IMG/VR virus record: IMGVR_UViG_3300043409_001689
Coordinates: 1 to 56,588 of that record
Length of the DNA stretch: 56,588 bases
From: a virus
Lineage: Duplodnaviria > Caudoviricetes
Reading direction: 5' to 3' (one strand)
The position numbers were made by a program, and so were the translations under genes. The notes beneath the pieces were generated by a model, which did not search any database, was not told the origin of the DNA, and worked only from the letters and a program-made list of their open reading frames with translations. Shown here in pieces: positions 1 to 56,588 of this stretch (position 1 is the first letter of the stretch; every line of letters starts with the position of its first letter).

Positions 1-2
1 TG

Positions 3-320
3 AATGAAAAAGCTTTTGTAATAGATTGCTTTTTCATAAGGGTAGCGGTGAAGTGTGAAAATTTGCACTTTTGTAGGCTTATAAAGTCTAAAGTTAGCTT
101 CCATGACAATATCACGGTTTATCGGTGTGAATTTGTAGGATGCAAGATAAAGCTATTAGAAACGACTAAGGGGCTGAATGAATACAAGGACTGTGTGTTT
201 GTGGATTGCGAGTTTAAGGACTTTGCAAAGGCTACTACAAAGTTTGTTAATTGTAAGTTTGTGGAGTGCTTAGGTATGACTGGAAGAGACTTGGAAGGGA
301 ATTGGGTGGAAACCCAATAA
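3..320 (+). CDS. 5'-truncated hypothetical protein with CxF repeats (possible beta-helix/pentapeptide-like)
   Basis: Frame is open from the window edge (position 3) to TAA at 320; repeated (D/N/R)C(x)F units. Confidence 0.55.
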   Translation, partial: NEKAFVIDCFFIRVAVKCENLHFCRLIKSKVSFHDNITVYRCEFVGCKIKLLETTKGLNEYKDCVFVDCEFKDFAKATTKFVNCKFVECLGMTGRDLEGNWVETQ

Positions 321-440
321 TATTTGGCTCTTACAAGCCATTAGGAGACTTTTGGAAGTTTAGGGGTGTACTACACGGGTGACGAAAGCACACCTTTGGG
401 GGAATCTTGGAAGACTGACAAAATAATATTTGGAAAAACA

Positions 441-479
441 AAAAAGCCGTTGCGTCTCTTGGTGAGTGCAACGGCTTTT
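441..479. terminator. Bidirectional intrinsic terminator
   Basis: aaaaagccgttgc...gcaacggctttt between convergent ORFs. Confidence 0.8.
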
Positions 480-501
480 AACTAAATTAACAATCTAAAA
501 T

Positions 502-1248
502 TTAACTTAAAAATATGAGTTCTTTGATAGCTACCATGCGGTCTTCGGAAGTCCCCATGTTTAGGGTGCTGCCTATTGCAAAGTAGTCTTCAACTATTTT
601 CTTTGTTCCGTAGATAGGCGTTTCGTAGCTGTCGCCATCTTCCAAGACTACTTTGACGGTTCTCTTGCGATACTCTAAGTCCCCCTCAGTAGCTTCGTAC
701 ATATCTGTTTCTTCATTGAATCGGGAATGGCTATCGCAGAGCAAAGCGGGGCTGTAATAGTCCGTGTACACTTCATCGTCTTCTCCTAAGACTTTCCCGC
801 ACACTCCGCACTTACATTCTTCGTAGCTGTAGATGCTACAATTCATTTCAAACATCTTTTGGTCTGATTCGTTATCGAATCTCCCCAAGACTACTTGCGA
901 ATAATCGGGAAGCGTAGCAGCTACCACGAAAGGCTTTAGGGGTTCTTGGGGTGCAAGTGGGGTTTCTTGGTTATCTAAGTAGTTTCCAATTCTCCTATCT
1001 ATCATTAGAAGTTGGTCGTAGCTGTAAGCGTTTAGCTTTTGAATGTGAATCGTTGTGTAGCAGCCTACGCCTATTGACAGATAGTCTCCTATGACTTCGG
1101 GGTCTTCTACCGTTGGTAGTTCTTCCAAGCCTGTTAATCGGCTCTCTTGAAAGAAGTTTTCAATCAGCTTAAAGACTTCTTTCGGAGTGCTGCAAAGGTT
1201 TGAATCTACGTTGTTGCTATCGGACTGAATGAAAGTGACTATATACAT
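502..1248 (-). CDS. Hypothetical early protein (acidic, CxxC motif)
   Basis: 248-aa ORF in a co-oriented cluster. Confidence 0.75.
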   Translation of the reverse strand: MYIVTFIQSDSNNVDSNLCSTPKEVFKLIENFFQESRLTGLEELPTVEDPEVIGDYLSIGVGCYTTIHIQKLNAYSYDQLLMIDRRIGNYLDNQETPLAPQEPLKPFVVAATLPDYSQVVLGRFDNESDQKMFEMNCSIYSYEECKCGVCGKVLGEDDEVYTDYYSPALLCDSHSRFNEETDMYEATEGDLEYRKRTVKVVLEDGDSYETPIYGTKKIVEDYFAIGSTLNMGTSEDRMVAIKELIFLS

Positions 1249-1280
1249 TTTGATTAATTTAAGAGTTGATGAATTATTGA

Positions 1281-1604
1281 TTAGTTTTCTGTACGGTCAT
1301 GCAAAGGGATTGCGCCATACATTCCTCCGATAGCTTCGCCAAAGCGGCTGTCAGAAGATGCCACGAAAGCCCCTCCGTTCATAGTCCATTTGCCAGCATC
1401 ATACAAGTCCTTTGGAACGGCATGATAAACTACTCTGCCAAAAAGGTTACGCTTGACTAAGACAGCTTCGGGGTAGTCTTCGGACGGTGTGAAGACTTCG
1501 GGAAGACCGTTACCCGTAAGAGTGTAGCCTTTGATGCTTGAGCGGTCAGAACCGCAATTTTCCGTAAGGGGCGTTGAATATATCCAAACGATAAGACCTT
1601 TCAT
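1281..1604 (-). CDS. Hypothetical phage protein
   Basis: 107-aa ORF preceded by the TTAACGAAAATTCT leader motif (1651-1664). Confidence 0.75.
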   Translation of the reverse strand: MKGLIVWIYSTPLTENCGSDRSSIKGYTLTGNGLPEVFTPSEDYPEAVLVKRNLFGRVVYHAVPKDLYDAGKWTMNGGAFVASSDSRFGEAIGGMYGAIPLHDRTEN

Positions 1605-1679
1605 TTTATGGAAGATTGTAAGCAGCCCCCGAGAAGGCTGCTTGGATTATAGAATTTTCGTTAATGGTTGCGAGTGCTT

Positions 1680-2213
1680 TTAAGCGGCTTTGACCTCTGC
1701 CATAAGTTCTTCTGTGGACCGCACGAAAGGCGCAGCAAGCTTTAGGCAAAGTTCTTGAAGCTGCTTGGTCTTTGAATAAGGAACGTCTGAAAGTTTGTGG
1801 ATAGGCTCAAAAGCCTTTTCCAAAGCCCAGCGGCTTTTAACCTCTTCGTGTTCCGCTATAAGCAAAGGGCAATACCCAACGCCTTTCTCACGGACTACTT
1901 CAAAGCCTTCTGACAAATGACGTTCATGCAAGGCTTCCCAATATGGTGCAAGCGTCTTTGAGTCGTTTCCGTCAGTCATTGCAAGGTAGTTGTCCTTTTC
2001 ATGGAGAATTGCGCCATTAGGCTTTAAATCGGGCATCATGCGCTCTGATGTTTTCTCCGCAGGGAAGAAGTCAAACTTTGCAAAGACCTCAGCTTTGTAG
2101 GCTTCTACGGTGGGTCTGATAGCTTGAACATAAGCCATTGAGACAAAGACCCCTTCCGCAGCCTTTACCATCTCTTCTGTAAGCCCAGCAGGGCGTTGGA
2201 TTGATTTTTTCAT
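1680..2213 (-). CDS. Hypothetical phage protein
   Basis: 177-aa ORF; motif variant TTAACGAAG directly before the ATG. Confidence 0.75.
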   Translation of the reverse strand: MKKSIQRPAGLTEEMVKAAEGVFVSMAYVQAIRPTVEAYKAEVFAKFDFFPAEKTSERMMPDLKPNGAILHEKDNYLAMTDGNDSKTLAPYWEALHERHLSEGFEVVREKGVGYCPLLIAEHEEVKSRWALEKAFEPIHKLSDVPYSKTKQLQELCLKLAAPFVRSTEELMAEVKAA

Positions 2214-2239
2214 CTTCGTTAAAATTTATTAGATTGTTA

Positions 2240-2554
2240 TTACACGAATTTTATGAAATTATAATCTTTACCAAGTGCTTGCAAAGACTTATTTACATCG
2301 TCTTTGAGCATATATGACATTTTCCATCGTTTTGCCAAAACGATAAAAGTTTGTTCTCCGTTATCGTTGTGATAACCAAAGGCGTTTTTTGTGTTTAGCA
2401 GCCATTCTACTTGAATCCCATGACTTATGAGATTCTTTGCCCAGTCTTGCAAGTGCTTTTGTTTAAATTTTAAGAAGTTTTCAGAATTACCAATTTCTTT
2501 TTCTTTTACTACTCCCCATCTCGTTTCAGTGATTGTAAATATAGCGTATTCCAT
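2240..2554 (-). CDS. Hypothetical protein
   Basis: 104-aa ORF in the cluster. Confidence 0.65.
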   Translation of the reverse strand: MEYAIFTITETRWGVVKEKEIGNSENFLKFKQKHLQDWAKNLISHGIQVEWLLNTKNAFGYHNDNGEQTFIVLAKRWKMSYMLKDDVNKSLQALGKDYNFIKFV

Positions 2555-2566
2555 AAGTTAAATTTA

Positions 2567-2926
2567 TTAGATTGTTACTAAAATATTGATAGGCTTGACA
2601 GCCTTAATGCTTTTCAAATTACTTCTAAGGAACGAACGAAGTTTCCCAGCTTCCACATCAAAGTAGCAAAAGACTTTGTCAGACGCCTTGCGCTCGGTCA
2701 GCTTTACGTAGTCCTTTGCAAGCGTTCCCGAAGCTTTGCGGAGCGTGACTCCGTCTTTTTTCAAGTACTCAAAGTCCACCAAGAAGTCTTCCATGAGTTC
2801 CGCAAGCTTGTTGCACTTCCAAGCAGCCCATGAAAGCTTTTGGGCTTCTCCGAAAGAAACACCGTGCTTTTTAGCCCAAAGGTGGGCAAAGGAGACTATC
2901 AAGGAGCGAGGATAGGAGATTTTCAT
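2567..2926 (-). CDS. SH3-like beta-barrel (WYL_2/DUF2693-like) protein
   Basis: F.Y.KKDG..R.A.GTL...YFDVE....RSF pattern typical of the family. Confidence 0.7.
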   Translation of the reverse strand: MKISYPRSLIVSFAHLWAKKHGVSFGEAQKLSWAAWKCNKLAELMEDFLVDFEYLKKDGVTLRKASGTLAKDYVKLTERKASDKVFCYFDVEAGKLRSFLRSNLKSIKAVKPINILVTI

Positions 2927-2962
2927 TTTCGTTAAATTCTTATGATTGCTTTAATAATGATA

Positions 2963-2994
2963 CAAATGTATTAATGTTATTTCATACTTCCAAA
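2963..2994 (-). promoter_or_regulatory. Bacteroidota primary-sigma promoter
   Basis: -7 TACATTTG (2963-2970) and -33 TTTG (2991-2994), 20-nt spacer. Confidence 0.75.
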
Positions 2995-3494
2995 TTTATT
3001 TTATATATTCTTAAAAATAAATTCTTAGTAGATGCAAATGGTTTTTAGTGGTTAGCGGTGCAAATGGTTTTGAACGGTTGCAAGTGCCTTTTAATGGTAT
3101 CGGGTGCAACCTATAAAGAACGGTTTAAATCGTCCTAAAGCCTTTTAAAGTCTATTCAATACCCTATCAATACCCATGCCTTTACCCATCACTTTCAAAA
3201 GCCTAAACACGCTTTAAGGCGTTCTTTTGAAAGTCCTATATAAGTACATAGGAAGTACAAAAGGTAGGCTTAAAACGCTTTAAAAAGGCTTGTTCCTTTC
3301 TTTATAGTTCCTTATTCTTTCAATGGTACGGTATAGGTACACAAGTGAATCAATAAGGCATTTTAAAGCGATATAAGGAACTATTTTAGAAAGTCTATCA
3401 ATAGGCTTTATGAAAATCTTTTTGGCTTATATCAAAGGTTGATTTTTAGTCTTCCATAGGATTAAAAGGCTGTTATTGTTGATGGATACCACAA

Positions 3495-3531
3495 AATAAA
3501 AAAGTACCCATGTTTTACACATGGGTACTTT
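3495..3531 (-). terminator. Intrinsic terminator
   Basis: 13-bp stem aaagtacccatgt/acatgggtacttt followed by a U-run on the minus strand. Confidence 0.65.
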
Positions 3532-3636
3532 AAGCAAAAACAGCACTAAAAACGATTCTTTAATCGTCTTTCTATAAATAGAGAAAGCGGTGCATCTATA
3601 AAAGATACACCGCTCATATATAACCATTTACAAACA

Positions 3637-4368
3637 CTACACAGTTGCACTCATACCCAACATTCTTAACATCATTTCACGCATCTCGGGCGTTAATTCT
3701 ACTTTAGACGTGTCAATGCTTTCTAAAGTCTTAAGAACTTCTCCCGCTTTCTTAACGCTTTGGGCAGCGATTTTTGCTTCCATTTCAGCCTTCCGCTCCG
3801 CATTGCTTTTTGCAAGTTCTACAAAGTTGTTTGCACGTGTGAACGTGTCACTAATCAGCTTTTCCGCTTTTGCGGTGGCTTCGCTTATGATGCGCTCCGC
3901 ATCAATGGCAGCTTTTTCGTTCATCTCATTAGCTTTTTCCGTGGCTTGTTCAACCGTTAAAGTAGTACGTGAAACAATCGTTTCAGAATTGTATGTAGGT
4001 CTTTCTGCACCGTTGAAATAACGGAACTCCTTTGAAATACGGTCTTTCAAGAACTCTGGAAAGTCTTTTGTAGCTTTTCTCACCCATTCCTCTTTTGGAA
4101 TTTCTCTCGTTTGGTAGTCTTCAAAAATAGCCTTTAGGCGAGACTTTTGAGTGACTTTTTCAGCACGCTCCGTTGCGCTTTCAATAGGTTGCAAAGGTGT
4201 TTCAGCCGTTGGTAAGTCTTCTGAATAGTCAACCGTCAAATCTTGGTTAGCTTCGATAATTGTCTCAATGTCCTCACCCATTAAAAGGCGGTCAGCGAAT
4301 GACACCTTTGAAGTTTTAGAGGCGTTGTTTGTTGTTGTTGTTGCTGGAGATACGATAGAATTTTTCAT
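3637..4368 (-). CDS. Hypothetical coiled-coil protein
   Basis: 243-aa ORF with own promoter and leader motif; AERIISEATAKAEKLI helical repeats. Confidence 0.75.
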   Translation of the reverse strand: MKNSIVSPATTTTNNASKTSKVSFADRLLMGEDIETIIEANQDLTVDYSEDLPTAETPLQPIESATERAEKVTQKSRLKAIFEDYQTREIPKEEWVRKATKDFPEFLKDRISKEFRYFNGAERPTYNSETIVSRTTLTVEQATEKANEMNEKAAIDAERIISEATAKAEKLISDTFTRANNFVELAKSNAERKAEMEAKIAAQSVKKAGEVLKTLESIDTSKVELTPEMREMMLRMLGMSATV

Positions 4369-4434
4369 TTTCGTTAAAATTTAATTGATTGTTAAAAGAT
4401 TTTTTAAATGTAGCGTTAACCGCTTTTGATGATA

Positions 4435-4466
4435 CAAAGATATGCTATTTAAATGACACTACCAAA
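4435..4466 (-). promoter_or_regulatory. Bacteroidota primary-sigma promoter
   Basis: -7 TATCTTTG and -33 TTTG, 20-nt spacer. Confidence 0.7.
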
Positions 4467-4545
4467 TTTATTAATACAAATGTATAATTATTTTTAATCT
4501 TTTTTTTAATGGGTTATTTCTTTCAATAACCCATTATCTATATAG

Positions 4546-4562
4546 TGCAATAACTATGCCAA
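4546..4562 (-). promoter_or_regulatory. Putative sigma-54 (-24/-12) promoter
   Basis: TTGGCATAGTTATTGCA fits TGGCA..GG-N10-GC. Confidence 0.55.
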
Positions 4563-4580
4563 AAAGATATAATTGTATTA

Positions 4581-4970
4581 TTATTTGTAAGTAATAAATA
4601 TATCCTTTGCCGTGAACATAGTAATACTTTTAATGCCACCTTTAGAATCCTTTAGTATTTCTACCTTATAAAATCCTTCCTCATTACTATCTAAGTATGC
4701 CACAAATTTGCACGGGCTAACTTCGTACATGGTAGCATCAAGAAACCAATAAGCGGTAACACCTACATAGATACATGAAGTCTCTTTTAATTCCAAGTCA
4801 TAAGACTTTATAAAAGTCTTTCCCCTTAGTTCCTTGAAAGTGCTAATACTTTCCTTTGCTTTAAAGTGTTGGGAACGTACTGGGGTAGTTTGTGCATAGC
4901 TTAAGGCAACAATGCAAGATGAAAGAATGAAAGTAATTAAAAGGCTTTTGATAGATGATAGATTAATCAT
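4581..4970 (-). CDS. Hypothetical exported protein (signal peptide)
   Basis: Start reassigned to ATG 4970, just after the leader motif; MINLSSIKSLLITFILSSCIVALSYA/Q resembles a Bacteroidota signal peptide. Confidence 0.7.
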   Translation of the reverse strand: MINLSSIKSLLITFILSSCIVALSYAQTTPVRSQHFKAKESISTFKELRGKTFIKSYDLELKETSCIYVGVTAYWFLDATMYEVSPCKFVAYLDSNEEGFYKVEILKDSKGGIKSITMFTAKDIFITYK

Positions 4971-5016
4971 AGTAGAATTTTCGTTAAGCGTTCCAACATT
5001 GGAACATCTATATACT

Positions 5017-5033
5017 TGCATAAACTATGCCAA
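5017..5033 (-). promoter_or_regulatory. Putative sigma-54 (-24/-12) promoter
   Basis: TTGGCATAGTTTATGCA, GG-N10-GC; near-copy of 4546-4562. Confidence 0.55.
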
Positions 5034-5535
5034 TTAATAATATAAGTGTATAAGAATTAAATAAAGTTTATGGCATCAATACACACCCCTTGAAAGTCTT
5101 TCAAAAGTCTATCAAAGATTTATAACAGCCTACCAAAGACTCATAAAGACTACCAAAGAACCGTGATAGCTGACTTGTAAGGACTAAAGTCTTTAGGTGT
5201 GTTTAAGAGGTTGGACGGGCTGCGAAGCCCCCCCTAATCGACTTTTGAGGGTGGGGGGAGGGCTGCCACCTTTCATGTACTCCGCCAATTCTTTCAAGAA
5301 TCATTATATTAAGAAAGTCTTTATGTGTCTTTCAGCTTGCTTGCAACCTCCCCGCCTTTTTTTCAGACTTCTTTCAGCCTTCCGACATCTCTTGCAAGGC
5401 TTCGGGAACACTCTCAATGCGCTCTCAATAAGACCCCTACCCCCTATGACTATTTGAAGCTTTTGAAAAATTATTATATATTTTTTAGGGGATTTTGTAT
5501 ATTTGTGGAATCATTTAACGAAAATCAAAAGTCCT

Positions 5536-5760
5536 ATGGAAGTCTTTTTATTAGTCTTTGCGACTATCCTTGTAGCTTATGTATTTTTCTTGACGGCTCG
5601 CTTGAAATCTGTTATGAACATCTCCAGGTCTCGGCAAGAAGTCATAGACGACTTATTGGCTACCCAAAAGTATCACGATGAACTCCGTGACGAAGTCTTG
5701 AATATGATAGCTGCGGATTGCACCTTTGAAGAAATTGAAGAATATTTGGTAGGGCTATAA
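5536..5760 (+). CDS. Small membrane-anchored hypothetical protein
   Basis: TATATTTG at 5498, leader motif at 5515, ATG 5536, N-terminal TM helix. Confidence 0.7.
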   Translation: MEVFLLVFATILVAYVFFLTARLKSVMNISRSRQEVIDDLLATQKYHDELRDEVLNMIAADCTFEEIEEYLVGL

Positions 5761-5766
5761 AAGAAA

Positions 5767-5937
5767 GTGTTTCCAAAGCCTATCAACGATGCTCAAATGG
5801 TGCTTGAATTGACAAGCGGTCTTTTAGGACGCTTTAAGACTGGAATCCTTTTTAAATTTTTGAATTACCTAAAATGCTATAACAATGATAATTCGGAAAG
5901 GATTATTGAAAGGCTTTCTAAACTCATTGCTTTATAG
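5767..5937 (+). CDS. Small hypothetical protein (56 aa, not in ORF track)
   Basis: GTG-start ORF filling the gap between neighbours. Confidence 0.35.
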   Translation: MFPKPINDAQMVLELTSGLLGRFKTGILFKFLNYLKCYNNDNSERIIERLSKLIAL

Positions 5938-5976
5938 TTTACCGATTTGGTTTATTTTGTATTTAATTTTCAAAAG

Positions 5977-6366
5977 ATGAGCAATAGAAAACAATGGTTT
6001 ATAGACCGCATCGGACAACGCGTATATCGCAACCACGTAGGCTGTGATTGCACCATTTGCAAAGGCGGATATACCCACGGCATAATCATTTCCGACCCCC
6101 TCAGTGCGGACTACATTTGGGAATCAGAATCAATTAGCAATAGCGAGGGCGACCCCCTTATGTATTTTGATACCATTGAACAAAGAGACGCTTTTGAGAC
6201 GTTTCTCAAAGAAAACTCAATAACCTATGACGGGTCTATTGAAAAGTGCGTCGAGGTGCTTGTGGCACGAATAGGAATAGAAGACGCTCCGTCTATTGTT
6301 CTATTTCAAAAGATTGCTAAGAATTATTTAAACATTCAAAATATCGCCAATGAGAAATCCAAGTAA
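5977..6366 (+). CDS. Hypothetical protein (Cys cluster)
   Basis: ORF with CDCTIC motif; ATG start at 5977. Confidence 0.7.
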   Translation: MSNRKQWFIDRIGQRVYRNHVGCDCTICKGGYTHGIIISDPLSADYIWESESISNSEGDPLMYFDTIEQRDAFETFLKENSITYDGSIEKCVEVLVARIGIEDAPSIVLFQKIAKNYLNIQNIANEKSK

Positions 6367-6784
6367 AAATACCATTAAACGGCTTGTAAAACAACGGACA
6401 ATCGAAAAAGAATCCTCAATGAATACTGAGTGGAGTCCTAAAAGGCTAAAGCTATCGCTTGGATTTATTCAACACCACAACGTCTATACCCGAATTGCTC
6501 TTGTAAGTAAAGGGAAGATTATTATAAATAGCTTAAAAGGTTGTGAAAGGTACGGCTTCAAGCCGCCTTTTGCAAAGGACAGCAAGCCTTCCGAGATATT
6601 TGAAAGGCTTATAATGCTCTACGGGATGGAAGTTAGGAAAAAGTCTAACGAAGTCTATGGTAGTCCAATTTGGGCTACCGAAGAAACTAAATTTGACTTG
6701 CCCGGCACAACGGCTTTTTGGGCTGAAAGCTTTACCCGAACTTCCCTTGACACACTAAGGGAACATGGATTTAAAATCGTTTGA
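6350..6784 (+). CDS. Hypothetical protein
   Basis: 144-aa ORF overlapping the upstream stop. Confidence 0.65.
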   Translation: MRNPSKNTIKRLVKQRTIEKESSMNTEWSPKRLKLSLGFIQHHNVYTRIALVSKGKIIINSLKGCERYGFKPPFAKDSKPSEIFERLIMLYGMEVRKKSNEVYGSPIWATEETKFDLPGTTAFWAESFTRTSLDTLREHGFKIV

Positions 6785-6818
6785 AGAAATTGTAAGAGTG
6801 GCTCTTGGGTAGGCTTTT

Positions 6819-7616
6819 TTATTCTTTCAATAACCGCTTGAAGTTCTCATTGGAAACCACCTTCGTTCCCTTCGCTTCTACCCTTTCTATTAACTCCTTT
6901 GTAAGGCTTCCCCCTTCTATGGCTGCTTCGTGGTTTTCTTGAAAGCCTATGGCGTTTTGTTCAATAGACTTGTTGCGGGTAAGTTCCTCGGAAAGCATGG
7001 AAAAGACCAATTCAAGATTAGTCATGTGGTCACGTAGGTTTTCTTTTTCAATCCCCTTAAAAGCCTTGTGTTCGCTTGGGGTCATGCCAAAAGTGTACTT
7101 GGCTACGGTGGCAGTTAATATGGAATATTCTTTATCCTCCTTAATTCCCCTTCTTTGCCATTCGTCGGTAAGTTCTTTACGGATGCCAATTGCTTTTAGG
7201 CGGCTCTCTATCCACTCTTGGGGATAGCCTTTGACTTCATAGATTCTACGTAAGCGGTCAATAGCTATTTCGGGTTCGCTGGCTTCGTCAAGGCGTTCTT
7301 TTCCTACTTCGGCAAGCCACAGCTTGAAGGGTTCTGCTTTAGGCGAAGGGATAGACATAATGATTCTTAGGATGCCTTCGCTGGGGGCGCAATCCGTGGG
7401 GCGCATTTTACCGTCTTGGGCTAAGAATTTCAACTTTACCCAATTAGGGGAAAGTTCACTATCGCGGCTCTTTAGGTTGTTCCAATACCTTGAAGGATTC
7501 GGGCTATCGGTCAAGACTTCAATAACATCTACTACCGAAAAGAACCATTCTCCTTCATGCCATACCTTGCGAATAGACGCTTCTTGAAAATTAATTATGC
7601 TGTTTGATTTATCCAT
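6819..7616 (-). CDS. BRO-N domain phage antirepressor-like protein
   Basis: IRKVW...EWFFSVVDVI..LTDS, PSPKAEPFKLWLA, LRDHMTNLEL signatures. Confidence 0.88.
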   Translation of the reverse strand: MDKSNSIINFQEASIRKVWHEGEWFFSVVDVIEVLTDSPNPSRYWNNLKSRDSELSPNWVKLKFLAQDGKMRPTDCAPSEGILRIIMSIPSPKAEPFKLWLAEVGKERLDEASEPEIAIDRLRRIYEVKGYPQEWIESRLKAIGIRKELTDEWQRRGIKEDKEYSILTATVAKYTFGMTPSEHKAFKGIEKENLRDHMTNLELVFSMLSEELTRNKSIEQNAIGFQENHEAAIEGGSLTKELIERVEAKGTKVVSNENFKRLLKE

Positions 7617-7659
7617 TTATAAGCTAATTTATACCAAAAGTAATAAATTATTTAGATAA

Positions 7660-9294
7660 ATGGAAGAAGAAGAATTAGAAGCGGAATTGGTACTTAGGGA
7701 AGCCTTTAGGAGAAAGCAATATCTTGTATATCAAAAGAACCCGCTTGCTTGGGCGCAAGATGTCTTAGGGGAAGACCCTAAATTCTACAAATGGTCTTTA
7801 CATGAAGGTTATGAAAATCATAAATGGGATGGCTCTAAAGACCCTATTTGGGGGGCTTGGAATTGCCTTGCCAAAAAGCAATGGGCTTCCTTACAAGCTG
7901 CTACGGGAACTTCTAAGACTTTCTCGGCTGCTCGGGTAGCCTTTTGGTTCTTAGACTGCTTTGAAGATGCTTTAGTGGTGACAAGCGCACCGAAGGAATC
8001 TCAATTGACTTTGAACCTTTGGGGGGAAATATCAAAGATTAAGGACAAGATGAAAGAAGTCCGTCCTTATATGTACCAAACGAAGCTTTCTATCAAGATG
8101 GAAGGATTGAATGAAGATTCACCCTTTCGGGAGACGCATCAAATGATAGGCTTCGTGGCGGGTGTAGGTGCTGACGAGGAATCCGCTACAAAAGCGCAGG
8201 GTTTTCATAGAAAGAATATGTTATTCATCTGTGAAGAAATGGCGGGTATGAATAGCGCAGTTGTGACGGCTTTCAAGAACACTTGTACGGGCGAAAATAA
8301 TCTCATATTCGCTTTGGGGAATCCCGATAGCGAAACGGACGAACTTCATAAGTTTTCCTTACTTCCAAACGTCCATGATTTCCGTATCTCTGCTTATGAC
8401 TACCCAAACGTGGTATTAGGAAAAGAGTTGTACGCTGGGGCGGTCACTCGGGGTTCTATTGAAAGACGAAGGGTAGAATATGGCGAAGATTCGGCTTTAT
8501 TTCAATCTCGTGTCCGTGGAATGACCCCAAAGGACGACGAAAACTCATTGATAAGGGCTTCTTGGGTGGACTATGCGGACATTCATAGTGATTCATTTGG
8601 GAATGTTCCAAAGGACGGTGAAGGCTATAATGGTTGTGGGGTGGACGTGGCACAAAGTGAAAATAGAGATAAGGCTGCGGTGACGTTCTTTGAATCCAAC
8701 GAACTTGTAAGGCTTGATGAGTTTGAATGTAATAATGCTACGCATTTAGCTTATAATCTCTTTATGGCAGATGCGGACCTAATGGAAAAAGGCTATATCA
8801 AGATGCCTACGGGCAAGATAGACGACTATATGATAATGGACGATTGCATAGGGGTAGATACGGTAGGTATTGGGGTAGCTACTTTAAACGCTTTTGTGGA
8901 TTGGGGGCATAACGTGGTGTCTTTAAGCGGCGGTGCATGGACTGACGAAGGGATTATTCCTTTGGAATATGACGACAAAGGGAAGGAAAAGCCTTTGTAT
9001 AAGTTTGCGAACTTGCGTTCTCAAATGTATTGGGAAGCACGGGAAGACCTACGAGCGGGGAAGCTAAGAATCGCCTTGAAAGATAGGGCATTGTTTGAAA
9101 GGCTTAAAAAGGAACTTTCAGTCATTCGCTTTGCGCTTTCAGATAATGCCGTGGCGGTGGAAAAGAAAGAAGCGATTAAGAAAAGACTTGGGGGAAAGTC
9201 TCCGAACCTTGCGGATGCTTTTGTCTATGGTAATTGGGTAAGAAAAGCATATAGGCTGCAAAGTTTTGGTCTTCCTATGGCTTTTGGTGGATAA
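7660..9294 (+). CDS. terL: Terminase large subunit
   Basis: Walker A-like AATGTSKT, Walker B ICEE, GNP motif, nuclease GVDVA and SPNLADA. Confidence 0.92.
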   Translation: MEEEELEAELVLREAFRRKQYLVYQKNPLAWAQDVLGEDPKFYKWSLHEGYENHKWDGSKDPIWGAWNCLAKKQWASLQAATGTSKTFSAARVAFWFLDCFEDALVVTSAPKESQLTLNLWGEISKIKDKMKEVRPYMYQTKLSIKMEGLNEDSPFRETHQMIGFVAGVGADEESATKAQGFHRKNMLFICEEMAGMNSAVVTAFKNTCTGENNLIFALGNPDSETDELHKFSLLPNVHDFRISAYDYPNVVLGKELYAGAVTRGSIERRRVEYGEDSALFQSRVRGMTPKDDENSLIRASWVDYADIHSDSFGNVPKDGEGYNGCGVDVAQSENRDKAAVTFFESNELVRLDEFECNNATHLAYNLFMADADLMEKGYIKMPTGKIDDYMIMDDCIGVDTVGIGVATLNAFVDWGHNVVSLSGGAWTDEGIIPLEYDDKGKEKPLYKFANLRSQMYWEAREDLRAGKLRIALKDRALFERLKKELSVIRFALSDNAVAVEKKEAIKKRLGGKSPNLADAFVYGNWVRKAYRLQSFGLPMAFGG

Positions 9295-9296
9295 TA

Positions 9297-9327
9297 TTTG
9301 GAATATTGAAAATAAGATATATCTTTG
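9297..9327 (+). promoter_or_regulatory. Bacteroidota primary-sigma promoter
   Basis: TTTG-19nt-TATCTTTG. Confidence 0.7.
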
Positions 9328-9331
9328 TGTT

Positions 9332-9476
9332 AGAATTGCTTTTCGCTGGATTGTAACAGAATTTTTTAAAAGTCCTATCTAAAGACTTTTAACCTAAACT
9401 CCGAAGCCTTCGGGCGGATGTCTTGCGGAAAGCATTAATTCAAAAGCCTAACTACTCATAATAGTTAGGCTTTTTT
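9332..9476 (+). ncRNA. Putative structured small RNA 1
   Basis: Promoter, ORF-free structured ~145 nt, terminator. Confidence 0.5.
9442..9476. terminator. Bidirectional terminator
   Basis: aaaagcctaacta/tagttaggctttttt. Confidence 0.8.
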
Positions 9477-9723
9477 ACTTTTATTCATTAACTAATCCTA
9501 TGTAATAATTTCCATCAATTTCTTTATACTCTACCGACAAGTCTTTCATAGTTCATCTATATCCACACTACAAATGCAACAGTCTTTCATGCTTCTTTCT
9601 TGTGGGGTATATTCGTCAAGATGCTTTTCAACTTGTTCAGAAGATAAGCTAAAATGTTCGATTAAGTCATTAGGACACGCTAATTCTTTTTCTCCTCTAT
9701 TAATTACTACTATTTGGCACATT

Positions 9724-9918
9724 CTATAAAAGGTTTTTGTCTATCCAATAATTTCCGTTTGTTTTAGGGTCAACCACATGATAAGCCGTTGAACTTTCCC
9801 CAATAATTTCTAAGGAATCACCTTTATTAAAGGTAAGATTCATTATTGTAGTGTAAGGAGAAGTTTTGTAGCTTCCGTATCTTTGGTAGCGAATGAACTG
9901 AATTATTCTTTTATTCAT
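9724..9918 (-). CDS. Small hypothetical protein
   Basis: 64-aa ORF coupled to the upstream gene. Confidence 0.55.
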   Translation of the reverse strand: MNKRIIQFIRYQRYGSYKTSPYTTIMNLTFNKGDSLEIIGESSTAYHVVDPKTNGNYWIDKNLL

Positions 9919-9919
9919 T

Positions 9920-10408
9920 TTAATAGATTAAAGTCTTCATAAATTCATACATACCATTGTCTTTTTTGGTTTGCAATTGCTCATCAAGCATCGTTGTTAG
10001 CTTATCCCAATTATCTGAAAGGTTTGACCACTCTTTGCCTACTTCTTTAAGAAAATGAAAGCGTTGCTTTATTTCGGGAACAAACTTGACAAGTTTGTAG
10101 CATCTATTAAAATCGTCGGGGTCGTAAGGGTGTGACGTGTCGGACTTTCCTATTCCGTAGCAAATCCAAATCATAGCCTTAGAAGACGCTCCCTTTTCGC
10201 CATTCTCAAACCACCACTTAATGCGGTCAACTTCACTTTGCGACATATCGGCTTGTGGCTCTACCCAAGTTTTTAGGCAGTCCTTATGCAAGGTTTCAAA
10301 AGACCTATTTTTTTTAGACATCTCTTTGATGCCTATTGGATAGACTAATTTGTGACTTTCGCCACAATTAAGGCAAAATAAGGCTTCGTCTCTTATTATT
10401 GTACTCAT
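9920..10408 (-). CDS. Conserved hypothetical phage protein
   Basis: CxxC motif plus G.SS..., HP.D..DF.RC motif. Confidence 0.75.
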   Translation of the reverse strand: MSTIIRDEALFCLNCGESHKLVYPIGIKEMSKKNRSFETLHKDCLKTWVEPQADMSQSEVDRIKWWFENGEKGASSKAMIWICYGIGKSDTSHPYDPDDFNRCYKLVKFVPEIKQRFHFLKEVGKEWSNLSDNWDKLTTMLDEQLQTKKDNGMYEFMKTLIY

Positions 10409-10989
10409 ATTAAATTTCTTTTTTTAAGTTCAAAATAGCATTTAACAGTAGCTTTCACGTCATTCAAAGCATTATGCGCCCCTTCAAAGTCTTCCCCGAA
10501 AAGCCACAGGTGAAGTTCTGTAAGTTTTGGGAATTTGAATTTGCCTTGATAGTAAGGTGAAGGAATCTTCAAGACGCTTGTAGTAGCTTCCATAGTACAC
10601 AAGTGACCACGGTAAGGCAATAGGTTTTCTAACCCAAGTCTTAGGCACTCGGCTTCAATAAGCATGGAATCAAACCAGTAATTATGACAAATCAATACAT
10701 CTATTCCTTTAACTATTTCAAAAAAGTCATGCAAGGCTTCCGCAGGGTGTACCCCGTCTTTCAAAATACTTTCCTTGGAAATGCCGTGAGCATTGAAAGC
10801 ACTTGGGCTTATTTCAAAGTCTTCATTAGGCTTTACTAAGAAGCCCGATTCACCCAAAAGCCTTTCATCTTCATATAATTGATACCCCAATTGGACAAGG
10901 TGAGGGTATAGGTGAACCGTGTCTTTATTTAGCTTGTAGCCTTTTGGGGGTAAGCCAGTAGTTTCGGTATCAAAGAATAGGATTTTCAT
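10405..10989 (-). CDS. DEDDh 3'-5' exonuclease (DnaQ-like)
   Basis: FFDTETTGL, HN..FD, AHNAL.D motifs. Confidence 0.92.
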   Translation of the reverse strand: MKILFFDTETTGLPPKGYKLNKDTVHLYPHLVQLGYQLYEDERLLGESGFLVKPNEDFEISPSAFNAHGISKESILKDGVHPAEALHDFFEIVKGIDVLICHNYWFDSMLIEAECLRLGLENLLPYRGHLCTMEATTSVLKIPSPYYQGKFKFPKLTELHLWLFGEDFEGAHNALNDVKATVKCYFELKKRNLI

Positions 10990-11017
10990 TTCTTTTTTGT
11001 TTAATTATTTAATAATA

Positions 11018-11048
11018 CAAATGTATAATTTTTTATTGAAAAAACAAA
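11018..11048 (-). promoter_or_regulatory. Bacteroidota primary-sigma promoter
   Basis: TACATTTG with -33 TTTG. Confidence 0.7.
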
Positions 11049-11110
11049 ATATTTTGTAAAATAAATTTAATGGCTATATTGGATAAATACCTTAAAGTAT
11101 TTATGTAAAT

Positions 11111-12478
11111 ATGAAGATTCCTTTCACGAATATAGAACTATCAAATCCCTTTTCACTTAAAAGACCGCCTACGGTTTACGTGAACGAGCAGCCTGTTTCT
11201 TCGGGCAGAAGTTCCGTGTCGGAAGTCTCGGACTTCTTGCAAGGAAAGACTGCTTGGCACGAGATAAAGCCCAAGTATAGAAAGGAAATACTTGAAACGC
11301 TTGAAACTATGGCAATATGGAACGGTGACGTTTCAAACGCTACTGAAAACGTGGTGAAGCTTGCCAATAGACCTCACCTTTTGCACTTCGCAGAAGGCAC
11401 GTCTGAAGAGGTTATAAAGAAAGCCCAAGAGTATATGAGCGATGCGGAAAAGACTTGGTATAGGGGCGGTATGTGGGCTTTAAAGAATGACCTATTGACT
11501 CAATTAGCTTTGTTTGGTGCTATAAGTGCAGAAGCGGGGATAAGAAGGGATATGAAGGGTGTCAAGAGAGTTTACTTAGTTCCGCATAAGCACATAGTCT
11601 TTAGAAGGAACATCAAGGAAGACGATTATGAACCTTTCCAAAATATTGCACAATTAGGCTCGGTAGAACCTATAAAGCTAAACCAATTCACTTATAAGTA
11701 CCTTAGCTTAGGCAGAATCAATGAAAATCCTTACGGCATACCGCCTTTCTTGGCGGCTCTTAGGGATATTGACATAGACGACTACCTTGTAGATAACCTT
11801 CGCTATGTGGCGAAAAAGCACGGTGTCATGGGTTTCCTTTCGGTGCTTGTTAATGCTCCAGCAAAGAAGCAAGGAGAATCTGACCAACTATATTATGATA
11901 GATGCGAAAGATACTTGGATAAGATTAAGCCACAAATTGAAGAAGGCTATCGGAATGGAATCGCTTTAGGCTTCAAGAACGCTCACCAATTTGATGTGCA
12001 AAACTCCACAAGTGACGGAACTGCTGCAAGGTCTTTGGTAGAACTCATTGACCAAAAGAAGATGTCGGGTCTAAAGCAAGACCCTATTTTCTTTGGGCGT
12101 CCGTTCAATACCTCGGAAGCTATTGGAAGGGTAATCTTTGAGAAGTGGACTGGTCAACTTGAAGCTTACCAGCAATGTCTTGTAGTTTTCTTGGAAGACT
12201 TATACTTGAAGGAACTTGTATTGGCTGGATTCCCTATTAAATCTTTGTTCGTGGAGTTTGAAAAACCAAACACGAAGGATAAGCTAAGAGATGCACAAGC
12301 CCGTCAACTGCATATTCAAAATACTATCTTGCTTCGTGACGAAGGAATTATAAGTCAAGCGCAAGCTGCGAAAGAAATGAATTATGATAGGGCGTTTAAG
12401 GAAGCACCTGTTAAAATAGACCCTTCTAAGCCCGACAACGGGGGCGGGGGGAATAATAAACCTAAACCTGTAAATTAA
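11111..12478 (+). CDS. Portal protein
   Basis: Size, position after terL, PYGIPP motif. Confidence 0.82.
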   Translation: MKIPFTNIELSNPFSLKRPPTVYVNEQPVSSGRSSVSEVSDFLQGKTAWHEIKPKYRKEILETLETMAIWNGDVSNATENVVKLANRPHLLHFAEGTSEEVIKKAQEYMSDAEKTWYRGGMWALKNDLLTQLALFGAISAEAGIRRDMKGVKRVYLVPHKHIVFRRNIKEDDYEPFQNIAQLGSVEPIKLNQFTYKYLSLGRINENPYGIPPFLAALRDIDIDDYLVDNLRYVAKKHGVMGFLSVLVNAPAKKQGESDQLYYDRCERYLDKIKPQIEEGYRNGIALGFKNAHQFDVQNSTSDGTAARSLVELIDQKKMSGLKQDPIFFGRPFNTSEAIGRVIFEKWTGQLEAYQQCLVVFLEDLYLKELVLAGFPIKSLFVEFEKPNTKDKLRDAQARQLHIQNTILLRDEGIISQAQAAKEMNYDRAFKEAPVKIDPSKPDNGGGGNNKPKPVN

Positions 12479-13956
12479 TGAAAAAGAGAAATAGGGAAAC
12501 CCTAAACTTCAATATGGTGATTGGAAAGGATAAGTCTTCAATAGGCGGCTTTCAGCTTTCCCAATTCGCTAAAGCTACTGCTATCCCGATGCGCTCGGAC
12601 GCTCCCCCCTCAGTAGCCCTAAAACCCGAAGACTTCTACGAAGCGGACTTCCGTATGCTTTCTTCAACAATCGTTGGAACGGACTCTTGGAAGTGTTGTG
12701 ATTTTTCCGAAGGAAGTGTATTGAAAGACGCTTTAAGTCTTTTTGAAAAGAAGCCCGTCTATACTGACCATGATACTTGGGAAGTTAAGAACGCTGTGGG
12801 TATGGTTAAGAAAGTTTGGTGGGATAACGTGTATATGCTTGAAGGGAACGTGAAAGTCCCTTCGGGTGTGAATGGAACTCTTGCAATAGACATTACTAAT
12901 GATATGGGATTGAAGTTGGCAAGGTCTATTGAAATGGGTGCTATCTTCTCGGTGAGTGTAGGGATAGAATTTGATTGGGAAGCATCACACACCTTTGAAG
13001 ACCGTTGGGGCTTTTATGACAATATCGGAACTATCCAAAAGGATGGGGCAATGTGTCGCAGGGTAGTAAAGACTATCTACAATATCAATGAGTGTTCTTT
13101 GGTACATCTTGGGGCAGATGGCTATGCAAAACTCCTTGATGAAGACGGAAAGATAGTAAACCCAGATTTTGGTCAAATAAGCATACATAAGGCTTTGGGG
13201 TTGTCTAAGGACGACTTCAATGAAAAATCTCCCGAAACGGCAAATAACTACAAAATTATTTGCGGATTTGATAAAGGTTTATTAGGTTTATCAAAAGCGT
13301 ATCAAGATTTAAATAAAGAGTTCAATAAAGAAAATTCTAATAAAATGGATAGAAATTTTAAATACTTCTTAGGAAAGTTCGGCTTATCAGAAGCTGATTT
13401 TGCAAATGAAGAAGTTTTCATTGAAAAAATGAAGGACGTTTTAGAAGGCAATAAAAGCCTTGTGGGTCTTCAAAAGGTATCGGATAAGGCTAAAGAAATC
13501 TTTGGTCAAGACTTCGATTCTTATTCAAAAGAAAATGTGGTCTTTGGTCAAGACTTGGTAACGCTTCGCAAAGAGCATGAAGACTTCAAGAAAGAACTTG
13601 ATGCTTTGAAAGGCAAGCAAGAAGATAAGTTGACAAAACTTCGTACTGATGCGGAAGCCAAGTATCGCGCTTTGCAATTGGCAAAGAAGGCTGACGTTGA
13701 CGAAACGATTATCGAACTCTTCAAGGAATCTGATGAAACTAAGATTGTGTCTTTGGCAAAGTCTTTCGGTATTCAGTTCGGGGAGGAACTTCATGGAAAG
13801 TGTGTCAAGTGTGGTTCTAAGGAAATCAACTTCCGTTCTACGGTGTCTGAGAAAGACCCCGAAGACGATGAAGTAGTAGAAATCTATAAGGGAGGGTTTG
13901 ATAACTTGGCTCGTAAGAAGCAAGGGGAAAATAACACTTTCTTAGGTGGTAAGTAA
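12478..13956 (+). CDS. Prohead protease/scaffold protein
   Basis: PVYTDH, SVSVG, ECSLV..GAD motifs; coiled-coil C-terminus. Confidence 0.78.
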   Translation: MKKRNRETLNFNMVIGKDKSSIGGFQLSQFAKATAIPMRSDAPPSVALKPEDFYEADFRMLSSTIVGTDSWKCCDFSEGSVLKDALSLFEKKPVYTDHDTWEVKNAVGMVKKVWWDNVYMLEGNVKVPSGVNGTLAIDITNDMGLKLARSIEMGAIFSVSVGIEFDWEASHTFEDRWGFYDNIGTIQKDGAMCRRVVKTIYNINECSLVHLGADGYAKLLDEDGKIVNPDFGQISIHKALGLSKDDFNEKSPETANNYKIICGFDKGLLGLSKAYQDLNKEFNKENSNKMDRNFKYFLGKFGLSEADFANEEVFIEKMKDVLEGNKSLVGLQKVSDKAKEIFGQDFDSYSKENVVFGQDLVTLRKEHEDFKKELDALKGKQEDKLTKLRTDAEAKYRALQLAKKADVDETIIELFKESDETKIVSLAKSFGIQFGEELHGKCVKCGSKEINFRSTVSEKDPEDDEVVEIYKGGFDNLARKKQGENNTFLGGK

Positions 13957-14015
13957 TTAACCCTTGTGGGGGCTTTTAATATTATTGTTTAACGAAAATT
14001 CTAAAATTTATAAAG

Positions 14016-14456
14016 ATGAATTTAAGACTAAATTCAAATACGCCACGCACGAGGGTTGAGCAAATGCACGTCATTGCATCACTGCACATTACTTTCGATT
14101 GCGATGCAGCTTTTGATGCACCCGTAGGTACTCCTGTAAAACTTGATGCGACTTCAAAAGTAGTTGTTGCTACTAAAGCAGATAAGCCTATTGGCATCGT
14201 TCACGTTCCCAAAAACAATGACCATATCGGTAAGCCATGTGTAGGTGTTTTGACAGAGTTCAAGGCGGAACTTGTGGCGGTGGCTCAAGCTGCTGTAAGT
14301 GCTGGTCAAGCGGTGGCAATTCATTCGGTAGCGGGTTTTGCAGTACGTGTAGCGGTGGCTGCTTCGGGTGAATACGCTATTGGCGTGGCTCTTTCAAGTG
14401 CTGCGGCTGGTGCCGACATTCAAGTAGGTATTCTTTCGACTTCTCACAAAGTCTAA
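14016..14456 (+). CDS. Capsid decoration/cement protein
   Basis: Ala/Val/Gly-rich small protein just before the MCP; IGVAL..AAAG..I.V pattern. Confidence 0.7.
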   Translation: MNLRLNSNTPRTRVEQMHVIASLHITFDCDAAFDAPVGTPVKLDATSKVVVATKADKPIGIVHVPKNNDHIGKPCVGVLTEFKAELVAVAQAAVSAGQAVAIHSVAGFAVRVAVAASGEYAIGVALSSAAAGADIQVGILSTSHKV

Positions 14457-14524
14457 GTCATTGATAATCGGACAAAGTAACAAAGTAAATTAAAATTATC
14501 ATTGAACTTTCTTAATAAAAGAAT

Positions 14525-15808
14525 ATGAGCAGAGAAGTATTGCCTTTGGATTCAAGGGCTGAAAAGATTGCCGTTGCCGTTGCCGAATTTACGAAAAACG
14601 GTAAAGAAAAGTTGTCAATTTTTGACAAGTCTAAAGTAATGAACTTGGAAATTAAGGGTGAGCAAGACTCTCATTCAAAACTTTCAAGTGCTGTCATGTA
14701 TGACATGGAAAGCCTTTGTCGTCGCTTAAACTCTATGCGTAATGGTACGCATGAAGAATTTGGTGTGACTGACATTAGCTTTGCGGAAGCCGTAAAGTCT
14801 ATGTATGGCTTTGAAAGCGTTAATGACTTCCTAAGAATCGGTTTGGGAATTGAACCCTCCCGTATCACTTCTGAAAAGCTTTGGAGCAAGCCCGAATACA
14901 ATCAAGGCTATCGCTGGTTGATTCAAGAAATCATCTTGGAAGCTATGAAATTGGGTATTCGTAAGCCTTCGATGCACGAGGGGCTTGTAGCGAACACCGT
15001 TTCTTTATCGCAGCCCGAAGCAAAGATGCCTACTATTGACATGGCTGATGCTATGCCTTCGGTAATCGGTGAAGGAGACACTTTGAAAATGGGTTCTCTT
15101 AGCTTTGACCAAAAGACGGTTAACACCTTCAAATTGGGTATTGGATTAAAGACTACTGACGAAGTTATCAAGTATGTGTCTTTGGATATGGTGTCAATGT
15201 TCCTTGCGGATATGCCTGTACGCATGAATAACGCTCTTGATGCTTTATTTATCGCTATTGCTATCAATGGCAACCAAACTGGCGAAGAAGCACCTATTAT
15301 TGGTGTTAAGACTACGGGTGCATGGGCTTACCGTGACCTTACAAGAATGTGGGCGCGCGGTGCAAGAATGGGTCGTGACTTCACTTGTCTTATGACGGAC
15401 GAAGAAACGGCTTTAGACCTTTTGGACTTAGAAGAGTTCCGTGGATACGATGGTCCTACTACTCGTGGCGAGTTGATGCTAAAGACCAACATTCCTACAA
15501 AGGGTGATTTGATGATTCATGGCGCAATTGCAGAAAATACAATCTTAGCTTTGGATAAGAACGCTGCTATGGTCAAGTTGATGGTAGAAGCAATGTCTTT
15601 GGAAAGTGAAAGAATTGTTCAAAATGGTATCTCGGCTACTTACTTGAAGACTCGTATAGGCTTCGCTAAGATGTTCCAAGATGCGGTGGTGCTTATTAAT
15701 AATTCTATTACTTACAACAAAACTGCTGGTCAAGTGGGTGGTTTCCCTGTGTACATGGACCCTAAGCCTATTGAGACTTCGGTTTTACGTGGTCGTAGTG
15801 CAATGTAA
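14525..15808 (+). CDS. Major capsid protein (HK97-type)
   Basis: Synteny, 427 aa, IGEGD / KLGIGL.TTDE pattern, strong codon bias. Confidence 0.85.
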   Translation: MSREVLPLDSRAEKIAVAVAEFTKNGKEKLSIFDKSKVMNLEIKGEQDSHSKLSSAVMYDMESLCRRLNSMRNGTHEEFGVTDISFAEAVKSMYGFESVNDFLRIGLGIEPSRITSEKLWSKPEYNQGYRWLIQEIILEAMKLGIRKPSMHEGLVANTVSLSQPEAKMPTIDMADAMPSVIGEGDTLKMGSLSFDQKTVNTFKLGIGLKTTDEVIKYVSLDMVSMFLADMPVRMNNALDALFIAIAINGNQTGEEAPIIGVKTTGAWAYRDLTRMWARGARMGRDFTCLMTDEETALDLLDLEEFRGYDGPTTRGELMLKTNIPTKGDLMIHGAIAENTILALDKNAAMVKLMVEAMSLESERIVQNGISATYLKTRIGFAKMFQDAVVLINNSITYNKTAGQVGGFPVYMDPKPIETSVLRGRSAM

Positions 15809-15837
15809 AAATTTGAAGGTGAATAAATAAAGGTTTG

Positions 15838-15871
15838 AGGGGTTTTGGAATTATTCTAAAACCCCTTTTTT
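15838..15871 (+). terminator. Intrinsic terminator after MCP
   Basis: aggggttttggaa/ttctaaaacccct followed by a T-run. Confidence 0.8.
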
Positions 15872-15897
15872 GAATTAATCATATTAATTTTAAAATT

Positions 15898-16191
15898 ATG
15901 GCAAAAATATTTGTAAAGCTAAAAGACGCAGGGGCTTCTTATATTGATTCTACCCAAGAAAGACCTATGCTCATTCATGGCGCAGAACCCTTTGAAGTAG
16001 AAGAAACGGAAATGATAAAGCAGGGTATTCGTCGGGGGGCTTTGGTTGTTACCGAAGGAACGCCTACGGAATCTACGGGAAAAGCTAAAGAAGTCAAGGA
16101 GACTAAGCCAAAGGCTGATGCTAAAGGAAAAACTAAAGAAGAAGTCCAAGAGCCTACTGGAGAAAAACAAGAAGGCGTGGCAGAAAAATAA
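15898..16191 (+). CDS. Small head-associated hypothetical protein
   Basis: ORF after the MCP with a Lys/Glu-rich tail. Confidence 0.7.
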   Translation: MAKIFVKLKDAGASYIDSTQERPMLIHGAEPFEVEETEMIKQGIRRGALVVTEGTPTESTGKAKEVKETKPKADAKGKTKEEVQEPTGEKQEGVAEK

Positions 16192-16282
16192 TAGTAAAAA
16201 ATAAAGACTTTAAAAGCCTTTTTATTTGATTTATTCAATAAAAAGGCTTTTCTTTTTTGAAAGAATAAAAGATTTTAAGTAA

Positions 16283-16846
16283 ATGAGCGCAGTTGACTTG
16301 ACTATACTTTCGGTGATTCAATCCAAGCTTCCTACAAGCATTTTTGATGCTGACCCAGCGATGGATGGTATCGTTCAAGATGTCTTTGTAGAGATGGAAA
16401 CTTGCTTTAGAAAGCGGTTTTACTATGACGCTGACAATATTTGTCAAGAGGACTGGGCAAGGGTAGGTGACGTTCAATACTATAACCCTATCGAAAGGTC
16501 TATTATAGGCGACTTTGCGTCTTGGCGGTATCTTCTAAGAAAGCTTATTGATGAAGCTTCAAAAGTAGGACTTTCATTAGAAACAGCAAGCGGTCAAAGG
16601 TTCATCAAGAAGGCAAAGGCGGGAAGTGCGGAAGCGGAATTTGAGCAAAGAGACTTGCGGAATAACCCCATGATTGTAAAGATTGGGGAACTTCTAAGGA
16701 TGCTTAAAGAAGACGTTAGGAGAAAGGCAAGGAATATCGGGTGTGTGATTGACATAAACGACGATAACGCCTACACAATAGAAGTGGAAGGTGGCATGAT
16801 GGAGTTTCCCTTATTAATGATTCGTGAAAACTGCGGTTGTAGATAA
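16283..16846 (+). CDS. Putative head-tail adaptor
   Basis: Synteny; IKKAKAGSAEAEF beta-hairpin pattern. Confidence 0.6.
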   Translation: MSAVDLTILSVIQSKLPTSIFDADPAMDGIVQDVFVEMETCFRKRFYYDADNICQEDWARVGDVQYYNPIERSIIGDFASWRYLLRKLIDEASKVGLSLETASGQRFIKKAKAGSAEAEFEQRDLRNNPMIVKIGELLRMLKEDVRRKARNIGCVIDINDDNAYTIEVEGGMMEFPLLMIRENCGCR

Positions 16847-17289
16847 TGGACTTATTGACACAAGAAGACAGAGACGAGATACGGGCTGTACTTTCGGAAG
16901 TGACCACGGACACTTTTTGCAAGACTCCCGTACTCTTCAAAAGTAAGAAGATTGCTAAAGACCGTTGGGGAAAAGGGGAAGCTACGGAATACAACGAAAG
17001 GACTATTCTTTGCTATGTAGAATACCCGAACCTTGAAATTAACGATGGTGTTCCGCAAAGTTCGGGAATGTCCGAGCCTTTTGATGTTAAGGTAATGATG
17101 AATGTAGAAGTGGCAGAAATCCATGGACTTTTCACACTTCCCAACACGGTCAACTTGAAAAGTAGTTCGGATTTGTTCGTAGTGGACGGGGAGACTTATA
17201 GGGTAGAAGACTGGCGCACTGATGGGAATTTTGAACACCGCTCAATACTTCTTTATGTAAGTGGAACTAAGATAGCTAAAAACGCATAA
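16846..17289 (+). CDS. Putative head closure protein
   Basis: Synteny; D.FVVDGETYRV pattern. Confidence 0.6.
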   Translation: MDLLTQEDRDEIRAVLSEVTTDTFCKTPVLFKSKKIAKDRWGKGEATEYNERTILCYVEYPNLEINDGVPQSSGMSEPFDVKVMMNVEVAEIHGLFTLPNTVNLKSSSDLFVVDGETYRVEDWRTDGNFEHRSILLYVSGTKIAKNA

Positions 17290-17300
17290 AGGGTTTTAAG

Positions 17301-17765
17301 ATGTTCAAAAGACGGGGGAACTGGAATAAGGCTATGAAGATTACTCATAACCTTGAAAAATATGGAACTCAAACGAGAATCCATATTCTAAAAAAGTTAG
17401 CGGAAAAAGGTCAAAGAACCGTGATGAATCACATCATCTACCAAGACCTCAACTGGCAAGCCTTATCGGATAGACGGATAAAAGAAAAGGGGCATGATAG
17501 AATTTTAGAAGATTCTAAAACGCTCTTGAATAACATCAAAGGTGTGTCGAATGAAGATTCGGCTATGGTAGGCGTTCCAAGTAGCGTAACCTATCCCGAT
17601 GGAACACCATTAGCCCAAGTAGCCTACAATAATGAGTTTGGAGACGGCACAAATACCCCTTCAAGACCATTGTGGAAGCCTTCGGTGGATGAACTAAGAA
17701 TTTGGCAACAAACAGGCGTAAATAGTCCTTCAAAGATTCTTTACTACCTTCTAAAAAGCGTATAA
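17301..17765 (+). CDS. Putative neck/tail completion protein
   Basis: A.YNNEFG...P.RPLWKP pattern. Confidence 0.65.
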   Translation: MFKRRGNWNKAMKITHNLEKYGTQTRIHILKKLAEKGQRTVMNHIIYQDLNWQALSDRRIKEKGHDRILEDSKTLLNNIKGVSNEDSAMVGVPSSVTYPDGTPLAQVAYNNEFGDGTNTPSRPLWKPSVDELRIWQQTGVNSPSKILYYLLKSV

Positions 17766-18430
17766 TGACTTTCTTGACAATAGACGATATAGATAAAAGC
17801 ATCTATGAACACCTACGTAAAGAAGTTGTAAGGTTGGGCTATTTGCCCGACATTCTTGGTGCAGACTATGAAGCGCAAAGGGAAGCCATAAGGGCTTCTA
17901 AAGGTCAATTGATAGACGTCTTTGCACCCGCTCCGTGGCAGTCAAGGGATATGAAAGAACTTTCAAGGTTCGTCATAGACCGTGTAGATACTCTAAAAGG
18001 AAAGTTGTTTGGGGGTGGAACGGTAGAAGAAAGAGTTATAGAAAATGGCGTGGAACGCATAAAAGTCTATAAGATGCCCGAAAACTCTCGGACGCTTGTT
18101 TACGAAGTTCGATTCGCTACCGATAACGCTGACTACGAACTACTGGCACATGATATAGTTGCAAAAGTCTTTGGCATGATTAAAAGGCTCCCTTGTCTTT
18201 CGGAAAGGCTGGGTACTGAGGGATTGGACTTTCGGGTGGTTTGGAAAGGCGAATACAATGCTTCAAGGTACGACTTCTATGAAAGGGTGTTTACCTTTCA
18301 CGTGGAAGACTTATTCTTGGATATGCACATTAAGGAAGATGAAAGAATATTTAGCCCTATTATAGAGATAAGGGTAGATATAGAAGAAAGTAATCAAACA
18401 CAAACAATCGTAACGGAAATTTTCAATTGA
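17765..18430 (+). CDS. Putative tail terminator
   Basis: Synteny within the neck module. Confidence 0.5.
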   Translation: MTFLTIDDIDKSIYEHLRKEVVRLGYLPDILGADYEAQREAIRASKGQLIDVFAPAPWQSRDMKELSRFVIDRVDTLKGKLFGGGTVEERVIENGVERIKVYKMPENSRTLVYEVRFATDNADYELLAHDIVAKVFGMIKRLPCLSERLGTEGLDFRVVWKGEYNASRYDFYERVFTFHVEDLFLDMHIKEDERIFSPIIEIRVDIEESNQTQTIVTEIFN

Positions 18431-18459
18431 TTATTTAATTTCTAAAATTCTAAATTCCT

Positions 18460-19797
18460 ATGGGTGTTTTGAAAACGAAAAGTATCGTTACGAATAACGG
18501 TGCTACATTCTCACAGGCTTCGGTTGCTACGTTCCTTCAAGGTGCTGGCATTTTTATCGAACCTTTGATGACTTATTTAGTGGATAACGACGAGTGGTTT
18601 GCAAAGCCCGATGTTGCTGGTCCTTACACCGCTCGTAATGGTAACAAGTACACTTTAGTAGCTTCGGGTGCTAAGTTTGCTACCATGAAAGTAGGTGGTA
18701 CTACTCACGCTTTGACGTTGGCTAACAACGTTATCGAAGCGGAAGGAAGTGGTATTGCTACGGTAAGCCTTTCTAACGGTAAGTTCGTCTTTGGTGCTAC
18801 TTCGGGTAGTGCTACGTTAGGACAACGTTTGTCGGCTGATGGCGCGGGTGGATTTGTGTTTGTTGACGATGTTGCTTACACAGCTACTAACGGTCAAGCA
18901 GTTTCTACAAGCGTAACCAATGGCGTTATTTCAAGCGAGTTGATTATCAAGTCAACTGCGGACAACGTGTTGGCAAAAGACGCAAGCGGTGCTTATGTGT
19001 TGGTGAAGGGTGAAGCGGGTAACGTTGTTTCTACTTCTTACAATGCTGTTACTGGTGCGATTAGTGCTACTTTCAACGTGTCAAGCGATGCGGGTAATAC
19101 TATCGAAGCGCGCGCAAACGGTGCTTACGCTAAAGCCTTAACGGTTTCGGCTGGTTCTGCTCCTTACGCTACAATCACAAATGGAGAATTAAATATTACT
19201 CCGTTAACAATTGGAACGGTAACGGTAGTACCTACGGGTGACATTAGCGCGTGGTTGCCTACAAGCTATACAGGAACAAACTTTCAAGAAGGTGATATGG
19301 TATTATTCCCAGCGTCTTCTATGGCTTTTGTTCACAATGGCGGGGCGACTGGTACTCAATCGGACTTCACGCAAATTCAAGTTCCTAACTTGACGCAAGC
19401 TACGGTTCGCTCTTGGTTGTCTGCACAAAACGGTGTGACTTACAATCCTTCTACGGGAGTGTTTGAAGGCGTGGTTGCTGCGGGTAATAGCGGTTTGACG
19501 GTTGGTGCTACTGGCTTCAACTTCGCTTACCAAAACCAAACGGTGTATGACGAAAGCGGTATCATGGATGCGGGTATCTTTGCACCTACTACTTTGCATA
19601 ACCTCTTGAAAGAGACGGGCAACTATGCTAAAAAGATGTGGGATACAACTTGTACTTACTTCTACATGAGCGGTGTATTGGCTGACAATACGCCTGTAAC
19701 TAAGAAGTTCTACCTTGATGGTGACGGACACTTAGTCTATGATGTATTTACAGGCGGTTCTGACTTCGCTACAAACGTATTGACGAACCCTTTTTAG
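18460..19797 (+). CDS. Virion fibre/whisker-like structural protein (possible -1 frameshift extension to 19865)
   Basis: G/A/T/S-rich beta repeats, strong codon bias, ends C CCT TTT TAG. Confidence 0.7.
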   Translation: MGVLKTKSIVTNNGATFSQASVATFLQGAGIFIEPLMTYLVDNDEWFAKPDVAGPYTARNGNKYTLVASGAKFATMKVGGTTHALTLANNVIEAEGSGIATVSLSNGKFVFGATSGSATLGQRLSADGAGGFVFVDDVAYTATNGQAVSTSVTNGVISSELIIKSTADNVLAKDASGAYVLVKGEAGNVVSTSYNAVTGAISATFNVSSDAGNTIEARANGAYAKALTVSAGSAPYATITNGELNITPLTIGTVTVVPTGDISAWLPTSYTGTNFQEGDMVLFPASSMAFVHNGGATGTQSDFTQIQVPNLTQATVRSWLSAQNGVTYNPSTGVFEGVVAAGNSGLTVGATGFNFAYQNQTVYDESGIMDAGIFAPTTLHNLLKETGNYAKKMWDTTCTYFYMSGVLADNTPVTKKFYLDGDGHLVYDVFTGGSDFATNVLTNPF

Positions 19798-19973
19798 TCT
19801 CCCCTATGACGGTTAATGAAGATGGGGGCGTTATCGTAAATGATGATGGAGAAACCGTTTTGTAGTTAAAATCTTATCTAAAATTTGATTTTTATAGAAT
19901 AAGTGGGTAGTTTAACTACTCACTTATTTCTATTTTAAGTAAATATCTTTTAATAACGAAAATTTCAAAATCC

Positions 19974-21794
19974 ATGATTAAGAAGTTATTTTTCTTTCTT
20001 CTTTTGAGCATTGTAAGCGTTTCATGCTTCTCTCAACAAGACACCGTTACTTTGCCTAACGGTCAAAAATTAATCCCTAAGAATCCTAATAACTACCCTG
20101 CGGCAGTCTATAACGATTCTTTGAAAGTTATTACCCATAATGCCGTTGTAAACGGCAAGCGGGTGAATCTTCAATTGTCTATGGGAGACATCAAGAACGC
20201 TTCCGTGAATGCTGCTACAAGTGCTACGGCTGCTTCAATAGCTTCTAAAGCAAGCACCACCGACCTCGGCAACCTCAACCTACAACTCCGCAGCGACTTA
20301 GCGACTAAGAGTGCCTTAATAGACTCTATCAAGAGTTTTGTAGTAGGTTTTCACTATGCAGGGTTCACTCCTAATAGCCCTATTTCAATAGACTATTCGG
20401 GCATGAAAAACGGATGGCACGCTATCCACTTTTCAAACACCGCCTACGGTGTCACTTACGATGCTAACAGTCAAGCGACATTACCCGTGGTGTCAACGTT
20501 TTACGATGCAGCGACGAATAGTTACAGCGAAGCGGGTTTCTCTACAACTACCATTAGAGACAATAATATTTTTATGGCGAAGGTAGAAAATGGCAGTCTG
20601 ACAGCTTGGTACAAGATTTCGCCTAATTCCCGCCTTGCGGTGGAAGTGGCAGCTTTAAAGACTTTGATGGGTCAAAAGGCTGATGTGAGTGCGCTTAGTG
20701 CGGAGAGTGCGGCGAGAGTGGCGGGGGATGCGGCAATAAACGCCTCTTTATTGGCTAAAGCAGATACGGGCTCGTTTTTAAAAATAGGTGGTAATTTTAA
20801 TACGCAACTCATTACAGCAGGAAGACAAACGGGTGTTACTCAAATAGGTGGCGGCTCTACTAATAATATTGGGAATGCAACTTGGCGTTATCATCAAGTC
20901 GCCATTGGGATAGCAGTTGACTCTCTTTATTCGGGTAGTGGTAGGTTTTTGAAAATATCAAACAACACTTTTGCGCCTTCTTATTGGAATCCTTTAACTA
21001 AAAGTCGACAACACGAGTCTCAACTTGATGGCAGTGGATTCTCTGCACGACAATCTGGTTATCAGTCATTTGCTACAAAGACAGTCATAGAAGCTGGCAG
21101 TACAAACGGTGTACTTAATCCTTTCTCTATTTTCAACTACAATAACTATAATCGTCTTTGGGCGGCAAACTTGCCTTTCGACGGCTTTGGAAGTTTATAT
21201 CCAACCGATGGTACGAATTGGGCTGTATTAACAAACACAGCCCAATTTGACACACTTAGAAATGGGCGTATGCAAGGATTTCAGGTTGGTTACAGGGATT
21301 CGTTGAATGATATACGCAACGGAATTTTCTTTTTGAAAAATTATAATCCTACTCACGACACGTTATATTTGAACCGACTCGGCTTAGGTTCGATAATAAG
21401 CATACGTGATTCAAATGCAACGTATGTCAAGAAAAATTATGCTAGTGGAATGTTAGCATTTGTGAAAATAGCAGACGATTCAAGGGTTAAGAGCAAAACC
21501 CTCACCCTCACCACCTCCTCAACACCCGCCTTGGACTTCGACCAAGGCATACAAGTTACCTACGTACTCACCACAGTACAAAACGGTGACTTCTTTGCAA
21601 GTTCCACGGTGACTAATGTAAGAGACGGAGGCATTTACAGGATAAGGTTTGTAGCACCTAACACGGGGGTAGTTTACACGTTCCCAAGCAATGTTTACAA
21701 AAAAGATGGAACAGCAATGGGAGCGTATGCGGTCACTTCCGAAACGCTCATATTCCATGCGGAAGGTACGAATTTGTATTGCGAGAATAAGTAA
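19974..21794 (+). CDS. Fibre-like protein with N-terminal signal peptide
   Basis: MIKKLFFFLLLSIVSVSCFS/QQ; Ala-rich coiled segments; C-terminus resembles tail-fibre tip domains. Confidence 0.65.
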   Translation: MIKKLFFFLLLSIVSVSCFSQQDTVTLPNGQKLIPKNPNNYPAAVYNDSLKVITHNAVVNGKRVNLQLSMGDIKNASVNAATSATAASIASKASTTDLGNLNLQLRSDLATKSALIDSIKSFVVGFHYAGFTPNSPISIDYSGMKNGWHAIHFSNTAYGVTYDANSQATLPVVSTFYDAATNSYSEAGFSTTTIRDNNIFMAKVENGSLTAWYKISPNSRLAVEVAALKTLMGQKADVSALSAESAARVAGDAAINASLLAKADTGSFLKIGGNFNTQLITAGRQTGVTQIGGGSTNNIGNATWRYHQVAIGIAVDSLYSGSGRFLKISNNTFAPSYWNPLTKSRQHESQLDGSGFSARQSGYQSFATKTVIEAGSTNGVLNPFSIFNYNNYNRLWAANLPFDGFGSLYPTDGTNWAVLTNTAQFDTLRNGRMQGFQVGYRDSLNDIRNGIFFLKNYNPTHDTLYLNRLGLGSIISIRDSNATYVKKNYASGMLAFVKIADDSRVKSKTLTLTTSSTPALDFDQGIQVTYVLTTVQNGDFFASSTVTNVRDGGIYRIRFVAPNTGVVYTFPSNVYKKDGTAMGAYAVTSETLIFHAEGTNLYCENK

Positions 21795-21883
21795 AATTTA
21801 GTATAAAATATTTGTGTAAGTTGCTGATATTCAGTAACTTACACAATATTTAAACCTATTTTTTTATTTAAAATTTGCATCAA

Positions 21884-22750
21884 ATGTCAAAGACAATTAC
21901 TAAAAAGACGTGGTCAAAACCCACTATCACCGAAACCCCAATAAAGCCTAAAGGATGCCTTACAACCCTTTTGTGTCTCCTATCAGTTGCCTTGCTATCG
22001 CAAACGGTGACGATTAGCGAGGGGTGCAGTAGTGGCACAAACACCACCTACGTACTCCCGAAAACTACCCTAAACGATAGTGGCTACAACGTCTATCAAT
22101 CGGGCAACCGCCTATTTGAGTTCAATGTAGTCAGTAAGCGGTGGGAATATTCAGTCAATGGCACTATTCTATTTTTCAATAATGTGAAAAGTAAGAAACC
22201 ATTACCTCCGTGCAGCTACAAATTTGATTACAGTCACGTAGCAGCCTGTCAAGACACCACATTCGATGTATTGACCGATTGCACGACATTGCCCGTCGAA
22301 CTTCTCTACTTCACCGCTACATCTACTGAGAAGGGTATCATATTGAAATGGAAAACAGCAAGCGAGGTGAATAACAGTCACTTTGAAGTGGAATTGTCCA
22401 ATGACGGAAAGTCTTTTAAAACTATTGCAACCGTCAAGGCAAAAGGCTCAAATAGCCTATATGACTACTTGCACGATTCCAAGTCTTTTGAAGTCTCTTA
22501 TTACAGACTTAGGCAATACGACATAGACGGAAAGGCTACAACATTCAAGGTAGTGAACGTGTCAAACGACACAAAGTCTATCACAAGCCTTTTGGACGGT
22601 GTGGTGTATGCCGATGGTCGCATAGAAGCCTACAACACCCTCGGTCAACTCTTAGGAACGTCCGAGGGTGCTTTTAACCTCTACACCCTTGCAAAAGGGG
22701 TTATTGTGGTGAAGACTCGGGAGGGGGTGTTTAAGTATTTGAGGGATTAA
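21884..22750 (+). CDS. T9SS type A sorting-domain-like secreted protein
   Basis: LPVELLYFTA..LKWKTASEVNNSHFEVE..DG..YYRLRQYDIDG and CTD-like YNTLGQLL..L.KGV..VK. Confidence 0.8.
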   Translation: MSKTITKKTWSKPTITETPIKPKGCLTTLLCLLSVALLSQTVTISEGCSSGTNTTYVLPKTTLNDSGYNVYQSGNRLFEFNVVSKRWEYSVNGTILFFNNVKSKKPLPPCSYKFDYSHVAACQDTTFDVLTDCTTLPVELLYFTATSTEKGIILKWKTASEVNNSHFEVELSNDGKSFKTIATVKAKGSNSLYDYLHDSKSFEVSYYRLRQYDIDGKATTFKVVNVSNDTKSITSLLDGVVYADGRIEAYNTLGQLLGTSEGAFNLYTLAKGVIVVKTREGVFKYLRD

Positions 22751-22787
22751 GGAACTATTATTAATTAACGAAAATTCAAAAGTAACA

Positions 22788-23258
22788 ATGAAAGTATCAA
22801 GCAAAGCTAACAAGCTAATCAAAGGCTCTAAAAAGCCTATCACCACTATTCAAGGCTCGGAAGAACCGATAGAACTTCCAAAGGAACTTGTTGAAAATAC
22901 CGCCAAGCGCGTAGAACTCGCAAGACCCGCTTCGGAAAGCGCAAAGAAGCCTTTTGTCGCCCCCGAAAAGATTAAGCCGTTAGTTCAGTCTTCTATCATC
23001 ATTGAACTTTCCCCTATCGCTACTAAACGCCTTGAAAGCGTTGATAAGGAAGCGGAAATAGAAAAGGTGAACTTGACAATTGATATTGAAAAGCTAAAGG
23101 TAAGATTTGCGGAAATTGACAAGAAGTCTGACGCAAGGAAGTTGGAAATCTGTCAAGGCGAAATGGAAGCAAGCGGAATTTCTTACGTGACCCCTATTCT
23201 TAGAATTACGGGAGACTACAAGGAAATTGAAGTAGCAGACTTATCGGCTAAGAAATAA
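22788..23258 (+). CDS. Hypothetical protein
   Basis: 156-aa ORF preceded by the leader motif. Confidence 0.7.
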   Translation: MKVSSKANKLIKGSKKPITTIQGSEEPIELPKELVENTAKRVELARPASESAKKPFVAPEKIKPLVQSSIIIELSPIATKRLESVDKEAEIEKVNLTIDIEKLKVRFAEIDKKSDARKLEICQGEMEASGISYVTPILRITGDYKEIEVADLSAKK

Positions 23259-23362
23259 GGCTTAAAGCCTAAAAAATAAATAAAAAGTCACTTGTTTATG
23301 CGATATTTTATATCCATATTTCACAGGTGACTTTTTTGTTTTATCTAAATGAATATTTAACA

Positions 23363-24847
23363 ATGGGTAGATATAATGGAACGCCAAGAGTAGATGTGGC
23401 TGTGATAAATCGGACTGATTTAGGCACTTCAAACTCTCTTGATGATATTTTTGCTTGGGTAGGTCCTACACAAATGGGGGAGCCTAACAAGCCTACTTTA
23501 GTGCAAAGTGAACTTGAATTTACGCAAAAGTTCGGGGGTGACTTGGCTTCAAGCAACTTTCCAAAACTCTGTAAAAGGGCTTTGAAAGGAGGTGCAAAAC
23601 TTCTTATAAGCCGTGTTGTTCATGTGGACGCAAACGGAGACTACACAGGCACAAAGGCAGAATCGGGCAACTTTGAAGCAAAGTCTTTGGGGTCTTGGGG
23701 TAACTCTTTAGTGGTCAAGACTTCTTTAGATGCTCGTGGTAATGTGGTTCTAAGTGTGGTTTTGGGTGGCTCTACGGTAGAGACTTACACCATTTCGGGA
23801 ACGCCTACGGCAAGTGAGGTAGAATTGGCTAACGCCTTTTTACGGTACGTGTCTATAAAGCCTTCGGGAGTAGGTCAGACTATTGCAAGCGGTCAAACAC
23901 TTGTTTTAGCTTCGGGAACTGATACGGGAACTATTACGGCTTCGGACTACGTTGGAAGTCAAGATGAAAAGACGGGTATCTATGCTTTTGATAATGAGCA
24001 AGGAATTAAGTTCCTTAGTTGCCCCGATGTAGCTTTAAACGAAGTAGATAGGGCTATTGTGGACTACTCCGAGATGCGTAACATCATTGCACTTTTACGG
24101 ACTCCTCTTGGGATTACGGGAGACTTAGCGGTGAAGTATCGCAACTGCGAAGCCCCTTATAGCGGACTTCCAATTGACTCTTACCAAGCCTTCATGTTGA
24201 CGGGCGGGGTAAAGACGGTAGATTTGATGGGAATTATCGTGGAATTATCGGAGTTGGCTGACGTAGCAATAGCTATTGGAAAGAAAAATAAGTTTGGAAA
24301 AGTTTGGAACGCCTTTTCCATGCAGCCTTATAACCTTGTAGAAGAAGCCGTGGGCGTGGTTTATAATCTTGATATTCCTTCAAGACAATCTGAATCTGAT
24401 GCAGTCTATAACGCTGGCTTAAACGCTATCATTCAAGACGACACGAAAGCTATCATGCTTTGGGGAGACTTCACGCTTCAACAAGACTTTTCGGCTCTTA
24501 GCTTTACGGGCAACGTGGAGTTGTTGCAAGACATCTTTGCGAACACTAAGCCGATTTATCGGAAGTATATTGGAAAGCTGAATGACATTCCTACTTGGAG
24601 AAACCTTCACCAAGCTATCCGTGTGATAATGGATAGGTATAAGACTGAGGGAGGAATCTATGATTACAAGTATTTTGGCGACCAAGATGTTGACAAGATA
24701 GAATTTATCAAAATCAACAATATTGCTGATGTAAATATAGGAATTTACAAAGTGGTTCTTGAAATTCAATTCAAGGCTACTTTACGCTATATAAGAGTAG
24801 AAATGATTGCGTCAATGCAAGGAATCCGTTTCACAATTTTAAACTAA
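23363..24847 (+). CDS. Contractile tail sheath protein
   Basis: GP..GEPNKPTLV.S..EF..KFG, AKS.GSWGN.L, G.NAI...LWG..TL motifs. Confidence 0.9.
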   Translation: MGRYNGTPRVDVAVINRTDLGTSNSLDDIFAWVGPTQMGEPNKPTLVQSELEFTQKFGGDLASSNFPKLCKRALKGGAKLLISRVVHVDANGDYTGTKAESGNFEAKSLGSWGNSLVVKTSLDARGNVVLSVVLGGSTVETYTISGTPTASEVELANAFLRYVSIKPSGVGQTIASGQTLVLASGTDTGTITASDYVGSQDEKTGIYAFDNEQGIKFLSCPDVALNEVDRAIVDYSEMRNIIALLRTPLGITGDLAVKYRNCEAPYSGLPIDSYQAFMLTGGVKTVDLMGIIVELSELADVAIAIGKKNKFGKVWNAFSMQPYNLVEEAVGVVYNLDIPSRQSESDAVYNAGLNAIIQDDTKAIMLWGDFTLQQDFSALSFTGNVELLQDIFANTKPIYRKYIGKLNDIPTWRNLHQAIRVIMDRYKTEGGIYDYKYFGDQDVDKIEFIKINNIADVNIGIYKVVLEIQFKATLRYIRVEMIASMQGIRFTILN

Positions 24848-24851
24848 TCTA

Positions 24852-25259
24852 ATGAGACAGAACAATTTATTTCAAGTAGAAATAGACGGTATTGACGTAC
24901 TTCTTATCCAAGAGATTGATATGCCCGAAATAGAGCGTCCAGCGTTGACCTATGGTAATTACGCAGGACTTCCCGATGTAAAAATTCCTTCGGCTAAAAA
25001 GAAGATTGGGGATGCTACTATCAAGAAAGTCAAACCTATGGTAGGCTTTGAGAACTTCTTATTCAATTGGCTTTCTAACCCGATTCCTCGGAACATTGTT
25101 GTAAGGGAAGTCAATGAATTAGGCATCACCATTGGGCTTAATATATGGCTCAATTGCTTTCCTACTAAAATCTCGCAGACTTCCATGAAGCGCGGAGAAG
25201 ACCCCGAACTAATCATTGAAGAAGCTACAATAGCTATCTATGATGTAGAGAAGGCTTAA
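24852..25259 (+). CDS. Tail tube protein
   Basis: Follows the sheath; FQVEIDG and NCFPTK gp19-like pattern. Confidence 0.82.
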   Translation: MRQNNLFQVEIDGIDVLLIQEIDMPEIERPALTYGNYAGLPDVKIPSAKKKIGDATIKKVKPMVGFENFLFNWLSNPIPRNIVVREVNELGITIGLNIWLNCFPTKISQTSMKRGEDPELIIEEATIAIYDVEKA

Positions 25260-25288
25260 AAGCGGTTACTTTTGTTTGATTTGATAGA

Positions 25289-25322
25289 GAAGGGCGGGGC
25301 TGTAATGGCTTCGCCTTTTCTT
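25289..25322 (+). terminator. Intrinsic terminator
   Basis: gaagggcggggc/gcttcgccttttc. Confidence 0.65.
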
Positions 25323-25402
25323 GTTTAGGTACTTGTTTAGTTCAAATATTCTTTCTTTCTTAGAAAGAATCAAAAATTTATTTAATTAAATAAAAAGGAA
25401 CA

Positions 25403-25705
25403 ATGGGTAACAAGTATTCTCACATTCAACCAATTGGAAACAAGGTAATTTTCTTACAAGACCCCGCAGTTGAGCGCACAAAAGGGGGCTTAATAATTCC
25501 CGAAGACGCAAAAGAAAAACAAGCCTTCGGAACTATTATCGCAGTAGGTCCTTCGTGCCAACAAGCGGAAGTAGGAAAGCGTATTTGCTTTTCGGAGTAT
25601 TCGGGGCAAAAGGCAAAGGTTGTCCTTACGGATGGAACCATTGAAGAAGCTACTTCTATTTTTGAAGAGCAAGCTTTATACTTGTTTGACCCTATCGAAG
25701 CCTAA
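25403..25705 (+). CDS. groES: Co-chaperonin GroES-like protein
   Basis: IQPIGNKV, mobile loop TKGGLIIP.AKEK, G.IIAVGP, F.EYSG. Confidence 0.9.
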   Translation: MGNKYSHIQPIGNKVIFLQDPAVERTKGGLIIPEDAKEKQAFGTIIAVGPSCQQAEVGKRICFSEYSGQKAKVVLTDGTIEEATSIFEEQALYLFDPIEA

Positions 25706-25758
25706 GACTTAACGAAAATTCTAATCATTATTCAAAAATCATTTCAAAAGTAACAAAG

Positions 25759-26502
25759 ATGAATTTAACTCATGTATTCACGCTCCCTTCGGGTGTCGAG
25801 TGTGAAGTGAAAGAATTTCAAGGGAAGCATCAAAAGCTATTGACCAAGCAAGAAGGAAGTGTGACGGATTCTATGAATGTCATTCTTGCCGACATCATTG
25901 TAAGAGTAGGAAGCGTCAAGGCGATTGACCAAGACTTTGTGGAAGGTATGCTTACGGCTGATAGGAATTGGGCTATGTTTCAAGCCCGTCAGTTCTCTTT
26001 GGAGTTTCCCGAAGTCTTCAAAGTACCCGTAAAGTACAAGCAAGACGGAAGGACTATTGAAGATGATGTAGTTATACAGATGTCGGATGTCTCATTTAAG
26101 CCTTATGGCTTCCAAGTAGTAGAATATGACCAAATTCAAAGAAAGCATGAAGTGACCATAAAGCGGTACGAAGGAAAAGTCTCCTTTAGCTTATTGGATG
26201 GACGCTCGGAAAAGATGCTGGCTTTGACCAAGAAAAAGGACGTTTCAAGCCACTTGGATTTAATTGGCAGAAACCCTACATACTTGACAAAGAACACCCC
26301 TATCAAATTAAATCTTGACGATTTAGGGTTAATGTCAATCGAAGATTTAAGAAGACAAGTCTATGAAATAGAAGGAAAGGTTAAGGCAGACTTTCAAGTA
26401 GAACACCCGAACGCTGATAGTCTTTTTGGGGATGAAAAGATGATTCGGGTAAACTTATTGGCTGACCCAAATTTTTTCTTCCCTTCGGGAGTGTACTCAT
26501 AG
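25759..26502 (+). CDS. Tail assembly chaperone (G form)
   Basis: Lies between tube and tape measure; TLPSG start, NFFFP end with a slippery site. Confidence 0.75.
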   Translation: MNLTHVFTLPSGVECEVKEFQGKHQKLLTKQEGSVTDSMNVILADIIVRVGSVKAIDQDFVEGMLTADRNWAMFQARQFSLEFPEVFKVPVKYKQDGRTIEDDVVIQMSDVSFKPYGFQVVEYDQIQRKHEVTIKRYEGKVSFSLLDGRSEKMLALTKKKDVSSHLDLIGRNPTYLTKNTPIKLNLDDLGLMSIEDLRRQVYEIEGKVKADFQVEHPNADSLFGDEKMIRVNLLADPNFFFPSGVYS

Positions 26503-26642
26503 GCGAGTATTACTTTTTGAATTACGGTGGACTTACCGTGACACTCCCCGAGTTCTACGAATGGACTTATAGCGAAAGAAGGGAAATTTTGAAGCTACAT
26601 AAAGAGCAAAAGAAGTTTGAAAAAGATTCAATGAAAAAATAA
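26466..26642 (+). CDS. Tail assembly chaperone -1 frameshift extension (GT form)
   Basis: -1 frame open from 26466 to TAA 26640-26642, entered at A AAT TTT / T TTT TTC. Confidence 0.75.
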   Translation, partial: PKFFLPFGSVLIGEYYFLNYGGLTVTLPEFYEWTYSERREILKLHKEQKKFEKDSMKK

Positions 26643-28891
26643 TGGCATTAAATGCAAGTGCAAGTTCGGGAAGCGATTTAGGCTTTGGTATGGAGTTCTA
26701 CCTCATTGATAGTTTCACTAAGGTGGCGAACCGTATTAAGGCTTCAATGGCTTCCTTGAACCAAGCTGCAAACAATAATGTCAAGAATCAAATCAATGCC
26801 AATAAAATTGGCATAAGTAATCAGCGTTTAGCCGCAGTTTCGGCGCGGACACAAAGTGCGCAATCTTCCGCTTCTTTGGCGGCTTTTAGGCTTTCCGAAG
26901 CGCAAAGAATATCCCAAGAAAGACAACAGCAAGCCCAAGCAAGAGCGCAAGCGCAAGCCGCTCGGCAAACTTCAACTATACAAAGGCAAACCGCAGCGAT
27001 GCAAAACTTCCAAGTAGGCTATAACCGCATGATGTCGGGATTTAGTGCTATTGGGGGGGCTGCTATATTTGCGGCACCAGTCATGTACGCTATCCAAATG
27101 GCGGGAACTTTTGAGCAAGCTACGGTAAGGCTTGAAACGCTTTTGAAGTCTAAGGATAAGGCTATGGCTTTCTTTAATGACTTGAAGGGGGATGCTTTGA
27201 AGTTGCCTAACGTGGAAGTCTTAGACTTATTGAAAGGTGTTGGTGACTTAATTGCGGGGGGAGAAAATGCACAGACAGCGCGGGGGGTTATGCGAGACTT
27301 GGCAAACGTGGTCATGGCTACGGGTGGCGGTCAACCGCAATTTCAAAGGGCTGCTTTTAACTTAGCCCAAATTCGCAATAATGGTTTTGCTTCTATGCGA
27401 GACATAAGGGAATTTTCAACGGCTAACATTCCGCTAATTTCTCTTTTGAAGAAAAAAGGAATAGACGTAAGTAAGACTAAGGCTACCTACGAACAAATTA
27501 TAGCGGTACTTGCAGACTATGCAAAAGAGAATAATGTAGCGGAAAAGATGCTTAATTCAATAAGCGGTCAAACGGCTATGTTCAAGGAAAATATAAAGTA
27601 TCTATTTTCGGACATGGGAGAATCCTTGAAGCCTTTTTATGTAGGCTTGATGAAGTATTTGAATGGCACTATCAATAGTCTTCGGGAGTTCACAGGCAGC
27701 GCATTTGGTAAGTTTATACTGAGGGGGGCAATGTTGGTCTTGATATTTGCATCACTCACCACGCTTGCCTATGGACTTTTTAAAGTCTTTGGTGGCATTA
27801 AAATGATGTTTATGAGTATGGGTGGCGTACTTGCAAGATACGCGACACAATTCGGAGGACTTATACCAATGATAAGAACTTTTGCAATAACTCTTGTAGG
27901 ATTATATGCCGTTGGAAAACTATTAACTTCGGGTAATAGCTTCTTGGTAACGTTGGGGCTTTTGTTGGCTTATGTATTAGGACCTATTAGTTGGGTTACG
28001 GCTGCAATAGTCATGCTTTCCGCAGGATTCAAGGAATGGCAAAACTTTATGAATGGTGGAACTTCAATTGGTTCTTTCGGAAAGATTGCGGGGGTGCTGC
28101 AAGGGATTTGGGAGATTATGCAAAACCTTACAAATGACGGTTGGACGATGAATGCTGCTATGGTGAAGAAGTTGCAAGATGCAGGGGTCTTTGGAATAGT
28201 TCAAGGGATAGGCACGATGATTAGTTTTGTTTACAGGGCAAGAACCGCTTTAAAGGTTCTTTTTGGAACGCTTGCTGCTTTTTGGGCTTATGGTCAAGTA
28301 GTGGCAGGGGGTATGTTTATGTGGGTAAGGATAGTTGCAATTTTCACGGCACTATCAAAAGGAATAGCTTTCGCCACTGCTGCTTTAAAAGTTTTTTCTT
28401 GGGCTTTGGGTATTTCTTCGATGGCTCTTGGATGGATAGCGGGTTTAATAGGGGCTTTGTTTGCTTTACTCGCTTGGCACTTCTTGCCCGACGAATGGAA
28501 AGAATGGGGAAGAAATGCTATGTATGGACTTTGGGAAGGCATGAAAGAGGTAGGTTCGGGGATATGGGAGTGGCTTAAAGGCTTTGGCGCAAGCTTGTTG
28601 CCCGATAATATAAGCGTTGGAGAAGGCGGATGGATTCAAGGGGCAGGGTTCAAAAAAGAAGAAAATACTTCTACGTCTTACACCCCTTCCGACTACATGA
28701 AAGACAACGGGGGGGATATGCGTGAAACGCAAGCCGTACAGCTTCAAGGGGCTATGAGTGCTATCAATATTCAACAGGCTTCGCAACCTACTGAACAGCA
28801 ACCGATAAACCTAATCTTAGACGGTGAAGTGATTTGGTCAAACTTTAAAGGAAGAAATGACTTTGATAACGCAAGGTATGGGATAGGCTAA
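26642..28891 (+). CDS. Tape measure protein
   Basis: Ala/Gln-rich helical N-terminus, tape-measure domain, hydrophobic repeats, synteny. Confidence 0.88.
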   Translation: MALNASASSGSDLGFGMEFYLIDSFTKVANRIKASMASLNQAANNNVKNQINANKIGISNQRLAAVSARTQSAQSSASLAAFRLSEAQRISQERQQQAQARAQAQAARQTSTIQRQTAAMQNFQVGYNRMMSGFSAIGGAAIFAAPVMYAIQMAGTFEQATVRLETLLKSKDKAMAFFNDLKGDALKLPNVEVLDLLKGVGDLIAGGENAQTARGVMRDLANVVMATGGGQPQFQRAAFNLAQIRNNGFASMRDIREFSTANIPLISLLKKKGIDVSKTKATYEQIIAVLADYAKENNVAEKMLNSISGQTAMFKENIKYLFSDMGESLKPFYVGLMKYLNGTINSLREFTGSAFGKFILRGAMLVLIFASLTTLAYGLFKVFGGIKMMFMSMGGVLARYATQFGGLIPMIRTFAITLVGLYAVGKLLTSGNSFLVTLGLLLAYVLGPISWVTAAIVMLSAGFKEWQNFMNGGTSIGSFGKIAGVLQGIWEIMQNLTNDGWTMNAAMVKKLQDAGVFGIVQGIGTMISFVYRARTALKVLFGTLAAFWAYGQVVAGGMFMWVRIVAIFTALSKGIAFATAALKVFSWALGISSMALGWIAGLIGALFALLAWHFLPDEWKEWGRNAMYGLWEGMKEVGSGIWEWLKGFGASLLPDNISVGEGGWIQGAGFKKEENTSTSYTPSDYMKDNGGDMRETQAVQLQGAMSAINIQQASQPTEQQPINLILDGEVIWSNFKGRNDFDNARYGIG

Positions 28892-29304
28892 TTAAGCCAA
28901 CTTATAATAGCTTGGTAAGTCTTTAAACAAGTATGGCTTTTTTCAAAGACCATTGAATGTTCCTTTCCTTGATGCTTAATTTTAAGAATCAATGAATAGT
29001 CATTTGACGAACTGGCACCAGCCACACCGCCAAGAACCGCACCAAGACCGCCTAAAAGAAGGCTTCCTACGATTGCACCGCCTACGATTCCGCTTGCGCT
29101 ACTGCCTTGACTGCTTACAAGTTGAACATCTACTATGTCGTTTCTTTGAAGTCTTAGAGATTCCGATAAGTCATTAAAGCGGTCAAAGAAAGATTTAGGG
29201 GTTTTGGCATTTAAAATATTCACAGTCAAGTCATTCTTAATGATGATTTGACAAAAGGAACTATTGAAGTTCGGGATTCCGACGAGGTATTTCTCTACTA
29301 ACAT
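28888..29304 (-). CDS. Glycine-zipper membrane protein (moron-like)
   Basis: GIVGGAIVGSLLLGGLGAVLGGVAG; antisense insertion in the tail module. Confidence 0.65.
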   Translation of the reverse strand: MLVEKYLVGIPNFNSSFCQIIIKNDLTVNILNAKTPKSFFDRFNDLSESLRLQRNDIVDVQLVSSQGSSASGIVGGAIVGSLLLGGLGAVLGGVAGASSSNDYSLILKIKHQGKEHSMVFEKSHTCLKTYQAIISWLN

Positions 29305-29335
29305 TATGCTATTTTATGCAAAAATAGAATAAAAA

Positions 29336-29827
29336 ATGAATTTTATAACTTCTACTACTGGAAATCTAATAAGACTTATCAATAAGTCTGACCCTTCGGA
29401 TAGGGATTTAATAGTTCAATTCGTTCCCGAATCGCTGGGCTTTAGTAGGGGTATGCGGATTGAAGACATTAATATTATAGGGCGTAATTTGCCTTTCTAT
29501 CAGTACACAAGCGGAGATAGGGAGTTCTCCGTGGAACTTGACTTTCACACCCAAGAAGAAGACGGACAAGACGTTTTGAATAATGTTCGATGGCTTGAAG
29601 CTAAGACCATGAACGAGACTTTCCAAAAGGGGGCTTGTAGTATCTTGGTGCAAATGGGAGCAGTCTTTTCGGACAAGTCTTGGATTATCAAAAGCCTTTC
29701 TTATGACCTTATGGACTTTGACCATTTAAAAAATCTTGCACCACGAAGAGCAAAGGTAAAACTTAGCTTTTGCCAAGAGGAAACCGAGCAAGGTGTAAAG
29801 CGTTCAAACTTTTTAAATAGCTTCTAA
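29336..29827 (+). CDS. Baseplate/tube initiator protein
   Basis: QF.PES, I.GR..P.YQY..G.R, PRRA.V.LSF pattern. Confidence 0.7.
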   Translation: MNFITSTTGNLIRLINKSDPSDRDLIVQFVPESLGFSRGMRIEDINIIGRNLPFYQYTSGDREFSVELDFHTQEEDGQDVLNNVRWLEAKTMNETFQKGACSILVQMGAVFSDKSWIIKSLSYDLMDFDHLKNLAPRRAKVKLSFCQEETEQGVKRSNFLNSF

Positions 29828-29828
29828 G

Positions 29829-30572
29829 ATGCCACAAATTAGCAACGATAATCTTTTCAATACTGGCTACGGTCTTATAATAGACACGCCTTATTTAGTT
29901 CGTGAAAAGCTATCGGTCAAACCGCATAGGCTTGATAGGTGGCACATGGTAGTAGAGGGCGATAGGCTTGAACTGCTTTCTTGGAAATACTATTCTCAAT
30001 ACACGGTTGACGCTCAAAATTGGTGGTGGTTATTGGCAGATGCCAACAATATCTCAAACCCCTTTGCGCTTTCTAACTACGTTGGTAGATACTTTTTGAT
30101 ACCCGACTTCTTCCGCGCGCAGCTTCTTGTCAATGAATTATCGAATGACTTAGGTACTAAGAAGTTTGGAGAATTTATTAAAGCTTATGACCAAGAAGCA
30201 GATTATTCTATCAACGAAATTTATCCATTGTCTTTTGGGAGTAGCGGGGGAGATATATTGCCCGACTACGGAACGCCTACCCCTACCATACCGACTGACC
30301 CTCATGGCAATTGCACCCCTAAAAGAGTTCACTTATTCTTTGAAATGCAAAACGGAGGGGGCTACAAGATAGCACACTTGGACGCTGACGGACATATTGA
30401 ATACTATGAAGCTGACCCGAATGACTATTGCAATTCTTTGATAGTTGAACTACCAAGCGCAATAAGACCTCCTACGGATATTCAACTTGATACCCTCACG
30501 CCAATACTGGCGAATGATGAAAATAGCTTTAGTCTTCAAGGAAATGAAATCCTTGCAAATGATGAAATATGA
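29829..30572 (+). CDS. LysM/tail-X-like baseplate protein with C-terminal extension
   Basis: H.VVEGDRL..LS..YY...WW..ADAN.I.NP...G..L.IP. Confidence 0.78.
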   Translation: MPQISNDNLFNTGYGLIIDTPYLVREKLSVKPHRLDRWHMVVEGDRLELLSWKYYSQYTVDAQNWWWLLADANNISNPFALSNYVGRYFLIPDFFRAQLLVNELSNDLGTKKFGEFIKAYDQEADYSINEIYPLSFGSSGGDILPDYGTPTPTIPTDPHGNCTPKRVHLFFEMQNGGGYKIAHLDADGHIEYYEADPNDYCNSLIVELPSAIRPPTDIQLDTLTPILANDENSFSLQGNEILANDEI

Positions 30573-32047
30573 AAACAGCCTTTGTAAAAGTGTGGCTCGG
30601 GTCCTGGGATTTATCGACTTATGTAGAATCATTGCGCTATGATAGAAGCAACGAAAAAGACGACTATGTGAATATTCGCATCAAGGATAACCCTTTGTTT
30701 GACTTAGCTAACGATTCAAGGATAGTCAACGGGGCTTTATTGAACTTCCAATACGGCTTCTTGCAAGGCATACCTTCTCCTATTCACGTCACCAAGATTA
30801 CAGACATTAAGGTAAGCTATCGTGGGGCTATAAGCATTGAATTAAAGTGCCTTGACAAAGGCAATACCATAAAGCAAGATAACTCCAACGTCTCCCGAAG
30901 TGGTCTTGCAAGTAGCATAGCCCAAGAGATTGCAGACAAGTACGGAATGACTTTAGAAACACAACCTAATCACACCTACAAGTCTTATAAAAGCCTACCC
31001 CAAGCCTTCAAGAGCGACTTTGAACTTCTTGAATATATGGCGCAAAAGGAAGGAGGGTTTGAAGTATTTGTAAATTCAAATACGTTAGTTTTTAGGGCTG
31101 CGGACTTAGGAAAGAAAGCCAAACGCCTTTTTACCTTTGGCAAAGACTTGATAAGCCTTTCGATTGAACTGAGGGGGGCGCACCGTAAGAAGGCATTGAG
31201 TTCAATCGCTTCCTTCACCATTGATAGAGACAAGAAGTCTTTGAAAGCCGCTTTTCAGTCTTCTACGTACACTTACGAAAAATCAATGAGTTTTAAAGAA
31301 GCGCAAGGAATATCAAACACCATGACGCTTGATGGATATAGAAGACAATTTGACGATATAAGGTCAAGTCCTAAGAAGTTGAACGATAGGATTACTAAAG
31401 AAAGACTTGCCGCGGACGAAAGATTCAAAGGAAGACTATATGTAGCTTCACAGCAAGTTGCTGCCAATATCTTAAATGAGAATTTAGGAAAGGATAATGA
31501 TAGGGCTTGGAAAGAAACTAAGGAATACTTGAAGCAAAACTTTGGCACGGACGACTTGTCAAGCTTTACTACGGAATCAGATAGAAAAGGGAACATCATC
31601 AAAATAATTCCAATAGAACGAAGCTACAGTCAAAACCCTAATCCTTTTGGAAGCTTCGGGGCTTCGGGGGGAGAAGACATGGAAAGCGAGAACAAGAAGG
31701 CACGAAAGAAAATCTTGACGGCTACCCTTGAAATCGAATTGGACACTTCTTTTAATGTAGGAGATATTGTAACTTTATCGGGCGTGGCAAAGGCTCATTC
31801 GGGCAATTGGTACGTCTCTGACATAGACGATTCAATAGGTCAAGGGGCGGCAACCACAAGACTTTCTTTGACGCGTGATAGTTCTAATGGGAAAATGACC
31901 GTTGAAAGCGGAAAGACCAATGGGAGCATTAATAATTCTAAGGGAAAAGAAGAAGGTGGTGAAAAGAATAAGAGCGAACTAAGGTTCAAGTTTGATTCAA
32001 AGGGCAATTACGAAAACCGTTACGCAAAATACGATGAAGGAAATTAA
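30569..32047 (+). CDS. Baseplate hub (late control D/gp27-like)
   Basis: S.IA..IA.KYG, Q..SDFE.L..A..EG, GV....SG.WYV motifs. Confidence 0.8.
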   Translation: MKTAFVKVWLGSWDLSTYVESLRYDRSNEKDDYVNIRIKDNPLFDLANDSRIVNGALLNFQYGFLQGIPSPIHVTKITDIKVSYRGAISIELKCLDKGNTIKQDNSNVSRSGLASSIAQEIADKYGMTLETQPNHTYKSYKSLPQAFKSDFELLEYMAQKEGGFEVFVNSNTLVFRAADLGKKAKRLFTFGKDLISLSIELRGAHRKKALSSIASFTIDRDKKSLKAAFQSSTYTYEKSMSFKEAQGISNTMTLDGYRRQFDDIRSSPKKLNDRITKERLAADERFKGRLYVASQQVAANILNENLGKDNDRAWKETKEYLKQNFGTDDLSSFTTESDRKGNIIKIIPIERSYSQNPNPFGSFGASGGEDMESENKKARKKILTATLEIELDTSFNVGDIVTLSGVAKAHSGNWYVSDIDDSIGQGAATTRLSLTRDSSNGKMTVESGKTNGSINNSKGKEEGGEKNKSELRFKFDSKGNYENRYAKYDEGN

Positions 32048-32699
32048 GGATAGTATCAAAGAAAAAGGGGTAGAAAGCTTTGGGCGGTTCTACTCAATAT
32101 ATCGGGCTTATTGCATAGACAATAAAGACCCCGAGAACATGGGTAGAATTAAAGTGCTTTGCCCGGTTATCTTTGGTGAAGTTCCCTTCGGGGAGTGGGT
32201 GCATAGCTTTGGCATGGTAGCTGGGGCAAATCATGGGATAGTCTCTATTCCTTCTATTGGTGACGCTATCAATCTCTTTTTTGAATCGGGCGACATTTAT
32301 AGCCCTGTGTGGACTTATGGGTGGTTTGGTGCTGACGAGATGCCCGAAGAAGCAAAAGGAAGATATGATGAAGTATTGCTTTTAAAGACCAAAGGCGGTC
32401 AAATGGTCTTAATAGATGATGTAGAAGGCTCTGTAAAGATTGCTAATACTAACGGTGATAGTATTTTAATGGAAAAGGATAAAGTGACCGTGGACGCTAA
32501 AAAAGTGGTGCTTTCGGGGGATGCGGAAAAGGCGGTACTTGGGGATAAACTTGATAGCTTTTTTGGAAAACTGATTGATACTATCTCAAAAGCTAAGAAT
32601 GCACAAGGGATTCCTTTTTCACCCGACGATATTTCAGCTATTCAAAAACTAAAGTTAGAAACAAAGACTTTTTTATCTGAAAATGTAAGTTTGAAATGA
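32034..32699 (+). CDS. Baseplate spike (gpV/VgrG OB-fold)
   Basis: DNKDPE.MGRIKV, P.IGD...FE.GD...PV motifs. Confidence 0.88.
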   Translation: MKEIKDSIKEKGVESFGRFYSIYRAYCIDNKDPENMGRIKVLCPVIFGEVPFGEWVHSFGMVAGANHGIVSIPSIGDAINLFFESGDIYSPVWTYGWFGADEMPEEAKGRYDEVLLLKTKGGQMVLIDDVEGSVKIANTNGDSILMEKDKVTVDAKKVVLSGDAEKAVLGDKLDSFFGKLIDTISKAKNAQGIPFSPDDISAIQKLKLETKTFLSENVSLK

Positions 32700-33085
32700 T
32701 AGATTCCATAGGATATAGCTACTTAGGTACTACCATAGAACACCCAATAAAACTTTTGGTAGGAGGAAGACCCGTCTTAGGACAAGGACGGATAAGCGTT
32801 GAGCAAAGTATTAGGCATATACTTGATACGCCTAAAGGAAGCCTTTTCTTTAAGCCCGAATACGGAAGTGACTTAAAGAAATTGATTTTTAGAAGCAATG
32901 ATGAAAGTCTTTGGAATCTCCTAAAGACTTTCATCAAAGAAGCCTTACTTCAAGAAGGACGCATAGAAGTCTTGGGGGTGACGGTGCAAGCTGATGGTGA
33001 TACTTGCCCATGCTTTATATCTTACCGATATAAGGGCATGAATGAAATTAATTCAATGGTTTATCCTTTTTATCGAAATCTTTAA
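32696..33085 (+). CDS. Baseplate wedge gp25/GpW-like protein
   Basis: QSI..IL.TPKG....PEYGS..., E.RI, VYPFY. Confidence 0.88.
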   Translation: MIDSIGYSYLGTTIEHPIKLLVGGRPVLGQGRISVEQSIRHILDTPKGSLFFKPEYGSDLKKLIFRSNDESLWNLLKTFIKEALLQEGRIEVLGVTVQADGDTCPCFISYRYKGMNEINSMVYPFYRNL

Positions 33086-33125
33086 GAATTGAATTTTGAA
33101 AACGATTTTTTCAATGTAATGATTT

Positions 33126-33452
33126 TTAACGTCCTTCCCATGCTTTCTCATAAGCTTGCATCATAGCCAAAGAACTATCATAGACTAATTCATAAGACGG
33201 TATGAAGTCTTGTGGGTGCTTCCCATTTTCACACGCTTGAAGAGTCATAAATCCAGCACATTCCTTAGATTCACTTGTAACGCAAGTGCCGTCTCGGTCT
33301 TCATCATATCCAAGAGTCTTATGGCAAGAAAAAGAATTATAGGGGTTTTGTGCAGAATAAGCTATTTCAGTAGCCCTATTAGGGTGCAAGAAAGGTTTTT
33401 TATCTATCCTAAAAGGGCAGTCCTTGCAAGGGGTTTTCATAAAGTCTGACAT
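33126..33452 (-). CDS. Cys-rich hypothetical protein (putative Zn-binding)
   Basis: PCKDCPFR...FSCHK...CAG motif. Confidence 0.7.
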   Translation of the reverse strand: MSDFMKTPCKDCPFRIDKKPFLHPNRATEIAYSAQNPYNSFSCHKTLGYDEDRDGTCVTSESKECAGFMTLQACENGKHPQDFIPSYELVYDSSLAMMQAYEKAWEGR

Positions 33453-33480
33453 TTGTTGATTATTTTTCAAGTTTTCTTAA

Positions 33481-34155
33481 CTAATCTTTAATGACTTCTA
33501 AAATAGCCAAATAATAATCCTGTAACTGCTTTAGTTGATTGGGTTTTAAAGTTCTAAAATCCAATCTGTTAAAACGCTCCGCAATTGGATTAACAGGCTT
33601 GTACTCTTTGATGCCACTATCGGGTAACTTGAATATCTTTTCATCAATAATATCTTTAAGATACTGAGGGGTATTATCAATATCCTTTTGCATATTAGCC
33701 ATATCACTATCGTTAAAGTGCTTAAAAACGGTGTATATCAAACCCCGTTTAATTTCAAAAGGCGCGCGGCTAAATTTGTCAATAAGGCGGTGCATGGCAT
33801 CTTGAACCAATGCCGACTCAGCTGTATCTTCTTTCACGAAAGGCTTGTAAGAATCAATAAGTTCTTTGAAAGTCACTTGCTTCTTGTGCCAATACTTATC
33901 CATTAAAACCTTGACATCTTCGTCGGATGCTCCAAAAAACTCTTTACAATCGTCAAGAACATAATCCAATGATGTGCCTGATACATTGGCAATAGATTCA
34001 CCAATAGCATATTGACGTGCAACGTCTTCAAGCGTAAAGGCAATAGGTTCTTTACTTGTGCCAATTATATGCTTAAAAATTTTTTTACCTTTCAGTTTAC
34101 CGTCAATCTCAAAGGAAAACTTTAAAGAAAGGTAGTCTTTTTTTTCTTTTGCCAT
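33481..34155 (-). CDS. Hypothetical protein
   Basis: ATG 34155 downstream of promoter TATATTTG (34182-34189). Confidence 0.7.
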   Translation of the reverse strand: MAKEKKDYLSLKFSFEIDGKLKGKKIFKHIIGTSKEPIAFTLEDVARQYAIGESIANVSGTSLDYVLDDCKEFFGASDEDVKVLMDKYWHKKQVTFKELIDSYKPFVKEDTAESALVQDAMHRLIDKFSRAPFEIKRGLIYTVFKHFNDSDMANMQKDIDNTPQYLKDIIDEKIFKLPDSGIKEYKPVNPIAERFNRLDFRTLKPNQLKQLQDYYLAILEVIKD

Positions 34156-34277
34156 AATTATTGTTGATTTTAATTTCAATACAAATATATAACAATTTTT
34201 CAAGACCGCAAACTTTTTTTGAAAGAATTATAATTATTTTTGGCATATTGTAGAAATCAAAATTAACATTTAATTAA

Positions 34278-35918
34278 ATGGCGAACAGGCTTCTATCATA
34301 CATAACAAGAACCTACGAACAAGGGATTGATACTATTTTAGGTTATATGACGGTCAATTTACCCGAAATGACTGACCATACTTTGGGAAATCCTTTCGTG
34401 AGAATGGTTCATGTATGGCTTGCCATGTTCGAGCAGCACCAATATTATATTGATGATGCAGCCAATGAAAATTTCTTGCACCTCGCAAGACGCTATAAAT
34501 CCTTAGTGGCTCATGCAAGGGCTAATGACTACCGCATAAGACTTTCTTCACCCGCTACGGTTGACCTTACGTTTGAACTCAATCAAGCAGCAACAAGCGA
34601 AATAACAATTCCTATCAATACCCAAGTGTTGTCTGAAAGTGGTAATGTCTCTTTTTGGACTACGGAAGTAGGCACTATTGCAATAGGTCAAAGAAGCGTC
34701 TTGGTGAAAGCGAAGCAAGAAAACCCTTTGACTATTTCAAAGACTATTAATTGTATTGGGGGTAAATGGCAGCAGTACGCCTTAGAGTCCAATGTAAGCG
34801 AAGGAACAGTACAAGTGATTGACCAAACCAATGAATACTACCTTGTAAAAGATACTTTGCTTTATTCAAAGGCTGAAAAAGTCTTTGTTCCCAATGTTCA
34901 TTATGACGGAACACCTATTGTTCAGTTTGGTGATGGGGTTACTGGTGCCAGCCCGAACGCTTCGGAAGTCCTAACGGTGCAATGGAAAGAAACTTTAGGC
35001 TTTAATGGAAACTTGAAAGCCTACACGTTAACTCGCCTTGCGACTTCTTTAAGCCTTCCAAATGGACTCACTATAAAGGTCTATAATGTGAATCAAGCAA
35101 GCGGGGGCAAAGGAATTGACAATGTGGCAGACATTCGCAAAGGCATTGAGAGCCAAAAGCGGACTTTAGGAACTGCTATAATGAAACAAGACTTTCAGAT
35201 GCTTGCCGAAGGAGTAGCGGGAGTGTTGAAAGCGGGGGTGAAAAGCGTATGCGGAAAACCTTTAGAAGTTTATATAATTCCTGTTGGTGGGGGGATAGCT
35301 TCAAACACTTTGAAGGATTCGGTTTATAGTCTCTTGGAAGCTAAAAGGGTTTTTGGTAGGAAGTTGGAAGTTAAGCCTACGGGTGTATTAAGACTTCTCT
35401 TAAGCATCAATGTAAGATTAAATGGTTCTTATGTAGAAACGGCTAAGAGGGAAGAGATTACGGCAGCTTTGATAGATTTCCTAAGCTATCAAAAGCAAGA
35501 AATAGGGGGAACTTTGGCTATGTCCGACATCTATCAAATCGTAGAAGGAATACAAGGGGTAGGAAACTCTGATATTATAGATATGCGGGTAAAGCCTTAT
35601 GCAAGACCAATATTGGGTAATGAAACACCTTTGGCTTGGACGGTGGACTTGAAGAAAGGCTCGGAGACTACCCATGAGTGGCTTATAGGCTTTGTGACTT
35701 CTACAAAGTTTAATGTATTCAAGAACAATGAACTTGTAAAGACTGCCTTAATAGGCGAACTTATAGACACTCCCGAAGTTTCCTTTACGCTTTTGGGGGC
35801 TTACACCGCAGGGCAAAAGTGGTCTTTCGTGACTTACAAGGGGTTTGGCTCGGTGAATACCAATGAAATGTCAATCATCATATCGGACTCCTCCGATATT
35901 AATATCAAATTCATTTGA
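34278..35918 (+). CDS. Baseplate J/gp6-like wedge protein
   Basis: E.FL..ARR..S, FGDG..G..P, A.GG, DF..LA..V.GV.KA motifs. Confidence 0.9.
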   Translation: MANRLLSYITRTYEQGIDTILGYMTVNLPEMTDHTLGNPFVRMVHVWLAMFEQHQYYIDDAANENFLHLARRYKSLVAHARANDYRIRLSSPATVDLTFELNQAATSEITIPINTQVLSESGNVSFWTTEVGTIAIGQRSVLVKAKQENPLTISKTINCIGGKWQQYALESNVSEGTVQVIDQTNEYYLVKDTLLYSKAEKVFVPNVHYDGTPIVQFGDGVTGASPNASEVLTVQWKETLGFNGNLKAYTLTRLATSLSLPNGLTIKVYNVNQASGGKGIDNVADIRKGIESQKRTLGTAIMKQDFQMLAEGVAGVLKAGVKSVCGKPLEVYIIPVGGGIASNTLKDSVYSLLEAKRVFGRKLEVKPTGVLRLLLSINVRLNGSYVETAKREEITAALIDFLSYQKQEIGGTLAMSDIYQIVEGIQGVGNSDIIDMRVKPYARPILGNETPLAWTVDLKKGSETTHEWLIGFVTSTKFNVFKNNELVKTALIGELIDTPEVSFTLLGAYTAGQKWSFVTYKGFGSVNTNEMSIIISDSSDINIKFI

Positions 35919-36514
35919 TGCCTATTCAAGATACCATATTCTCATTGTTCGGCTCGGGGGAAAAGCGGACGGACACTTACAGAGATTCCAACGGCAAAGG
36001 TGTCTTGGAACGCTTCAATGAGTGTATTGGAAAAGATATGGACTTTTTGACCGTGGAACTTGAAGGTATGGCGGTCAAGTTGAATGACATTTATCAAGCC
36101 GACTTTCACACGCTTTCAGTCATTTGCGAAGGCTTAGGGCTTCCTTACCAAGAACTCTACAAAGGTTCGGACATAGACGTTCTAAGACGTATTGCAAAGT
36201 ATTCTAAAGGCATCATTGAGAATAGGTCAAATAAGGACGGGGTGAAACTAATCACCTACTTAATACTGCCAATGGTGACGGTAGAAGTAATTGAAGACTT
36301 CCCTATTTCGGGCTTTGATTCTTCTATTACTTTAGATGATTCCAAGAGGGTTTTTGATACTTCGGGAGGGCTTGCTTGCGTTGGGCTATCCTTTGAATTT
36401 AATAGTCCAATAGTTCTTAGTGAAGATGAAAAAGAAACGATGCGCCTTATTGCTTCTTTCAATACCCCCATTGACTGCCTTTCGGTGGTCAAATTAAACG
36501 GTACGATAATTTAA
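35918..36514 (+). CDS. Baseplate wedge (tail I/gp7-like)
   Basis: Follows the J-like gene; size. Confidence 0.65.
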   Translation: MPIQDTIFSLFGSGEKRTDTYRDSNGKGVLERFNECIGKDMDFLTVELEGMAVKLNDIYQADFHTLSVICEGLGLPYQELYKGSDIDVLRRIAKYSKGIIENRSNKDGVKLITYLILPMVTVEVIEDFPISGFDSSITLDDSKRVFDTSGGLACVGLSFEFNSPIVLSEDEKETMRLIASFNTPIDCLSVVKLNGTII

Positions 36515-36530
36515 CGAAAATTTTAAGATA

Positions 36531-38153
36531 ATGCAAAGGAGAACTTTTGAGTTTCAAGCCGACGACTTGACAAATGATTTGAACGCTTCCATAACTGGCT
36601 TGGTAGATGCGGGGGTCTATCGTGGCTTTGATAGTATTGATTACTTACAAGGAAGTCTTTGGATAGACTTTAACCATGATGTTACCGCCTTTCCTTTCTT
36701 TGATAATGGCACTACTCACGGGGCTTGCGGTTTAGTGGTTACTCCAAAGGGTTGCCGAATTGTAGAAACTACAAGAGTCCGTGTCAGCTTTTCATTATCT
36801 AATCCAAGTATTACGAGGGTTCACGCTTTAGTTTGTGAACATCTTAGGGTAGATACCGTAGGGGGCAATATTGCCAACTACTACTTCCAAGACCCTACTG
36901 ACCCTATCAATGGTGATATGGTGCATATTGGGAACTTGTACGAGTTTTCGGACGGCTCTTTAATTTGGGAAAGAAATATGTCAAGACTTCTTGGAGGGCG
37001 CAGCATAGAAACTGAAAACTTGCAAAAAGCCATGTGGCGGGAAAAGTCTTTGGTAGCTTTGATAGACGCGCGGGGGAGATTAGGGATTACTGAGGGAGCA
37101 AGCATCTTTGATGTGCAAGGCGAAGACAAGACGATTTATAGCCTTCCAAACTTTTCCAATAGTCTTGGTACAAAAACTGGTGCCAGTATTATCTTGAAGG
37201 CTCTTTCAAGTTTCAAGATAAGCGACAAAAATCCTATCCCTGTGCTTCCTTTTAATAGCGTTGAAAAGCCGATTAATCTTGGCGGGGAAGATGAAATAGA
37301 AATCACTATTGGAGGATTCGTGGAACTTTTAGAAGGTGAAAGCTTTTGGCACGTCAAGAATATTTGGACTGCTCAAATATCTTCGGCTTCCTTGTATCAC
37401 CGTTTGTCTAACATGGACGAGTGGGGCTTTCTTGAAGATTTTAGGACTTCTGTACACTACACTTTAAGAAAGAAGGAAAGTACGGGAGTGGCAAATGGTC
37501 TTATCGTAACGTCTAACAAGCACCGCTTCATAGAAGTTACGGTGGAAGAAGGTGAGGAGGTTTTAGGTTTTTCCCAACCTTTTGAAGTAGGTTCGGAAGT
37601 GACTATAAATTTTGTAGTGCCTACTGGAATAGCCTATTTAAAAAACTTTGTTGGTAATAGTATTGCTAAGTTCAAGACTTTTAATAGTTTTGACGGAATT
37701 TTGAAAAGTTCAAGTATTGTTAAAGGGATTCAGCTTCCGGACAGGTTCTTAGTGACGGAATTTGAAGCACTTGAAATTTGGCAAGTTCCTATAAGTTCTT
37801 CTTTGCCCATTCAAAATTCAGTCTATGGAAGTCCGTTTGGATTTCGCAAGAGAATTGATGGATTTGTAGAATTTAGGGGGAGCATCATTACGCCTTTGGA
37901 AGACTTTTCTTTTACTATTTCAAGAGACTTGTTTCCTAATCTTGAGGAAAGTGTTTATGAAAAAGAGATTACTATTCCACCATTAAGAAACATAAACGAT
38001 ACGAAGGATTCGGTAAGATACAAGGTAGATTCTACAATAGTCAACGGAGTTCCTGTTTTTGGAAACACGATAACATTTACTATTGTAAATCCTACTGATA
38101 ATACAGAATCAATAGAATATAACTTTGATTACGTCTTAATGTCTTACAAATAA
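36531..38153 (+). CDS. Tail fibre/receptor-binding protein
   Basis: Last baseplate gene; C-terminal FRKRIDG.VE.RG pattern. Confidence 0.6.
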   Translation: MQRRTFEFQADDLTNDLNASITGLVDAGVYRGFDSIDYLQGSLWIDFNHDVTAFPFFDNGTTHGACGLVVTPKGCRIVETTRVRVSFSLSNPSITRVHALVCEHLRVDTVGGNIANYYFQDPTDPINGDMVHIGNLYEFSDGSLIWERNMSRLLGGRSIETENLQKAMWREKSLVALIDARGRLGITEGASIFDVQGEDKTIYSLPNFSNSLGTKTGASIILKALSSFKISDKNPIPVLPFNSVEKPINLGGEDEIEITIGGFVELLEGESFWHVKNIWTAQISSASLYHRLSNMDEWGFLEDFRTSVHYTLRKKESTGVANGLIVTSNKHRFIEVTVEEGEEVLGFSQPFEVGSEVTINFVVPTGIAYLKNFVGNSIAKFKTFNSFDGILKSSSIVKGIQLPDRFLVTEFEALEIWQVPISSSLPIQNSVYGSPFGFRKRIDGFVEFRGSIITPLEDFSFTISRDLFPNLEESVYEKEITIPPLRNINDTKDSVRYKVDSTIVNGVPVFGNTITFTIVNPTDNTESIEYNFDYVLMSYK

Positions 38154-38235
38154 TTCAAAAAGACTTATAGATATTTTTTTATTAAATCAAATTTACAGTA
38201 TATTGCACCGTTATTACGATTCATTAAGAGAAACA

Positions 38236-38316
38236 ATGATTTTACTCATTGGCATTTTGATAGGAATGTTAATAATAGGCTTATACTTTTCGTATAAGAT
38301 AAGACGAAAGCGTTAA
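38236..38316 (+). CDS. 26-aa single-TM peptide (not in ORF track)
   Basis: MILLIGILIGMLIIGLYFSYKIRRKR with A-rich leader and upstream TATATTG. Confidence 0.5.
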   Translation: MILLIGILIGMLIIGLYFSYKIRRKR

Positions 38317-38372
38317 GCAGCAGCACACTACAAGTAAAAATATTTTAACGAAAATTTGAAGTTAGTAATCAC

Positions 38373-38780
38373 ATGGAACGTAATGTGCCTAATAAAAGCG
38401 TTGAAAGCCATAAGGCTCGAAAGCACTTCCCAAAAGCATCAACTTCTTTTTTAGAAGTAGTTATGAATACCCAAAAAATTACAGGCGGTGGCGAAGCCTA
38501 CACAGCAAGAATCATTAAAACCTTCTTAGATGAAGTAACTAAAGGCGTCACTAAGTATGGAAGGTTGACGATTCCCGATACTTTTGAAATCTATGTTTCC
38601 GTGCAAGCGGAGAAGCAAAATAATATTAAAAAAGCGGAACGCTTCGGCTCGATAACCGAAATAGTCCCCGAACATTTTATTATAAAAGTCAAACCTCATG
38701 TTCAAATGCGTAAAGTAATACGAAACAAAAGTACAAAGAGTCAATTCATGCCAAAACCAACAAAGGCAGAATTAGGATAG
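38373..38780 (+). CDS. Putative HU/IHF-like DNA-binding protein
   Basis: Basic; IIKTFLDEV...GRLTIP..F...IKVKP pattern. Confidence 0.5.
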   Translation: MERNVPNKSVESHKARKHFPKASTSFLEVVMNTQKITGGGEAYTARIIKTFLDEVTKGVTKYGRLTIPDTFEIYVSVQAEKQNNIKKAERFGSITEIVPEHFIIKVKPHVQMRKVIRNKSTKSQFMPKPTKAELG

Positions 38781-38817
38781 CTTCGGCAAAGTTTTAACGA
38801 AAATTATTGTTTTTATC

Positions 38818-38853
38818 AAAGGACTTGTGCAAATTTAGCATAAGTCCTTTTCT
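38818..38853 (+). terminator. Intrinsic terminator
   Basis: aaaggacttgtgc/gcataagtccttttct. Confidence 0.65.
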
Positions 38854-38912
38854 TATTTAGGCAAATGGCTTAGCAAATTATAATCACTGATTTTCCATAA
38901 AAGCATAGTTAT

Positions 38913-39260
38913 ATGAAAGATTTAATAAAGGCTATCACGGATTTGGTAGCTATTGCACGGAGCGACTTCAAGACTTTTGCTTTTATAGTATCGGTGGTTT
39001 TGAATGGGTTTTCACTTTGGTTTTGCTGGACGCTTGTAACTGATTTAAATACTGAACGCGACAAGAATGACACTACGTGCGAAACTAAAGTAGAAAAGAA
39101 GCAGTTGGCTTTTGATATAGAATTGAAATTAGTAAAAGACGAAAGAGATACTTTGAAAAAACTAATAGTTCAAGAAAGGGAAGACTGTAATTCTACTATT
39201 ATAAAGATGAAGGACGAACAAAAGTCCATATATGAACGAATATTAAAATGGGAAAAATGA
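38913..39260 (+). CDS. Membrane protein of the lysis module (holin-like)
   Basis: N-terminal TM plus coiled coil, upstream of the endolysin. Confidence 0.5.
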   Translation: MKDLIKAITDLVAIARSDFKTFAFIVSVVLNGFSLWFCWTLVTDLNTERDKNDTTCETKVEKKQLAFDIELKLVKDERDTLKKLIVQEREDCNSTIIKMKDEQKSIYERILKWEK

Positions 39261-39463
39261 AAGCAATAACCCTCGTATTAGTAGTTTTTTTTTCTACTTC
39301 ATTCTATTCGGACGCTCCTCGCGGGGAAGTTCCCAAAAAGCCTATATCAGAATTTAAAGATGAAATTCAAAGGCTTCAAGGCAAGGGTCACGAAGCCCAA
39401 AAAGAATTTCAATTAATTAATATTAAAATTGATTCATTATGCAAAAATTACGAAAACTTGTAA
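39248..39463 (+). CDS. Small exported/membrane protein of the lysis module
   Basis: Hydrophobic N-terminus; overlaps both neighbours. Confidence 0.55.
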   Translation: MGKMKAITLVLVVFFSTSFYSDAPRGEVPKKPISEFKDEIQRLQGKGHEAQKEFQLINIKIDSLCKNYENL

Positions 39464-40149
39464 ATGTAGGAGTGCCGCTTCTCTTGCTACTCTTAGGTAT
39501 CTTCTTTTTCTTCACTAAAGACTTTCCGACGACTTCCATAGGTGGATTAAATAGCGTAGGGGGGTTTTTATCGGACGTGGACAGCTTAAAGAATGCTGCG
39601 GACTATTGGCAAGCGGAAGCTTCTAAAAGCGACACGGTAATTATCAAAGTGCCTACATACGTCTATGTTGACCGTCCTATCTCAATTCCTATCCAAAAGA
39701 ATAAAGTCTTTCCAAAAGAAATAGACTTGAATGACTTTGACTTAGAAGACGTTTCAAAAGGCGATGAAGTGGTGGCAAGCGTTCCAGTAAAGACTACTGA
39801 AAAAGATTATGGAAGCTTCTTAGAACTTCCCTATGACTTTACCTTGAAGAATGAAGGAGTGTCTTTCGATGGACTTATTACGGCTGATTCTTTTACTATT
39901 AAGAATCTTCTTATCGCTTCGCCTTATGAAGTAATGCCTATTGTAAGTATTAAAGGAGACTATGAAAAAAGAAGCGTAGTGTTTAGGTATTCAAGCCCAT
40001 ATTTGAAAAACCTCAACATCTCCTACACGGAAAAAGATAGGCTAAGTGACAAGGGCTTAAAGAAAGTTAAAAGAAAAGCAGCTTTAAAAGGCACATTGAT
40101 AGGTGCTGGATTAGGGGCTTTGACTTATTTCATCATTCAAAGAAAGTAA
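39439..40149 (+). CDS. Putative spanin-like membrane protein
   Basis: N- and C-terminal hydrophobic segments, DTVII repeat, directly before the endolysin. Confidence 0.5.
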   Translation: MQKLRKLVNVGVPLLLLLLGIFFFFTKDFPTTSIGGLNSVGGFLSDVDSLKNAADYWQAEASKSDTVIIKVPTYVYVDRPISIPIQKNKVFPKEIDLNDFDLEDVSKGDEVVASVPVKTTEKDYGSFLELPYDFTLKNEGVSFDGLITADSFTIKNLLIASPYEVMPIVSIKGDYEKRSVVFRYSSPYLKNLNISYTEKDRLSDKGLKKVKRKAALKGTLIGAGLGALTYFIIQRK

Positions 40150-40872
40150 ATGAATCTAAGGCAAATTAAAGAGTTCCAATTTTTCCTAATAGGCTTAGGC
40201 TTATACAAAGGAAAGGCTGACGGCGAGATAGGACCAATGACTAAGGAAGCTATAAAAGCCTTCCAAAAGTCTAATGGGCTTCTTTCGGACGGTATCATCG
40301 GGTCTAAGACTATTGAAAAAGCTGTTGGGCTGGGATTTATGCGCGCGGAGTTTCCTTTGAAGCCTACAAATATTTGGTCATTAGATGCGAAACAAAGGGA
40401 AGCAAAGTTCGGAAAATTCAAATTTGAAGCGGGTCATTCTTTGACCGATAGAGATGCGGTCAATATAAAAGGTGATTGGGAAAACAAAAATATCGTTACC
40501 GTTCAAATTCCACAGCTTGAAGCAATCAAAGGAAGTGCTGCGGTGCGCTGCCATAAACTTGTAGCAAATCAACTTATAGGTTTATTTCAAGCCTTTGAAG
40601 ACAAAGGGCTTATGAAGTATATCTTAACATGGGATGGTATGTTTTACCCGAGGTTCATGCGAGGATATTATGGCAAATTGTCAAATCACTCATGGGGAAC
40701 TGCTTTTGATATTAATGTCGAATGGAACGGAATGGGAACTACCCCCGCTTTAGTAGGCGAAAAAGGAAGTGTAAGGCTTTTGGTAGAGACTGCCTTAGAG
40801 TTCGGCTTTTACTGGGGTGGTTGGTTTGACCGAAAAGACGGGATGCACTTTGAGGTGTATAAGATAATTTAA
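40150..40872 (+). CDS. Endolysin: peptidoglycan-binding domain + M15 peptidase
   Basis: ADGEIGP.T..AIKAFQ..GL..DGI.G; SNHSWG.AFDIN; DGMHFE. Confidence 0.92.
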   Translation: MNLRQIKEFQFFLIGLGLYKGKADGEIGPMTKEAIKAFQKSNGLLSDGIIGSKTIEKAVGLGFMRAEFPLKPTNIWSLDAKQREAKFGKFKFEAGHSLTDRDAVNIKGDWENKNIVTVQIPQLEAIKGSAAVRCHKLVANQLIGLFQAFEDKGLMKYILTWDGMFYPRFMRGYYGKLSNHSWGTAFDINVEWNGMGTTPALVGEKGSVRLLVETALEFGFYWGGWFDRKDGMHFEVYKII

Positions 40873-40904
40873 ATTATTTTTTTTAACGAAAATTCTAAAA
40901 ATCT

Positions 40905-41366
40905 ATGAAAAATTTAATTGTTGGCTGTTTGATTTTTACAGCAACTATGCTTGGCGTAGGCTCTTTAAGCACCATACAGGCGCAAGCTTCTAATGAAGAT
41001 CTAAAGGCTGCCGTGGTTCAAGAACAAGTTCAAGACGGGGCTTTTGATATGGCTTATTTGGACTTTAGTACTCCCGAGACTTCTAAAAAGTCAATCGCTT
41101 TTTTGTTGTCTATCATCTTGACTATTGCAGTGGGCTATATCCCTGCGGTGAAGACTTGGGCTTCTAAGGGGCAAAACCGAAAAGCTATTAGAATAGCTTT
41201 AGCAGCTTTACCTATAGTGGCTACAAGTCTATTCTTTGGGGGCGGTTTTAATCTCAATGAGTTATTGCAAGCAATCTTCGGGGCGATTGGTTCGGCTATT
41301 TTCTTACACAATATTGCTATTAAGCCTTTTACTCCTACAAAAAAAGCCGCAAAGAGTGATGTATAG
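40905..41366 (+). CDS. Holin-like multi-TM protein with N-terminal signal sequence
   Basis: Signal-like N-terminus, three hydrophobic helices, basic C-terminus, follows the endolysin. Confidence 0.55.
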   Translation: MKNLIVGCLIFTATMLGVGSLSTIQAQASNEDLKAAVVQEQVQDGAFDMAYLDFSTPETSKKSIAFLLSIILTIAVGYIPAVKTWASKGQNRKAIRIALAALPIVATSLFFGGGFNLNELLQAIFGAIGSAIFLHNIAIKPFTPTKKAAKSDV

Positions 41367-41395
41367 TTTTTTAATTTTTGAATGATGTTTGTTGT

Positions 41396-41426
41396 GGCTG
41401 ACAGGAGCAATCTTGTCAGCCTTTTT
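41396..41426 (+). terminator. Intrinsic terminator
   Basis: ggctgacagga/tcttgtcagcc followed by a T-run. Confidence 0.75.
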
Positions 41427-41462
41427 ATTGTAAAATTCATTTAAGTAAATAAAAAATATTTG

Positions 41463-41490
41463 TTTGACTGGATTCATTTACTTATGTTTG
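41463..41490 (+). promoter_or_regulatory. Bacteroidota primary-sigma promoter
   Basis: TTTG...TATGTTTG; spacer (16 nt) is shorter than in the other promoters. Confidence 0.55.
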
Positions 41491-41519
41491 CAGTCAATTA
41501 ACGAAAATTCAATAATCCA

Positions 41520-42014
41520 ATGAAGGGAATGAGAATCCAAGACTTGCCGATGCGCGCGCAAGTCCAAATACAACAGCAATTACATAATGAGAAAAATATA
41601 CAATCTTCCAAAACAAAGTCATTAACGAAAGTTCTACAAGATGAAAAGGAAAACGATAGAAGTTTCTTTTTCCTTAGAGCCTGTCAAGCAGAAGGCTTAT
41701 TTCCCATAAAAGAATTTAAGTTTGCAAAAGAAGCCACTAAAAGATTGTGGCGTTCTGATTATTATTTTGAACAAGAGGGGATTCGGGTAGCGGTGGAACA
41801 AGAAGGTGGAACAATGACGAATGGTCGCCACAATAGAGGAAAAGGCTATGAAGAAGACATGAAGAAATACAACTTCTATCAAAGTCACGGAATAATCCTT
41901 CTGAGATTTACGACAAAACAAATATCGTTTTTTCCTGTTCAGATAGCGAAAATTGTTAAATCTGCGTTACTAAGTGAAGATTTTACGTCTTTACTATTGG
42001 AATTATACAAATAG
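41520..42014 (+). CDS. PD-(D/E)XK (Vsr/DUF559-like) endonuclease
   Basis: EFKF...RLWR.DY...VAVE.EGG...GRH.R..GY..D..KYN. Confidence 0.8.
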   Translation: MKGMRIQDLPMRAQVQIQQQLHNEKNIQSSKTKSLTKVLQDEKENDRSFFFLRACQAEGLFPIKEFKFAKEATKRLWRSDYYFEQEGIRVAVEQEGGTMTNGRHNRGKGYEEDMKKYNFYQSHGIILLRFTTKQISFFPVQIAKIVKSALLSEDFTSLLLELYK

Positions 42015-42026
42015 TTTTTATATTTG
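41997..42026 (+). promoter_or_regulatory. Bacteroidota primary-sigma promoter
   Basis: TTG-19nt-TATATTTG. Confidence 0.65.
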
Positions 42027-42029
42027 CAT

Positions 42030-42177
42030 AATATTGATATATGTCAATTATAATAGCTTTCCTAAGATTAAGCTATTTCTAAGATAAAAACTTCTCTTTC
42101 TCTCTCCTTTACTGGATAGGATTTAGAATTTTCGTTAAAATTTTGCTGAAGCCTATCTAACAAGATAGGCTTTTTTT
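42030..42177 (+). ncRNA. Putative small RNA 2, antisense to the genome-wide leader motif
   Basis: Promoter, ORF-free hairpins, CU tract, AGAATTTTCGTTAA, terminator. Confidence 0.55.
42149..42177 (+). terminator. Intrinsic terminator
   Basis: aagcctatct-aaca-agataggc-ttttttt. Confidence 0.8.
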
Positions 42178-42215
42178 ATGTAGGTTATGGATGAACAAAA
42201 TAACATTTAAGTAAA

Positions 42216-42827
42216 ATGCAAATTATCATTCATAATCCAAACTCCCTGCCTACGGCTGACTATCGTTCCCTTATTCCCATTCAAGGAAACCTAAAAGACC
42301 TAAAAGAAAAGAATTACAAGAAACTAAAGAAGTCTTTTGAAAGGTACGGCTTCAAGATTCCTTTTTTCGTATGGATTCCTACGGAGTCTGAAAGCGTCAT
42401 GGTGGACGGGGAAGACTTTGAAATAGAAGCGGGTAAGATGTACTTGCTTGACGGGCATCAAAGGCATCGTCTTTTGAATACTGAGGGGTGTACGCCTTAC
42501 GAACTTCCGTATGTGCTTATAGAAGCGGAAAACTTCTTGAAAGCAAAAGAAATGATACTTGTCATAAGTTCTCAATACGGAACTATGACAAGGGAAGGCT
42601 TGGATAGCTTCGGAATTGAGCAAGACTTCTTTGAAGATTTCGTGAACTTTGATGCTATTGTGGATTTTGGGATAGGAGAAGAAGAAGAAGGGGAAGATAA
42701 GGAATCAAGCATGAGTCTTGACACTTTTTATAAAATAGAAGTGTCTTTAGAAAGTGAAAGCGAACAAGAAAAATTATTTAATGAACTTCAAAATCAAGGT
42801 TATCAATGCAAAGTTTTAACATTATAA
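42216..42827 (+). CDS. ParB/Srx-like N-terminal domain protein
   Basis: KL..S...YGF..P, LLDGHQR motif. Confidence 0.8.
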   Translation: MQIIIHNPNSLPTADYRSLIPIQGNLKDLKEKNYKKLKKSFERYGFKIPFFVWIPTESESVMVDGEDFEIEAGKMYLLDGHQRHRLLNTEGCTPYELPYVLIEAENFLKAKEMILVISSQYGTMTREGLDSFGIEQDFFEDFVNFDAIVDFGIGEEEEGEDKESSMSLDTFYKIEVSLESESEQEKLFNELQNQGYQCKVLTL

Positions 42828-43492
42828 GAAAAACTAAGCCAAGCAATTCTTTTAGAGTTGCATCAGTAATGGGAAGTTTTGACCTTCAAGACATCAACAT
42901 AGAAGAAAGATTTGAAGGGGCTTTTGATTTTCCTAATAATTGGCAAATAGGGGCTGTTATTGGCAATAGCGGAACTGGAAAGACTACAATAGCTAAAGAG
43001 TTATTTCAAGATGCTTTTGTCACTAATTTTGAATACACAAAAGACAATATATTGGATGATATGCCTATGAAAGCATCAGTAGCAGAAATAACACAAATGT
43101 TTAATAGCGTAGGGTTTAGTTCTCCACCGTCTTGGCTAAAGCCTTACCAAGTCCTTTCAAATGGTCAAAAGATGCGCGTGGACCTTGCAAATGCTTTACT
43201 ACAAGATAAGGAATTGATTGTATTTGATGAATTTACGAGTGTAGTAGATAGGACTATTGCTCAAGTAGGAAGTTTTGCAGTGCAAAAATCAATAAGAAAA
43301 ACAAATAAAAAATTCATAGCGGTTTCTTGTCATTTTGATATTGTAGATTGGCTCATGCCCGATTGGGTTTTTAATACTAACGATATGACTTTTCAAGTTA
43401 TGTCAAAAAAAAAAGACCAAATTTACGAATCGAGATTTTCAAAACAAAAGATTCAAGAATTTGGAACTTGTTTGCTAAACACCACTATCTAA
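42806..43492 (+). CDS. Soluble ABC-type ATPase (N-part of an ATPase-GNAT protein)
   Basis: GNSGTGKT, LSNGQ, VFDEFTSVVDR, H-loop SCH. Confidence 0.88.
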   Translation: MQSFNIIRKTKPSNSFRVASVMGSFDLQDINIEERFEGAFDFPNNWQIGAVIGNSGTGKTTIAKELFQDAFVTNFEYTKDNILDDMPMKASVAEITQMFNSVGFSSPPSWLKPYQVLSNGQKMRVDLANALLQDKELIVFDEFTSVVDRTIAQVGSFAVQKSIRKTNKKFIAVSCHFDIVDWLMPDWVFNTNDMTFQVMSKKKDQIYESRFSKQKIQEFGTCLLNTTI

Positions 43493-43881
43493 ATCACAAG
43501 CTTAATCCTTCGTCTCAAATTTATGTGATGTTTTGCAATGATTTTCTTTGCGGATTTACAAGTGTTTTGCATTTCCCTCACCCTTCAAGCGATAAAATAA
43601 AAAGAGGGCATAGAACTGTAATTTTACCCGATTTCCAAGGAATAGGACTTGGCGTGTACCTTAGAGACTTTGTAGCTAATTTATACACTTCACAAGGCTT
43701 TCAATTTATAACTACTACATCTAACCCAGCATTAATTCATTCAATGAATAAGTCTAAAAAATGGAAATTAACTGCAAAAGGACGAACTCATTTTAAACCT
43801 AACAAGAATAATATGGAAGGCTTTAAAAAGACCGCTGCGGGAGCAAATAGAATAACAACTTCTTGGAAGTTTATTTGGTAG
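43405..43881 (+). CDS. GNAT acetyltransferase, probably entered by a -1 shift at the A10 run
   Basis: -1 frame KKRPNLRIEIF...W..FAKHHYL; RTVILPDFQGIGLG acetyl-CoA motif. Confidence 0.8.
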   Translation, partial: KKKRPNLRIEIFKTKDSRIWNLFAKHHYLNHKLNPSSQIYVMFCNDFLCGFTSVLHFPHPSSDKIKRGHRTVILPDFQGIGLGVYLRDFVANLYTSQGFQFITTTSNPALIHSMNKSKKWKLTAKGRTHFKPNKNNMEGFKKTAAGANRITTSWKFIW

Positions 43882-43923
43882 TAAAGCGGAACGGACTTGT
43901 GGAGACTGACAAATGGATATAAG

Positions 43924-43954
43924 AAAAGCCCTTGAATCACTTCAAGGGCTTTTT
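43924..43954. terminator. Bidirectional terminator between the genome arms
   Basis: aaaagcccttgaa/ttcaagggcttttt. Confidence 0.85.
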
Positions 43955-43960
43955 GCTTTT

Positions 43961-44173
43961 TTAGAACTCGCTAATAAAGCTTTCTAACTTCTCTTTTTCT
44001 TCACTTTCTTTTTTTATTCTCGCCCACATATTTCTTGTATTCATTTCGTTTGTGTGAAACGATTTATACTGAGCAAATGTAGGATAAGTCATAGGCGAAT
44101 TTAGAACGTCATTGGCATTATCTATTGACGTTTGATAATGTATAACTTTTTTTTCATATTCTTTAATATCCAT
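43961..44173 (-). CDS. Hypothetical protein
   Basis: 70-aa ORF overlapping the upstream stop. Confidence 0.55.
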   Translation of the reverse strand: MDIKEYEKKVIHYQTSIDNANDVLNSPMTYPTFAQYKSFHTNEMNTRNMWARIKKESEEKEKLESFISEF

Positions 44174-45026
44174 TTGTTGATGCTTTTAATTGTTTGAAAT
44201 AATCAGCTATAAACCTTGCGGAATAGCCTTTAAACAACTCCATGCCATCTACTGGCAACGGGTAAAGGGTAAACTTCTTTTCGTTCATATCCCAATGAAT
44301 AATCCCCCCACCTTTGAACGTGTATTTTGAAAGGTCTATCCAAGTATCATTATACTTGAAGCCACCTGTTTTTAGAAAGCATAACCAAGAACATACTACT
44401 TGGAAAAAGTATTGGTTTTGATTACAATCATCGTAATTACGCATTTGACCAAGCAACTTCTTTCCATTAAACCCTTGCTTATCTATTTTCTTATCCGCTT
44501 TCACGTCAAAGAAATATAGTTCCTTCTTGACTTCATCAATAACTGCCAAGTCTCCTTTTGTAGCAAACCCAAAACCCGAAGGCTTCCCGTCAATATTTAC
44601 GGTACAACTGCATAAGTATTGGGTAAAACACCTGGTTCCGATTCTGTCAATGAACTTAGAAAACTTTAAGAACTCGCTTGCAATATTTATACAGTCATTT
44701 TCCGTAAAGCTATTATACTTCGTGTATTTTTCAATAAGCTTTGTAGGCTCTAATTGAATACCGCTAAGCATTTTATCCGTGATTTCATCTACAAGTTCCC
44801 CGCGCTCTCTTCCGCCAGCCCATTCGTCTTCAATAACTTGCAAGGGAACTCCTCGACGCTCTGCAAGAGTTTTCTTGATAGCATCAAAGTCAGCATCACT
44901 TAAAGTTTTCTTGATAGCTGACACGGACTTGTACTTAGTCTTTGAACCGTCCGTAAAGAATTGATACTTGCCAGTATCTTTTAATTCTATTCGGAGGTGT
45001 GCTGGAACTGTTTGGGTTTCTTGCAT
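44163..45026 (-). CDS. PD-(D/E)XK exonuclease (recombination)
   Basis: SVS, RG..V, GDL...FDVK, Y.FQ motifs; adjacent to an SSB-like gene. Confidence 0.7.
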   Translation of the reverse strand: MQETQTVPAHLRIELKDTGKYQFFTDGSKTKYKSVSAIKKTLSDADFDAIKKTLAERRGVPLQVIEDEWAGGRERGELVDEITDKMLSGIQLEPTKLIEKYTKYNSFTENDCINIASEFLKFSKFIDRIGTRCFTQYLCSCTVNIDGKPSGFGFATKGDLAVIDEVKKELYFFDVKADKKIDKQGFNGKKLLGQMRNYDDCNQNQYFFQVVCSWLCFLKTGGFKYNDTWIDLSKYTFKGGGIIHWDMNEKKFTLYPLPVDGMELFKGYSARFIADYFKQLKASTNGY

Positions 45027-45123
45027 GGATTTTTAGAATTTTCGTTAGAACTAAAACAAACATACACCCAAGAATTTTTAGGCTCAAGGGTGCTGTCATT
45101 ATTTAACGCTTTTTAACACCAAA

Positions 45124-46068
45124 TTAAAACGGCAAATCTTGGTCAGTCTCATCTAACGTATTGTTAAAGTCGTCTCCTTCGGGAATCAAGTACCAATACT
45201 TCGGAAGAATTTTCAAAGAAAATTCAGAATGAGTAATTCCATAAGGCTTGCCAAGAAGCGTGAAAGATACATGGGTAGCTGTAACACTTGTAATAGATAA
45301 AAGCACATTATCTTGCTTCCGCAAGAACTCGTCACCACCTACCAAAGTAGAAATTTCATGCGCTTGCATATCTCTTGCCTTTCTTTCAACTTCTCTACCT
45401 TGAGGTTGTGTAGGGGCTTGCGGAATGGCTGATTGAACAGAAGGTTGAGTAGCTACGCTTGGCGTAGGAACTGGAACACCCATAGCTTTTTGCCATTCGG
45501 GGCTTTGCTGGATTTTATCTCTAATACCTTGCGGTAGGCTTTCAAAAGCAGCCATAGCCTTATCGTGATTAGCAGTCTTTAGGTCGTCTATCGTAAATTC
45601 TACCAAAGGGTGAAAGACCGAAGGCTTTTGCATACCTTTTGCAAGGGGCATGACAGACTTTATTTTATCATAAGTCTTTCCCGAAGACTTTGACAGCTCG
45701 TGAATAACAGAGACTTGAATAGAATGACCGAGGACTTTTGTAATGTCAACCGAATCTACCTCTTGTTCGGTATAAACTTTGCCGCGGGCTTCTTCCAAGA
45801 AAGTGCGAAGATTAGACTTGGTTTTTCCTCCCATAGTCATGTTGAAGTCCTTCCAAATAGTTTGGGGAACTTGCTTTCCCTCAAACTCCATCATTTCATA
45901 AGGAAGTTCAAAGCAAAATTTTACGATTCTTTGGGGCTTGGATATTCCTTGCCATTCATTAGGTTGAGTTCCAATGTCAACCATTTTGATAAATGTAGCC
46001 ACGTGCGAACCCGCAGGGGCAGGGGTGCGGTCATAACCGCCTTGTGATTTTCCGACAACTATTGCCAT
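45124..46068 (-). CDS. ssDNA-binding/annealing-type phage replication protein
   Basis: PAG.H.A....DIGTQ, KSNLR.FLE, acidic DLPF C-terminus. Confidence 0.7.
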   Translation of the reverse strand: MAIVVGKSQGGYDRTPAPAGSHVATFIKMVDIGTQPNEWQGISKPQRIVKFCFELPYEMMEFEGKQVPQTIWKDFNMTMGGKTKSNLRTFLEEARGKVYTEQEVDSVDITKVLGHSIQVSVIHELSKSSGKTYDKIKSVMPLAKGMQKPSVFHPLVEFTIDDLKTANHDKAMAAFESLPQGIRDKIQQSPEWQKAMGVPVPTPSVATQPSVQSAIPQAPTQPQGREVERKARDMQAHEISTLVGGDEFLRKQDNVLLSITSVTATHVSFTLLGKPYGITHSEFSLKILPKYWYLIPEGDDFNNTLDETDQDLPF

Positions 46069-46141
46069 TTTGATAACTTTTTACGCTCTTTTGATACCTT
46101 CTTAGGCTTTTTTGAGCAATTTAGAAATTTCGTTAATATCG

Positions 46142-46216
46142 TTGGCGTGATTGGAGTCGAACCAATACTTTCCCCATTGTAAAAATTGAGTGTGTTATCC
46201 ATTACACTACACGCCT
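46142..46216 (-). tRNA. tRNA-like element with aberrant anticodon arm (identity undetermined)
   Basis: GGCGTG/CACGCC acceptor, GTGT-AATGGATA-ACAC D arm, ATTGG-TTCGACT-CCAAT T arm. Confidence 0.7.
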
Positions 46217-46243
46217 TCCAAAAAAAACAAATTTACAGTACGC

Positions 46244-46405
46244 TTACGCAGCCTTTTCCAAAGCTACTTTAACTCTTTTAGAAGACTTCAAGGCTTTCTT
46301 CTTTGATTCTTTAGGCTTATTGAAGCCACGAGTGTAATTTACAACATCTTCGTAAGAAGGGGCTTGGTAGCCTTCTGATTCATAAGGATTTTCAAAATTC
46401 GGCAT
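46244..46405 (-). CDS. 53-aa basic peptide (not in ORF track)
   Basis: MPNFENPYES...KVALEKAA, preceded by a promoter (46451-46482) and the leader motif. Confidence 0.65.
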   Translation of the reverse strand: MPNFENPYESEGYQAPSYEDVVNYTRGFNKPKESKKKALKSSKRVKVALEKAA

Positions 46406-46469
46406 GATTCAAGGATTTTTGATGAATTTTCGTTAACCAATTAAGTGATACAAATGTATAAAAAAATAT

Positions 46470-46919
46470 CTAAAATTCCAAACTTTTGTTATATTTTTTT
46501 TCACTATCTACAAAGATTTTTTCAATATCCTTAAATAACCTTGAAACGCCTTCATTTATGACCTTTAGCACGTCTTTAGGCACGTCTTTTTCTTCGATGT
46601 ACTTACTATTCTTAGAAGCAAAAAGCACCGTAGAAGTTTTTTGATAAAGCTTTGCTTCGACGATTAATACAGACTTTACGGAAAAGAACGTAGAATCTTT
46701 GTCGGTAAGAAAACCATAAGCGGTGTAGCTGGTTCCGTAATTCTTACGAATTGCATCAATGATGCAATAGATAAGCTGTATTTCGCTATCCGTGTACTTT
46801 TGTCGTCCTCCAACGACGTTGAAGTGTCGGGAAGGTCTTTCAGTAGGGAAGCGGCTTCTGATAAATCTTGGGTCAGCCAATAGGCTTTCAACGGCTTGGC
46901 GTTGGGCTTGGATATTCAT
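46470..46919 (-). CDS. Hypothetical protein
   Basis: Leader motif directly upstream. Confidence 0.7.
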   Translation of the reverse strand: MNIQAQRQAVESLLADPRFIRSRFPTERPSRHFNVVGGRQKYTDSEIQLIYCIIDAIRKNYGTSYTAYGFLTDKDSTFFSVKSVLIVEAKLYQKTSTVLFASKNSKYIEEKDVPKDVLKVINEGVSRLFKDIEKIFVDSEKKYNKSLEF

Positions 46920-46958
46920 AATTAGAATTTTCGTTAAAGTAGTTGAAACAAATAATTT

Positions 46959-47594
46959 TTAGATAGACTTTAAAGTCTTTTCGTCAAACTTCAAAAGGTG
47001 AGCGGGGCAATGGACTTCGCCATGCTCGTTTGCGCTACTGACATCTACTTTTGTTCCTTTGTGAGGGCAAAAATATTCACCATTGGATTCTATCAAAGAC
47101 TTTCCGCAATAAGCGGAACGCAGTTTCATAAGCGGCTCCTTAGTTTCAAATGAAACTACCTTGCTTTCTTGATTACATTCAAAATGCTCCCAATTTGTAT
47201 GGGTGTTTTCAGCGCGGCACTTGGTCTTCTTATAGACCACTTCACCGTTAGAACGTCTTGGTTCATTTTTTTTGTAGAAGTCGGGGAATGTTGGGTCTTG
47301 CAATTCCCAAACAACATTTCCTATTTTGTGAATAGCTGTAAAGCACTCGCTTTTTTGCCTTAGTATAAGTAAAGGCATCATGAGGTCTTGCTGCTTTTTA
47401 CTCGTAAATCTATGGTCAACGTGCCAGTGCTTTGGGGCTTCGGGAAAAAACTCACGGTCTTCGTGAGTGTCACCAAGAATTGGCATGGCATCACCATTCA
47501 CCAAGACTACATGAGGAACTTGGTAGAACTTTCCAACGATGCATCGAGCGGGGGGATAGATTATTTTTGAATCTTTCATAGGCTTAGTTAACAT
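46959..47594 (-). CDS. Protein with C-terminal Rieske-like [2Fe-2S] motif
   Basis: CPHKG...CPAH ligand boxes. Confidence 0.7.
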   Translation of the reverse strand: MLTKPMKDSKIIYPPARCIVGKFYQVPHVVLVNGDAMPILGDTHEDREFFPEAPKHWHVDHRFTSKKQQDLMMPLLILRQKSECFTAIHKIGNVVWELQDPTFPDFYKKNEPRRSNGEVVYKKTKCRAENTHTNWEHFECNQESKVVSFETKEPLMKLRSAYCGKSLIESNGEYFCPHKGTKVDVSSANEHGEVHCPAHLLKFDEKTLKSI

Positions 47595-47614
47595 AGTAAA
47601 TACTATTGAGTTTT

Positions 47615-48325
47615 TTATTTAGACATTAATTCTTGTATATACTTAGGATAAACCCCTCTTCTTATACAAGAAATTGAATTTTTTGAACAATTGTACATTG
47701 ACGCTAATTGTGAAATAGTAAACTTGTAACTACAAATAGTCTCTATGTCTGAAATTGACAACTTTTTGTTTTTTGTTGTAAACTTTTCATCATTAGGATT
47801 ATCTGTTTTAAGAACAGAAGCCCATTGCTTGCCATTTCTAATATAGAAATACGTTTGATATGCTCCACCGAACATTTTTGAAAACTCTTGGTCCGTATAG
47901 TTTTCAAGATTATTTTTTATCCAAATTATATCACTTACACTAAGAAAAGAACTTGCTCGTTGATATCCCTTTAAAATATTTTCTCTTCCTTTTTCTTTTT
48001 TGTCAAGCATATTGTCTTTATGCGTACCTAATGACAAATGATTTACATTTATACAGCTTGCGTTATCGCAAGAATGCATGACACATAAACCTTTTTCTAT
48101 CTTTCCGATAAACTCTTGATAAACCTTCCTATGTGCAAAATGATGCTGTAATTTATTGTTTTCGGAAGTTGAAAACATAATATACCCATCGCTTCTTGGC
48201 TTGTTTGATATTACTAAATGACAGTTTGAAATTGGGTCTATATTACAAATAACAGGTTTTTTTTTGTTTATTATGTAATAATAGGCTTTATCTTCTTTTT
48301 CTACGTAGCTACTTTTAGCTGACAT
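47615..48325 (-). CDS. HNH endonuclease
   Basis: AHR..Y, VMHSCDN..C.N..HL..GT..DN; C-terminal HTH-like repeats. Confidence 0.9.
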   Translation of the reverse strand: MSAKSSYVEKEDKAYYYIINKKKPVICNIDPISNCHLVISNKPRSDGYIMFSTSENNKLQHHFAHRKVYQEFIGKIEKGLCVMHSCDNASCINVNHLSLGTHKDNMLDKKEKGRENILKGYQRASSFLSVSDIIWIKNNLENYTDQEFSKMFGGAYQTYFYIRNGKQWASVLKTDNPNDEKFTTKNKKLSISDIETICSYKFTISQLASMYNCSKNSISCIRRGVYPKYIQELMSK

Positions 48326-48386
48326 TTTAAATTAGAATTTTCGTTAATAAATTAAGTTAATTAGTGTAGTTCATTTAGTATGTTTT

Positions 48387-49055
48387 TTATTTTTTAGTCA
48401 CGTTTTTGAATTTCACTACCCACACCCACGGGTTTAATTCCCAAGAGCCTTTTCCGTTAATGAGTTCAAAGAGAGTTTGGTATGAATTAATTGGGCTAAA
48501 GAACTTATATGTAGTGAATTTACAAGAATAGTCTCTGTAATCAGTTCCCTCGCGAAATGAGCCTTTCGGGGAAGTTGCAGATTCCACCCCTTCAGCTATC
48601 GCACCCTCCTCGGTAATATCTTGTAACCGCTCACAAGTAATGTTGACAATTTCAAGGTCAAACCTCGAAGCTGCACGGGGCATAAATAAAGACGGTTGCC
48701 ATTTCCAAGACTCATGCAAGTTCTCCCAAAGTCTTCCGTTTTCAGAAGCCTTATAGATATACCCGTATTCGTCGTCTTCGACGCTTAAAAAGTCAGTTAA
48801 TCTAAAAGTCTCACGCACCCACAACTGGTCTTCTACAAAACCATAAGGACATTTAATAGACTTATGCGGAAGACCTTTTGTGCTTTCAAAACGAGCATAA
48901 AGACCATCTTCGTGAACGTCTATCCAATTATAAACCCAGTCATTAGGGCTTTCATTTACTTTTTTAAGACCTCTATCTCTGCGGGTTTCTGTCTTTGTCT
49001 TTTTTAATAAGGCTTCCACCATTACGGTAGTCATTAATATACCTCTTGACTTCAT
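48387..49055 (-). CDS. ASCH/PUA-like phage protein
   Basis: KT.TRR, CPYG...LWVRETF, W.PS.FMPR.ASR, NPWVWV motifs. Confidence 0.78.
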   Translation of the reverse strand: MKSRGILMTTVMVEALLKKTKTETRRDRGLKKVNESPNDWVYNWIDVHEDGLYARFESTKGLPHKSIKCPYGFVEDQLWVRETFRLTDFLSVEDDEYGYIYKASENGRLWENLHESWKWQPSLFMPRAASRFDLEIVNITCERLQDITEEGAIAEGVESATSPKGSFREGTDYRDYSCKFTTYKFFSPINSYQTLFELINGKGSWELNPWVWVVKFKNVTKK

Positions 49056-49146
49056 GGCAAATATTTGTCTTTGTAGTCTTGGGAAGTATCTTTCTTTTCA
49101 AGAAAACCTCCCAAGACGATGATGATTAGAAAGGCTATTAGTAGTT

Positions 49147-49776
49147 TCATTTGCACATTCTTTTTTGACGCTCTTTTAGCATGGCTTCCGCATAATCGTA
49201 AGCTGTTTTTGCGTCTCCTTGAATAGGTTGATTATCGTTAATAACAAAAGGCAAGGCTACCCCAGCAAAGTAATCAAGAAGGGTCATACCCTCTTGGTGA
49301 GGACTTGCAAAAGCTAAAGGATTTTCGGAAATACTAAGAGGATTTACTGTTGAATTATTGGCTCTGCCATAAGAAGGAGGAACTCTTTGGATTCTTTCAA
49401 GAATACCGTTAAGGCGTATCGCCATGCCACCATCATTTCTTAATGACATATTGCAGCTTCCTTTAAAGTCATACCATATTGCTCCATTTGCTCTTTTGAC
49501 AGAACAAGTACATTCATGGGTAGGCATCTTAAATACAAGATGTGGAAGCGTTCCGTCTTCACCTACAAAATCACAGCACATAGAAACTTCAATGTCAAGG
49601 CTTTTAAGATATTTTTGAAATTCATTGAAAGAAAAGCCGAAGTCTTTTTCAAAAAGACTAAAAAGTTCATTTTTTGCTGCTAATTGCAAGGCTTTAAGTT
49701 CTTTTGCAACGGCTTTCAGATGCTTGGCTTCGGTGAGCGCATTAGTCTTTAGGATTCTTTCTATTTTCTTTGACAT
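49147..49776 (-). CDS. Hypothetical phage protein
   Basis: C-terminal GMTL.DYFA...AY..A.AML.ER domain. Confidence 0.75.
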   Translation of the reverse strand: MSKKIERILKTNALTEAKHLKAVAKELKALQLAAKNELFSLFEKDFGFSFNEFQKYLKSLDIEVSMCCDFVGEDGTLPHLVFKMPTHECTCSVKRANGAIWYDFKGSCNMSLRNDGGMAIRLNGILERIQRVPPSYGRANNSTVNPLSISENPLAFASPHQEGMTLLDYFAGVALPFVINDNQPIQGDAKTAYDYAEAMLKERQKRMCK

Positions 49777-49822
49777 AGTTAAAGGATTTTTGATTAATTT
49801 TCGTTAATTTTTAATAATAATA

Positions 49823-49853
49823 CAAATGTATATATTTAATTCGATACTTCAAA
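49823..49853 (-). promoter_or_regulatory. Bacteroidota primary-sigma promoter
   Basis: TACATTTG with -33 TTTG. Confidence 0.7.
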
Positions 49854-49859
49854 ATATAT

Positions 49860-50072
49860 TTATATTATTTTTTGTAAAAGATTAAAATTAATTAATCTTT
49901 CAATATCAATTAACGACATTTGAAAGACTACCCCTTGTTTTGTCTTAGCCTTGACAAATTCTAAGGTATAGCCTTCTACCTTGTTTTTTGCCGTTTGGGG
50001 GTTGAATTTATTAATTTCAACTATTGACCCGTCCGAAACAAATAAAAATCGCTTGCCTAATAAAACCGCCAT
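49860..50072 (-). CDS. Hypothetical protein
   Basis: 70-aa ORF. Confidence 0.55.
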   Translation of the reverse strand: MAVLLGKRFLFVSDGSIVEINKFNPQTAKNKVEGYTLEFVKAKTKQGVVFQMSLIDIERLINFNLLQKII

Positions 50073-50155
50073 TAATCGCTATTTTAAAGAAATAAAAAAC
50101 GCCATACTTTTTTGCATGGCGTTCCGAAAAAAAATTATAATCCCATGAACACTAA

Positions 50156-50791
50156 TTACATATTTGCTCTTGCTCTCTTTTCAAGAGCCTTATTGAGCTT
50201 ATCAAAGTCCACTTCTTTCCCTCCATTGACTGAAATAGTAGTAAAGCTATGATTTTTCTTAGGCTCTGAAAGTCCTAATGATTCGTCGGTGTAACTTCCT
50301 AAGTCTTCATCGCCTTCTTCAAAAGACATGGCAAGCTGAGACTTTGAAGGGGCTTTGAAAAGGCTTAACCAGCACCCTTCAACTTCTTTTTCCACTTCAA
50401 GAAATTTCATGTAGAAGCGGTTGCGATTCTCGTGCATCTCCAAGACTTTCTCTTGGGCTTCGGATTCGTCGCCAGTGCGCTCAACAGGAGTATTCTTGAA
50501 GTCAAAAGCGTCTTGATGTTTCATAACCATAAACTGATTATTTATGAAAATATTTACTTCAAATGAGCATTTCTTGAAGTTGTCTTTGTCAAGACTTACG
50601 GAGACTGACCGAAGACCTACGTTGAAGCTGGGGAACATATCATAAACCACTTCATTGAGTTCTTGGATTAGTCCGAATAGGTCATTGGGGATTTGCTTAG
50701 TCTTGCAAACTTGGGAGTTTTTATCAACGTCTTCGTTAGTCGTTTCAAACGTCCAAACGCCATTGGCGTTTTGTAGCTTTTTAAGAATCAT
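50156..50791 (-). CDS. Hypothetical protein
   Basis: 211-aa ORF preceded by the leader motif. Confidence 0.72.
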   Translation of the reverse strand: MILKKLQNANGVWTFETTNEDVDKNSQVCKTKQIPNDLFGLIQELNEVVYDMFPSFNVGLRSVSVSLDKDNFKKCSFEVNIFINNQFMVMKHQDAFDFKNTPVERTGDESEAQEKVLEMHENRNRFYMKFLEVEKEVEGCWLSLFKAPSKSQLAMSFEEGDEDLGSYTDESLGLSEPKKNHSFTTISVNGGKEVDFDKLNKALEKRARANM

Positions 50792-50852
50792 GAGGATAGA
50801 ATTTTCGTTAATTGAATACTTTTGTTAGATGCTGCAAATTTATATAAATATT

Positions 50853-51617
50853 TTATATTTTTCTAAAAGAATCTCCTTCAAATAAAATTATATTAAACAT
50901 TTCATTGAAGCGGTCTAATACCCTTTCGTCAAAATGAACTTTCAGTCCGTTATTGTCAAGGTTAGAACTTACAATAGTGATTTCTCCAAAGTTCACGAAC
51001 TTATTGTAGCGATTCCTAAAAATCACTTCCATTGGTCTTATCTCGTTTCCGTAAGACTTTACAAAAGGCTCTGAAAAACCTACATCATCAAAAGCCCTAT
51101 TCTTGGTATAGTACGGAGTCAAATTAAAGTCTTTGTTAAATTGTACTTCATCAAAAATTGTCGGGGCTTCATTAAAAAGAAAGTGCTTATTTAATTTCAA
51201 AGTTAAAGCTGTCTTTTGTAAGGCTTTCAAGATAGCCGTCTTACCAGTTCCTTTAGGTCCATAAAGGAATAATCCTTTCCTTAAAGATATAGGCTTTAAA
51301 TCAATCATACCCCAAGGGGTTTCCGCTTCGGAAGAATCTATAAGCCATTGAATTAGTTTTGGTAATACCTCTTTCAAGAAAGAAGTCATAACAACATCGG
51401 GCTTGGTCTTTTGAACTTCCGCTTTGTAGTAGTTCCAAAAGACTTCCCGAGCAGTTGCATAATCCACGGTTATAGCTTCCGCGGGATTTTTTAGACTTTC
51501 AATGTACTTTATCGAACTTTCGGAAGGCTGAAAGTCTGATTCAACTAATTTCCGTTTTCTTTCGTAAGGGTTATTCCCTTGTATTGAGCGTAGATGCTCT
51601 AATGAAACATTATCCAT
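50853..51617 (-). CDS. DnaC/IstB-like ATPase (helicase loader)
   Basis: GPKGTGKT, FDDVG, SSNL, R..DR..EMF; follows the initiator gene. Confidence 0.82.
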   Translation of the reverse strand: MDNVSLEHLRSIQGNNPYERKRKLVESDFQPSESSIKYIESLKNPAEAITVDYATAREVFWNYYKAEVQKTKPDVVMTSFLKEVLPKLIQWLIDSSEAETPWGMIDLKPISLRKGLFLYGPKGTGKTAILKALQKTALTLKLNKHFLFNEAPTIFDEVQFNKDFNLTPYYTKNRAFDDVGFSEPFVKSYGNEIRPMEVIFRNRYNKFVNFGEITIVSSNLDNNGLKVHFDERVLDRFNEMFNIILFEGDSFRKI

Positions 51618-51642
51618 GATGCTTAGAATTTTCGTTAATGAA

Positions 51643-52794
51643 TTAAGTGAATGATGTAAACGCCACAGTCTTAGCCGTGTAAACAGGCATAGCCGAAGGT
51701 CTTGAACCGTTAGTGTGCTTTTTTACTAAAATAATAATTGCGCTAAACTTTGAAAATAACATACTTGGAGCGAAGTTGTCTTTCATCCATTTGTCTTTCA
51801 AGGCACTCGCCATGAATGTAGAAAAAGTTTCTTTAACCTTTTCGTCTGAAACGGTTTCGTACTTAGTATAAAGTAAATTAGTCAACTCTTCCCGAACTTT
51901 CTTAATCGCAATTAATTCTTTCCCTTGCCACAAAAAGGCATCCCCATCGGAAAGAGTCTTGTAAGTATTTGAAAAGGCGTCAATGAAGTGCTGGTGCAAG
52001 TGCTTTGACCTATCCCCTACTTTTAGGGCTTTTATAGCTTCGTCCGTTTTGGCTTCTTTAGGCTCAATTACTTCAATAGGCTTAGTTTGACTTTCAAACG
52101 AAGGCGCGGGGCGCAATGGCGTGTCTTGCTCGCTTTCAGTTTGTAAGTCAACTAAGTCATTCAAAGGATTTTCTTTTTCATCGGGGGCTTCGACGATAGG
52201 CGAAGCAAGAGACTTATTGTTATTAGACTTAGGTAATTGGTATAAGACTCCTCGGTCAATATTGACCGTGTCAATCACGTTTGACACGGTCAAATTGTTC
52301 CAAGTAACTTGGTCATTCGTGTCCGTGTCATTTTCATCTAACTTGGTCATTCGTGTCCGTGTCCTGCAAGGTGATTGAATTGCTTGACGTTTAATCTTCA
52401 ATGCTTCTTTAGCTTCCTTAGAATCTTTATCAAATTCAATGAGTAAATCCGCTTTACTTGTAAAGCAATAATAAGACTTCTTGAGTGATTGAGAATTTGG
52501 GTGTTTTTCTACAAGTCCTTGCTTTATAAGTTCTTCAATTATTCTTCTTACTTTTTTTGACAGAGCTTCTGTTGTTATGTCTTCTGAAAAAAGAATAGGC
52601 AAGTTTTCAAGAATAAGGCTATGTGAAAACCAAAAATATAGCTTTTCGTTTTCCTTAAATGATTCTTTTTGAAAAGATGTGACTCCGATTTTGGTTTGCA
52701 TCATATTCATTACACACGCAGCTTCTAAGGAAACTTTAATTCCATGCGCTGAATAAGCAGCTTGGTTAATGTATATATTAGCTAAAATAGGCAT
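51643..52794 (-). CDS. Replication initiator (lambda O-like architecture)
   Basis: N-terminal wHTH-like region, internal repeats, upstream of the DnaC-like gene. Confidence 0.7.
   Translation of the reverse strand: MPILANIYINQAAYSAHGIKVSLEAACVMNMMQTKIGVTSFQKESFKENEKLYFWFSHSLILENLPILFSEDITTEALSKKVRRIIEELIKQGLVEKHPNSQSLKKSYYCFTSKADLLIEFDKDSKEAKEALKIKRQAIQSPCRTRTRMTKLDENDTDTNDQVTWNNLTVSNVIDTVNIDRGVLYQLPKSNNNKSLASPIVEAPDEKENPLNDLVDLQTESEQDTPLRPAPSFESQTKPIEVIEPKEAKTDEAIKALKVGDRSKHLHQHFIDAFSNTYKTLSDGDAFLWQGKELIAIKKVREELTNLLYTKYETVSDEKVKETFSTFMASALKDKWMKDNFAPSMLFSKFSAIIILVKKHTNGSRPSAMPVYTAKTVAFTSFT
52254..52363. repeat. Putative replication origin iterons
   Basis: 13-bp inverted repeat 52262-52293 and 25-bp direct repeat at 52305/52339 sharing CCGTGTC. 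Confidence 0.65.
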
Positions 52795-52800
52795 TGTTTA

Positions 52801-53436
52801 TTATTTAAAATTTTCGTTAAAATATTTTTTAGTATAATTTAAGTCTTCAATACTTAATTCAAACCACTCACCTCCTACTCTTTTATTGTCAAAAAAGGCG
52901 TGTAGTTCTTTTTCGTCTTTTAATGTTCCATTAAATTGACTAACTAATTGTATTGTTGGATTTGAAGTCAAATGGCTCTTTAATCGTGAATCCATATTAG
53001 TAGTAAAACCAATTTTATGTAAACCATTGGATTTAAGCAAGTAGATTACTCCGCTTGTATATTCAATAGGTTTTATTTTAACTTTCTCGTTTGTTTTAAG
53101 CGTTTTAATGTCATTAAATGAATAACAAGACTTTCCAATTTGTTGAGATTTTGGATAAAAGTTAATAAGACCTACTTTGTTCAACTCAATCATAAGCCTA
53201 CTTATTCTTTTTGCTATACTTTGTTTTGTTATGTCTTTTCTAAAAATAATTGGTATTTTTTTAAATAACATATTGTAATTGATGTGATAGTATGCAACTC
53301 CTTCATGGTCTATTTTTTCAGTAGAAGATAATTTAGATATTTTTAAAGCTGAATCATAGACTATTATAGCTTCAATAGGCAAACCTAAATTTTTGCTACT
53401 CCAAAAGTCTTGGTCAATAGTTACTTTTTTTGACAT
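52801..53436 (-). CDS. Initiator-like N-domain fused to a T5orf172/GIY-YIG-like domain
   Basis: Start reassigned to 53436 after the leader motif; IYL...KIGFT....RL...E..LH..F...R..GEWF. Confidence 0.78.
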   Translation of the reverse strand: MSKKVTIDQDFWSSKNLGLPIEAIIVYDSALKISKLSSTEKIDHEGVAYYHINYNMLFKKIPIIFRKDITKQSIAKRISRLMIELNKVGLINFYPKSQQIGKSCYSFNDIKTLKTNEKVKIKPIEYTSGVIYLLKSNGLHKIGFTTNMDSRLKSHLTSNPTIQLVSQFNGTLKDEKELHAFFDNKRVGGEWFELSIEDLNYTKKYFNENFK

Positions 53437-53510
53437 AGGATTGATTTTAAAATTTTCGTTAAATAAATAATTTGTAAAGATATGTGAGTTTTCCATGTGT
53501 TTGCATAGGT

Positions 53511-53758
53511 GCATAAAAAAACCCTCGAAAAAAGAGAGGGTGGAAAGCACGAATAAGGAAAGCTAATAAAAAGACCTTATGCGTACAAACTCTCTTTTTT
53601 CAAGGGTACTCCTTGTAAAGAAATTGAAATAAAACAAGGACGCTTGAACACTTCCAAATGTCTTTGTTTATTAGCTAATTAAAAAGGCTTAATTACTATT
53701 GTTCCACCATCAATAATTAAGTGACACAAAGATAAATCAAGCCTTTTTAAAAACCAAA
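53511..53758 (-). promoter_or_regulatory. Promoter plus structured attenuator-like leader
   Basis: TATCTTTG (53727-53734) with TTTG (53755-53758); interleaved complementary segments; terminator at 53515-53541. Confidence 0.6.
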
Positions 53759-53760
53759 TT

Positions 53761-54000
53761 TTATTTACCTAAAAGGTAAAATAATGCAACTATCACCAAA
53801 AGATTGCTTATTGATAGGGCAATAATGGCGAAATTAGCCATCTTCTTGACCTTCTCCAATTCCTTGTCAGCTTCCTTTAAGCAATCTGAAAGATGCCTTT
53901 GCCAAGCTATTAAAGATTCTGCTTTCTGTGACATATGAGACATAGGAAGTCTTGGAGGAGGTGGCGGGATATTCTTAGGTTTAATTTCTGATAGTCTCAT
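53761..54000 (-). CDS. Small C-terminally anchored membrane protein
   Basis: Poly-Pro stretch, coiled coil, C-terminal TM. Confidence 0.65.
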   Translation of the reverse strand: MRLSEIKPKNIPPPPPRLPMSHMSQKAESLIAWQRHLSDCLKEADKELEKVKKMANFAIIALSISNLLVIVALFYLLGK

Positions 54001-54290
54001 TAGTTATCCGTTGAATGATTGATAAATTTATCAATAATCGCTACATGGGTAGCACTTCTCTTGTCACTTTCCAAAGTCTTTTCTAAGAACACCCGAAGCC
54101 TACGGACATTAGTAACGCGTATAGAAAAATTTTGAGACACTTCAATCGTTGGATTAGCTGCTTCTAAAGCCTTTTCAATAGTCTTTTGAGGGTAGAGCCT
54201 TTTAAGGCTTTCCTTTAAAGCAGCTTCAATGAAGACTTGAATAGACCGTGGAAATTCTAAGAATTTTGCCTTATGCTTTAAATCTGTCAT
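54000..54290 (-). CDS. Hypothetical protein
   Basis: Translationally coupled ORF. Confidence 0.65.
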   Translation of the reverse strand: MTDLKHKAKFLEFPRSIQVFIEAALKESLKRLYPQKTIEKALEAANPTIEVSQNFSIRVTNVRRLRVFLEKTLESDKRSATHVAIIDKFINHSTDN

Positions 54291-54291
54291 G

Positions 54292-54774
54292 TTATTTAAA
54301 CAGGCTAAGCCCGTACTTTAAAAGGTGAACAAATACATCTTCCTTCGAAAAGATAGATGTTGAAGGCTTGTCGGTCTTAGACCGTTGTATATACCCCTGC
54401 GCCCTTGCAAGTGCTTTTAGTTCTTGCTGAAACTTCAAGAAAATATCTGAAACCCAAACTTTTTCCGCTTTGATGTGCGTTTTTTGAACGCTGTGCAAGA
54501 GAATCGGGGTAGCCTTGATAAAGCTATTCAAAACTTCCGTGCGTTCAACCTCGGTAAGGCTATTAATATGCTCAACGGCTATCTTGACGAGTTCATAAGT
54601 AGCACTCCGAAGGGTTACGCCTTGCGCTCCGTCTTTGCGGGAAACGCGTGCAAACTGACTACCAAACTTCATTGTAATCTCTCCTTTTATTTCTTCTGCT
54701 ACCATCGGAAAGATGTTGGCAGTTTCCTCTTTTGATAGTTCATATCTTTTAAGAGTTGGTTTTGCTAATTTCAT
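54292..54774 (-). CDS. Hypothetical protein
   Basis: Coupled 160-aa ORF. Confidence 0.68.
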   Translation of the reverse strand: MKLAKPTLKRYELSKEETANIFPMVAEEIKGEITMKFGSQFARVSRKDGAQGVTLRSATYELVKIAVEHINSLTEVERTEVLNSFIKATPILLHSVQKTHIKAEKVWVSDIFLKFQQELKALARAQGYIQRSKTDKPSTSIFSKEDVFVHLLKYGLSLFK

Positions 54775-54782
54775 AATTGATT

Positions 54783-56258
54783 TTAGTTAATATTATATTT
54801 TCTAATAATTTCGGAAAAGGTCTTGATTACAAACCCCTGCCCGTACCCTACTGTTTGAGCCATTTTCCCAAGCATGGCATCGCTTGGGAAAGCTACCCTA
54901 TTTTTGTTACAAAATTTTGCTATTTCATAGAAGCACCAAAAAGGCTTTCTCCCCATCAGTTGACATACATTCCAAAGGGTTTCAAACTCTTCAAAGAGTT
55001 CACTTTGGAAGTATTCAGATTCATCAAGTTCTTTTAAGATAACGCCTCTGAAATTTGGGGGCAGCTTTTCAAGGCTGCTTATCATTTCAAGTCCACTATC
55101 AAACTTGATTTTAAACTGCTTTTCAATAGGGTACTTTTTGGCTTTCTTTTCTTTCTTAGACTTGCCAACAAAGTGTTCTTTCCAGTCATGGAATTTATTT
55201 GGTAGACCATGCTCAAAAACATTATTGGCGTGGTCAAGGAGACAGTAAAAGTCTTTTCCTTTAGCAGGTCTTGACCCCCTCCCTACCATTTGTAGGAACA
55301 AAGAAAGGCTTTTAGTAGGACGTGCGAGAATTATTGTCTCCAATCCCTTAATATCGTTACCCTCAGTAGCTATACCTACGTTGCAAAGGACTTGGAACTT
55401 TTTAGCTTCAAAGTCCTTGAAGATTTCTTTTCGATGCTTTGAATCAGCGTCTATATGAACCGCTTTAATACCCCTAAACTTAAACGCTTCCACAATCTTT
55501 TCAGAATGTTCTACCGAAGCAGCGTAAAGCAAGGCTTGTGTACCATTGCACCTTTCAATGTACGAATCAACAATAGACAAGATTCTTTTGTCTTCTATCA
55601 TCAATTCATTTACTTGCTTTTCATTGTAGTCTCCCTTAGAAACTTGAAGCCGTGATATAGTGCCAAAGTCAATCGGATTTACAAAAATTTTTGCTGGCAC
55701 CAAGTGACCCTCAGCTTCTAAGTCTTGCACAGAAGGACCTACTACAATATCTTCAAACAAGTCTGTAAATCCCGCCCCCGAAAGTCTACAAGGAGTAGCC
55801 GTAAAGCCTATTACCTTCGCATTAGGAAAAGCCTTAATGATTTTACTTTGGCTTTCCGAGAGCGTATGGTGGGCTTCGTCAGCTATAATAATATCGGGTA
55901 CGAAGCCGCATTTAGGATTAAATGAAAGCACACTTGCCACTTGGTGAGGAAGCGATAAGTCAGCCCGAAAGCCGCTTTGGATTCTTCCCGTAACTATTCC
56001 AAATTGCTCTAAGAAGCGTTCTTGGGGTTGCGTTACTAATTCTTCCCTATGAGCCATTGTAAGGGTCTTCTTTCCCATATTATTTGCCCTTCTTACAATG
56101 TCTCCAAAACATACCGTCTTCCCAGCACCTGTTGGCAATTGAGCCATCACCCTATTGTTAACCTTTAGACTATCAAAAAGTCTTACTTGAAACTCTTTTT
56201 GATAGTCTCGAAGTTCCGTTTTGGGATTGTTTGATAAGAAAGAAAGTTGAGCAGTCAT
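54783..56258 (-). CDS. Superfamily 2 DEAH helicase
   Basis: LRDYQ, PTGAGKT, DEAHH, TATP, QMVGRG.R motifs. Confidence 0.93.
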   Translation of the reverse strand: MTAQLSFLSNNPKTELRDYQKEFQVRLFDSLKVNNRVMAQLPTGAGKTVCFGDIVRRANNMGKKTLTMAHREELVTQPQERFLEQFGIVTGRIQSGFRADLSLPHQVASVLSFNPKCGFVPDIIIADEAHHTLSESQSKIIKAFPNAKVIGFTATPCRLSGAGFTDLFEDIVVGPSVQDLEAEGHLVPAKIFVNPIDFGTISRLQVSKGDYNEKQVNELMIEDKRILSIVDSYIERCNGTQALLYAASVEHSEKIVEAFKFRGIKAVHIDADSKHRKEIFKDFEAKKFQVLCNVGIATEGNDIKGLETIILARPTKSLSLFLQMVGRGSRPAKGKDFYCLLDHANNVFEHGLPNKFHDWKEHFVGKSKKEKKAKKYPIEKQFKIKFDSGLEMISSLEKLPPNFRGVILKELDESEYFQSELFEEFETLWNVCQLMGRKPFWCFYEIAKFCNKNRVAFPSDAMLGKMAQTVGYGQGFVIKTFSEIIRKYNIN

Positions 56259-56282
56259 TTTATGCTTTTATTAAAAGATATA

Positions 56283-56314
56283 CAAAAGTATATCTTTTAA
56301 TTGGTAATTCCAAA
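56283..56314 (-). promoter_or_regulatory. Bacteroidota primary-sigma promoter
   Basis: TACTTTTG with -33 TTTG, 20-nt spacer. Confidence 0.7.
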
Positions 56315-56588
56315 TGTTTTAATAAATAATTTATTTTTATAAAAAAAAGTCTAAAAGGTTTGTTTTATTTAAATTATTGTTATACATTTGTATTTATATT
56401 TAAATGGGTGTCTCAGTATAAAATGGTGTATTTGCAACTTTTGGAAGTTGCAAATATTTGCGGTGAAAACTGCTGTACTCGCTGCAAGTGTGGTTTATCA
56501 TTAATTGAAGCTAACGTTTGCCCCCCCCCCCCCCCCCCCCCCCGTTTTGGGGGGGGTGTGGGGGGGGGGGGGTTTTGGGTGGCAAAAA

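Follow-up and report, generated by a model that had tools for sequence, protein, structure and literature searches.

In an uncultured freshwater phage, roughly one gene in four has a 12-base motif, TTAACGAAAATT, just ahead of its start codon. The motif is tied to the start codon, occurs once per cistron, and is absent where genes are tightly coupled. Tentatively, and short of calling it probable, we read it as a start-associated leader, i.e., a linear, unstructured, phage-specific piece of mRNA that would set or regulate initiation of the next cistron. The likely hosts are Bacteroidota, in which translation starts without Shine-Dalgarno pairing; if true, the reading would mean virus-specific translation control in hosts without ordinary ribosome-binding sites. 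The window (the whole record of 56,588 nucleotides) is ~66% complete, so about one-third of the genome may be absent.

Gene calls came from a heuristic of our own instead of a trained gene finder (90.0% of the record coding by these calls), and Pfam/PHROGs scans covered 50 proteins of the record. Counted at ≤1 mismatch on both strands of the whole record, the motif had 26 matches (18 exact); 100 dinucleotide-preserving shuffles averaged 1.69 and never exceeded 4. It forms a single conserved block of ~20 bits, with an invariant core, TAACG, that A/T-richness alone does not explain. The consensus grows 3′ to TTAACGAAAATT-CTAA (12 to 16 bases with this extension) and often on to AAATCC-ATG; aligned copies had no conserved block further upstream, and the 18 copies identical over 12 nt have flanks at background divergence on both sides. 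All 25 positions given in a preliminary description are real: all ten on the plus strand and 14 of the fifteen on the minus strand match exactly or with 1 mismatch, and its "variant" near 2215 is the 2-mismatch TTAACGAAGATG at 2211-2222. Absent from it were copies at 41622 (plus strand, 1 mismatch, inside ORF 41520-42014) and 42127-42138 (minus strand, exact, preceding no gene). The observation as a whole is confirmed.

Phage specificity, claimed earlier, held up: the motif was not enriched in 401 sampled Bacteroidota genomes (≤9 copies in any one genome and, in most, no excess over the reversed control), and no IMG/VR stretch had more than one copy among the matches listed. No consensus RNA fold was found (25 aligned copies without a consensus pair), Rfam gave no match (cmscan of the whole window, E up to 10), and no complementarity to 16S rRNA was found.

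As the preliminary description had proposed, copies are sense oriented, intergenic, and start proximal, and are present in replication/early, structural, and lysis-region modules (Table 1). Twenty-four of the 26 are not fully within a called CDS (binomial p about 2.5e-22, given 90.0% coding), and 23 are linked to the ATG of an ORF (≥47 aa) on the same strand, at positions from 3 nt inside it to 56 nt upstream. Spacing is ≤19 nt for 20 of the 26 and 8 to 11 nt for 10 of the 23 ATG-linked copies. Where the upstream gap exceeds 60 nt (n = 15), 13 copies sit ≤19 nt from the ATG and not elsewhere in the gap; the motif precedes 19 of 36 genes with an upstream gap of >25 nt and 0 of 21 with a gap of ≤5 nt. 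Consecutive genes each have a copy (53451, 52809, 51627, and 50800), and copies are squeezed over an upstream stop codon (36511) or coding end (52809); three copies (two with 1 mismatch and one with 2) have the start codon itself as their last three bases. The placement exceptions are 38794 (next gene 107 nt away, with a terminator-like hairpin between), 41622, and 42127. Starts previously corrected to 4970, 5536, and 53436 are each consistent with a motif 5 to 19 nt upstream, as is the small gene proposed at 46405, which also has a full promoter.

Table 1. Motif copies and features of the 42.03- to 42.18-kb region (distances in nucleotides)
Feature	Position	Strand	Context
Exact motif	1653..1664	-	48 upstream of ATG 1604; hairpin between
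2-mismatch variant TTAACGAAGATG	2211..2222	-	Last three bases are ATG of gene 1680-2213
TTAACGAAAATG	2924..2935	-	Last three bases are ATG of WYL_2 gene 2567-2926; full promoter ends 27 upstream
TTAACGAAAATG	4366..4377	-	Last three bases are ATG of gene 3637-4368; full promoter ends 57 upstream
Exact motif	4976..4987	-	5 upstream of ATG 4970
1-mismatch copy	5515..5526	+	9 upstream of ATG 5536; -7 box ends 9 upstream
Exact motif	13989..14000	+	15 upstream of ATG 14016 (head module)
1-mismatch copy	19953..19964	+	9 upstream of ATG 19974; after terminator-like hairpin 19897-19929
Exact motif	22765..22776	+	11 upstream of ATG 22788
Exact motif	25709..25720	+	3 past upstream stop; 38 upstream of ATG 25759
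Exact motif	36511..36522	+	Its TAA is stop of gene 35918-36514; 8 upstream of ATG 36531
Exact motif	38345..38356	+	16 upstream of ATG 38373
Exact sense copy	38794..38805	+	No adjoining gene start; 12 upstream of terminator-like hairpin 38818-38850
Exact motif	40883..40894	+	10 upstream of ATG 40905
Exact motif	41498..41509	+	10 upstream of ATG 41520; full promoter ends 7 upstream
1-mismatch copy	41622..41633	+	Within ORF 41520-42014, then only a 22-codon out-of-frame ORF; probably not functional
Promoter-like site ATTG-N19-TATATTTG	41996..42027	+	11/12 host-type consensus positions; upstream of non-coding stretch
Candidate anti-leader RNA, ~150 nt	42032..42182	+	Ends inferred; leader complement at about 42113-42143
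Exact copy	42127..42138	-	Reverse to both neighbor genes; no ORF downstream; plus strand is anti-leader core
Intrinsic-terminator-like hairpin (11 pairs) and T-run	42148..42180	+	9 past anti-motif
1-mismatch copy	45037..45048	-	10 upstream of ATG 45026; -7 box ends 8 upstream
1-mismatch copy	46125..46136	-	4 past tRNA; 56 upstream of ATG 46068
Exact motif	46425..46436	-	19 upstream of ATG 46405 (53-aa ORF); full promoter ends 14 upstream
Exact motif	46926..46937	-	6 upstream of ATG 46919
Exact motif	48336..48347	-	10 upstream of ATG 48325 (HNH_3 gene)
Exact motif	49796..49807	-	19 upstream of ATG 49776; full promoter ends 15 upstream
Exact motif	50800..50811	-	8 upstream of ATG 50791; -7 box ends 23 upstream
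Exact motif	51627..51638	-	4 past upstream stop; 9 upstream of ATG 51617
Exact motif	52809..52820	-	In last codons of gene 52801-53436; 14 upstream of ATG 52794
Exact motif	53451..53462	-	14 upstream of ATG 53436 (T5orf172/MUG113 gene)

Host-type (Bacteroidota) promoters were defined as TTTG-N17-22-TAnnTTTG, with TAnnTTTG as the -7 box; 15 full promoters were found (3.5 expected). An exact box ends 7 to 44 nt upstream of 8 of the 26 sites, where random positions gave 1.05 on average, in keeping with the earlier statement that copies lie downstream of host promoters. At these sites, the motif is transcribed leader. Because host-type promoters lie upstream and some copies contain the start codon, the motif cannot be the sole or a temporal-class promoter, in agreement with the earlier argument against a temporal promoter. 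Adenine frequencies at -3, -6, -12, and -13 are 67%, 67%, 71%, and 75% in 24 motif-led starts and 50%, 40%, 50%, and 70% in 30 other spaced starts, with the A-run of the motif on -12/-13. In Flavobacterium johnsoniae, initiation is reportedly enhanced by adenines at these four positions (accessible parts of PMC6847099 and PMC13000457).

As a start-associated leader, the motif would lie within 5′ untranslated or intercistronic mRNA of a host lineage without Shine-Dalgarno pairing and would act at the RNA level, its invariant TAACG core presumably recognized in a sequence-specific way, perhaps by a phage factor or by a complementary RNA made from 42.03-42.18 kb. Such an RNA would base-pair across the leader, blocking or modulating initiation. 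Strong expression does not need the motif, as it is missing from the major capsid gene (14525) and from other genes presumed to be well expressed. The preliminary interpretation survives in part (sense, intergenic, start-proximal, phage-specific, and not the sole promoter); of the binders it suggested, the WYL_2 protein does exist (gene 2567-2926), with nothing found connecting it to the motif, and no ASCH-like protein was found among the 50 scanned. Counting against the leader reading are the absent RNA structure and 16S complementarity and a spacing (-3 to 56 nt) that suggests a looser arrangement than a ribosome-contact element would give. High invariance in ~26 oriented copies is equally the hallmark of sites that act as DNA, among them stoperators and phage promoters. 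Also counting against a leader is a palindromic motif of distant relatives (~28 to 30 copies, in places directly upstream of -7 boxes), which has more the look of a DNA site bound by protein.

The main DNA-level rival is modeled on Cluster A operators/stoperators: orientation-dependent sites for a phage regulator, bound as a monomer on asymmetric 12 to 16 bp and blocking initiation or elongation. We consider this unlikely, though deserving of serious weight. Stoperators of the L5 gp71 type are >20 asymmetric 13-mers genome-wide, transcription oriented, and found at promoters and in short intergenic regions (PMC9283540, accessible text), a pattern shared by the ~26 asymmetric copies here, all but one of which run along transcription, promoter proximal or in short intergenic regions, in both arms. 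Three copies start 7 to 9 nt past a -7 box, about where transcription is expected to start, and the high invariance without RNA fold and the relatives' palindrome also fit. Stoperators, however, are immunity-repressor DNA sites of temperate phages, without a start-codon link in the accessible text of PMC9283540, whereas copies here keep close to ATGs, one per cistron, even in large gaps, and a roadblock needs no one-per-cistron copies pushed into coding ends or start codons. Searches of the ~66% complete record found no integrase (PF00589) or HTH_3, and Pfam/PHROGs named no repressor among 50 proteins, with about one-third of the genome possibly absent. A phage-specific promoter or initiator, used by an RNA polymerase that the phage modifies or encodes, with transcripts starting within or just past the motif and very short leaders, is improbable. 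T4 late and T7-type promoters likewise present one short conserved block before many genes, as does the ~20-bit block here; plus-strand late genes have few host-type promoters, and between copy 19953 and the terminator-like hairpin before it there is only a -7 box matching at 7 of 8 positions. Unlike those promoters, the motif has a host-type -7 box before it at eight sites, at distances that vary from 7 to 44 nt; three copies contain the start codon, and early, structural, and lysis-region genes are preceded alike, while copy 38794 would fire directly into a terminator. The incomplete record had no match to sigma-70 region 2 or 4_2, and general Pfam/PHROGs scans of its 50 proteins named no RNA polymerase.

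We give still less credence to a passive footprint, in which a promoter-and-leader cassette was copied with accessory genes or spread by short-repeat recombination and the core has no recognition role. A 41-nt leader plus first codons recurs at 88% identity (2199-2239 and 4354-4394), the promoter-plus-leader pair 2950-3023 and 49810-49883 is similar beyond the motif, and many of the genes behind a motif copy are small or accessory, e.g., HNH_3 and T5orf172; weak contig joints also adjoin copies, with sides of only 21 nt that make them unreliable. Placement is nonetheless strictly one per cistron, and exact 12-nt cores in 18 copies with flanks at background require selection or very recent spread. 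Least credible is an RNA processing site at which a host or phage endoribonuclease would cut polycistronic transcripts, freeing cistrons with defined 5′ ends. The motif is single stranded, A/U-rich, intercistronic, and one per cistron, and one copy lies 4 nt past a tRNA, but Pfam/PHROGs found no endoribonuclease among the 50 proteins (only RNase_T-type exonuclease, HNH_3, and T5orf172 domains).

For the start-associated leader, the closest analogue appears to be the start-associated sequence (SAS) of Cluster K mycobacteriophages (Pope et al. 2011, PMC3203893). As described in the accessible part of that report, SAS is also a short asymmetric repeat (13 bp; here, 12 to 16) in 11 to 19 copies (here, 26), nearly all in one orientation, directly upstream of start codons and with a strong preference for ATG, sometimes holding the stop codon of the upstream gene and essentially absent from host genomes. 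Its function is likewise still untested, according to the accessible text of PMC11373665 and PMC12699233. It differs in its sequence, GGGATAGGAGCCC, with a Shine-Dalgarno core 3 to 9 nt from the start (here, no rRNA complementarity and spacing of -3 to 56 nt), and, as far as the available descriptions go, in occurring only in the non-structural arm of temperate actinobacteriophages, whereas the motif here spans all modules in a phage of Shine-Dalgarno-independent Bacteroidota; no ESAS-like inverted repeat is present here. The Kozak-like A-rich initiation regions of Bacteroidia (Baez et al. 2019, PMC6847099; PMC13000457) share an unstructured leader without Shine-Dalgarno and adenine enrichment at -3, -6, -12, and -13, but the accessible text describes them as a loose preference for certain bases instead of an invariant 12-mer, with no TAACG counterpart. 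DUF805/DUF805b leader RNAs (Rfam; Bacteroidota and their phages) are, in contrast, structured pseudoknots, and neither matched in the window (cmscan, E up to 10).

New here is that the single reverse copy, 42127, may be part of a candidate antisense regulator RNA, which gives the earlier sRNA-target option a concrete candidate partner. The candidacy follows from a promoter-like site (compared by eye with the host-type family), a stretch with no ORF of >35 codons in any frame (42032..42182), a terminator-like hairpin, and the anti-motif. Contiguous complementarity of the stretch has a median of 15 nt (range, 9 to 19) against the 25 other copies and of 6 nt (maximum, 12) against non-motif leaders. 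The reverse copy may instead be no more than a leader left behind by a minus-strand gene since lost; directly past 42010, other strains are divergent. A single reverse SAS copy without a gene start likewise occurs in four K1 phages (PMC3203893, accessible part), and in the K1 phage Anaya, it lies in a 385-nt non-coding gap between two rightward genes.

The leader motif, a 12-nt start-associated sequence (TTAACGAAAATT), occurs 26 times in the window at ≤1 mismatch, with 18 exact copies, whereas shuffled sequences averaged 1.69 and never exceeded 4; the observation itself is graded solid. All results derive from one uncultured, incomplete genome, with the coding fraction and gene positions taken from heuristic gene calls (78 genes). 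Twenty-five copies run along local transcription and one runs in reverse. The 25 places listed in the preliminary description are all real (one, at 2211-2222, carries two mismatches), and the list lacked two copies, one at 41622 (one mismatch, inside an ORF) and the exact, reverse copy. The conserved block spans 12 nt; a less strongly conserved CTAA follows it, and the similarity often runs on to AAATCC-ATG. No conservation was found at a -35-like distance from the motif. Equal frequency inside ORFs, which that description had named as evidence against a leader element, was not seen: 24 of 26 copies lie outside or only partly in genes in a record that is 90.0% coding (p about 2.5e-22).

Relative to the ATG of a same-strand ORF, 23 of 26 copies fall between 3 nt inside and 56 nt upstream, and 20 are within 19 nt; spacing was 8 to 11 nt for 10 of the 23 gene-associated copies (range, -3 to 56). 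Including the two-mismatch copy, 24 of 78 called genes are led by the motif. Where the upstream neighbour is on the same strand, the motif precedes 0 of 21 genes with a gap of ≤5 nt, 3 of 9 with a gap of 6 to 25 nt, and 19 of 36 with a gap of >25 nt; where the neighbour is on the opposite strand, it precedes 2 of 10. Gaps of >60 nt (n = 15) hold 13 copies within 19 nt of the ATG. At compact junctions the motif is squeezed in, with the TAA of copy 36511 serving as the stop codon of the upstream gene and copy 52809 lying within the final codons of its upstream gene, and successive genes can carry one copy each (53451, 52809, 51627, and 50800). The motif is missing from the major head gene and from further spaced genes, whose leaders are simply A/T rich; a few have decayed versions, upstream of 18460, 39248, and 54774. 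HNH_3 and T5orf172/MUG113 (GIY-YIG-like) genes are typical of free-standing homing endonucleases; one of each is encoded here.

Coordinates of features in the window
Feature	Position	Strand	Remark
Promoter family TTTGGAA...TATACATTTGTAT	2955-3000, 4427-4472, 11010-11055, 34174-34219, 46443-46488, 49815-49860, 56275-56320	minus	
Partial Rfam abiF RNA motif match	5776-5799	plus	22/24 aligned positions identical; ends in the ATG of a small ORF
Small ORF after abiF match	5797-5937		
Sense copy lacking a gene start	38794	plus	12 nt before a terminator-like hairpin
Terminator-like hairpin	38818-38850		13 pairs
Promoter-like site ATTG-N19-TATATTTG	41996-42027	plus	11/12 consensus positions, by eye against the phage promoter family
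Reverse copy of the motif	42127-42138	minus	sole copy reverse to its surroundings
Strong intrinsic terminator, then T-run	42148-42173	plus	predicted; closes the gap
tRNA	46141-46216	minus	ARAGORN call "tRNA-Stop"; anticodon TTA (reads UAA)
HNH_3 gene	47615-48325	minus	led by an exact copy
T5orf172/MUG113 (GIY-YIG-like) gene	52801-53436	minus	led by an exact copy
C/G-rich runs	56521-56575		right record end; run of about 24 C, then G-rich runs

The record (56,588 bases; G+C content, 39%) was classed as linear with an estimated completeness of 66%. It encodes a portal, head protease, major head protein, tape-measure protein, and helicase, together with an endolysin, an RNase_T-type exonuclease, and HNH_3, T5orf172/MUG113, and WYL_2 proteins. 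The runs listed as containing the phage are all DNA runs, from freshwater metagenomes. Portal relatives are few, the nearest at 90, 67, and 59% identity and the remainder at 40% or less. Relatives in genome collections sit in Cyclobacteriaceae, Cytophagales, and Raineyaceae MAGs, and the record has 15 full Bacteroidota-type promoters (TTTG-N17-22-TAnnTTTG) against 3.5 expected, with no enrichment of sigma-70-type matches; the host is therefore likely a member of Bacteroidota, probably Cytophagales. The genome is not recoded: TAA is the commonest stop (56/78 called genes), and reading it as a residue only fuses adjacent genes. The identity of the tRNA with a UAA-reading anticodon is uncertain, as its anticodon arm poorly fits the Rfam alignment. 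The abiF match falls below the gathering score (24.9 versus 37 bits; E = 3.9). The C/G-rich runs at the right end, a source of spurious weak Rfam hits, are probably an assembly-end artefact.

An exact TAnnTTTG box, the -7 element of the host-type promoter, ends 7 to 44 nt upstream of 8 of 26 copies (random positions: mean, 1.05; maximum, 7; 2,000 trials), which upholds the earlier claim that the motif lies downstream of host promoters. Full promoters precede five copies, ending 7, 14, 15, 27, and 57 nt before the motif. These are members of a promoter family (seven or eight near-identical sites of early type) that drives minus-strand early and island genes, and the leader motif follows four of the seven tabulated members. 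Because the box-to-motif distance varies, the motif does not belong to the promoter architecture; judged from this arrangement, it is a transcribed leader at sites with an upstream host-type box. Genes of the replication module, head, tail region, and lysis region are motif-led alike, as had been proposed, and from this occurrence across all modules we infer that the motif is neither the sole promoter nor a promoter of one temporal class.

In none of the sampled genomes does the motif qualify as a host leader motif. Among 401 Bacteroidota genomes, 186 had at least one copy, with a maximum of 9 exact copies per genome and counts mostly not above the reversed control, compared with 18 exact copies in the 56.6 kb of the phage; the three Cytophagales MAGs holding relatives had 0 to 4 exact copies. 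The possibility that the motif is just as common in the host thus found no support in these genomes, and the earlier reading of a phage-specific element in transcribed leaders holds in part: for leaders at boxed sites and in that the sampled Bacteroidota genomes are not enriched in the motif. Nothing similar was found in the rrn leaders examined, nor any resemblance to boxA, and pairing with rRNA as an enhancer was rejected, the duplex energy with two sampled Bacteroidota 16S rRNAs being weaker than that of shuffled motifs. IMG/VR pattern scans gave, among the matches listed, one chance match per stretch only, and no fetched locus had three or more copies. Loci retrieved with the portal alignment (35 viral, 44 metagenome, and 4 genome, all ≤41% identical) held a single 11-mer copy in two only. 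Queries with the major capsid protein and helicase found no close kin, and a literature search found nothing relevant on the motif string or on similar motifs in Bacteroidota phages.

Shine-Dalgarno sequences are ignored by Bacteroidota ribosomes. As set out in parts of two studies, the anti-Shine-Dalgarno sequence of Bacteroidia is sequestered, and initiation relies on low mRNA structure and adenines at -3, -6, -12, and -13 (PMC6847099, PMC13000457). Adenine frequencies at 24 motif-led starts versus 30 other spaced starts were 67% versus 50% at -3, 67% versus 40% at -6, 71% versus 50% at -12, and 75% versus 70% at -13; the AAAA run of the motif falls over -12/-13 at the modal spacing of 8 to 11 nt. 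Mean folding energy from -40 to +30 was -4.7 kcal/mol for motif-led starts versus -6.3 kcal/mol for others. From these adenine positions and the weaker folding, the motif region looks like a good Bacteroidia initiation region. This fit leaves the invariant TAACG core unexplained.

The closest analogue, by comparison of layout, is the start-associated sequences (SAS) of Cluster K mycobacteriophages. As described in part of PMC3203893, these are 13-bp asymmetric repeats, present in 11 to 19 copies in one orientation a few nucleotides before mostly ATG starts, sometimes with the upstream stop codon within the repeat, and absent from host genomes; their function was still undefined in the relevant passages of reports from 2024-2025 (PMC11373665, PMC12699233). 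The motif is likewise an asymmetric repeat of about 13 bp, present in more than 10 copies in nearly one orientation (25 versus 1), and rare in the Bacteroidota genomes sampled, which represent the likely host phylum. It differs in its looser spacing (7 of 23 gene-associated copies at the 3 to 9 nt typical of SAS), its presence in all modules, and its unrelated sequence, the SAS consensus being GGGATAGGAGCCC with the Shine-Dalgarno core AGGAG; on sequence grounds, the motif is not a member of the SAS family. The motif does not match the DUF805 and DUF805b RNAs: neither covariance model was hit in the Rfam scan, in which (all families, E up to 10) tRNA alone exceeded the threshold, and 25 aligned copies yielded 0 predicted consensus pairs.

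Other members of the phage group carry repeated intergenic words of their own. The nearly complete distant relative G404 (80.5 kb, 95% complete; loci L372-L376, with L126 as a part) has only the structural module in common with the window, of whose 78 proteins 22 match it at 1e-4. It bears about 28 to 30 copies of a different, palindromic 13-mer, TAAAGT(A/T)ACTTTA, located 0 to 87 nt upstream of ORFs and in places directly before -7 boxes; this word is also common to L156, L122, and L121. The syntenic orthologue of gene 36531 is motif-led in both phages. One G404 copy lies just before a terminator-like hairpin, and G404 also encodes a WYL_2 protein. Whole promoter cassettes are repeated in the portal relatives L195/L133 and L154/L118, with a conserved spacer or palindrome between the -33 and -7 elements; by sequence, these look like operator-bearing promoters. 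Phages of this group thus seem to make a habit of carrying an intergenic word in many copies, specific to the lineage, which points to a coevolving, phage-specified reader.

Our tentative preference, held at somewhat under an even chance, is that the motif acts in mRNA as a start-associated element that tunes or regulates initiation cistron by cistron. A DNA-level site for a regulator is a rather unlikely reading, kept alive by the palindromic form of the G404 13-mer, which is more suggestive of a DNA-binding protein. Stoperators, the repressor sites on DNA in temperate phages (described in part of PMC9283540), are similar in comprising more than 20 asymmetric, transcription-oriented sites in promoters and short intergenic spaces; however, the linear, 66%-complete record has no PF00589 (integrase) or PF01381 (HTH_3) match, although it may lack a third of the genome. 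More broadly, no candidate trans-acting protein (sigma factor, polymerase, repressor, or integrase) was named when 50 proteins were scanned with Pfam and PHROGs and the whole record was searched for four families, and the WYL_2 protein has no solved relative.

That the motif is an initiator-type promoter, with transcription starting within the conserved block, appears quite improbable. The start codon of a long ORF forms the last three bases of two one-mismatch copies and one two-mismatch copy, and transcription starting 3' of the motif would remove the start codon in these three; there is also no Sigma70_r2 or r4_2 match and no polymerase among the 50 proteins scanned, in a record that is about 66% complete. 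We give slightly less credence again to a passive footprint of cassettes: the joints 49152>49792 and 49812>53445 adjoin copies, but may be repeat alignment effects because their sides are only 21 nt. An RNA processing site is the least probable of these readings. If the preferred start-associated element in mRNA is real, this virus-specific motif on a quarter of the phage's genes would be a handle on how cistrons in long Bacteroidota-phage operons are selected and tuned. It could tag cistrons for recruitment or protection, act as a translational operator, or be targeted by a global antisense RNA. The SAS phenomenon would then reach beyond mycobacteriophages to an unrelated phage-host system, and, as the motif has no Shine-Dalgarno core, the start-associated property would be separable from mimicry of a ribosome-binding site. 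In practice, the motif is useful for placing gene starts and for calling small genes in phages of this lineage.

The reverse copy is flanked by two plus-strand genes. The 201-nt gap separating them has no ORF of >35 codons in any frame and begins right after the plus-strand promoter-like site. Read along the plus strand, the leader complement, with its CTAAATCC extension, stands 9 nt ahead of the terminator stem. In its predicted fold, the 151-nt stretch has two hairpins at the 5' end, then a weakly paired central part with the anti-motif, and finally the terminator (z-score, -2.57; 3 of 200 shuffles fold equally well). It is contiguously complementary to the 25 other copies over 9 to 19 nt (median, 15), compared with a median of 6 and a maximum of 12 for non-motif leaders, and mean duplex energies are -22.7 versus -13.5 kcal/mol, the duplexes often extending as far as the start codon; these values follow by construction, because the stretch contains a reverse copy. 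What is new here is the context of that copy and not the complementarity itself. The candidate unit combines features of multitarget, trans-acting antisense sRNAs: it is ORF poor and has a promoter-like site, an intrinsic terminator, and a complementary seed near start codons. Judging from this layout, the anti-motif is expected to be transcribed on the plus strand, with its own promoter driving it or as the 3'-terminal part of the 41520-42014 message. Against a function stands the possibility that the reverse copy is a leader left over from a minus-strand gene since lost, close to the point (42010) after which contigs of three runs diverge.

A common leader of 12 to 20 nt on about two dozen cistrons, with one small anti-leader RNA pairing with all of them, is an unlikely arrangement that these features nevertheless suggest. 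The candidate RNA (plus strand, about 42032-42182) would carry its seed just upstream of its own terminator and would pair with motif leaders up to the start codon. A single RNA would thereby switch a quarter of the genome in one step, at the level of translation or stability, in a host lacking Shine-Dalgarno control. Sense copy 38794, placed before another terminator, could serve as a decoy; its layout mirrors that of the anti-motif and terminator. In this reading, the lone reverse SAS seen in K1 mycobacteriophages would work in the same way. Such a copy, not tied to a gene start, is present once in each of four K1 phages (described in part of PMC3203893), and the four count as one observation because the phages are close kin. 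In Anaya, with 16 forward and 1 reverse SAS (≤2 mismatches, 40.8-kb stretch examined), the reverse SAS (39871-39883 of locus L377; record positions 59870-59882) lies in a 385-nt noncoding gap between the rightward genes gp96 and gp97. It is downstream of a terminator-like hairpin, and rightward transcription of the gap would express an anti-SAS.

At about 39411, 42010, and 43919-43957, the window is abandoned by contigs of three or four other freshwater runs, those of three runs diverging right after 42010, which suggests gene-cassette differences among strains in the lysis/accessory region. One variant contig (about 41992-42180) has 14 differences at 42029-42111 and none at 42112-42180 among the 40 differences listed of 1,324 in the population contig comparison. 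The listed indels flank copies 38345, 41498, and 49796 and leave the motif itself untouched.

What the first reader, a model, noticed from the sequence alone, without database searches (positions are those of the whole stretch)
42030..42177. Candidate phage sRNA complementary to the phage's own genome-wide translation-initiation motif
Seen: a host-type promoter (TTG-19-TATATTTG, 41997-42026) and a clear terminator (42149-42177) bracket ~146 nt with no ORF on either strand. This unit holds the only copy I found of the leader motif in antisense orientation: GGATAGGATTTAGAATTTTCGTTAAAA (42114-42140). Its reverse complement, TTTTAACGAAAATTCTAAATCCTAT, matches the motif core and also the bases up to the start codon of several genes. 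Examples: TTTTAACGAAAATTCTAAAAATCT-ATG at 40905; TAACGAAAATTCTAAAAATCC-ATG at 45026; AAAATTCTAAATTCCT-ATG at 18460. The antisense segment can fold into a hairpin with a CGUU loop (possible seed). It is preceded by a CU tract (CTTCTCTTTCTCTCTCCTTT) and two 5' hairpins. GGATAGG (42114) could alternatively pair with the terminator 5' arm and allow read-through into the ParB-ABC-GNAT genes. Inference: one sRNA may act as a master translational switch, or as an adaptor, for many phage genes. I know of no described system like this.
Basis: partly seen in the sequence, partly recalled or inferred. Interest (0 to 1): 0.92.

Follow-up and report, generated by a model that had tools for sequence, protein, structure and literature searches.

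The report
Candidate anti-leader RNA in a phage
A freshwater phage carries one back-to-front copy of the short sequence that precedes 25 of its genes, placed between a host-type promoter and a terminator, so the RNA made there could pair with all those messages; nothing yet shows that it does.

Summary
The window is a 56.6-kb virus record with Bacteroidota-type promoters. TTAACGAAAATT (at most 1 mismatch) occurs 26 times. 25 copies point the same way as the local genes, mostly 0-14 nt before an ATG. Only the copy at 42122-42140 is inverted, and it is intact (rank 6 of 26). It lies in a 201-nt ORF-poor gap between a TTG-N19-TATATTTG promoter and a strong plus-strand terminator, so a roughly 147-nt plus-strand "anti-leader" RNA is predicted. 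Folding shows two 5' hairpins, an open UUCGUUAAAA stretch, and an antiterminator hairpin (42113-42159) that competes with the terminator in front of a promoter-less three-gene operon. Predicted pairing gain with the 25 leaders is -10 to -25 kcal/mol, against -4.9 for random windows.

The function is not shown. No RNA contig covers the unit, and no relative with this motif or this unit was found, so co-variation could not be tested. The inverted copy is also one arm of a 26+9-nt inverted duplication whose partner (38780-38817) lies just before the terminator ahead of the lysis genes. That fits either a target site or a recombination scar.

Verdict: a plausible new variant of phage antisense control, unproven. 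A cis attenuator and a relic remain real rivals.

The parts
41997..42026 (+). Bacteroidota sigma-A-type promoter: TTG, 19-nt spacer, -7 box TATATTTG at 42019-42026. Predicted start is about 42031.
   Evidence: It is one of 13 intergenic full matches in the window. The 9-mer TTGGAATTA at its -33 is also present in the promoter at 56290(-). The start position uses the 4-5 nt spacing after the -7 box given in PMC6847099 (passages read).
42031..42177 (+). Predicted non-coding RNA of about 147 nt (candidate anti-leader RNA, and leader of the downstream operon).
   Evidence: No credible ORF. MFE -32.1 kcal/mol, z = -3.13; 3 of 200 shuffles fold at least as well. No Rfam family matches. Transcription is inferred, not observed.
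42034..42077 (+). Two 5' hairpins, 42034-42049 and 42052-42077.
   Evidence: Present in both the MFE and the centroid structures.
42089..42109 (+). CU tract ACTTCTCTTTCTCTCTCCTTT. It partly pairs with the anti-leader inside the RNA, and in silico with the purine-rich first codons of gene 41520.
42114..42140 (+). Anti-leader: the reverse complement of TTTTAACGAAAATTCTAAATCCTATCC. That is the full leader consensus up to the start codon, with ATC in place of ATG.
   Evidence: 19 of 19 match to 40881-40899. Rank 6 of 26 copies by leave-one-out score. 42133-42140 is mostly unpaired (P 0.58-0.97), while 42114-42120 is paired (P unpaired 0.12 or less, except 42117).
42122..42140 (-). The only copy of the leader motif that points against the local genes. 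No ATG follows it (TCCT-ATC-CAG-TAA).
42113..42159 (+). Antiterminator hairpin with a CGUU loop at 42133-42136. Its 3' strand contains the terminator's 5' arm.
   Evidence: It is the MFE of the RNA cut at 42160. Locally it is -13.3 kcal/mol, against -17.1 for the terminator plus a small hairpin.
42148..42177 (+). Intrinsic terminator: 11-bp stem, loop AACA, T8. On the minus strand the stem is followed by CAGCAAAATTTT and not an immediate T run, and the scan lists no minus-strand site there. I read it as acting on the plus strand only.
   Evidence: The hairpin alone is -14.4 kcal/mol.
42216..43881 (+). No -7 box of its own is present, so it would be reached only by read-through of the terminator.
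   Evidence: No TAnnTTTG on the plus strand between 42027 and 43023. PF00005 hit at 4.9e-10; the GNAT and ParB-type support is weak. The trio is conserved in IMG/VR loci.
38780..38817 (+). Inverted paralogue of the anti-leader region and its best predicted partner. It has a 26-nt block (24 of 26 complementary to 42127-42152) and a 9-nt block (38809-38817 against 42083-42091). It abuts the terminator at 38818-38850 ahead of the lysis genes.
   Evidence: I1; duplex -45.5 kcal/mol; cofold gain -26.5 kcal/mol; the terminator hairpin is kept.
41483..41522 (+). Promoter, leader and start codon of the upstream gene 41520..42014. Its transcript would also run into the anti-leader and end at the same terminator.
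   Evidence: In the MFE of the 684-nt RNA 41494-42177, 41498-41518 pairs with 42138-42119.

Best explanation
The interval is a short plus-strand transcription unit of a phage with Bacteroidota-type promoters. A host-type promoter (-7 box at 42019-42026, start about 42031) and an intrinsic terminator (42148-42177) enclose about 147 nt without a credible ORF. The 3' half of the unit is an intact, inverted copy of the 5' leader that precedes 25 of the phage's genes.

The most likely working:
1. The RNA is made from the host-type promoter. It is also made as the 3' end of the mRNA of the upstream gene.
2. Most transcripts stop at the terminator.
3. The released RNA pairs with the leaders of phage mRNAs, starting from its open UUCGUUAAAA stretch.
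4. The duplex reaches the A and U of the start codon. It would therefore block initiation or create a substrate for a double-strand RNase.
5. The strongest predicted partners are the spacer just before the terminator that gates the lysis genes (38780-38817) and the leader of the upstream gene 41520..42014.
6. When free, the same segment folds into an antiterminator with the terminator's 5' arm. Pairing in trans would therefore favour termination, and the free hairpin would favour read-through into the three-gene operon.

Shown here: the sequence features, the motif statistics, the complementarity and the in-silico structures. Inferred: that the RNA is made, that it pairs in cells, and any effect on translation or termination.
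For: - Motif: 26 copies, 25 co-oriented with the local genes, one inverted. The 19-mer has 16 matches against 0.30 expected.
- The inverted copy is not decayed: 19 of 19 core match and rank 6 of 26.
- The motif lies in mRNA. At three promoters (41483, 45064, 5498) it begins 9 nt after the -7 box, which is 4-6 nt from the predicted 5' end. In two genes the ATG lies inside the motif.
- The promoter belongs to the phage's set of 13 intergenic full matches. The terminator is strong, and I read it as acting on the plus strand only.
- The open stretch at 42133-42140 has P unpaired 0.58-0.97.
- Cofold gain with the 25 leaders is -10.0 to -25.4 kcal/mol (mean -17.4). For 150 random windows it is -4.9 +/- 2.5, with a minimum of -19.8; 6 of 25 leaders fall below every control.
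- The antiterminator and the terminator exclude each other.
- Two further promoter-structured RNA-terminator units exist in the same genome, so such units recur in it.
Against: - There is no expression evidence for the unit.
- No relative with this motif or this unit was found, so co-variation could not be tested.
- Contigs of a variant strain in two runs leave the window at 42010 and, in one run, rejoin at 43873. The unit may therefore be absent or unalignable in close kin.
- The 5' part of the anti-leader is paired inside the RNA, and mean P unpaired over 42114-42140 is only 0.41.
- The pairing energies follow trivially from the presence of a motif copy.
- A single repressor of both replication and structural genes has no obvious logic.
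- The inverted copy is one arm of a 26+9-nt inverted duplication, so it can be explained by recombination alone.
- The base opposite the G of target start codons is G (ATC, not ATG, on the minus strand), so the start codon itself is not fully covered.
Confidence: 0.35

Rival explanations
1. Cis-acting leader only. The unit is a promoter-proximal attenuator of the three-gene operon at 42216-43881. Its terminator and antiterminator exclude each other, and the short terminated RNA is a by-product with no action in trans. This would resemble the short terminated transcript made ahead of lambda's late genes (recalled).
For: No -7 box lies between the terminator and the operon, so read-through is the only visible route of expression. 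The antiterminator hairpin 42113-42159 forms before the terminator's 3' arm is made, and it is only 3.8 kcal/mol weaker than the terminated fold. The unit at 53734-53512(-) has the same layout of promoter, about 200 ORF-free nt and a terminator, followed by a gene.
Against: It does not explain why the antiterminator strand is an exact copy of the leader. In 83 IMG/VR loci with the same three-gene cassette, the 160 nt printed upstream of the first gene showed no comparable long leader by eye; no formal scan was run. No sensing ligand or protein can be named.
Confidence: 0.25
2. Relic. The inverted leader is a scar of an inverted duplication or a module exchange at leader repeats, or the remains of a lost minus-strand gene whose ATG became ATC. 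Its transcription in antisense is incidental and has no selected function.
For: The 26-nt block (24 of 26) and the 9-nt block are shared in the same order with 38780-38817, in inverted orientation. They flank the lysis cassette and gene 41520. The leader runs on to TCCT-ATC, the place where other copies have ATG. Variant-strain contigs break at 42010 and 43873, which marks the segment as variable. The three-gene cassette has 312 IMG/VR relatives, while the portal protein has none by exact peptide words; this is typical of a mobile module.
Against: The copy is intact (rank 6 of 26; 19 of 19 core), whereas its partner at 38794 is truncated after AAAATT. It sits exactly between a promoter and a terminator that point the same way, and it forms a structured alternative to that terminator. 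None of the 4 runs laid showed a strand-change joint, although contigs miss rare forms.
Confidence: 0.25
3. Cis 3'UTR-5'UTR pairing. The segment is mainly the 3' untranslated region of gene 41520..42014. It folds back on that mRNA's own leader and first codons to limit its translation, as reported for icaR in Staphylococcus aureus (recalled).
For: The terminator at 42148 is the first one after that gene. In the MFE of the 684-nt RNA 41494-42177, 41498-41518 pairs with 42138-42119 and 41524-41529 pairs with the CU tract. The duplex is -36.3 kcal/mol, and the cofold gain of -25.4 is the best among the 25 leaders.
Against: A separate promoter at 42019 would be unnecessary. The anti-leader matches the genome consensus better than it matches this gene's own variant leader, where only 13 contiguous bases match.
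Confidence: 0.08
4. The motif acts on DNA as a phage-specific promoter. The inverted copy would then fire a minus-strand RNA, antisense to the plus-strand unit and to the end of gene 41520.
For: The structural and lysis region 11111-41366 has no intergenic plus-strand host-type promoter match; the only two full matches there lie inside genes. Some motif copies follow terminator-like hairpins closely, for example 19897-19929 followed by the motif at 19953. On the minus strand the inverted copy directly follows the hairpin at 42173-42148.
Against: In two genes the ATG lies inside the motif, and in one it follows the motif directly, which leaves no room for a start site. The distance from motif to ATG varies from 0 to 14 nt and more. 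At three host-type promoters the motif lies 4-6 nt inside the predicted transcript. No phage RNA polymerase or sigma factor was seen among the 30 proteins scanned against PHROGs, but the record is only about 66% complete.
Confidence: 0.07

Closest known systems
c4 antisense RNA of phages P1 and P7 (PMC12197685, section 7 read)
   Same: It is a phage-encoded RNA that pairs with the ribosome-binding region of a phage mRNA and blocks translation. The complementary bases are thought to be presented in loops.
   Different: c4 acts on one mRNA (ant) and serves immunity. Here one RNA is complementary to a leader shared by 25 gene starts. There is no sequence similarity and no Rfam match. The lifestyle of this phage is unknown.
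sar RNA of P22 and OOP RNA of lambda (PMC12197685, passages read)
   Same: They are short phage RNAs with their own promoter and terminator, and they pair with phage mRNAs. OOP triggers RNase III cleavage.
   Different: Both are encoded opposite their single target. Here the targets lie elsewhere in the genome, and there are many of them.
T4 RegA and RegB
   Same: They give global control of many phage mRNAs through a short sequence shared by their translation-initiation regions.
   Different: The regulators are proteins (a repressor and an endoribonuclease), not an RNA.
Terminator/antiterminator leaders, and the short terminated transcript ahead of lambda's late genes (recalled)
   Same: A promoter is followed after 150-200 nt by a terminator in front of an operon that has no promoter of its own, with mutually exclusive hairpins.
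   Different: No antiterminator protein, ligand or nut/qut-like site is identified here. The antiterminator strand is a copy of the phage's own leader.
icaR 3'UTR-5'UTR pairing in Staphylococcus aureus (recalled)
   Same: A 3' untranslated region carries a pyrimidine-rich anti-initiation sequence that pairs with the 5' initiation region of the same mRNA.
   Different: That case targets a Shine-Dalgarno sequence in one mRNA. Bacteroidia ribosomes do not use Shine-Dalgarno sequences (abstracts in the search listing; passages of PMC6847099).

Membership tests
Trans-acting antisense small RNA (phage c4/sar type) | A discrete transcript with its own promoter and terminator | tested here: inconclusive
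   A promoter and a terminator are present in the sequence. No transcript was observed.
Trans-acting antisense small RNA (phage c4/sar type) | No protein-coding capacity | tested here: met
   Only a 37-aa GTG frame and a 31-aa TTG frame touch the gap. Nothing credible appears with TAA read as sense.
Trans-acting antisense small RNA (phage c4/sar type) | Complementarity to the translation-initiation region of target mRNAs beyond chance | tested here: met
   There are 13-19 contiguous complementary bases to most of the 25 leaders. Cofold gain is -10 to -25 kcal/mol, against -4.9 +/- 2.5 for 150 random windows.
Trans-acting antisense small RNA (phage c4/sar type) | Accessible pairing region | tested here: inconclusive
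   42133-42140 is open (P 0.58-0.97), but 42114-42120 and 42125-42128 are paired.
Trans-acting antisense small RNA (phage c4/sar type) | Conservation or co-variation of the RNA and its targets in relatives | not testable with these tools
   No contig with several motif copies was found in IMG/VR, in JGI metagenomes or in the species genomes. The nearest portal relatives reached are at most 41% identical and use other repeats.
Trans-acting antisense small RNA (phage c4/sar type) | An effect on translation or stability of the targets | not testable with these tools
   This needs reporters or infection experiments.
Transcription attenuator (terminator/antiterminator leader) | The terminator lies between a promoter and an operon that has no promoter of its own | tested here: met
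   There is no TAnnTTTG on the plus strand between 42027 and 43023. The terminator is at 42148-42173.
Transcription attenuator (terminator/antiterminator leader) | Mutually exclusive antiterminator and terminator structures of comparable stability | tested here: met
   The 42113-42159 hairpin (-13.3 kcal/mol) uses the terminator's 5' arm. The terminated fold is -17.1 kcal/mol. Both values are in silico only.
Transcription attenuator (terminator/antiterminator leader) | A defined signal (ligand, protein, tRNA, ribosome or RNA) that chooses between the two folds | not tested
   None is identified. Leader-bearing mRNAs are proposed only by inference.
Any curated RNA family (Rfam 15) | A score at or above the family's gathering threshold | tested here: not met
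   In the whole window only the tRNA at 46142-46216 passes. For 41900-42300 the best match is Phe_leader at 22.7 bits, against a threshold of 55.

The most novel reading that the evidence does not exclude
One phage RNA of about 147 nt is the antisense of the 5' leader shared by about 25 of the phage's own genes and does two jobs. Free, it folds into an antiterminator and lets RNA polymerase read into the three-gene operon. Paired with leader-bearing phage mRNAs, it terminates, and at the same time it blocks those messages or marks them for cleavage. The messages affected would include the spacer that precedes the terminator ahead of the lysis genes. That would be an RNA-only circuit that measures and limits the phage's own mRNA load, or an RNA immunity against related phages. 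It would operate in a host lineage whose ribosomes ignore Shine-Dalgarno sequences.
Probability: 0.2. Interest if true: 0.85.

Novelty: new variant of a known kind. Interest (0 to 1): 0.55.

Why it matters
How Bacteroidota and their phages select start codons without Shine-Dalgarno pairing is still open. A phage that places a nearly invariant 12-19-nt leader before 25 genes gives a sharp handle on that question. A natural RNA that is exactly the antisense of that leader would be a ready-made tool for switching it off.

If the RNA works in trans, it would extend phage antisense control from one-RNA-one-gene cases (c4, sar, OOP) to control of many genes through a shared leader. If it does not, the locus still shows how repeated leaders can drive inverted duplications around a lysis cassette.

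Tried and rejected
**Expression**
One metatranscriptome run (X17) held a small share of the 9-kb stretch. Five of its contigs were laid. Four of them, at 99% or more, lie at 45433-45582, 45904-46054, 46359-46509 and 46499-46649. One, under 90%, lies at 38890-38924. None lies on 42030-42177. These are contigs of 151 nt at low depth from an RNA library that may contain DNA, so this says nothing either way.

**Relatives**
- Exact-word searches with the 203-aa protein found 3 distant loci.
- The portal protein found none.
- Gene 41520 found none in IMG/VR or in metagenomes.
- With up to 2 mismatches, no locus had a set of leader-like copies. The 4 hits in L181 are a low-complexity tandem array.
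- blastn and nhmmer of the gap against the fetched loci found only motif-length matches. nhmmer found nothing among 405 loci, 3.09 Mb in all.
- A portal alignment reached 38 loci at 26-43% identity. Their repeated words are other promoters or palindromes.
- The phage collection holds no relative above 29% portal identity.

**Other checks that led nowhere**
- Rfam gave nothing.
- A literature search by pieces of the motif found 39 papers. The 15 listed are unrelated by title. Two topic searches listed no description of such a leader or such an RNA. Supplementary files were not opened.
- No 16S rRNA of a likely host could be fetched, because the control genomes give no loci. Complementarity of the leader to rRNA was therefore not tested.
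- TAA recoding was rejected as a way to create an ORF in the gap. TAA ends 52 of the 70 ORFs chosen.
- Pfam, NCBIfam and PADLOC give no specific name to the three-gene cassette.
- DNA inversion between the 26-nt repeats: no strand-change joint appeared in the 4 runs laid. Contigs cannot exclude rare forms.
Full report
**What the window is**

The window is a whole IMG/VR virus record of 56,588 bases, rated about 66% complete. Near-identical DNA is held by runs labelled freshwater metagenome. Leaving out the possible source run, four rows from two studies hold 0.57-0.94 of the sampled words.

The window codes for a portal protein, a head protease, a major head protein, a helicase, a helicase loader, an HNH endonuclease and an endolysin. 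Its promoters are of the Bacteroidota type. Two of the more distant portal relatives carry source names from Raineya and Crocinitomicaceae genomes, at 35% and 33% identity. No cultured phage is close.

**The leader motif**

The 19-mer TTTTAACGAAAATTCTAAA has 16 matches with at most 3 mismatches, against 0.30 expected; 0 of 100 shuffles reach that number.

The most constant part, TTAACGAAAATT, occurs 26 times with at most 1 mismatch:
- Copies at 1664-4987 lie on the minus strand, among minus-strand genes.
- Copies at 5515-41622 lie on the plus strand, among plus-strand genes.
- Copies at 45048-53462 lie on the minus strand, among minus-strand genes.
- The copy at 42138 is on the minus strand between plus-strand genes.

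So 25 of 26 copies follow the local gene direction. If orientation were random, 25 or more of 26 would have a probability of about 4e-7 (my arithmetic).

In most copies an ATG follows 0-14 nt after TCTAAA, usually after (A)ATCC(T). In two genes (ending at 2926 and 4368) the ATG lies inside the motif. Four co-oriented copies are not next to a start codon:
- 1664 is followed by a hairpin.
- 25709 is 33 nt from the ATG.
- 46136 lies directly after a tRNA.
- 38794 is followed by a terminator.

**Is the motif RNA or a promoter?**

The window has 21 matches to TTG-N17-21-TAnnTTTG, against 7.85 +/- 3.0 in simulations. Thirteen of them lie in the roughly 12% of non-coding DNA.

In F. johnsoniae the G of the -7 box is at -5, and the start site lies 4-5 nt after the box (PMC6847099, passages read). 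At the promoters at 41483, 45064 and 5498 the motif starts 9 nt after the box. That puts it 4-6 nt inside the predicted mRNA. At five other promoters it starts 14-57 nt after the box.

These positions, the ATGs inside the motif and the variable distance to the ATG all favour an element of the 5' untranslated region. A promoter is less likely but not excluded, because the structural and lysis region has no intergenic plus-strand host-type promoter. I take the motif to be a leader that acts in RNA, and I mark this as inference.

**The unit itself**

Gene 41520..42014 ends with TAG at 42012-42014. The next gene starts at 42216. In between lie:
- TTG at 41997, a 19-nt spacer and TATATTTG at 42019-42026;
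- two hairpins, 42034-42049 and 42052-42077;
- a CU tract at 42089-42109;
- the segment 42114-42140;
- the terminator at 42148-42173, followed by T8.

The reverse complement of 42114-42140 is TTTTAACGAAAATTCTAAATCCTATCC. This is the full leader consensus, with ATC where other copies have ATG. The copy matches 40881-40899 at 19 of 19 bases and ranks 6th of 26 in a leave-one-out score, so it is not decayed.

On the minus strand the terminator stem is followed by CAGCAAAATTTT and not by an immediate T run, and the scan lists no minus-strand site there. I therefore read the terminator as acting on the plus strand only. It is also the first terminator after gene 41520, so the anti-leader would be transcribed from the 41483 promoter as well (inference).

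The 151-nt RNA folds at -32.1 kcal/mol, z = -3.13. No Rfam family matches.

**Structure and pairing**

In the ensemble, 42133-42140 is mostly open (P unpaired 0.58-0.97), while GGAUAGG at 42114-42120 is paired with the CU tract.

Cut at 42160, the RNA's best fold contains a long interrupted hairpin, 42113-42132 with 42137-42159, with a CGUU loop. This hairpin uses the terminator's 5' arm. Locally it is -13.3 kcal/mol, against -17.1 for the terminator plus a small hairpin.

No -7 box lies between the terminator and 42216. The three-gene operon can therefore be reached only by read-through.

Cofolding 60-nt windows around the other 25 motif copies with the RNA gains -10.0 to -25.4 kcal/mol. For 150 random windows without the motif the gain is -4.9 +/- 2.5, with a minimum of -19.8. 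This shows that pairing is feasible. It is not independent evidence, because any motif copy would give it.

**Two special partners**

*The leader of the upstream gene.* The leader and first codons of gene 41520 pair with the anti-leader and the CU tract (duplex -36.3 kcal/mol). In the best fold of the whole 684-nt mRNA the 5' leader pairs with the 3' anti-leader.

*The spacer before the lysis terminator.* The spacer at 38780-38817 shares two blocks with the unit, in inverted orientation and in the same order:
- a 26-nt block, 24 of 26 complementary to 42127-42152. It extends 14 nt beyond the motif, which no other copy does;
- a 9-nt block, 38809-38817 against 42083-42091.

That spacer lies between a stop codon and the terminator at 38818-38850. 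This terminator precedes the lysis genes 38913-41366, and those genes have no -7 box of their own on the plus strand.

The two loci are therefore inverted paralogues flanking the lysis cassette and gene 41520. This can be read in two ways: as an RNA and its prime target, or as a scar of recombination between repeated leaders. The cofold keeps the 38818 hairpin intact, so an effect on that terminator is not predicted by energy alone.

**Context that bears on the reading**

- The same genome has two more units made of a host-type promoter, 150-210 ORF-free nt and a terminator. One is at 9297-9480 (+), with no plus-strand gene behind it. The other is at 53734-53512 (-), in front of gene 52801..53436. 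Both fold with z = -5.77. They carry no anti-leader and do not align with the unit beyond the promoter.
- The three-gene cassette is widespread: 312 IMG/VR stretches encode a relative of the ATPase. In the 83 loci examined, 79 have a match to the first gene upstream of it and 81 have a match to the third gene downstream. In the 160 nt printed upstream of the first gene I saw no comparable long leader; this was by eye, without a formal scan. The unit therefore belongs to this phage and not to the cassette.
- In two runs a contig of a diverged strain follows the window up to 42010 and then continues with 134-255 unlike letters, the same in both runs. In one run two contigs join the window at 43873 after 185 unlike letters. 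Another contig matches 41618-42177 without a difference. The segment from 42011 to 43872, which holds the unit and the cassette, is thus replaced or unalignable in some close kin.

**What could not be done**

No relative with this leader or this unit was found in any collection. The co-variation test and the test for an intact minus-strand gene in relatives therefore remain open. Expression could not be judged (see Tried and rejected).

**Comparison with known systems**

Phage antisense RNAs that block ribosome-binding regions or trigger cleavage are known: c4 of P1/P7, sar of P22 and OOP of lambda (PMC12197685; passages and section 7 read). Each has one target.

Control of many phage mRNAs through a shared initiation-region sequence is known for the T4 proteins RegA and RegB (recalled). 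Terminator/antiterminator leaders, and short terminated transcripts ahead of phage operons, are classical (recalled).

What would be new here is one RNA aimed at a leader shared by about 25 genes, fused to an attenuator, in a lineage whose ribosomes do not use Shine-Dalgarno pairing (abstracts listed; passages). My searches listed no paper describing such a leader or such an RNA. They cover only the open library, and supplements were not read.

**Verdict**

- Trans-acting anti-leader RNA that also gates the operon: 0.35.
- Attenuator only: 0.25.
- Relic of an inverted duplication: 0.25.
- Cis 3'-5' pairing of the upstream mRNA: 0.08.
- DNA-level promoter firing a minus-strand RNA: 0.07.

Novelty: a new variant of a known kind. 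Interest: 0.55.

Noticed in passing
window 46141-46216 (-): A tRNA gene is called with anticodon UUA, which would make it a suppressor of TAA (ARAGORN; Rfam tRNA at 43.8 bits). Yet TAA ends 52 of the 70 ORFs chosen. A leader copy starts 4 nt after the tRNA. A TTG at 46119 is in frame with the ATG at 46068, with two TAA codons in between.
   Followed up: partly
window 9297-9480 (+): A second unit of the same kind: host-type promoter (TTTG-N19-TATCTTTG), about 150 ORF-free nt and a strong terminator at 9442-9474. No plus-strand gene lies behind it. MFE is -45.7 kcal/mol, z = -5.77. It contains a degenerate sense leader ending in TCCTATC-TAA.
   Followed up: partly
window 53512-53765 (-): A third unit: host-type promoter, about 210 ORF-free and highly structured nt (z = -5.77) and a terminator. 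A normal leader and gene 52801..53436 follow.
   Followed up: partly
window 38851-41421 (+): The lysis cassette (endolysin with PG_binding_1 and Peptidase_M15_4 domains, plus membrane proteins) has no TAnnTTTG on its own strand. It is bracketed by strong terminators at 38818-38850 and 41396-41421, so its expression seems to need read-through.
   Followed up: partly
window 5022-5535: A 514-nt non-coding stretch at the point where the two gene arms diverge. It contains many copies of AAAGTCTTT/AAAGACT-like words and G/C-rich runs. It may be an origin or a control region.
   Followed up: no
window 42216-43881 (+); loci L056-L135: The three-gene cassette (168-203-aa protein, ABC-type ATPase, GNAT-like protein) is conserved in order in at least 79 of 83 IMG/VR loci examined. 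312 stretches encode a relative of the ATPase. Pfam, NCBIfam, PHROGs and PADLOC give it no specific function, and the ParB label has only weak support.
   Followed up: partly
window 56521-56572: A run of 23 C and a run of 13 G lie close to the end of the record. This is probably an assembly or end artefact.
   Followed up: no
window 13327-13347 (+): A weaker leader copy followed by an ATG lies inside the head-protease gene 12478..13956. It may mark an internal start, for example for a scaffold protein.
   Followed up: no
loci L376, L380, L394, L384, L379: Distant relatives (36-41% portal identity) each carry their own repeated elements. L394 has whole promoters repeated 5 times. L376 and L380 have promoters followed after 5 nt by TTAAACAA. 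L384 and L379 have a palindrome, TAAAGTAACTTTA, in intergenic places.
   Followed up: partly
window 2926-2935 and 4368-4377 (-): In two early genes the ATG lies inside the leader motif (TTAACGAAA-ATG-AAAA). The 3' half of the motif is therefore coding in these genes.
   Followed up: no

Follow-up and report, generated by a model that had tools for sequence, protein, structure and literature searches.

In the window, by which we mean the whole 56,588-nucleotide (56.6-kb) stretch of freshwater phage DNA that was analysed, ORF and translation checks confirmed three open reading frames on the + strand, ORF1, ORF2 and ORF3 (Table 1). A sequence-only reading of this DNA had described three overlapping ORFs, an ATPase without a membrane partner and a candidate sRNA/terminator directly upstream; the ORFs and the lone ATPase were borne out, and a terminator-like hairpin does precede the cassette. 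ORF1 and ORF2 overlap by 22 nt, an arrangement that reads as translational coupling, and ORF2 and ORF3 share 25 nt. No permease gene adjoins ORF2, and a terminator-like hairpin separates the cassette from the lysis genes upstream. The cassette is located 3′ of the endolysin gene and is flanked by terminators, the genes past the downstream hairpin lying on the opposite strand. These terminator-like sites are consensus matches only, with 3 found in the window versus 2.0 ± 1.3 in shuffled sequences. No terminase gene was recognised in the window with PHROGs or Pfam, the contig being estimated as 66% complete.

Table 1. Features of the cassette and its borders, in window coordinates
Feature	Position	Strand	Description
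Terminator-like hairpin and T-run	42148-42173	+	Closes upstream lysis genes; 11-pair stem then TTTTATG
ORF1	42216-42827	+	203 aa; ParB/Srx (ParB-CTPase) fold N-domain
ORF1 DGHQRHR motif	42450-42470	+	Within ParB/Srx N-domain
ORF1 conserved C-terminal module	42717-42824	+	~35 aa; acidic linker lies between N-domain and module
ORF1/ORF2 overlap	42806-42827	+	22 nt; ORF1 end ..QCKVLTL* over ORF2 start MQSFNII..
ORF2	42806-43492	+	228 aa, unshifted product; ABC-type ATPase and 25-aa out-of-frame tail
Walker A	42962-42988	+	ORF2
Signature LSNGQ	43154-43168	+	ORF2
Walker B	about 43220-43231	+	ORF2
H-loop His	43331-43333	+	ORF2
Open -1 frame	43381-43881	+	43414-43878 is linker and whole GNAT domain, 155 codons
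A10 candidate slip site	43405-43414	+	Two in-phase A_AAA_AAA heptamers; predicted shift to -1 frame
ORF3	43468-43881	+	137 aa; TTG start as listed
HHYL	43480-43491	+	-1 frame, GNAT half
CoA-loop motif QGIGLG	43636-43653	+	GNAT half
Terminator-like hairpin	43923-43954	+	14-pair stem and T-run, 3′ of ORF3; closes cassette

The ORF1 product had been called ParB-like, an assignment that stands by its fold and not by its Pfam score. An AF2 model (pLDDT 78) gave its best Foldseek matches with Noc (7nfu, 6.8e-5), the M. xanthus ParB-CTPgS, KorB and sulfiredoxin (range 6.8e-5 to 1e-3), and the G80 and R83 residues of the GxxR motif are invariant in the ORF1 alignment (A5). Pfam ParB_N showed no match to the window ORF1 at E <= 1, while it matched 29 of 34 proteins encoded at the same position in relatives, with a best value of 1.4e-15. 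In the same alignment, the window and the Nibrella isolate locus L087 have ..GNLK.. where most relatives have ..NPR... The Pfam cupin/ectoine-synthase matches of ORF1 were rejected as sub-threshold noise. An ORF1-type gene was found upstream in 115 loci, and the exact 22-nt overlap is present in 107 of them.

ORF2 and ORF3 as parts of one protein family

ORF2 matched Pfam ABC_tran (4.9e-10) and positions 2-196 of phrog_11143 (1.3e-60), a family of 357 positions, of which positions 217-349 were matched by ORF3 (5.6e-26). Judged from these profile matches, ORF2 and ORF3 are two halves of one family. ORF3 alone gave a weak match to Pfam GNAT models (0.0056), under the cut-off. NCBIfam returned generic ABC models far under their cut-offs for ORF2 and nothing for ORF3, PADLOC returned weak ABC-motif matches only, and a PDB sequence search retrieved generic NBD motifs only. 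The ATPase residues G53..K59, LSxG, DE and H176 are invariant in the alignments (A1 and A4), and the GNAT frame retains the family invariants W, F, HHYL, HR, QGxGxG, W and R.

Comparison of split and fused homologues, proposed earlier as a check, revealed that both exist. The best 120 database matches to ORF2 divide into 35 fused proteins (328-362 aa) and 85 shorter ones (204-234 aa), most of the latter ending in an identical out-of-frame tail (..NTTI). The fused relatives are single proteins, and the breaks share the same linker. Relatives are labelled 'ABC-type ATPase with predicted acetyltransferase domain' by JGI, and the family presumably corresponds to COG number 2401. Gene callers and databases split the gene and label its halves 'ABC transporter' and 'hypothetical protein', so that the enzyme is invisible in annotations.

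A structural model of a fused relative, 72% identical, was compared with solved structures. Residues 1-207 aligned with solved ABC NBDs (Z 15.5), and residues 209-358 form a GNAT fold (Z 14.7 versus solved GNATs). On this model, the candidate slip site falls in the linker between the two folds. Bringing both domains into one polypeptide would need a -1 event, in favor of which the comparison with relatives argues.

A conserved break with an in-phase heptamer

At the A10 run, the ORF2 codons are TCA AAA AAA AAA GAC, with heptamers at 43405-43411 and 43408-43414. It had been noticed that this run leads in the -1 frame to a peptide continuous with the GNAT domain, and translation confirmed it: the -1 frame reads ..SYVKKKRPNLRIEIFKTKDSRIWNLFAKHHYL.. 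on into ORF3. No other run of ten A or T occurs in the window, on either strand, whereas dinucleotide shuffles of the window contained 5.8 ± 3.4 such runs, with at least one in 97 of 100 shuffles.

If this length resulted from an assembly or sequencing error, the true run being A11 (or A8), the gene would simply encode a fused ATPase-GNAT. Homopolymers are error-prone, and close relatives vary in run length (A9T in P0011 and P0013, A10T in P0048, and also A12T and A8T-like forms), P0003 carrying a third-frame tail. However, contigs from at least two further studies span the A10 run: Logan contig X4, from another sample and study, shows 0 differences, and Logan contig X6, from another study and ~5% diverged, shows 19 substitutions and 0 gaps. 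An A11 assembly error, raised earlier as what could undo the frameshift, is thus opposed by independent contigs that show A10, a single length across the contigs of four sequencing runs, at a contig level that hides minority lengths. The -1 state also recurs in 77 loci, isolate and finished genomes included, and several split loci carry non-homopolymer heptamers, which a sequencing miscount does not explain. The A10 run is real DNA, and we regard an error as extremely improbable.

The GNAT half lies in the -1 frame in 77 of 159 scorable relatives, which are the best matches to a window-like query and not a random sample, and whose counts overstate independent events because many Bathyarchaeia loci are close kin. 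An in-phase A_AAA_AAA is present 69-84 nt before HHYL in 65 of these 77 loci. Other sites are found in its place in L102, L104 and L140 (T_TTT_TTT), in L087 and L091 (G_GGA_AAG) and in L084 (A_AAG_GGC). In a set of 80 IMG/VR loci, 13 and the window are in the -1 state and 65 are in frame, all 65 with C-A10-T; the 80 scorable genome/phage loci comprise 63 in the -1 state, 15 in frame and 2 others. Unique split sequences with A9 or A10 number 24. Cultured examples with the same layout of ParB, ATPase and -1 GNAT include the S. pyogenes prophage 315.4, Lactococcus P335 and Oenococcus Vinitor-27. Among isolate or finished genomes, the -1 state occurs in S. pyogenes prophages, Lactococcus P335, Nibrella JCM 17927, Gilliamella and Alicyclobacillus.

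The position of the break was determined with an HMM of the fused family. The 0-frame match ends at about HMM position 200-212. In 71 of 75 loci, the -1 frame match begins at HMM positions 199-207, and in 55 of the 75 it begins within the first three residues of the open -1 frame. Over the 15 codons that precede the conserved W, the -1 frame reached 8.2/15 and the other two 3.3 and 2.7, the -1 frame being best in 68 of 77 loci. In the window, 9 of these 15 codons in the -1 frame are identical to in-frame relatives, versus 3 and 4 in the other frames.

These alignments bear on whether two separate proteins could be made with no frameshift, the GNAT protein beginning at the TTG (43468), or at an equivalent ATG or GTG, by coupling to ORF2 termination. 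An M, V or L codon is indeed found four codons before HHYL, overlapping the end of ORF2, in 37 of 75 split loci, and 23 of the 150 best representatives retrieved with ORF3 are annotated as starting at that M. On the other hand, in the in-frame proteins this M is conserved at an internal position. Protein conservation in the -1 frame begins ~20 codons before any start codon is reached, the first ATG, GTG or TTG falling within the conserved part, with no start codon before it, in 65 of the 75 loci. The earlier doubt about the TTG start is supported, this codon being internal to the GNAT domain and replaced by CTG in X6. The codons upstream of it encode the first GNAT strand (model residues 211-216), which would be missing from a protein initiated there. 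Separate initiation of the GNAT half is therefore, in our view, quite unlikely.

It could also be argued that a frameshift mutation broke the gene, the ATPase alone being made and the GNAT half being a decaying remnant. The two halves do not share a frame, no product of theirs has yet been seen and a few relatives seem to be damaged: the -1 frame of L117 is interrupted by a stop 12 nt upstream of HHYL, and a different frame relation is found in L101 and L149. Decay is hard to reconcile with a GNAT frame that remains open over 155 codons and keeps the family invariants, or with a split state that persists at protein identities of 60-77% and extends to archaeal viruses, a slippery heptamer being in phase every time. 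Moreover, 14 of the 19 X6 substitutions are at third positions of the GNAT frame, which we read as suggesting purifying selection on the GNAT half. Decay of the gene thus appears very unlikely.

The run itself shows a marked codon bias. At the site, the 63 unique in-frame ORFs use AAA at 126 of 126 codons and CAA at 63 of 63, whereas in the rest of the same ORFs 20% of the Lys codons are AAG and 14% of the Gln codons are CAG. Together with the single A10/T10 run of the window, this bias suggests, as we read it, that the A-run is maintained by selection. In the archaeal A7 group, nucleotide diversity in the overlap by -1 codon position was 0.29 (1st), 0.13 (2nd) and 0.24 (3rd), which is not a clean single-frame coding pattern; this result is mixed and not decisive.

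Candidate slippage at the A10 run

Programmed slippage, transcriptional and/or ribosomal, would be the best reading of the break. Normal decoding would produce the 228-aa ABC-type ATPase with its short out-of-frame tail, while a fraction of events at A10 would shift the frame by -1. In a first route, RNA polymerase would insert an extra A by transcriptional realignment; in a second, which may act instead or in addition, ribosomes would slip one base back on A_AAA_AAA. The shifted product would be an ATPase-GNAT fusion of 358 aa, comparable to the proteins that relatives encode in frame. With these two decoding outcomes, we propose that one gene would thus supply short and long subunits for an ATP-sandwich ABC dimer.

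Regarding the ribosomal route, an X_XXY_YYZ heptamer lies in 0-frame phase within the overlap, the site and the frame relation are conserved and the downstream frame is protein-constrained. Regarding the transcriptional route, an A/T homopolymer of ~9 or more is present at the junction and kept in relatives. No conserved RNA structure was detected downstream in the A9/A10 group that includes the window (0 pairs in 15 sequences), and transcriptional slippage would probably dominate for A10 because of this lack of conserved structure in the A9/A10 lineages. The window's own 8-bp stem, beginning 2 nt past the run, is weak (z = -1.75). In the archaeal A7 group, an invariant 7-bp GC stem that lacks covariation is located 8 nt downstream. 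Reporters of a different gene in E. coli yielded 10, 40 and 63% with A7, A9 and A11 runs (PMC3711429). The occurrence of slippage in the cassette is a prediction, and so is any ratio of its products; the sequencing runs listed as containing this stretch include no RNA run.

The fusion by slippage that the sequence-only reading had put forward is strengthened by the conserved -1 arrangement, by the heptamer and by the fused relatives, with room left for the phase variation it had also mentioned. In that case, replication slippage would toggle in-frame and out-of-frame alleles, and this heritable state, instead of slippage during decoding, would determine production of the fusion. Long runs of A are hypermutable, and the close relatives mentioned above differ only by run length. 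However, the lineages with A7, G_GGA_AAG, T_TTT_TTT and A_AAG_GGC hold the -1 state without a hypermutable tract, and the contigs of the four sequencing runs show one length, minority lengths being hidden at this level. We consider a phase-variable switch acting in place of decoding slippage to be unlikely. Phase variation and slippage during decoding are compatible with each other.

No paper on a frameshift in the ABC-ATPase-GNAT family was found, although the supplements of Antonov et al. 2013 (S1, S2 and the GeneTack clusters) may list such a cluster. The accessible text of PMC3711429, PMC5009743, PMC8211752, PMC10885494 and PMC12704722 holds no mention of it that we could find.

Two known recoded genes resemble the cassette. 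For dnaX, long and short forms of an ATPase subunit are made from one gene by a -1 event at an A-rich site located at a domain boundary, through ribosomal or transcriptional slippage depending on the lineage. In Thermus, dnaX relies on transcriptional slippage on an A-run. In E. coli, the tau and gamma forms arise from a -1 ribosomal frameshift at A_AAA_AAG (PMC8211752). The E. coli shift leads to the short form, whereas in the out-of-frame alleles of the cassette it is predicted to lead to the long form; in the in-frame A10T alleles, a shift would yield the short form, as in E. coli. The dnaX proteins are unrelated to the ATPase-GNAT, whose slip is predicted from sequence. The second gene encodes a magnesium chelatase subject to a poly-A -1 shift (Antonov et al. 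2013, PMC3711429). As in the cassette, two annotated ORFs have fused homologues elsewhere, the length of the poly-A varies and both bacteria and archaea are concerned, according to the available text. Unlike the predicted slip of the viral cassette, this shift was measured with reporters, at 10-63% (PMC3711429).

The cassette as a whole would be best explained as one conserved viral unit, consisting of the ParB-CTPase-fold ORF1 and a single recoded gene, ORF2+ORF3. To this reading, in which recoding at A10 would give both an ATPase and an ATPase-GNAT fusion, we assign a probability of roughly 0.7.

If the slip is real, few non-structural recoded genes of tailed viruses would be as widespread as this one. 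Several different slippery heptamers would then serve one linker, and many archaeal examples would join a short list.

Predicted DNA acylation and related systems

The three-part gene set appears, from the loci compared, to be widespread in viruses of bacteria and archaea, and the prediction that its ATPase-GNAT family acylates a DNA base is already published. A 'GNAT coupled with an ABC ATPase', found for example in the Tenacibaculum phage pT24, was predicted by Iyer, Aravind and co-workers as a DNA-base acylation system and is named as such, uncharacterised, in PMC7824862. The cassette shares with it the protein family, the ABC and GNAT architecture and the viral setting. The description available in PMC7824862 is silent on a frameshift and on a ParB-like partner, and in the window the two domains lie in different frames, with no recognisable terminase beside the cassette.

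According to the proposed mechanism, the complex, assisted by its ParB-like partner, would acylate a base in the phage's own DNA, with acyl-CoA (or an aminoacyl-tRNA) as donor, and so protect this DNA from restriction. We give this function slightly less than an even chance. In 15 of 17 relatives' loci, a terminase gene is found no more than three ORFs downstream, a position that is usual in relatives and was not found in the window, and DNA methyltransferase, glycosyltransferase or 2OG-oxygenase genes are located near the cassettes of relatives. The family is a candidate writer of a new DNA modification. Taking the trans-frame fusion together with its ParB-like partner as the predicted active enzyme guides the choice of the construct to clone.

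With the same expression, the target may be different, the ATPase-GNAT acylating a protein (a packaging, DNA-bound or host factor) or RNA/tRNA. The solved GNATs nearest to the fused model are Naa50, RimI and Ard1, which act on protein N-termini, and small-molecule acetyltransferases, and no similarity between the GNAT half and Mom was detected by profile comparison. Some phage GNATs, such as Rac, are known to modify host proteins (PMC7824862), and TmcA offers the precedent of an ATPase-coupled GNAT acting on tRNA (cited in PMC13219725). DNA as the target is favored by the ParB-CTPase fold of the partner, a DNA-clamp family, by the 15 of 17 relatives' loci in which the cassette is linked to terminase and DNA-modifying enzymes and by the published prediction of a DNA base (PMC7824862). 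A protein or RNA target is a substantial possibility, although we hold it to be the less probable of the two.

Mom of phage Mu is, like the GNAT half, a phage GNAT-fold enzyme of late infection, and has a proven target, adenine in dsDNA (PMC13219725). Unlike the cassette, Mom has neither an ATPase nor a ParB partner, and it uses Gly-tRNA (PMC13219725). The classic CoA-loop QGxGxG is intact in the GNAT of the cassette, so acyl-CoA would be the likelier donor. Profile similarity to the Mom family was not detected: hhalign of the fused-family alignment A4 with Mu Mom gave a probability of 0.9% (E 0.06) over an irrelevant stretch, a comparison of limited sensitivity because Mom was entered as a single sequence. 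A Mom structure was also absent among the structural matches listed.

The ATPase of TmcA, the tRNA(Met) cytidine acetyltransferase, is helicase-like and not ABC. As in the cassette, an ATPase module accompanies a GNAT. The GNAT of TmcA, an enzyme mentioned in PMC13219725, acetylates an exocyclic nucleobase amine with acetyl-CoA, an activity akin to the one predicted for the cassette, whereas its substrate is tRNA and no recoding is involved.

A precedent for the role of ORF1 is given by the ParB-dependent phage thymine dioxygenases (O'Toole et al., PMC13229309), in which a small ParB-like protein is encoded beside a phage DNA-modifying enzyme, as ORF1 is beside a candidate one. As described in the accessible text, this ParB has an N-terminal NTP-binding-type domain and a C-terminal domain, with no obvious DNA-binding domain, and it is needed for the activity of the enzyme. 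The reliance of the ATPase-GNAT on ORF1 is putative, and the partnered enzyme of PMC13229309 is, unlike the GNAT, a 2OG dioxygenase.

A more elaborate scenario, which we find rather doubtful, can be drawn from these elements. A recoding switch, found from archaeal (Bathyarchaeia) to bacterial viruses, would set the ratio of short to long subunits and lead to an asymmetric ABC dimer with one GNAT head. This dimer, loaded by the ParB-CTPase, would mark viral DNA with an acyl group around packaging, and the A-run would serve in addition as a heritable on/off dial that sets alleles in or out of frame. The phage pT24, the published example of the predicted system, was matched by searches with both ORF2 and the fused relative.

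The cassette and its frame break

The window is a 56,588-bp IMG/VR virus record with an estimated completeness of 66%. Its structural genes (portal, major head, sheath, baseplate) are of myovirus type, and its DNA is also contained in freshwater metagenome runs. Its ORFs and their translation agree with the sequence-only reading, which described three overlapping ORFs (ParB-like ORF1, ABC-type ATPase ORF2 and GNAT ORF3) downstream of a candidate terminator, with an A10 run and a −1 frame running into the GNAT. This frame, open from 43381, reads ..KKKRPNLRIEIFKTKDSRIWNLFAKHHYL.. into ORF3. No other A10/T10 occurs on either strand, whereas dinucleotide shuffles of the window contain 5.8 +/- 3.4 such runs.

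Features of the cassette and of other regions of the window
Feature	Position	Strand	Remark
BRO-N domain protein gene	6822-7616	-	adjoins 544-aa ORF
544-aa ORF	7660-9291	+	before portal gene
GroES-like co-chaperonin gene	25403-25702	+	between sheath region and tape-measure gene
Endolysin gene	40150-40872	+	upstream of cassette
Terminator-like hairpin	42148-42173	+	between endolysin gene and ORF1
ORF1	42216-42827	+	overlaps ORF2
ORF1/ORF2 overlap	42806-42827		22 nt, doubly coding
ORF2	42806-43492	+	overlaps ORF1 and ORF3
A10	43405-43414	+	ORF2 codons TCA AAA AAA AAA GAC
ORF3	43468-43881	+	overlaps ORF2
Second terminator-like hairpin	43923-43954	+	3' of ORF3; genes past it on other strand

The GroES-like gene (phrog_3188, 3.7e-12) lies within the tail gene block. 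The 544-aa ORF beside the BRO-N gene (Pfam, 1.5e-09) is of unknown family (phrog_5902) and might, from its site, encode the large terminase.

Contigs from four public runs, two of which may be the source of the window, were compared over 42700-44000. The contig of run X4 (different sample and study) is identical to the window across A10, and that of run X6 (different study) covers it gap-free and has 19 substitutions, evidence against an A11 misassembled as A10. By our reading of the comparison table, 14 of these substitutions affect the third base of a GNAT-frame codon; X6 has CTG in place of the TTG 'start' of ORF3.

Relatives' loci were fetched from IMG/VR (80), prokaryote genomes (80) and three cultured phages (S. 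pyogenes prophage 315.4, Lactococcus P335 and Oenococcus Vinitor-27). Both split and fused states were found: the IMG/VR set has 65 in-frame loci and 13 in the −1 state besides the window, and the 80 scorable loci among L082-L164 comprise 63 −1, 15 in-frame and 2 of other relation. These counts should not be taken as natural frequencies, the loci being the best matches to a query resembling the window and many of the archaeal ones close kin. Taken together, these comparisons indicate that the frame break is real and conserved.

The Bathyarchaeia loci (L106-L164, from MAGs) are −1 nearly throughout, with CGA AAA AAA G. In several archaeal genomes the cassette is present two or three times, as in OY969706.1 (L120, L123), CAVUGQ01 (L128, L131, L146) and PLYI01000118.1 (L108 and L141 on a single contig). 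Three copies appear damaged: L117 has a GNAT-frame stop 12 nt before the conserved HHYL motif, and L101 and L149 differ in frame relation, L149 being one C short in the GGCCGCCCG stretch relative to its relatives.

One gene, probably read in two frames

Positions 2-196 of the family profile phrog_11143 (357 positions) align with ORF2 (1.3e-60) and positions 217-349 with ORF3 (5.6e-26). Among the best 120 database matches to ORF2 (61-77% identical, the window's own entry aside), 35 are proteins of 328-362 aa with Pfam GNAT domains; the other 85 measure 204-234 aa, most with the window's out-of-frame tail ..KKKDQ....CLLNTTI. A fused relative with 72% identity was modelled with AlphaFold (pLDDT 79.6): residues 1-207 form an ABC nucleotide-binding domain (Z 15.5 to CbiO/EcfA-type NBDs) and residues 209-358 a GNAT domain (Z 14.7 to 1y9k, Naa50 and RimI), the slip site falling exactly in the linker between them. 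Profile and model thus argue that ORF2 and ORF3 are one gene. The ATPase has the full set of ABC motifs and, as previously remarked, no permease partner was found for it; the QGxGxG CoA loop is intact in the GNAT half.

Both frames of 75 split loci were searched with an HMM built from 31 in-frame proteins. The match in the ORF2 frame ends at positions 196-221, mostly 200-212, and that in the −1 frame begins at positions 199-207 in 71 loci; in 55 it starts within the first three residues of the open −1 frame. The first −1-frame ATG, GTG or TTG lies inside the conserved part in 65 of the 75, usually 20-21 codons in. Over the 15 codons preceding the conserved Trp, comparison with whichever in-frame relative agreed best gave 8.2/15 identities in the −1 frame versus 3.3 and 2.7 in the others (9 versus 3 and 4 in the window), the −1 frame scoring best in 68/77 loci. 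The first GNAT strand (model residues 211-216) comes from these codons and would be missing from an ORF3 product with a start of its own. A weaker result is the mixed per-position diversity of the archaeal overlap (0.29, 0.13 and 0.24 at −1-frame positions 1-3). The conservation pattern supports translation of the −1 frame from the slip site onward.

Slippery sequences and the probable mode of slippage

The 77 −1 loci were scanned for ORF2-phase heptamers from the last stop of the −1 frame to the stop of the ORF2 frame. A_AAA_AAA occurs 69-84 nt before HHYL in 65, often immediately after the −1-frame stop. The same place is occupied by T_TTT_TTT in L102, L104 and L140, by G_GGA_AAG in L091 and L087 (a Nibrella isolate whose ORF1 is nearest to that of the window), by A_AAG_GGC in L084, by GGTTTTT only in L082, L083 and L127, and by GAAAAAA and GAAAAAC in L110 and L111; no heptamer was found in the overlap of the damaged-looking L117. 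Without selection for −1 slippage, the occurrence of different canonical slippery sequences at one linker is difficult to account for. With the HMM handover and the −1-frame identity, these sequences bear out the proposed ATPase-GNAT fusion by slippage, a kind of mechanism known from dnaX and magnesium chelatase. No paper describing a frameshift in this family was found by a literature search reaching neither supplements nor two relevant papers.

An invariant 7-bp GC stem, starting 8 nt past the heptamer, is shared by the 37 sequences of the archaeal A7 group and shows no covariation. Across the A9/A10 group (15 sequences including the window) there is no consensus RNA structure, and the window's own stem, CCAAAUUU/AAAUUUGG, 2 nt past A10, is weak (z = -1.75). 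A short heptamer with a stem would fit ribosomal frameshifting; a long run lacking one would fit slippage by RNA polymerase, to which ribosomes might add a part. Reporters of another gene in E. coli are given as yielding 10, 40 and 63% shifted product with A7, A9 and A11 (PMC3711429).

C-A10-T is kept in all 65 in-frame IMG/VR loci (among L005-L080), followed by AGA, or AAA in two. In 63 unique in-frame ORFs, the site codons are AAA (126/126) and CAA (63/63); outside the site, AAG makes up 20% of Lys and CAG 14% of Gln codons. Since in most in-frame loci the −1 frame meets TAG directly after A10, a slip at that point would leave a short ATPase lacking the tail, and both allele types would thus produce both forms, at differing ratios. 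Heritable phase variation of the A tract is a partial alternative, as close ORF2 relatives varying in run length alone (A9T, A10T, A12T) point to tract changes in DNA as well. The database relatives P0003, P0011, P0013, P0025 and P0062 differ only in run length, some with other-frame tails (QKKIDQKLN.., KKKTRFTNRDF..) and one ending ..QKK; these differences are either real tract variation or assembly noise.

ORF1 and the predicted function

In 115 loci the gene immediately upstream is of the ORF1 type, and 107 of these have the window's exact 22-nt overlap. This overlap, common to bacterial and archaeal viruses, encodes two conserved peptides, the ORF1 end ..C(R/K)xLTL and the ATPase start M(P/Q)xF(D/N)I. 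The last ~35 residues (Y.IE..C..E.EQE..YN.L...GY.C..LTL) are the best-conserved part of ORF1 from bacterial phages to Bathyarchaeia. Pfam ParB_N matches 29/34 ORF1-type proteins but not the window's own; the ParB-like label stands there by fold, the model (pLDDT 78) matching Noc, ParB-CTPgS, KorB and sulfiredoxin at 6.8e-5 and weaker. G80 and R83 of its GxxR motif are invariant.

A terminase gene lies at most 3 ORFs downstream in 15/17 relatives' loci, and several loci carry DNA methyltransferase, glycosyltransferase or 2OG-oxygenase genes beside the cassette. A GNAT coupled with an ABC ATPase is presented in PMC7824862 as a predicted DNA-base acylation system, exemplified by Tenacibaculum phage pT24, which is among the matches of our searches; the family and its predicted DNA-modifying role are already in print, as a prediction. 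Passages of two further papers describe Mom as a GNAT working on dsDNA with Gly-tRNA as donor (PMC13219725) and a phage thymine dioxygenase as needing a ParB-like protein (PMC13229309). DNA acylation by the cassette, as the sequence-only reading proposed, is plausible but unproven, and we give acylation of a DNA base as its predicted role a probability of about 0.45. Three results count against the DNA-base reading: no recognisable terminase adjoins the window's cassette, the closest solved structures are of GNATs with protein or small-molecule substrates, and the GNAT half has no profile similarity to Mom. A protein or RNA target is a possible but somewhat less likely alternative.

The pT24 homologue (L165:2435-3610, LC168164.1) is in a single frame, with an in-frame stop within the GNAT domain (..FTWNGVPV*INVISPLP..); its annotation gives two CDS, each called 'ABC transporter ATP-binding'. 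Nonsense mutation, readthrough and sequencing error are all possible explanations of this stop.
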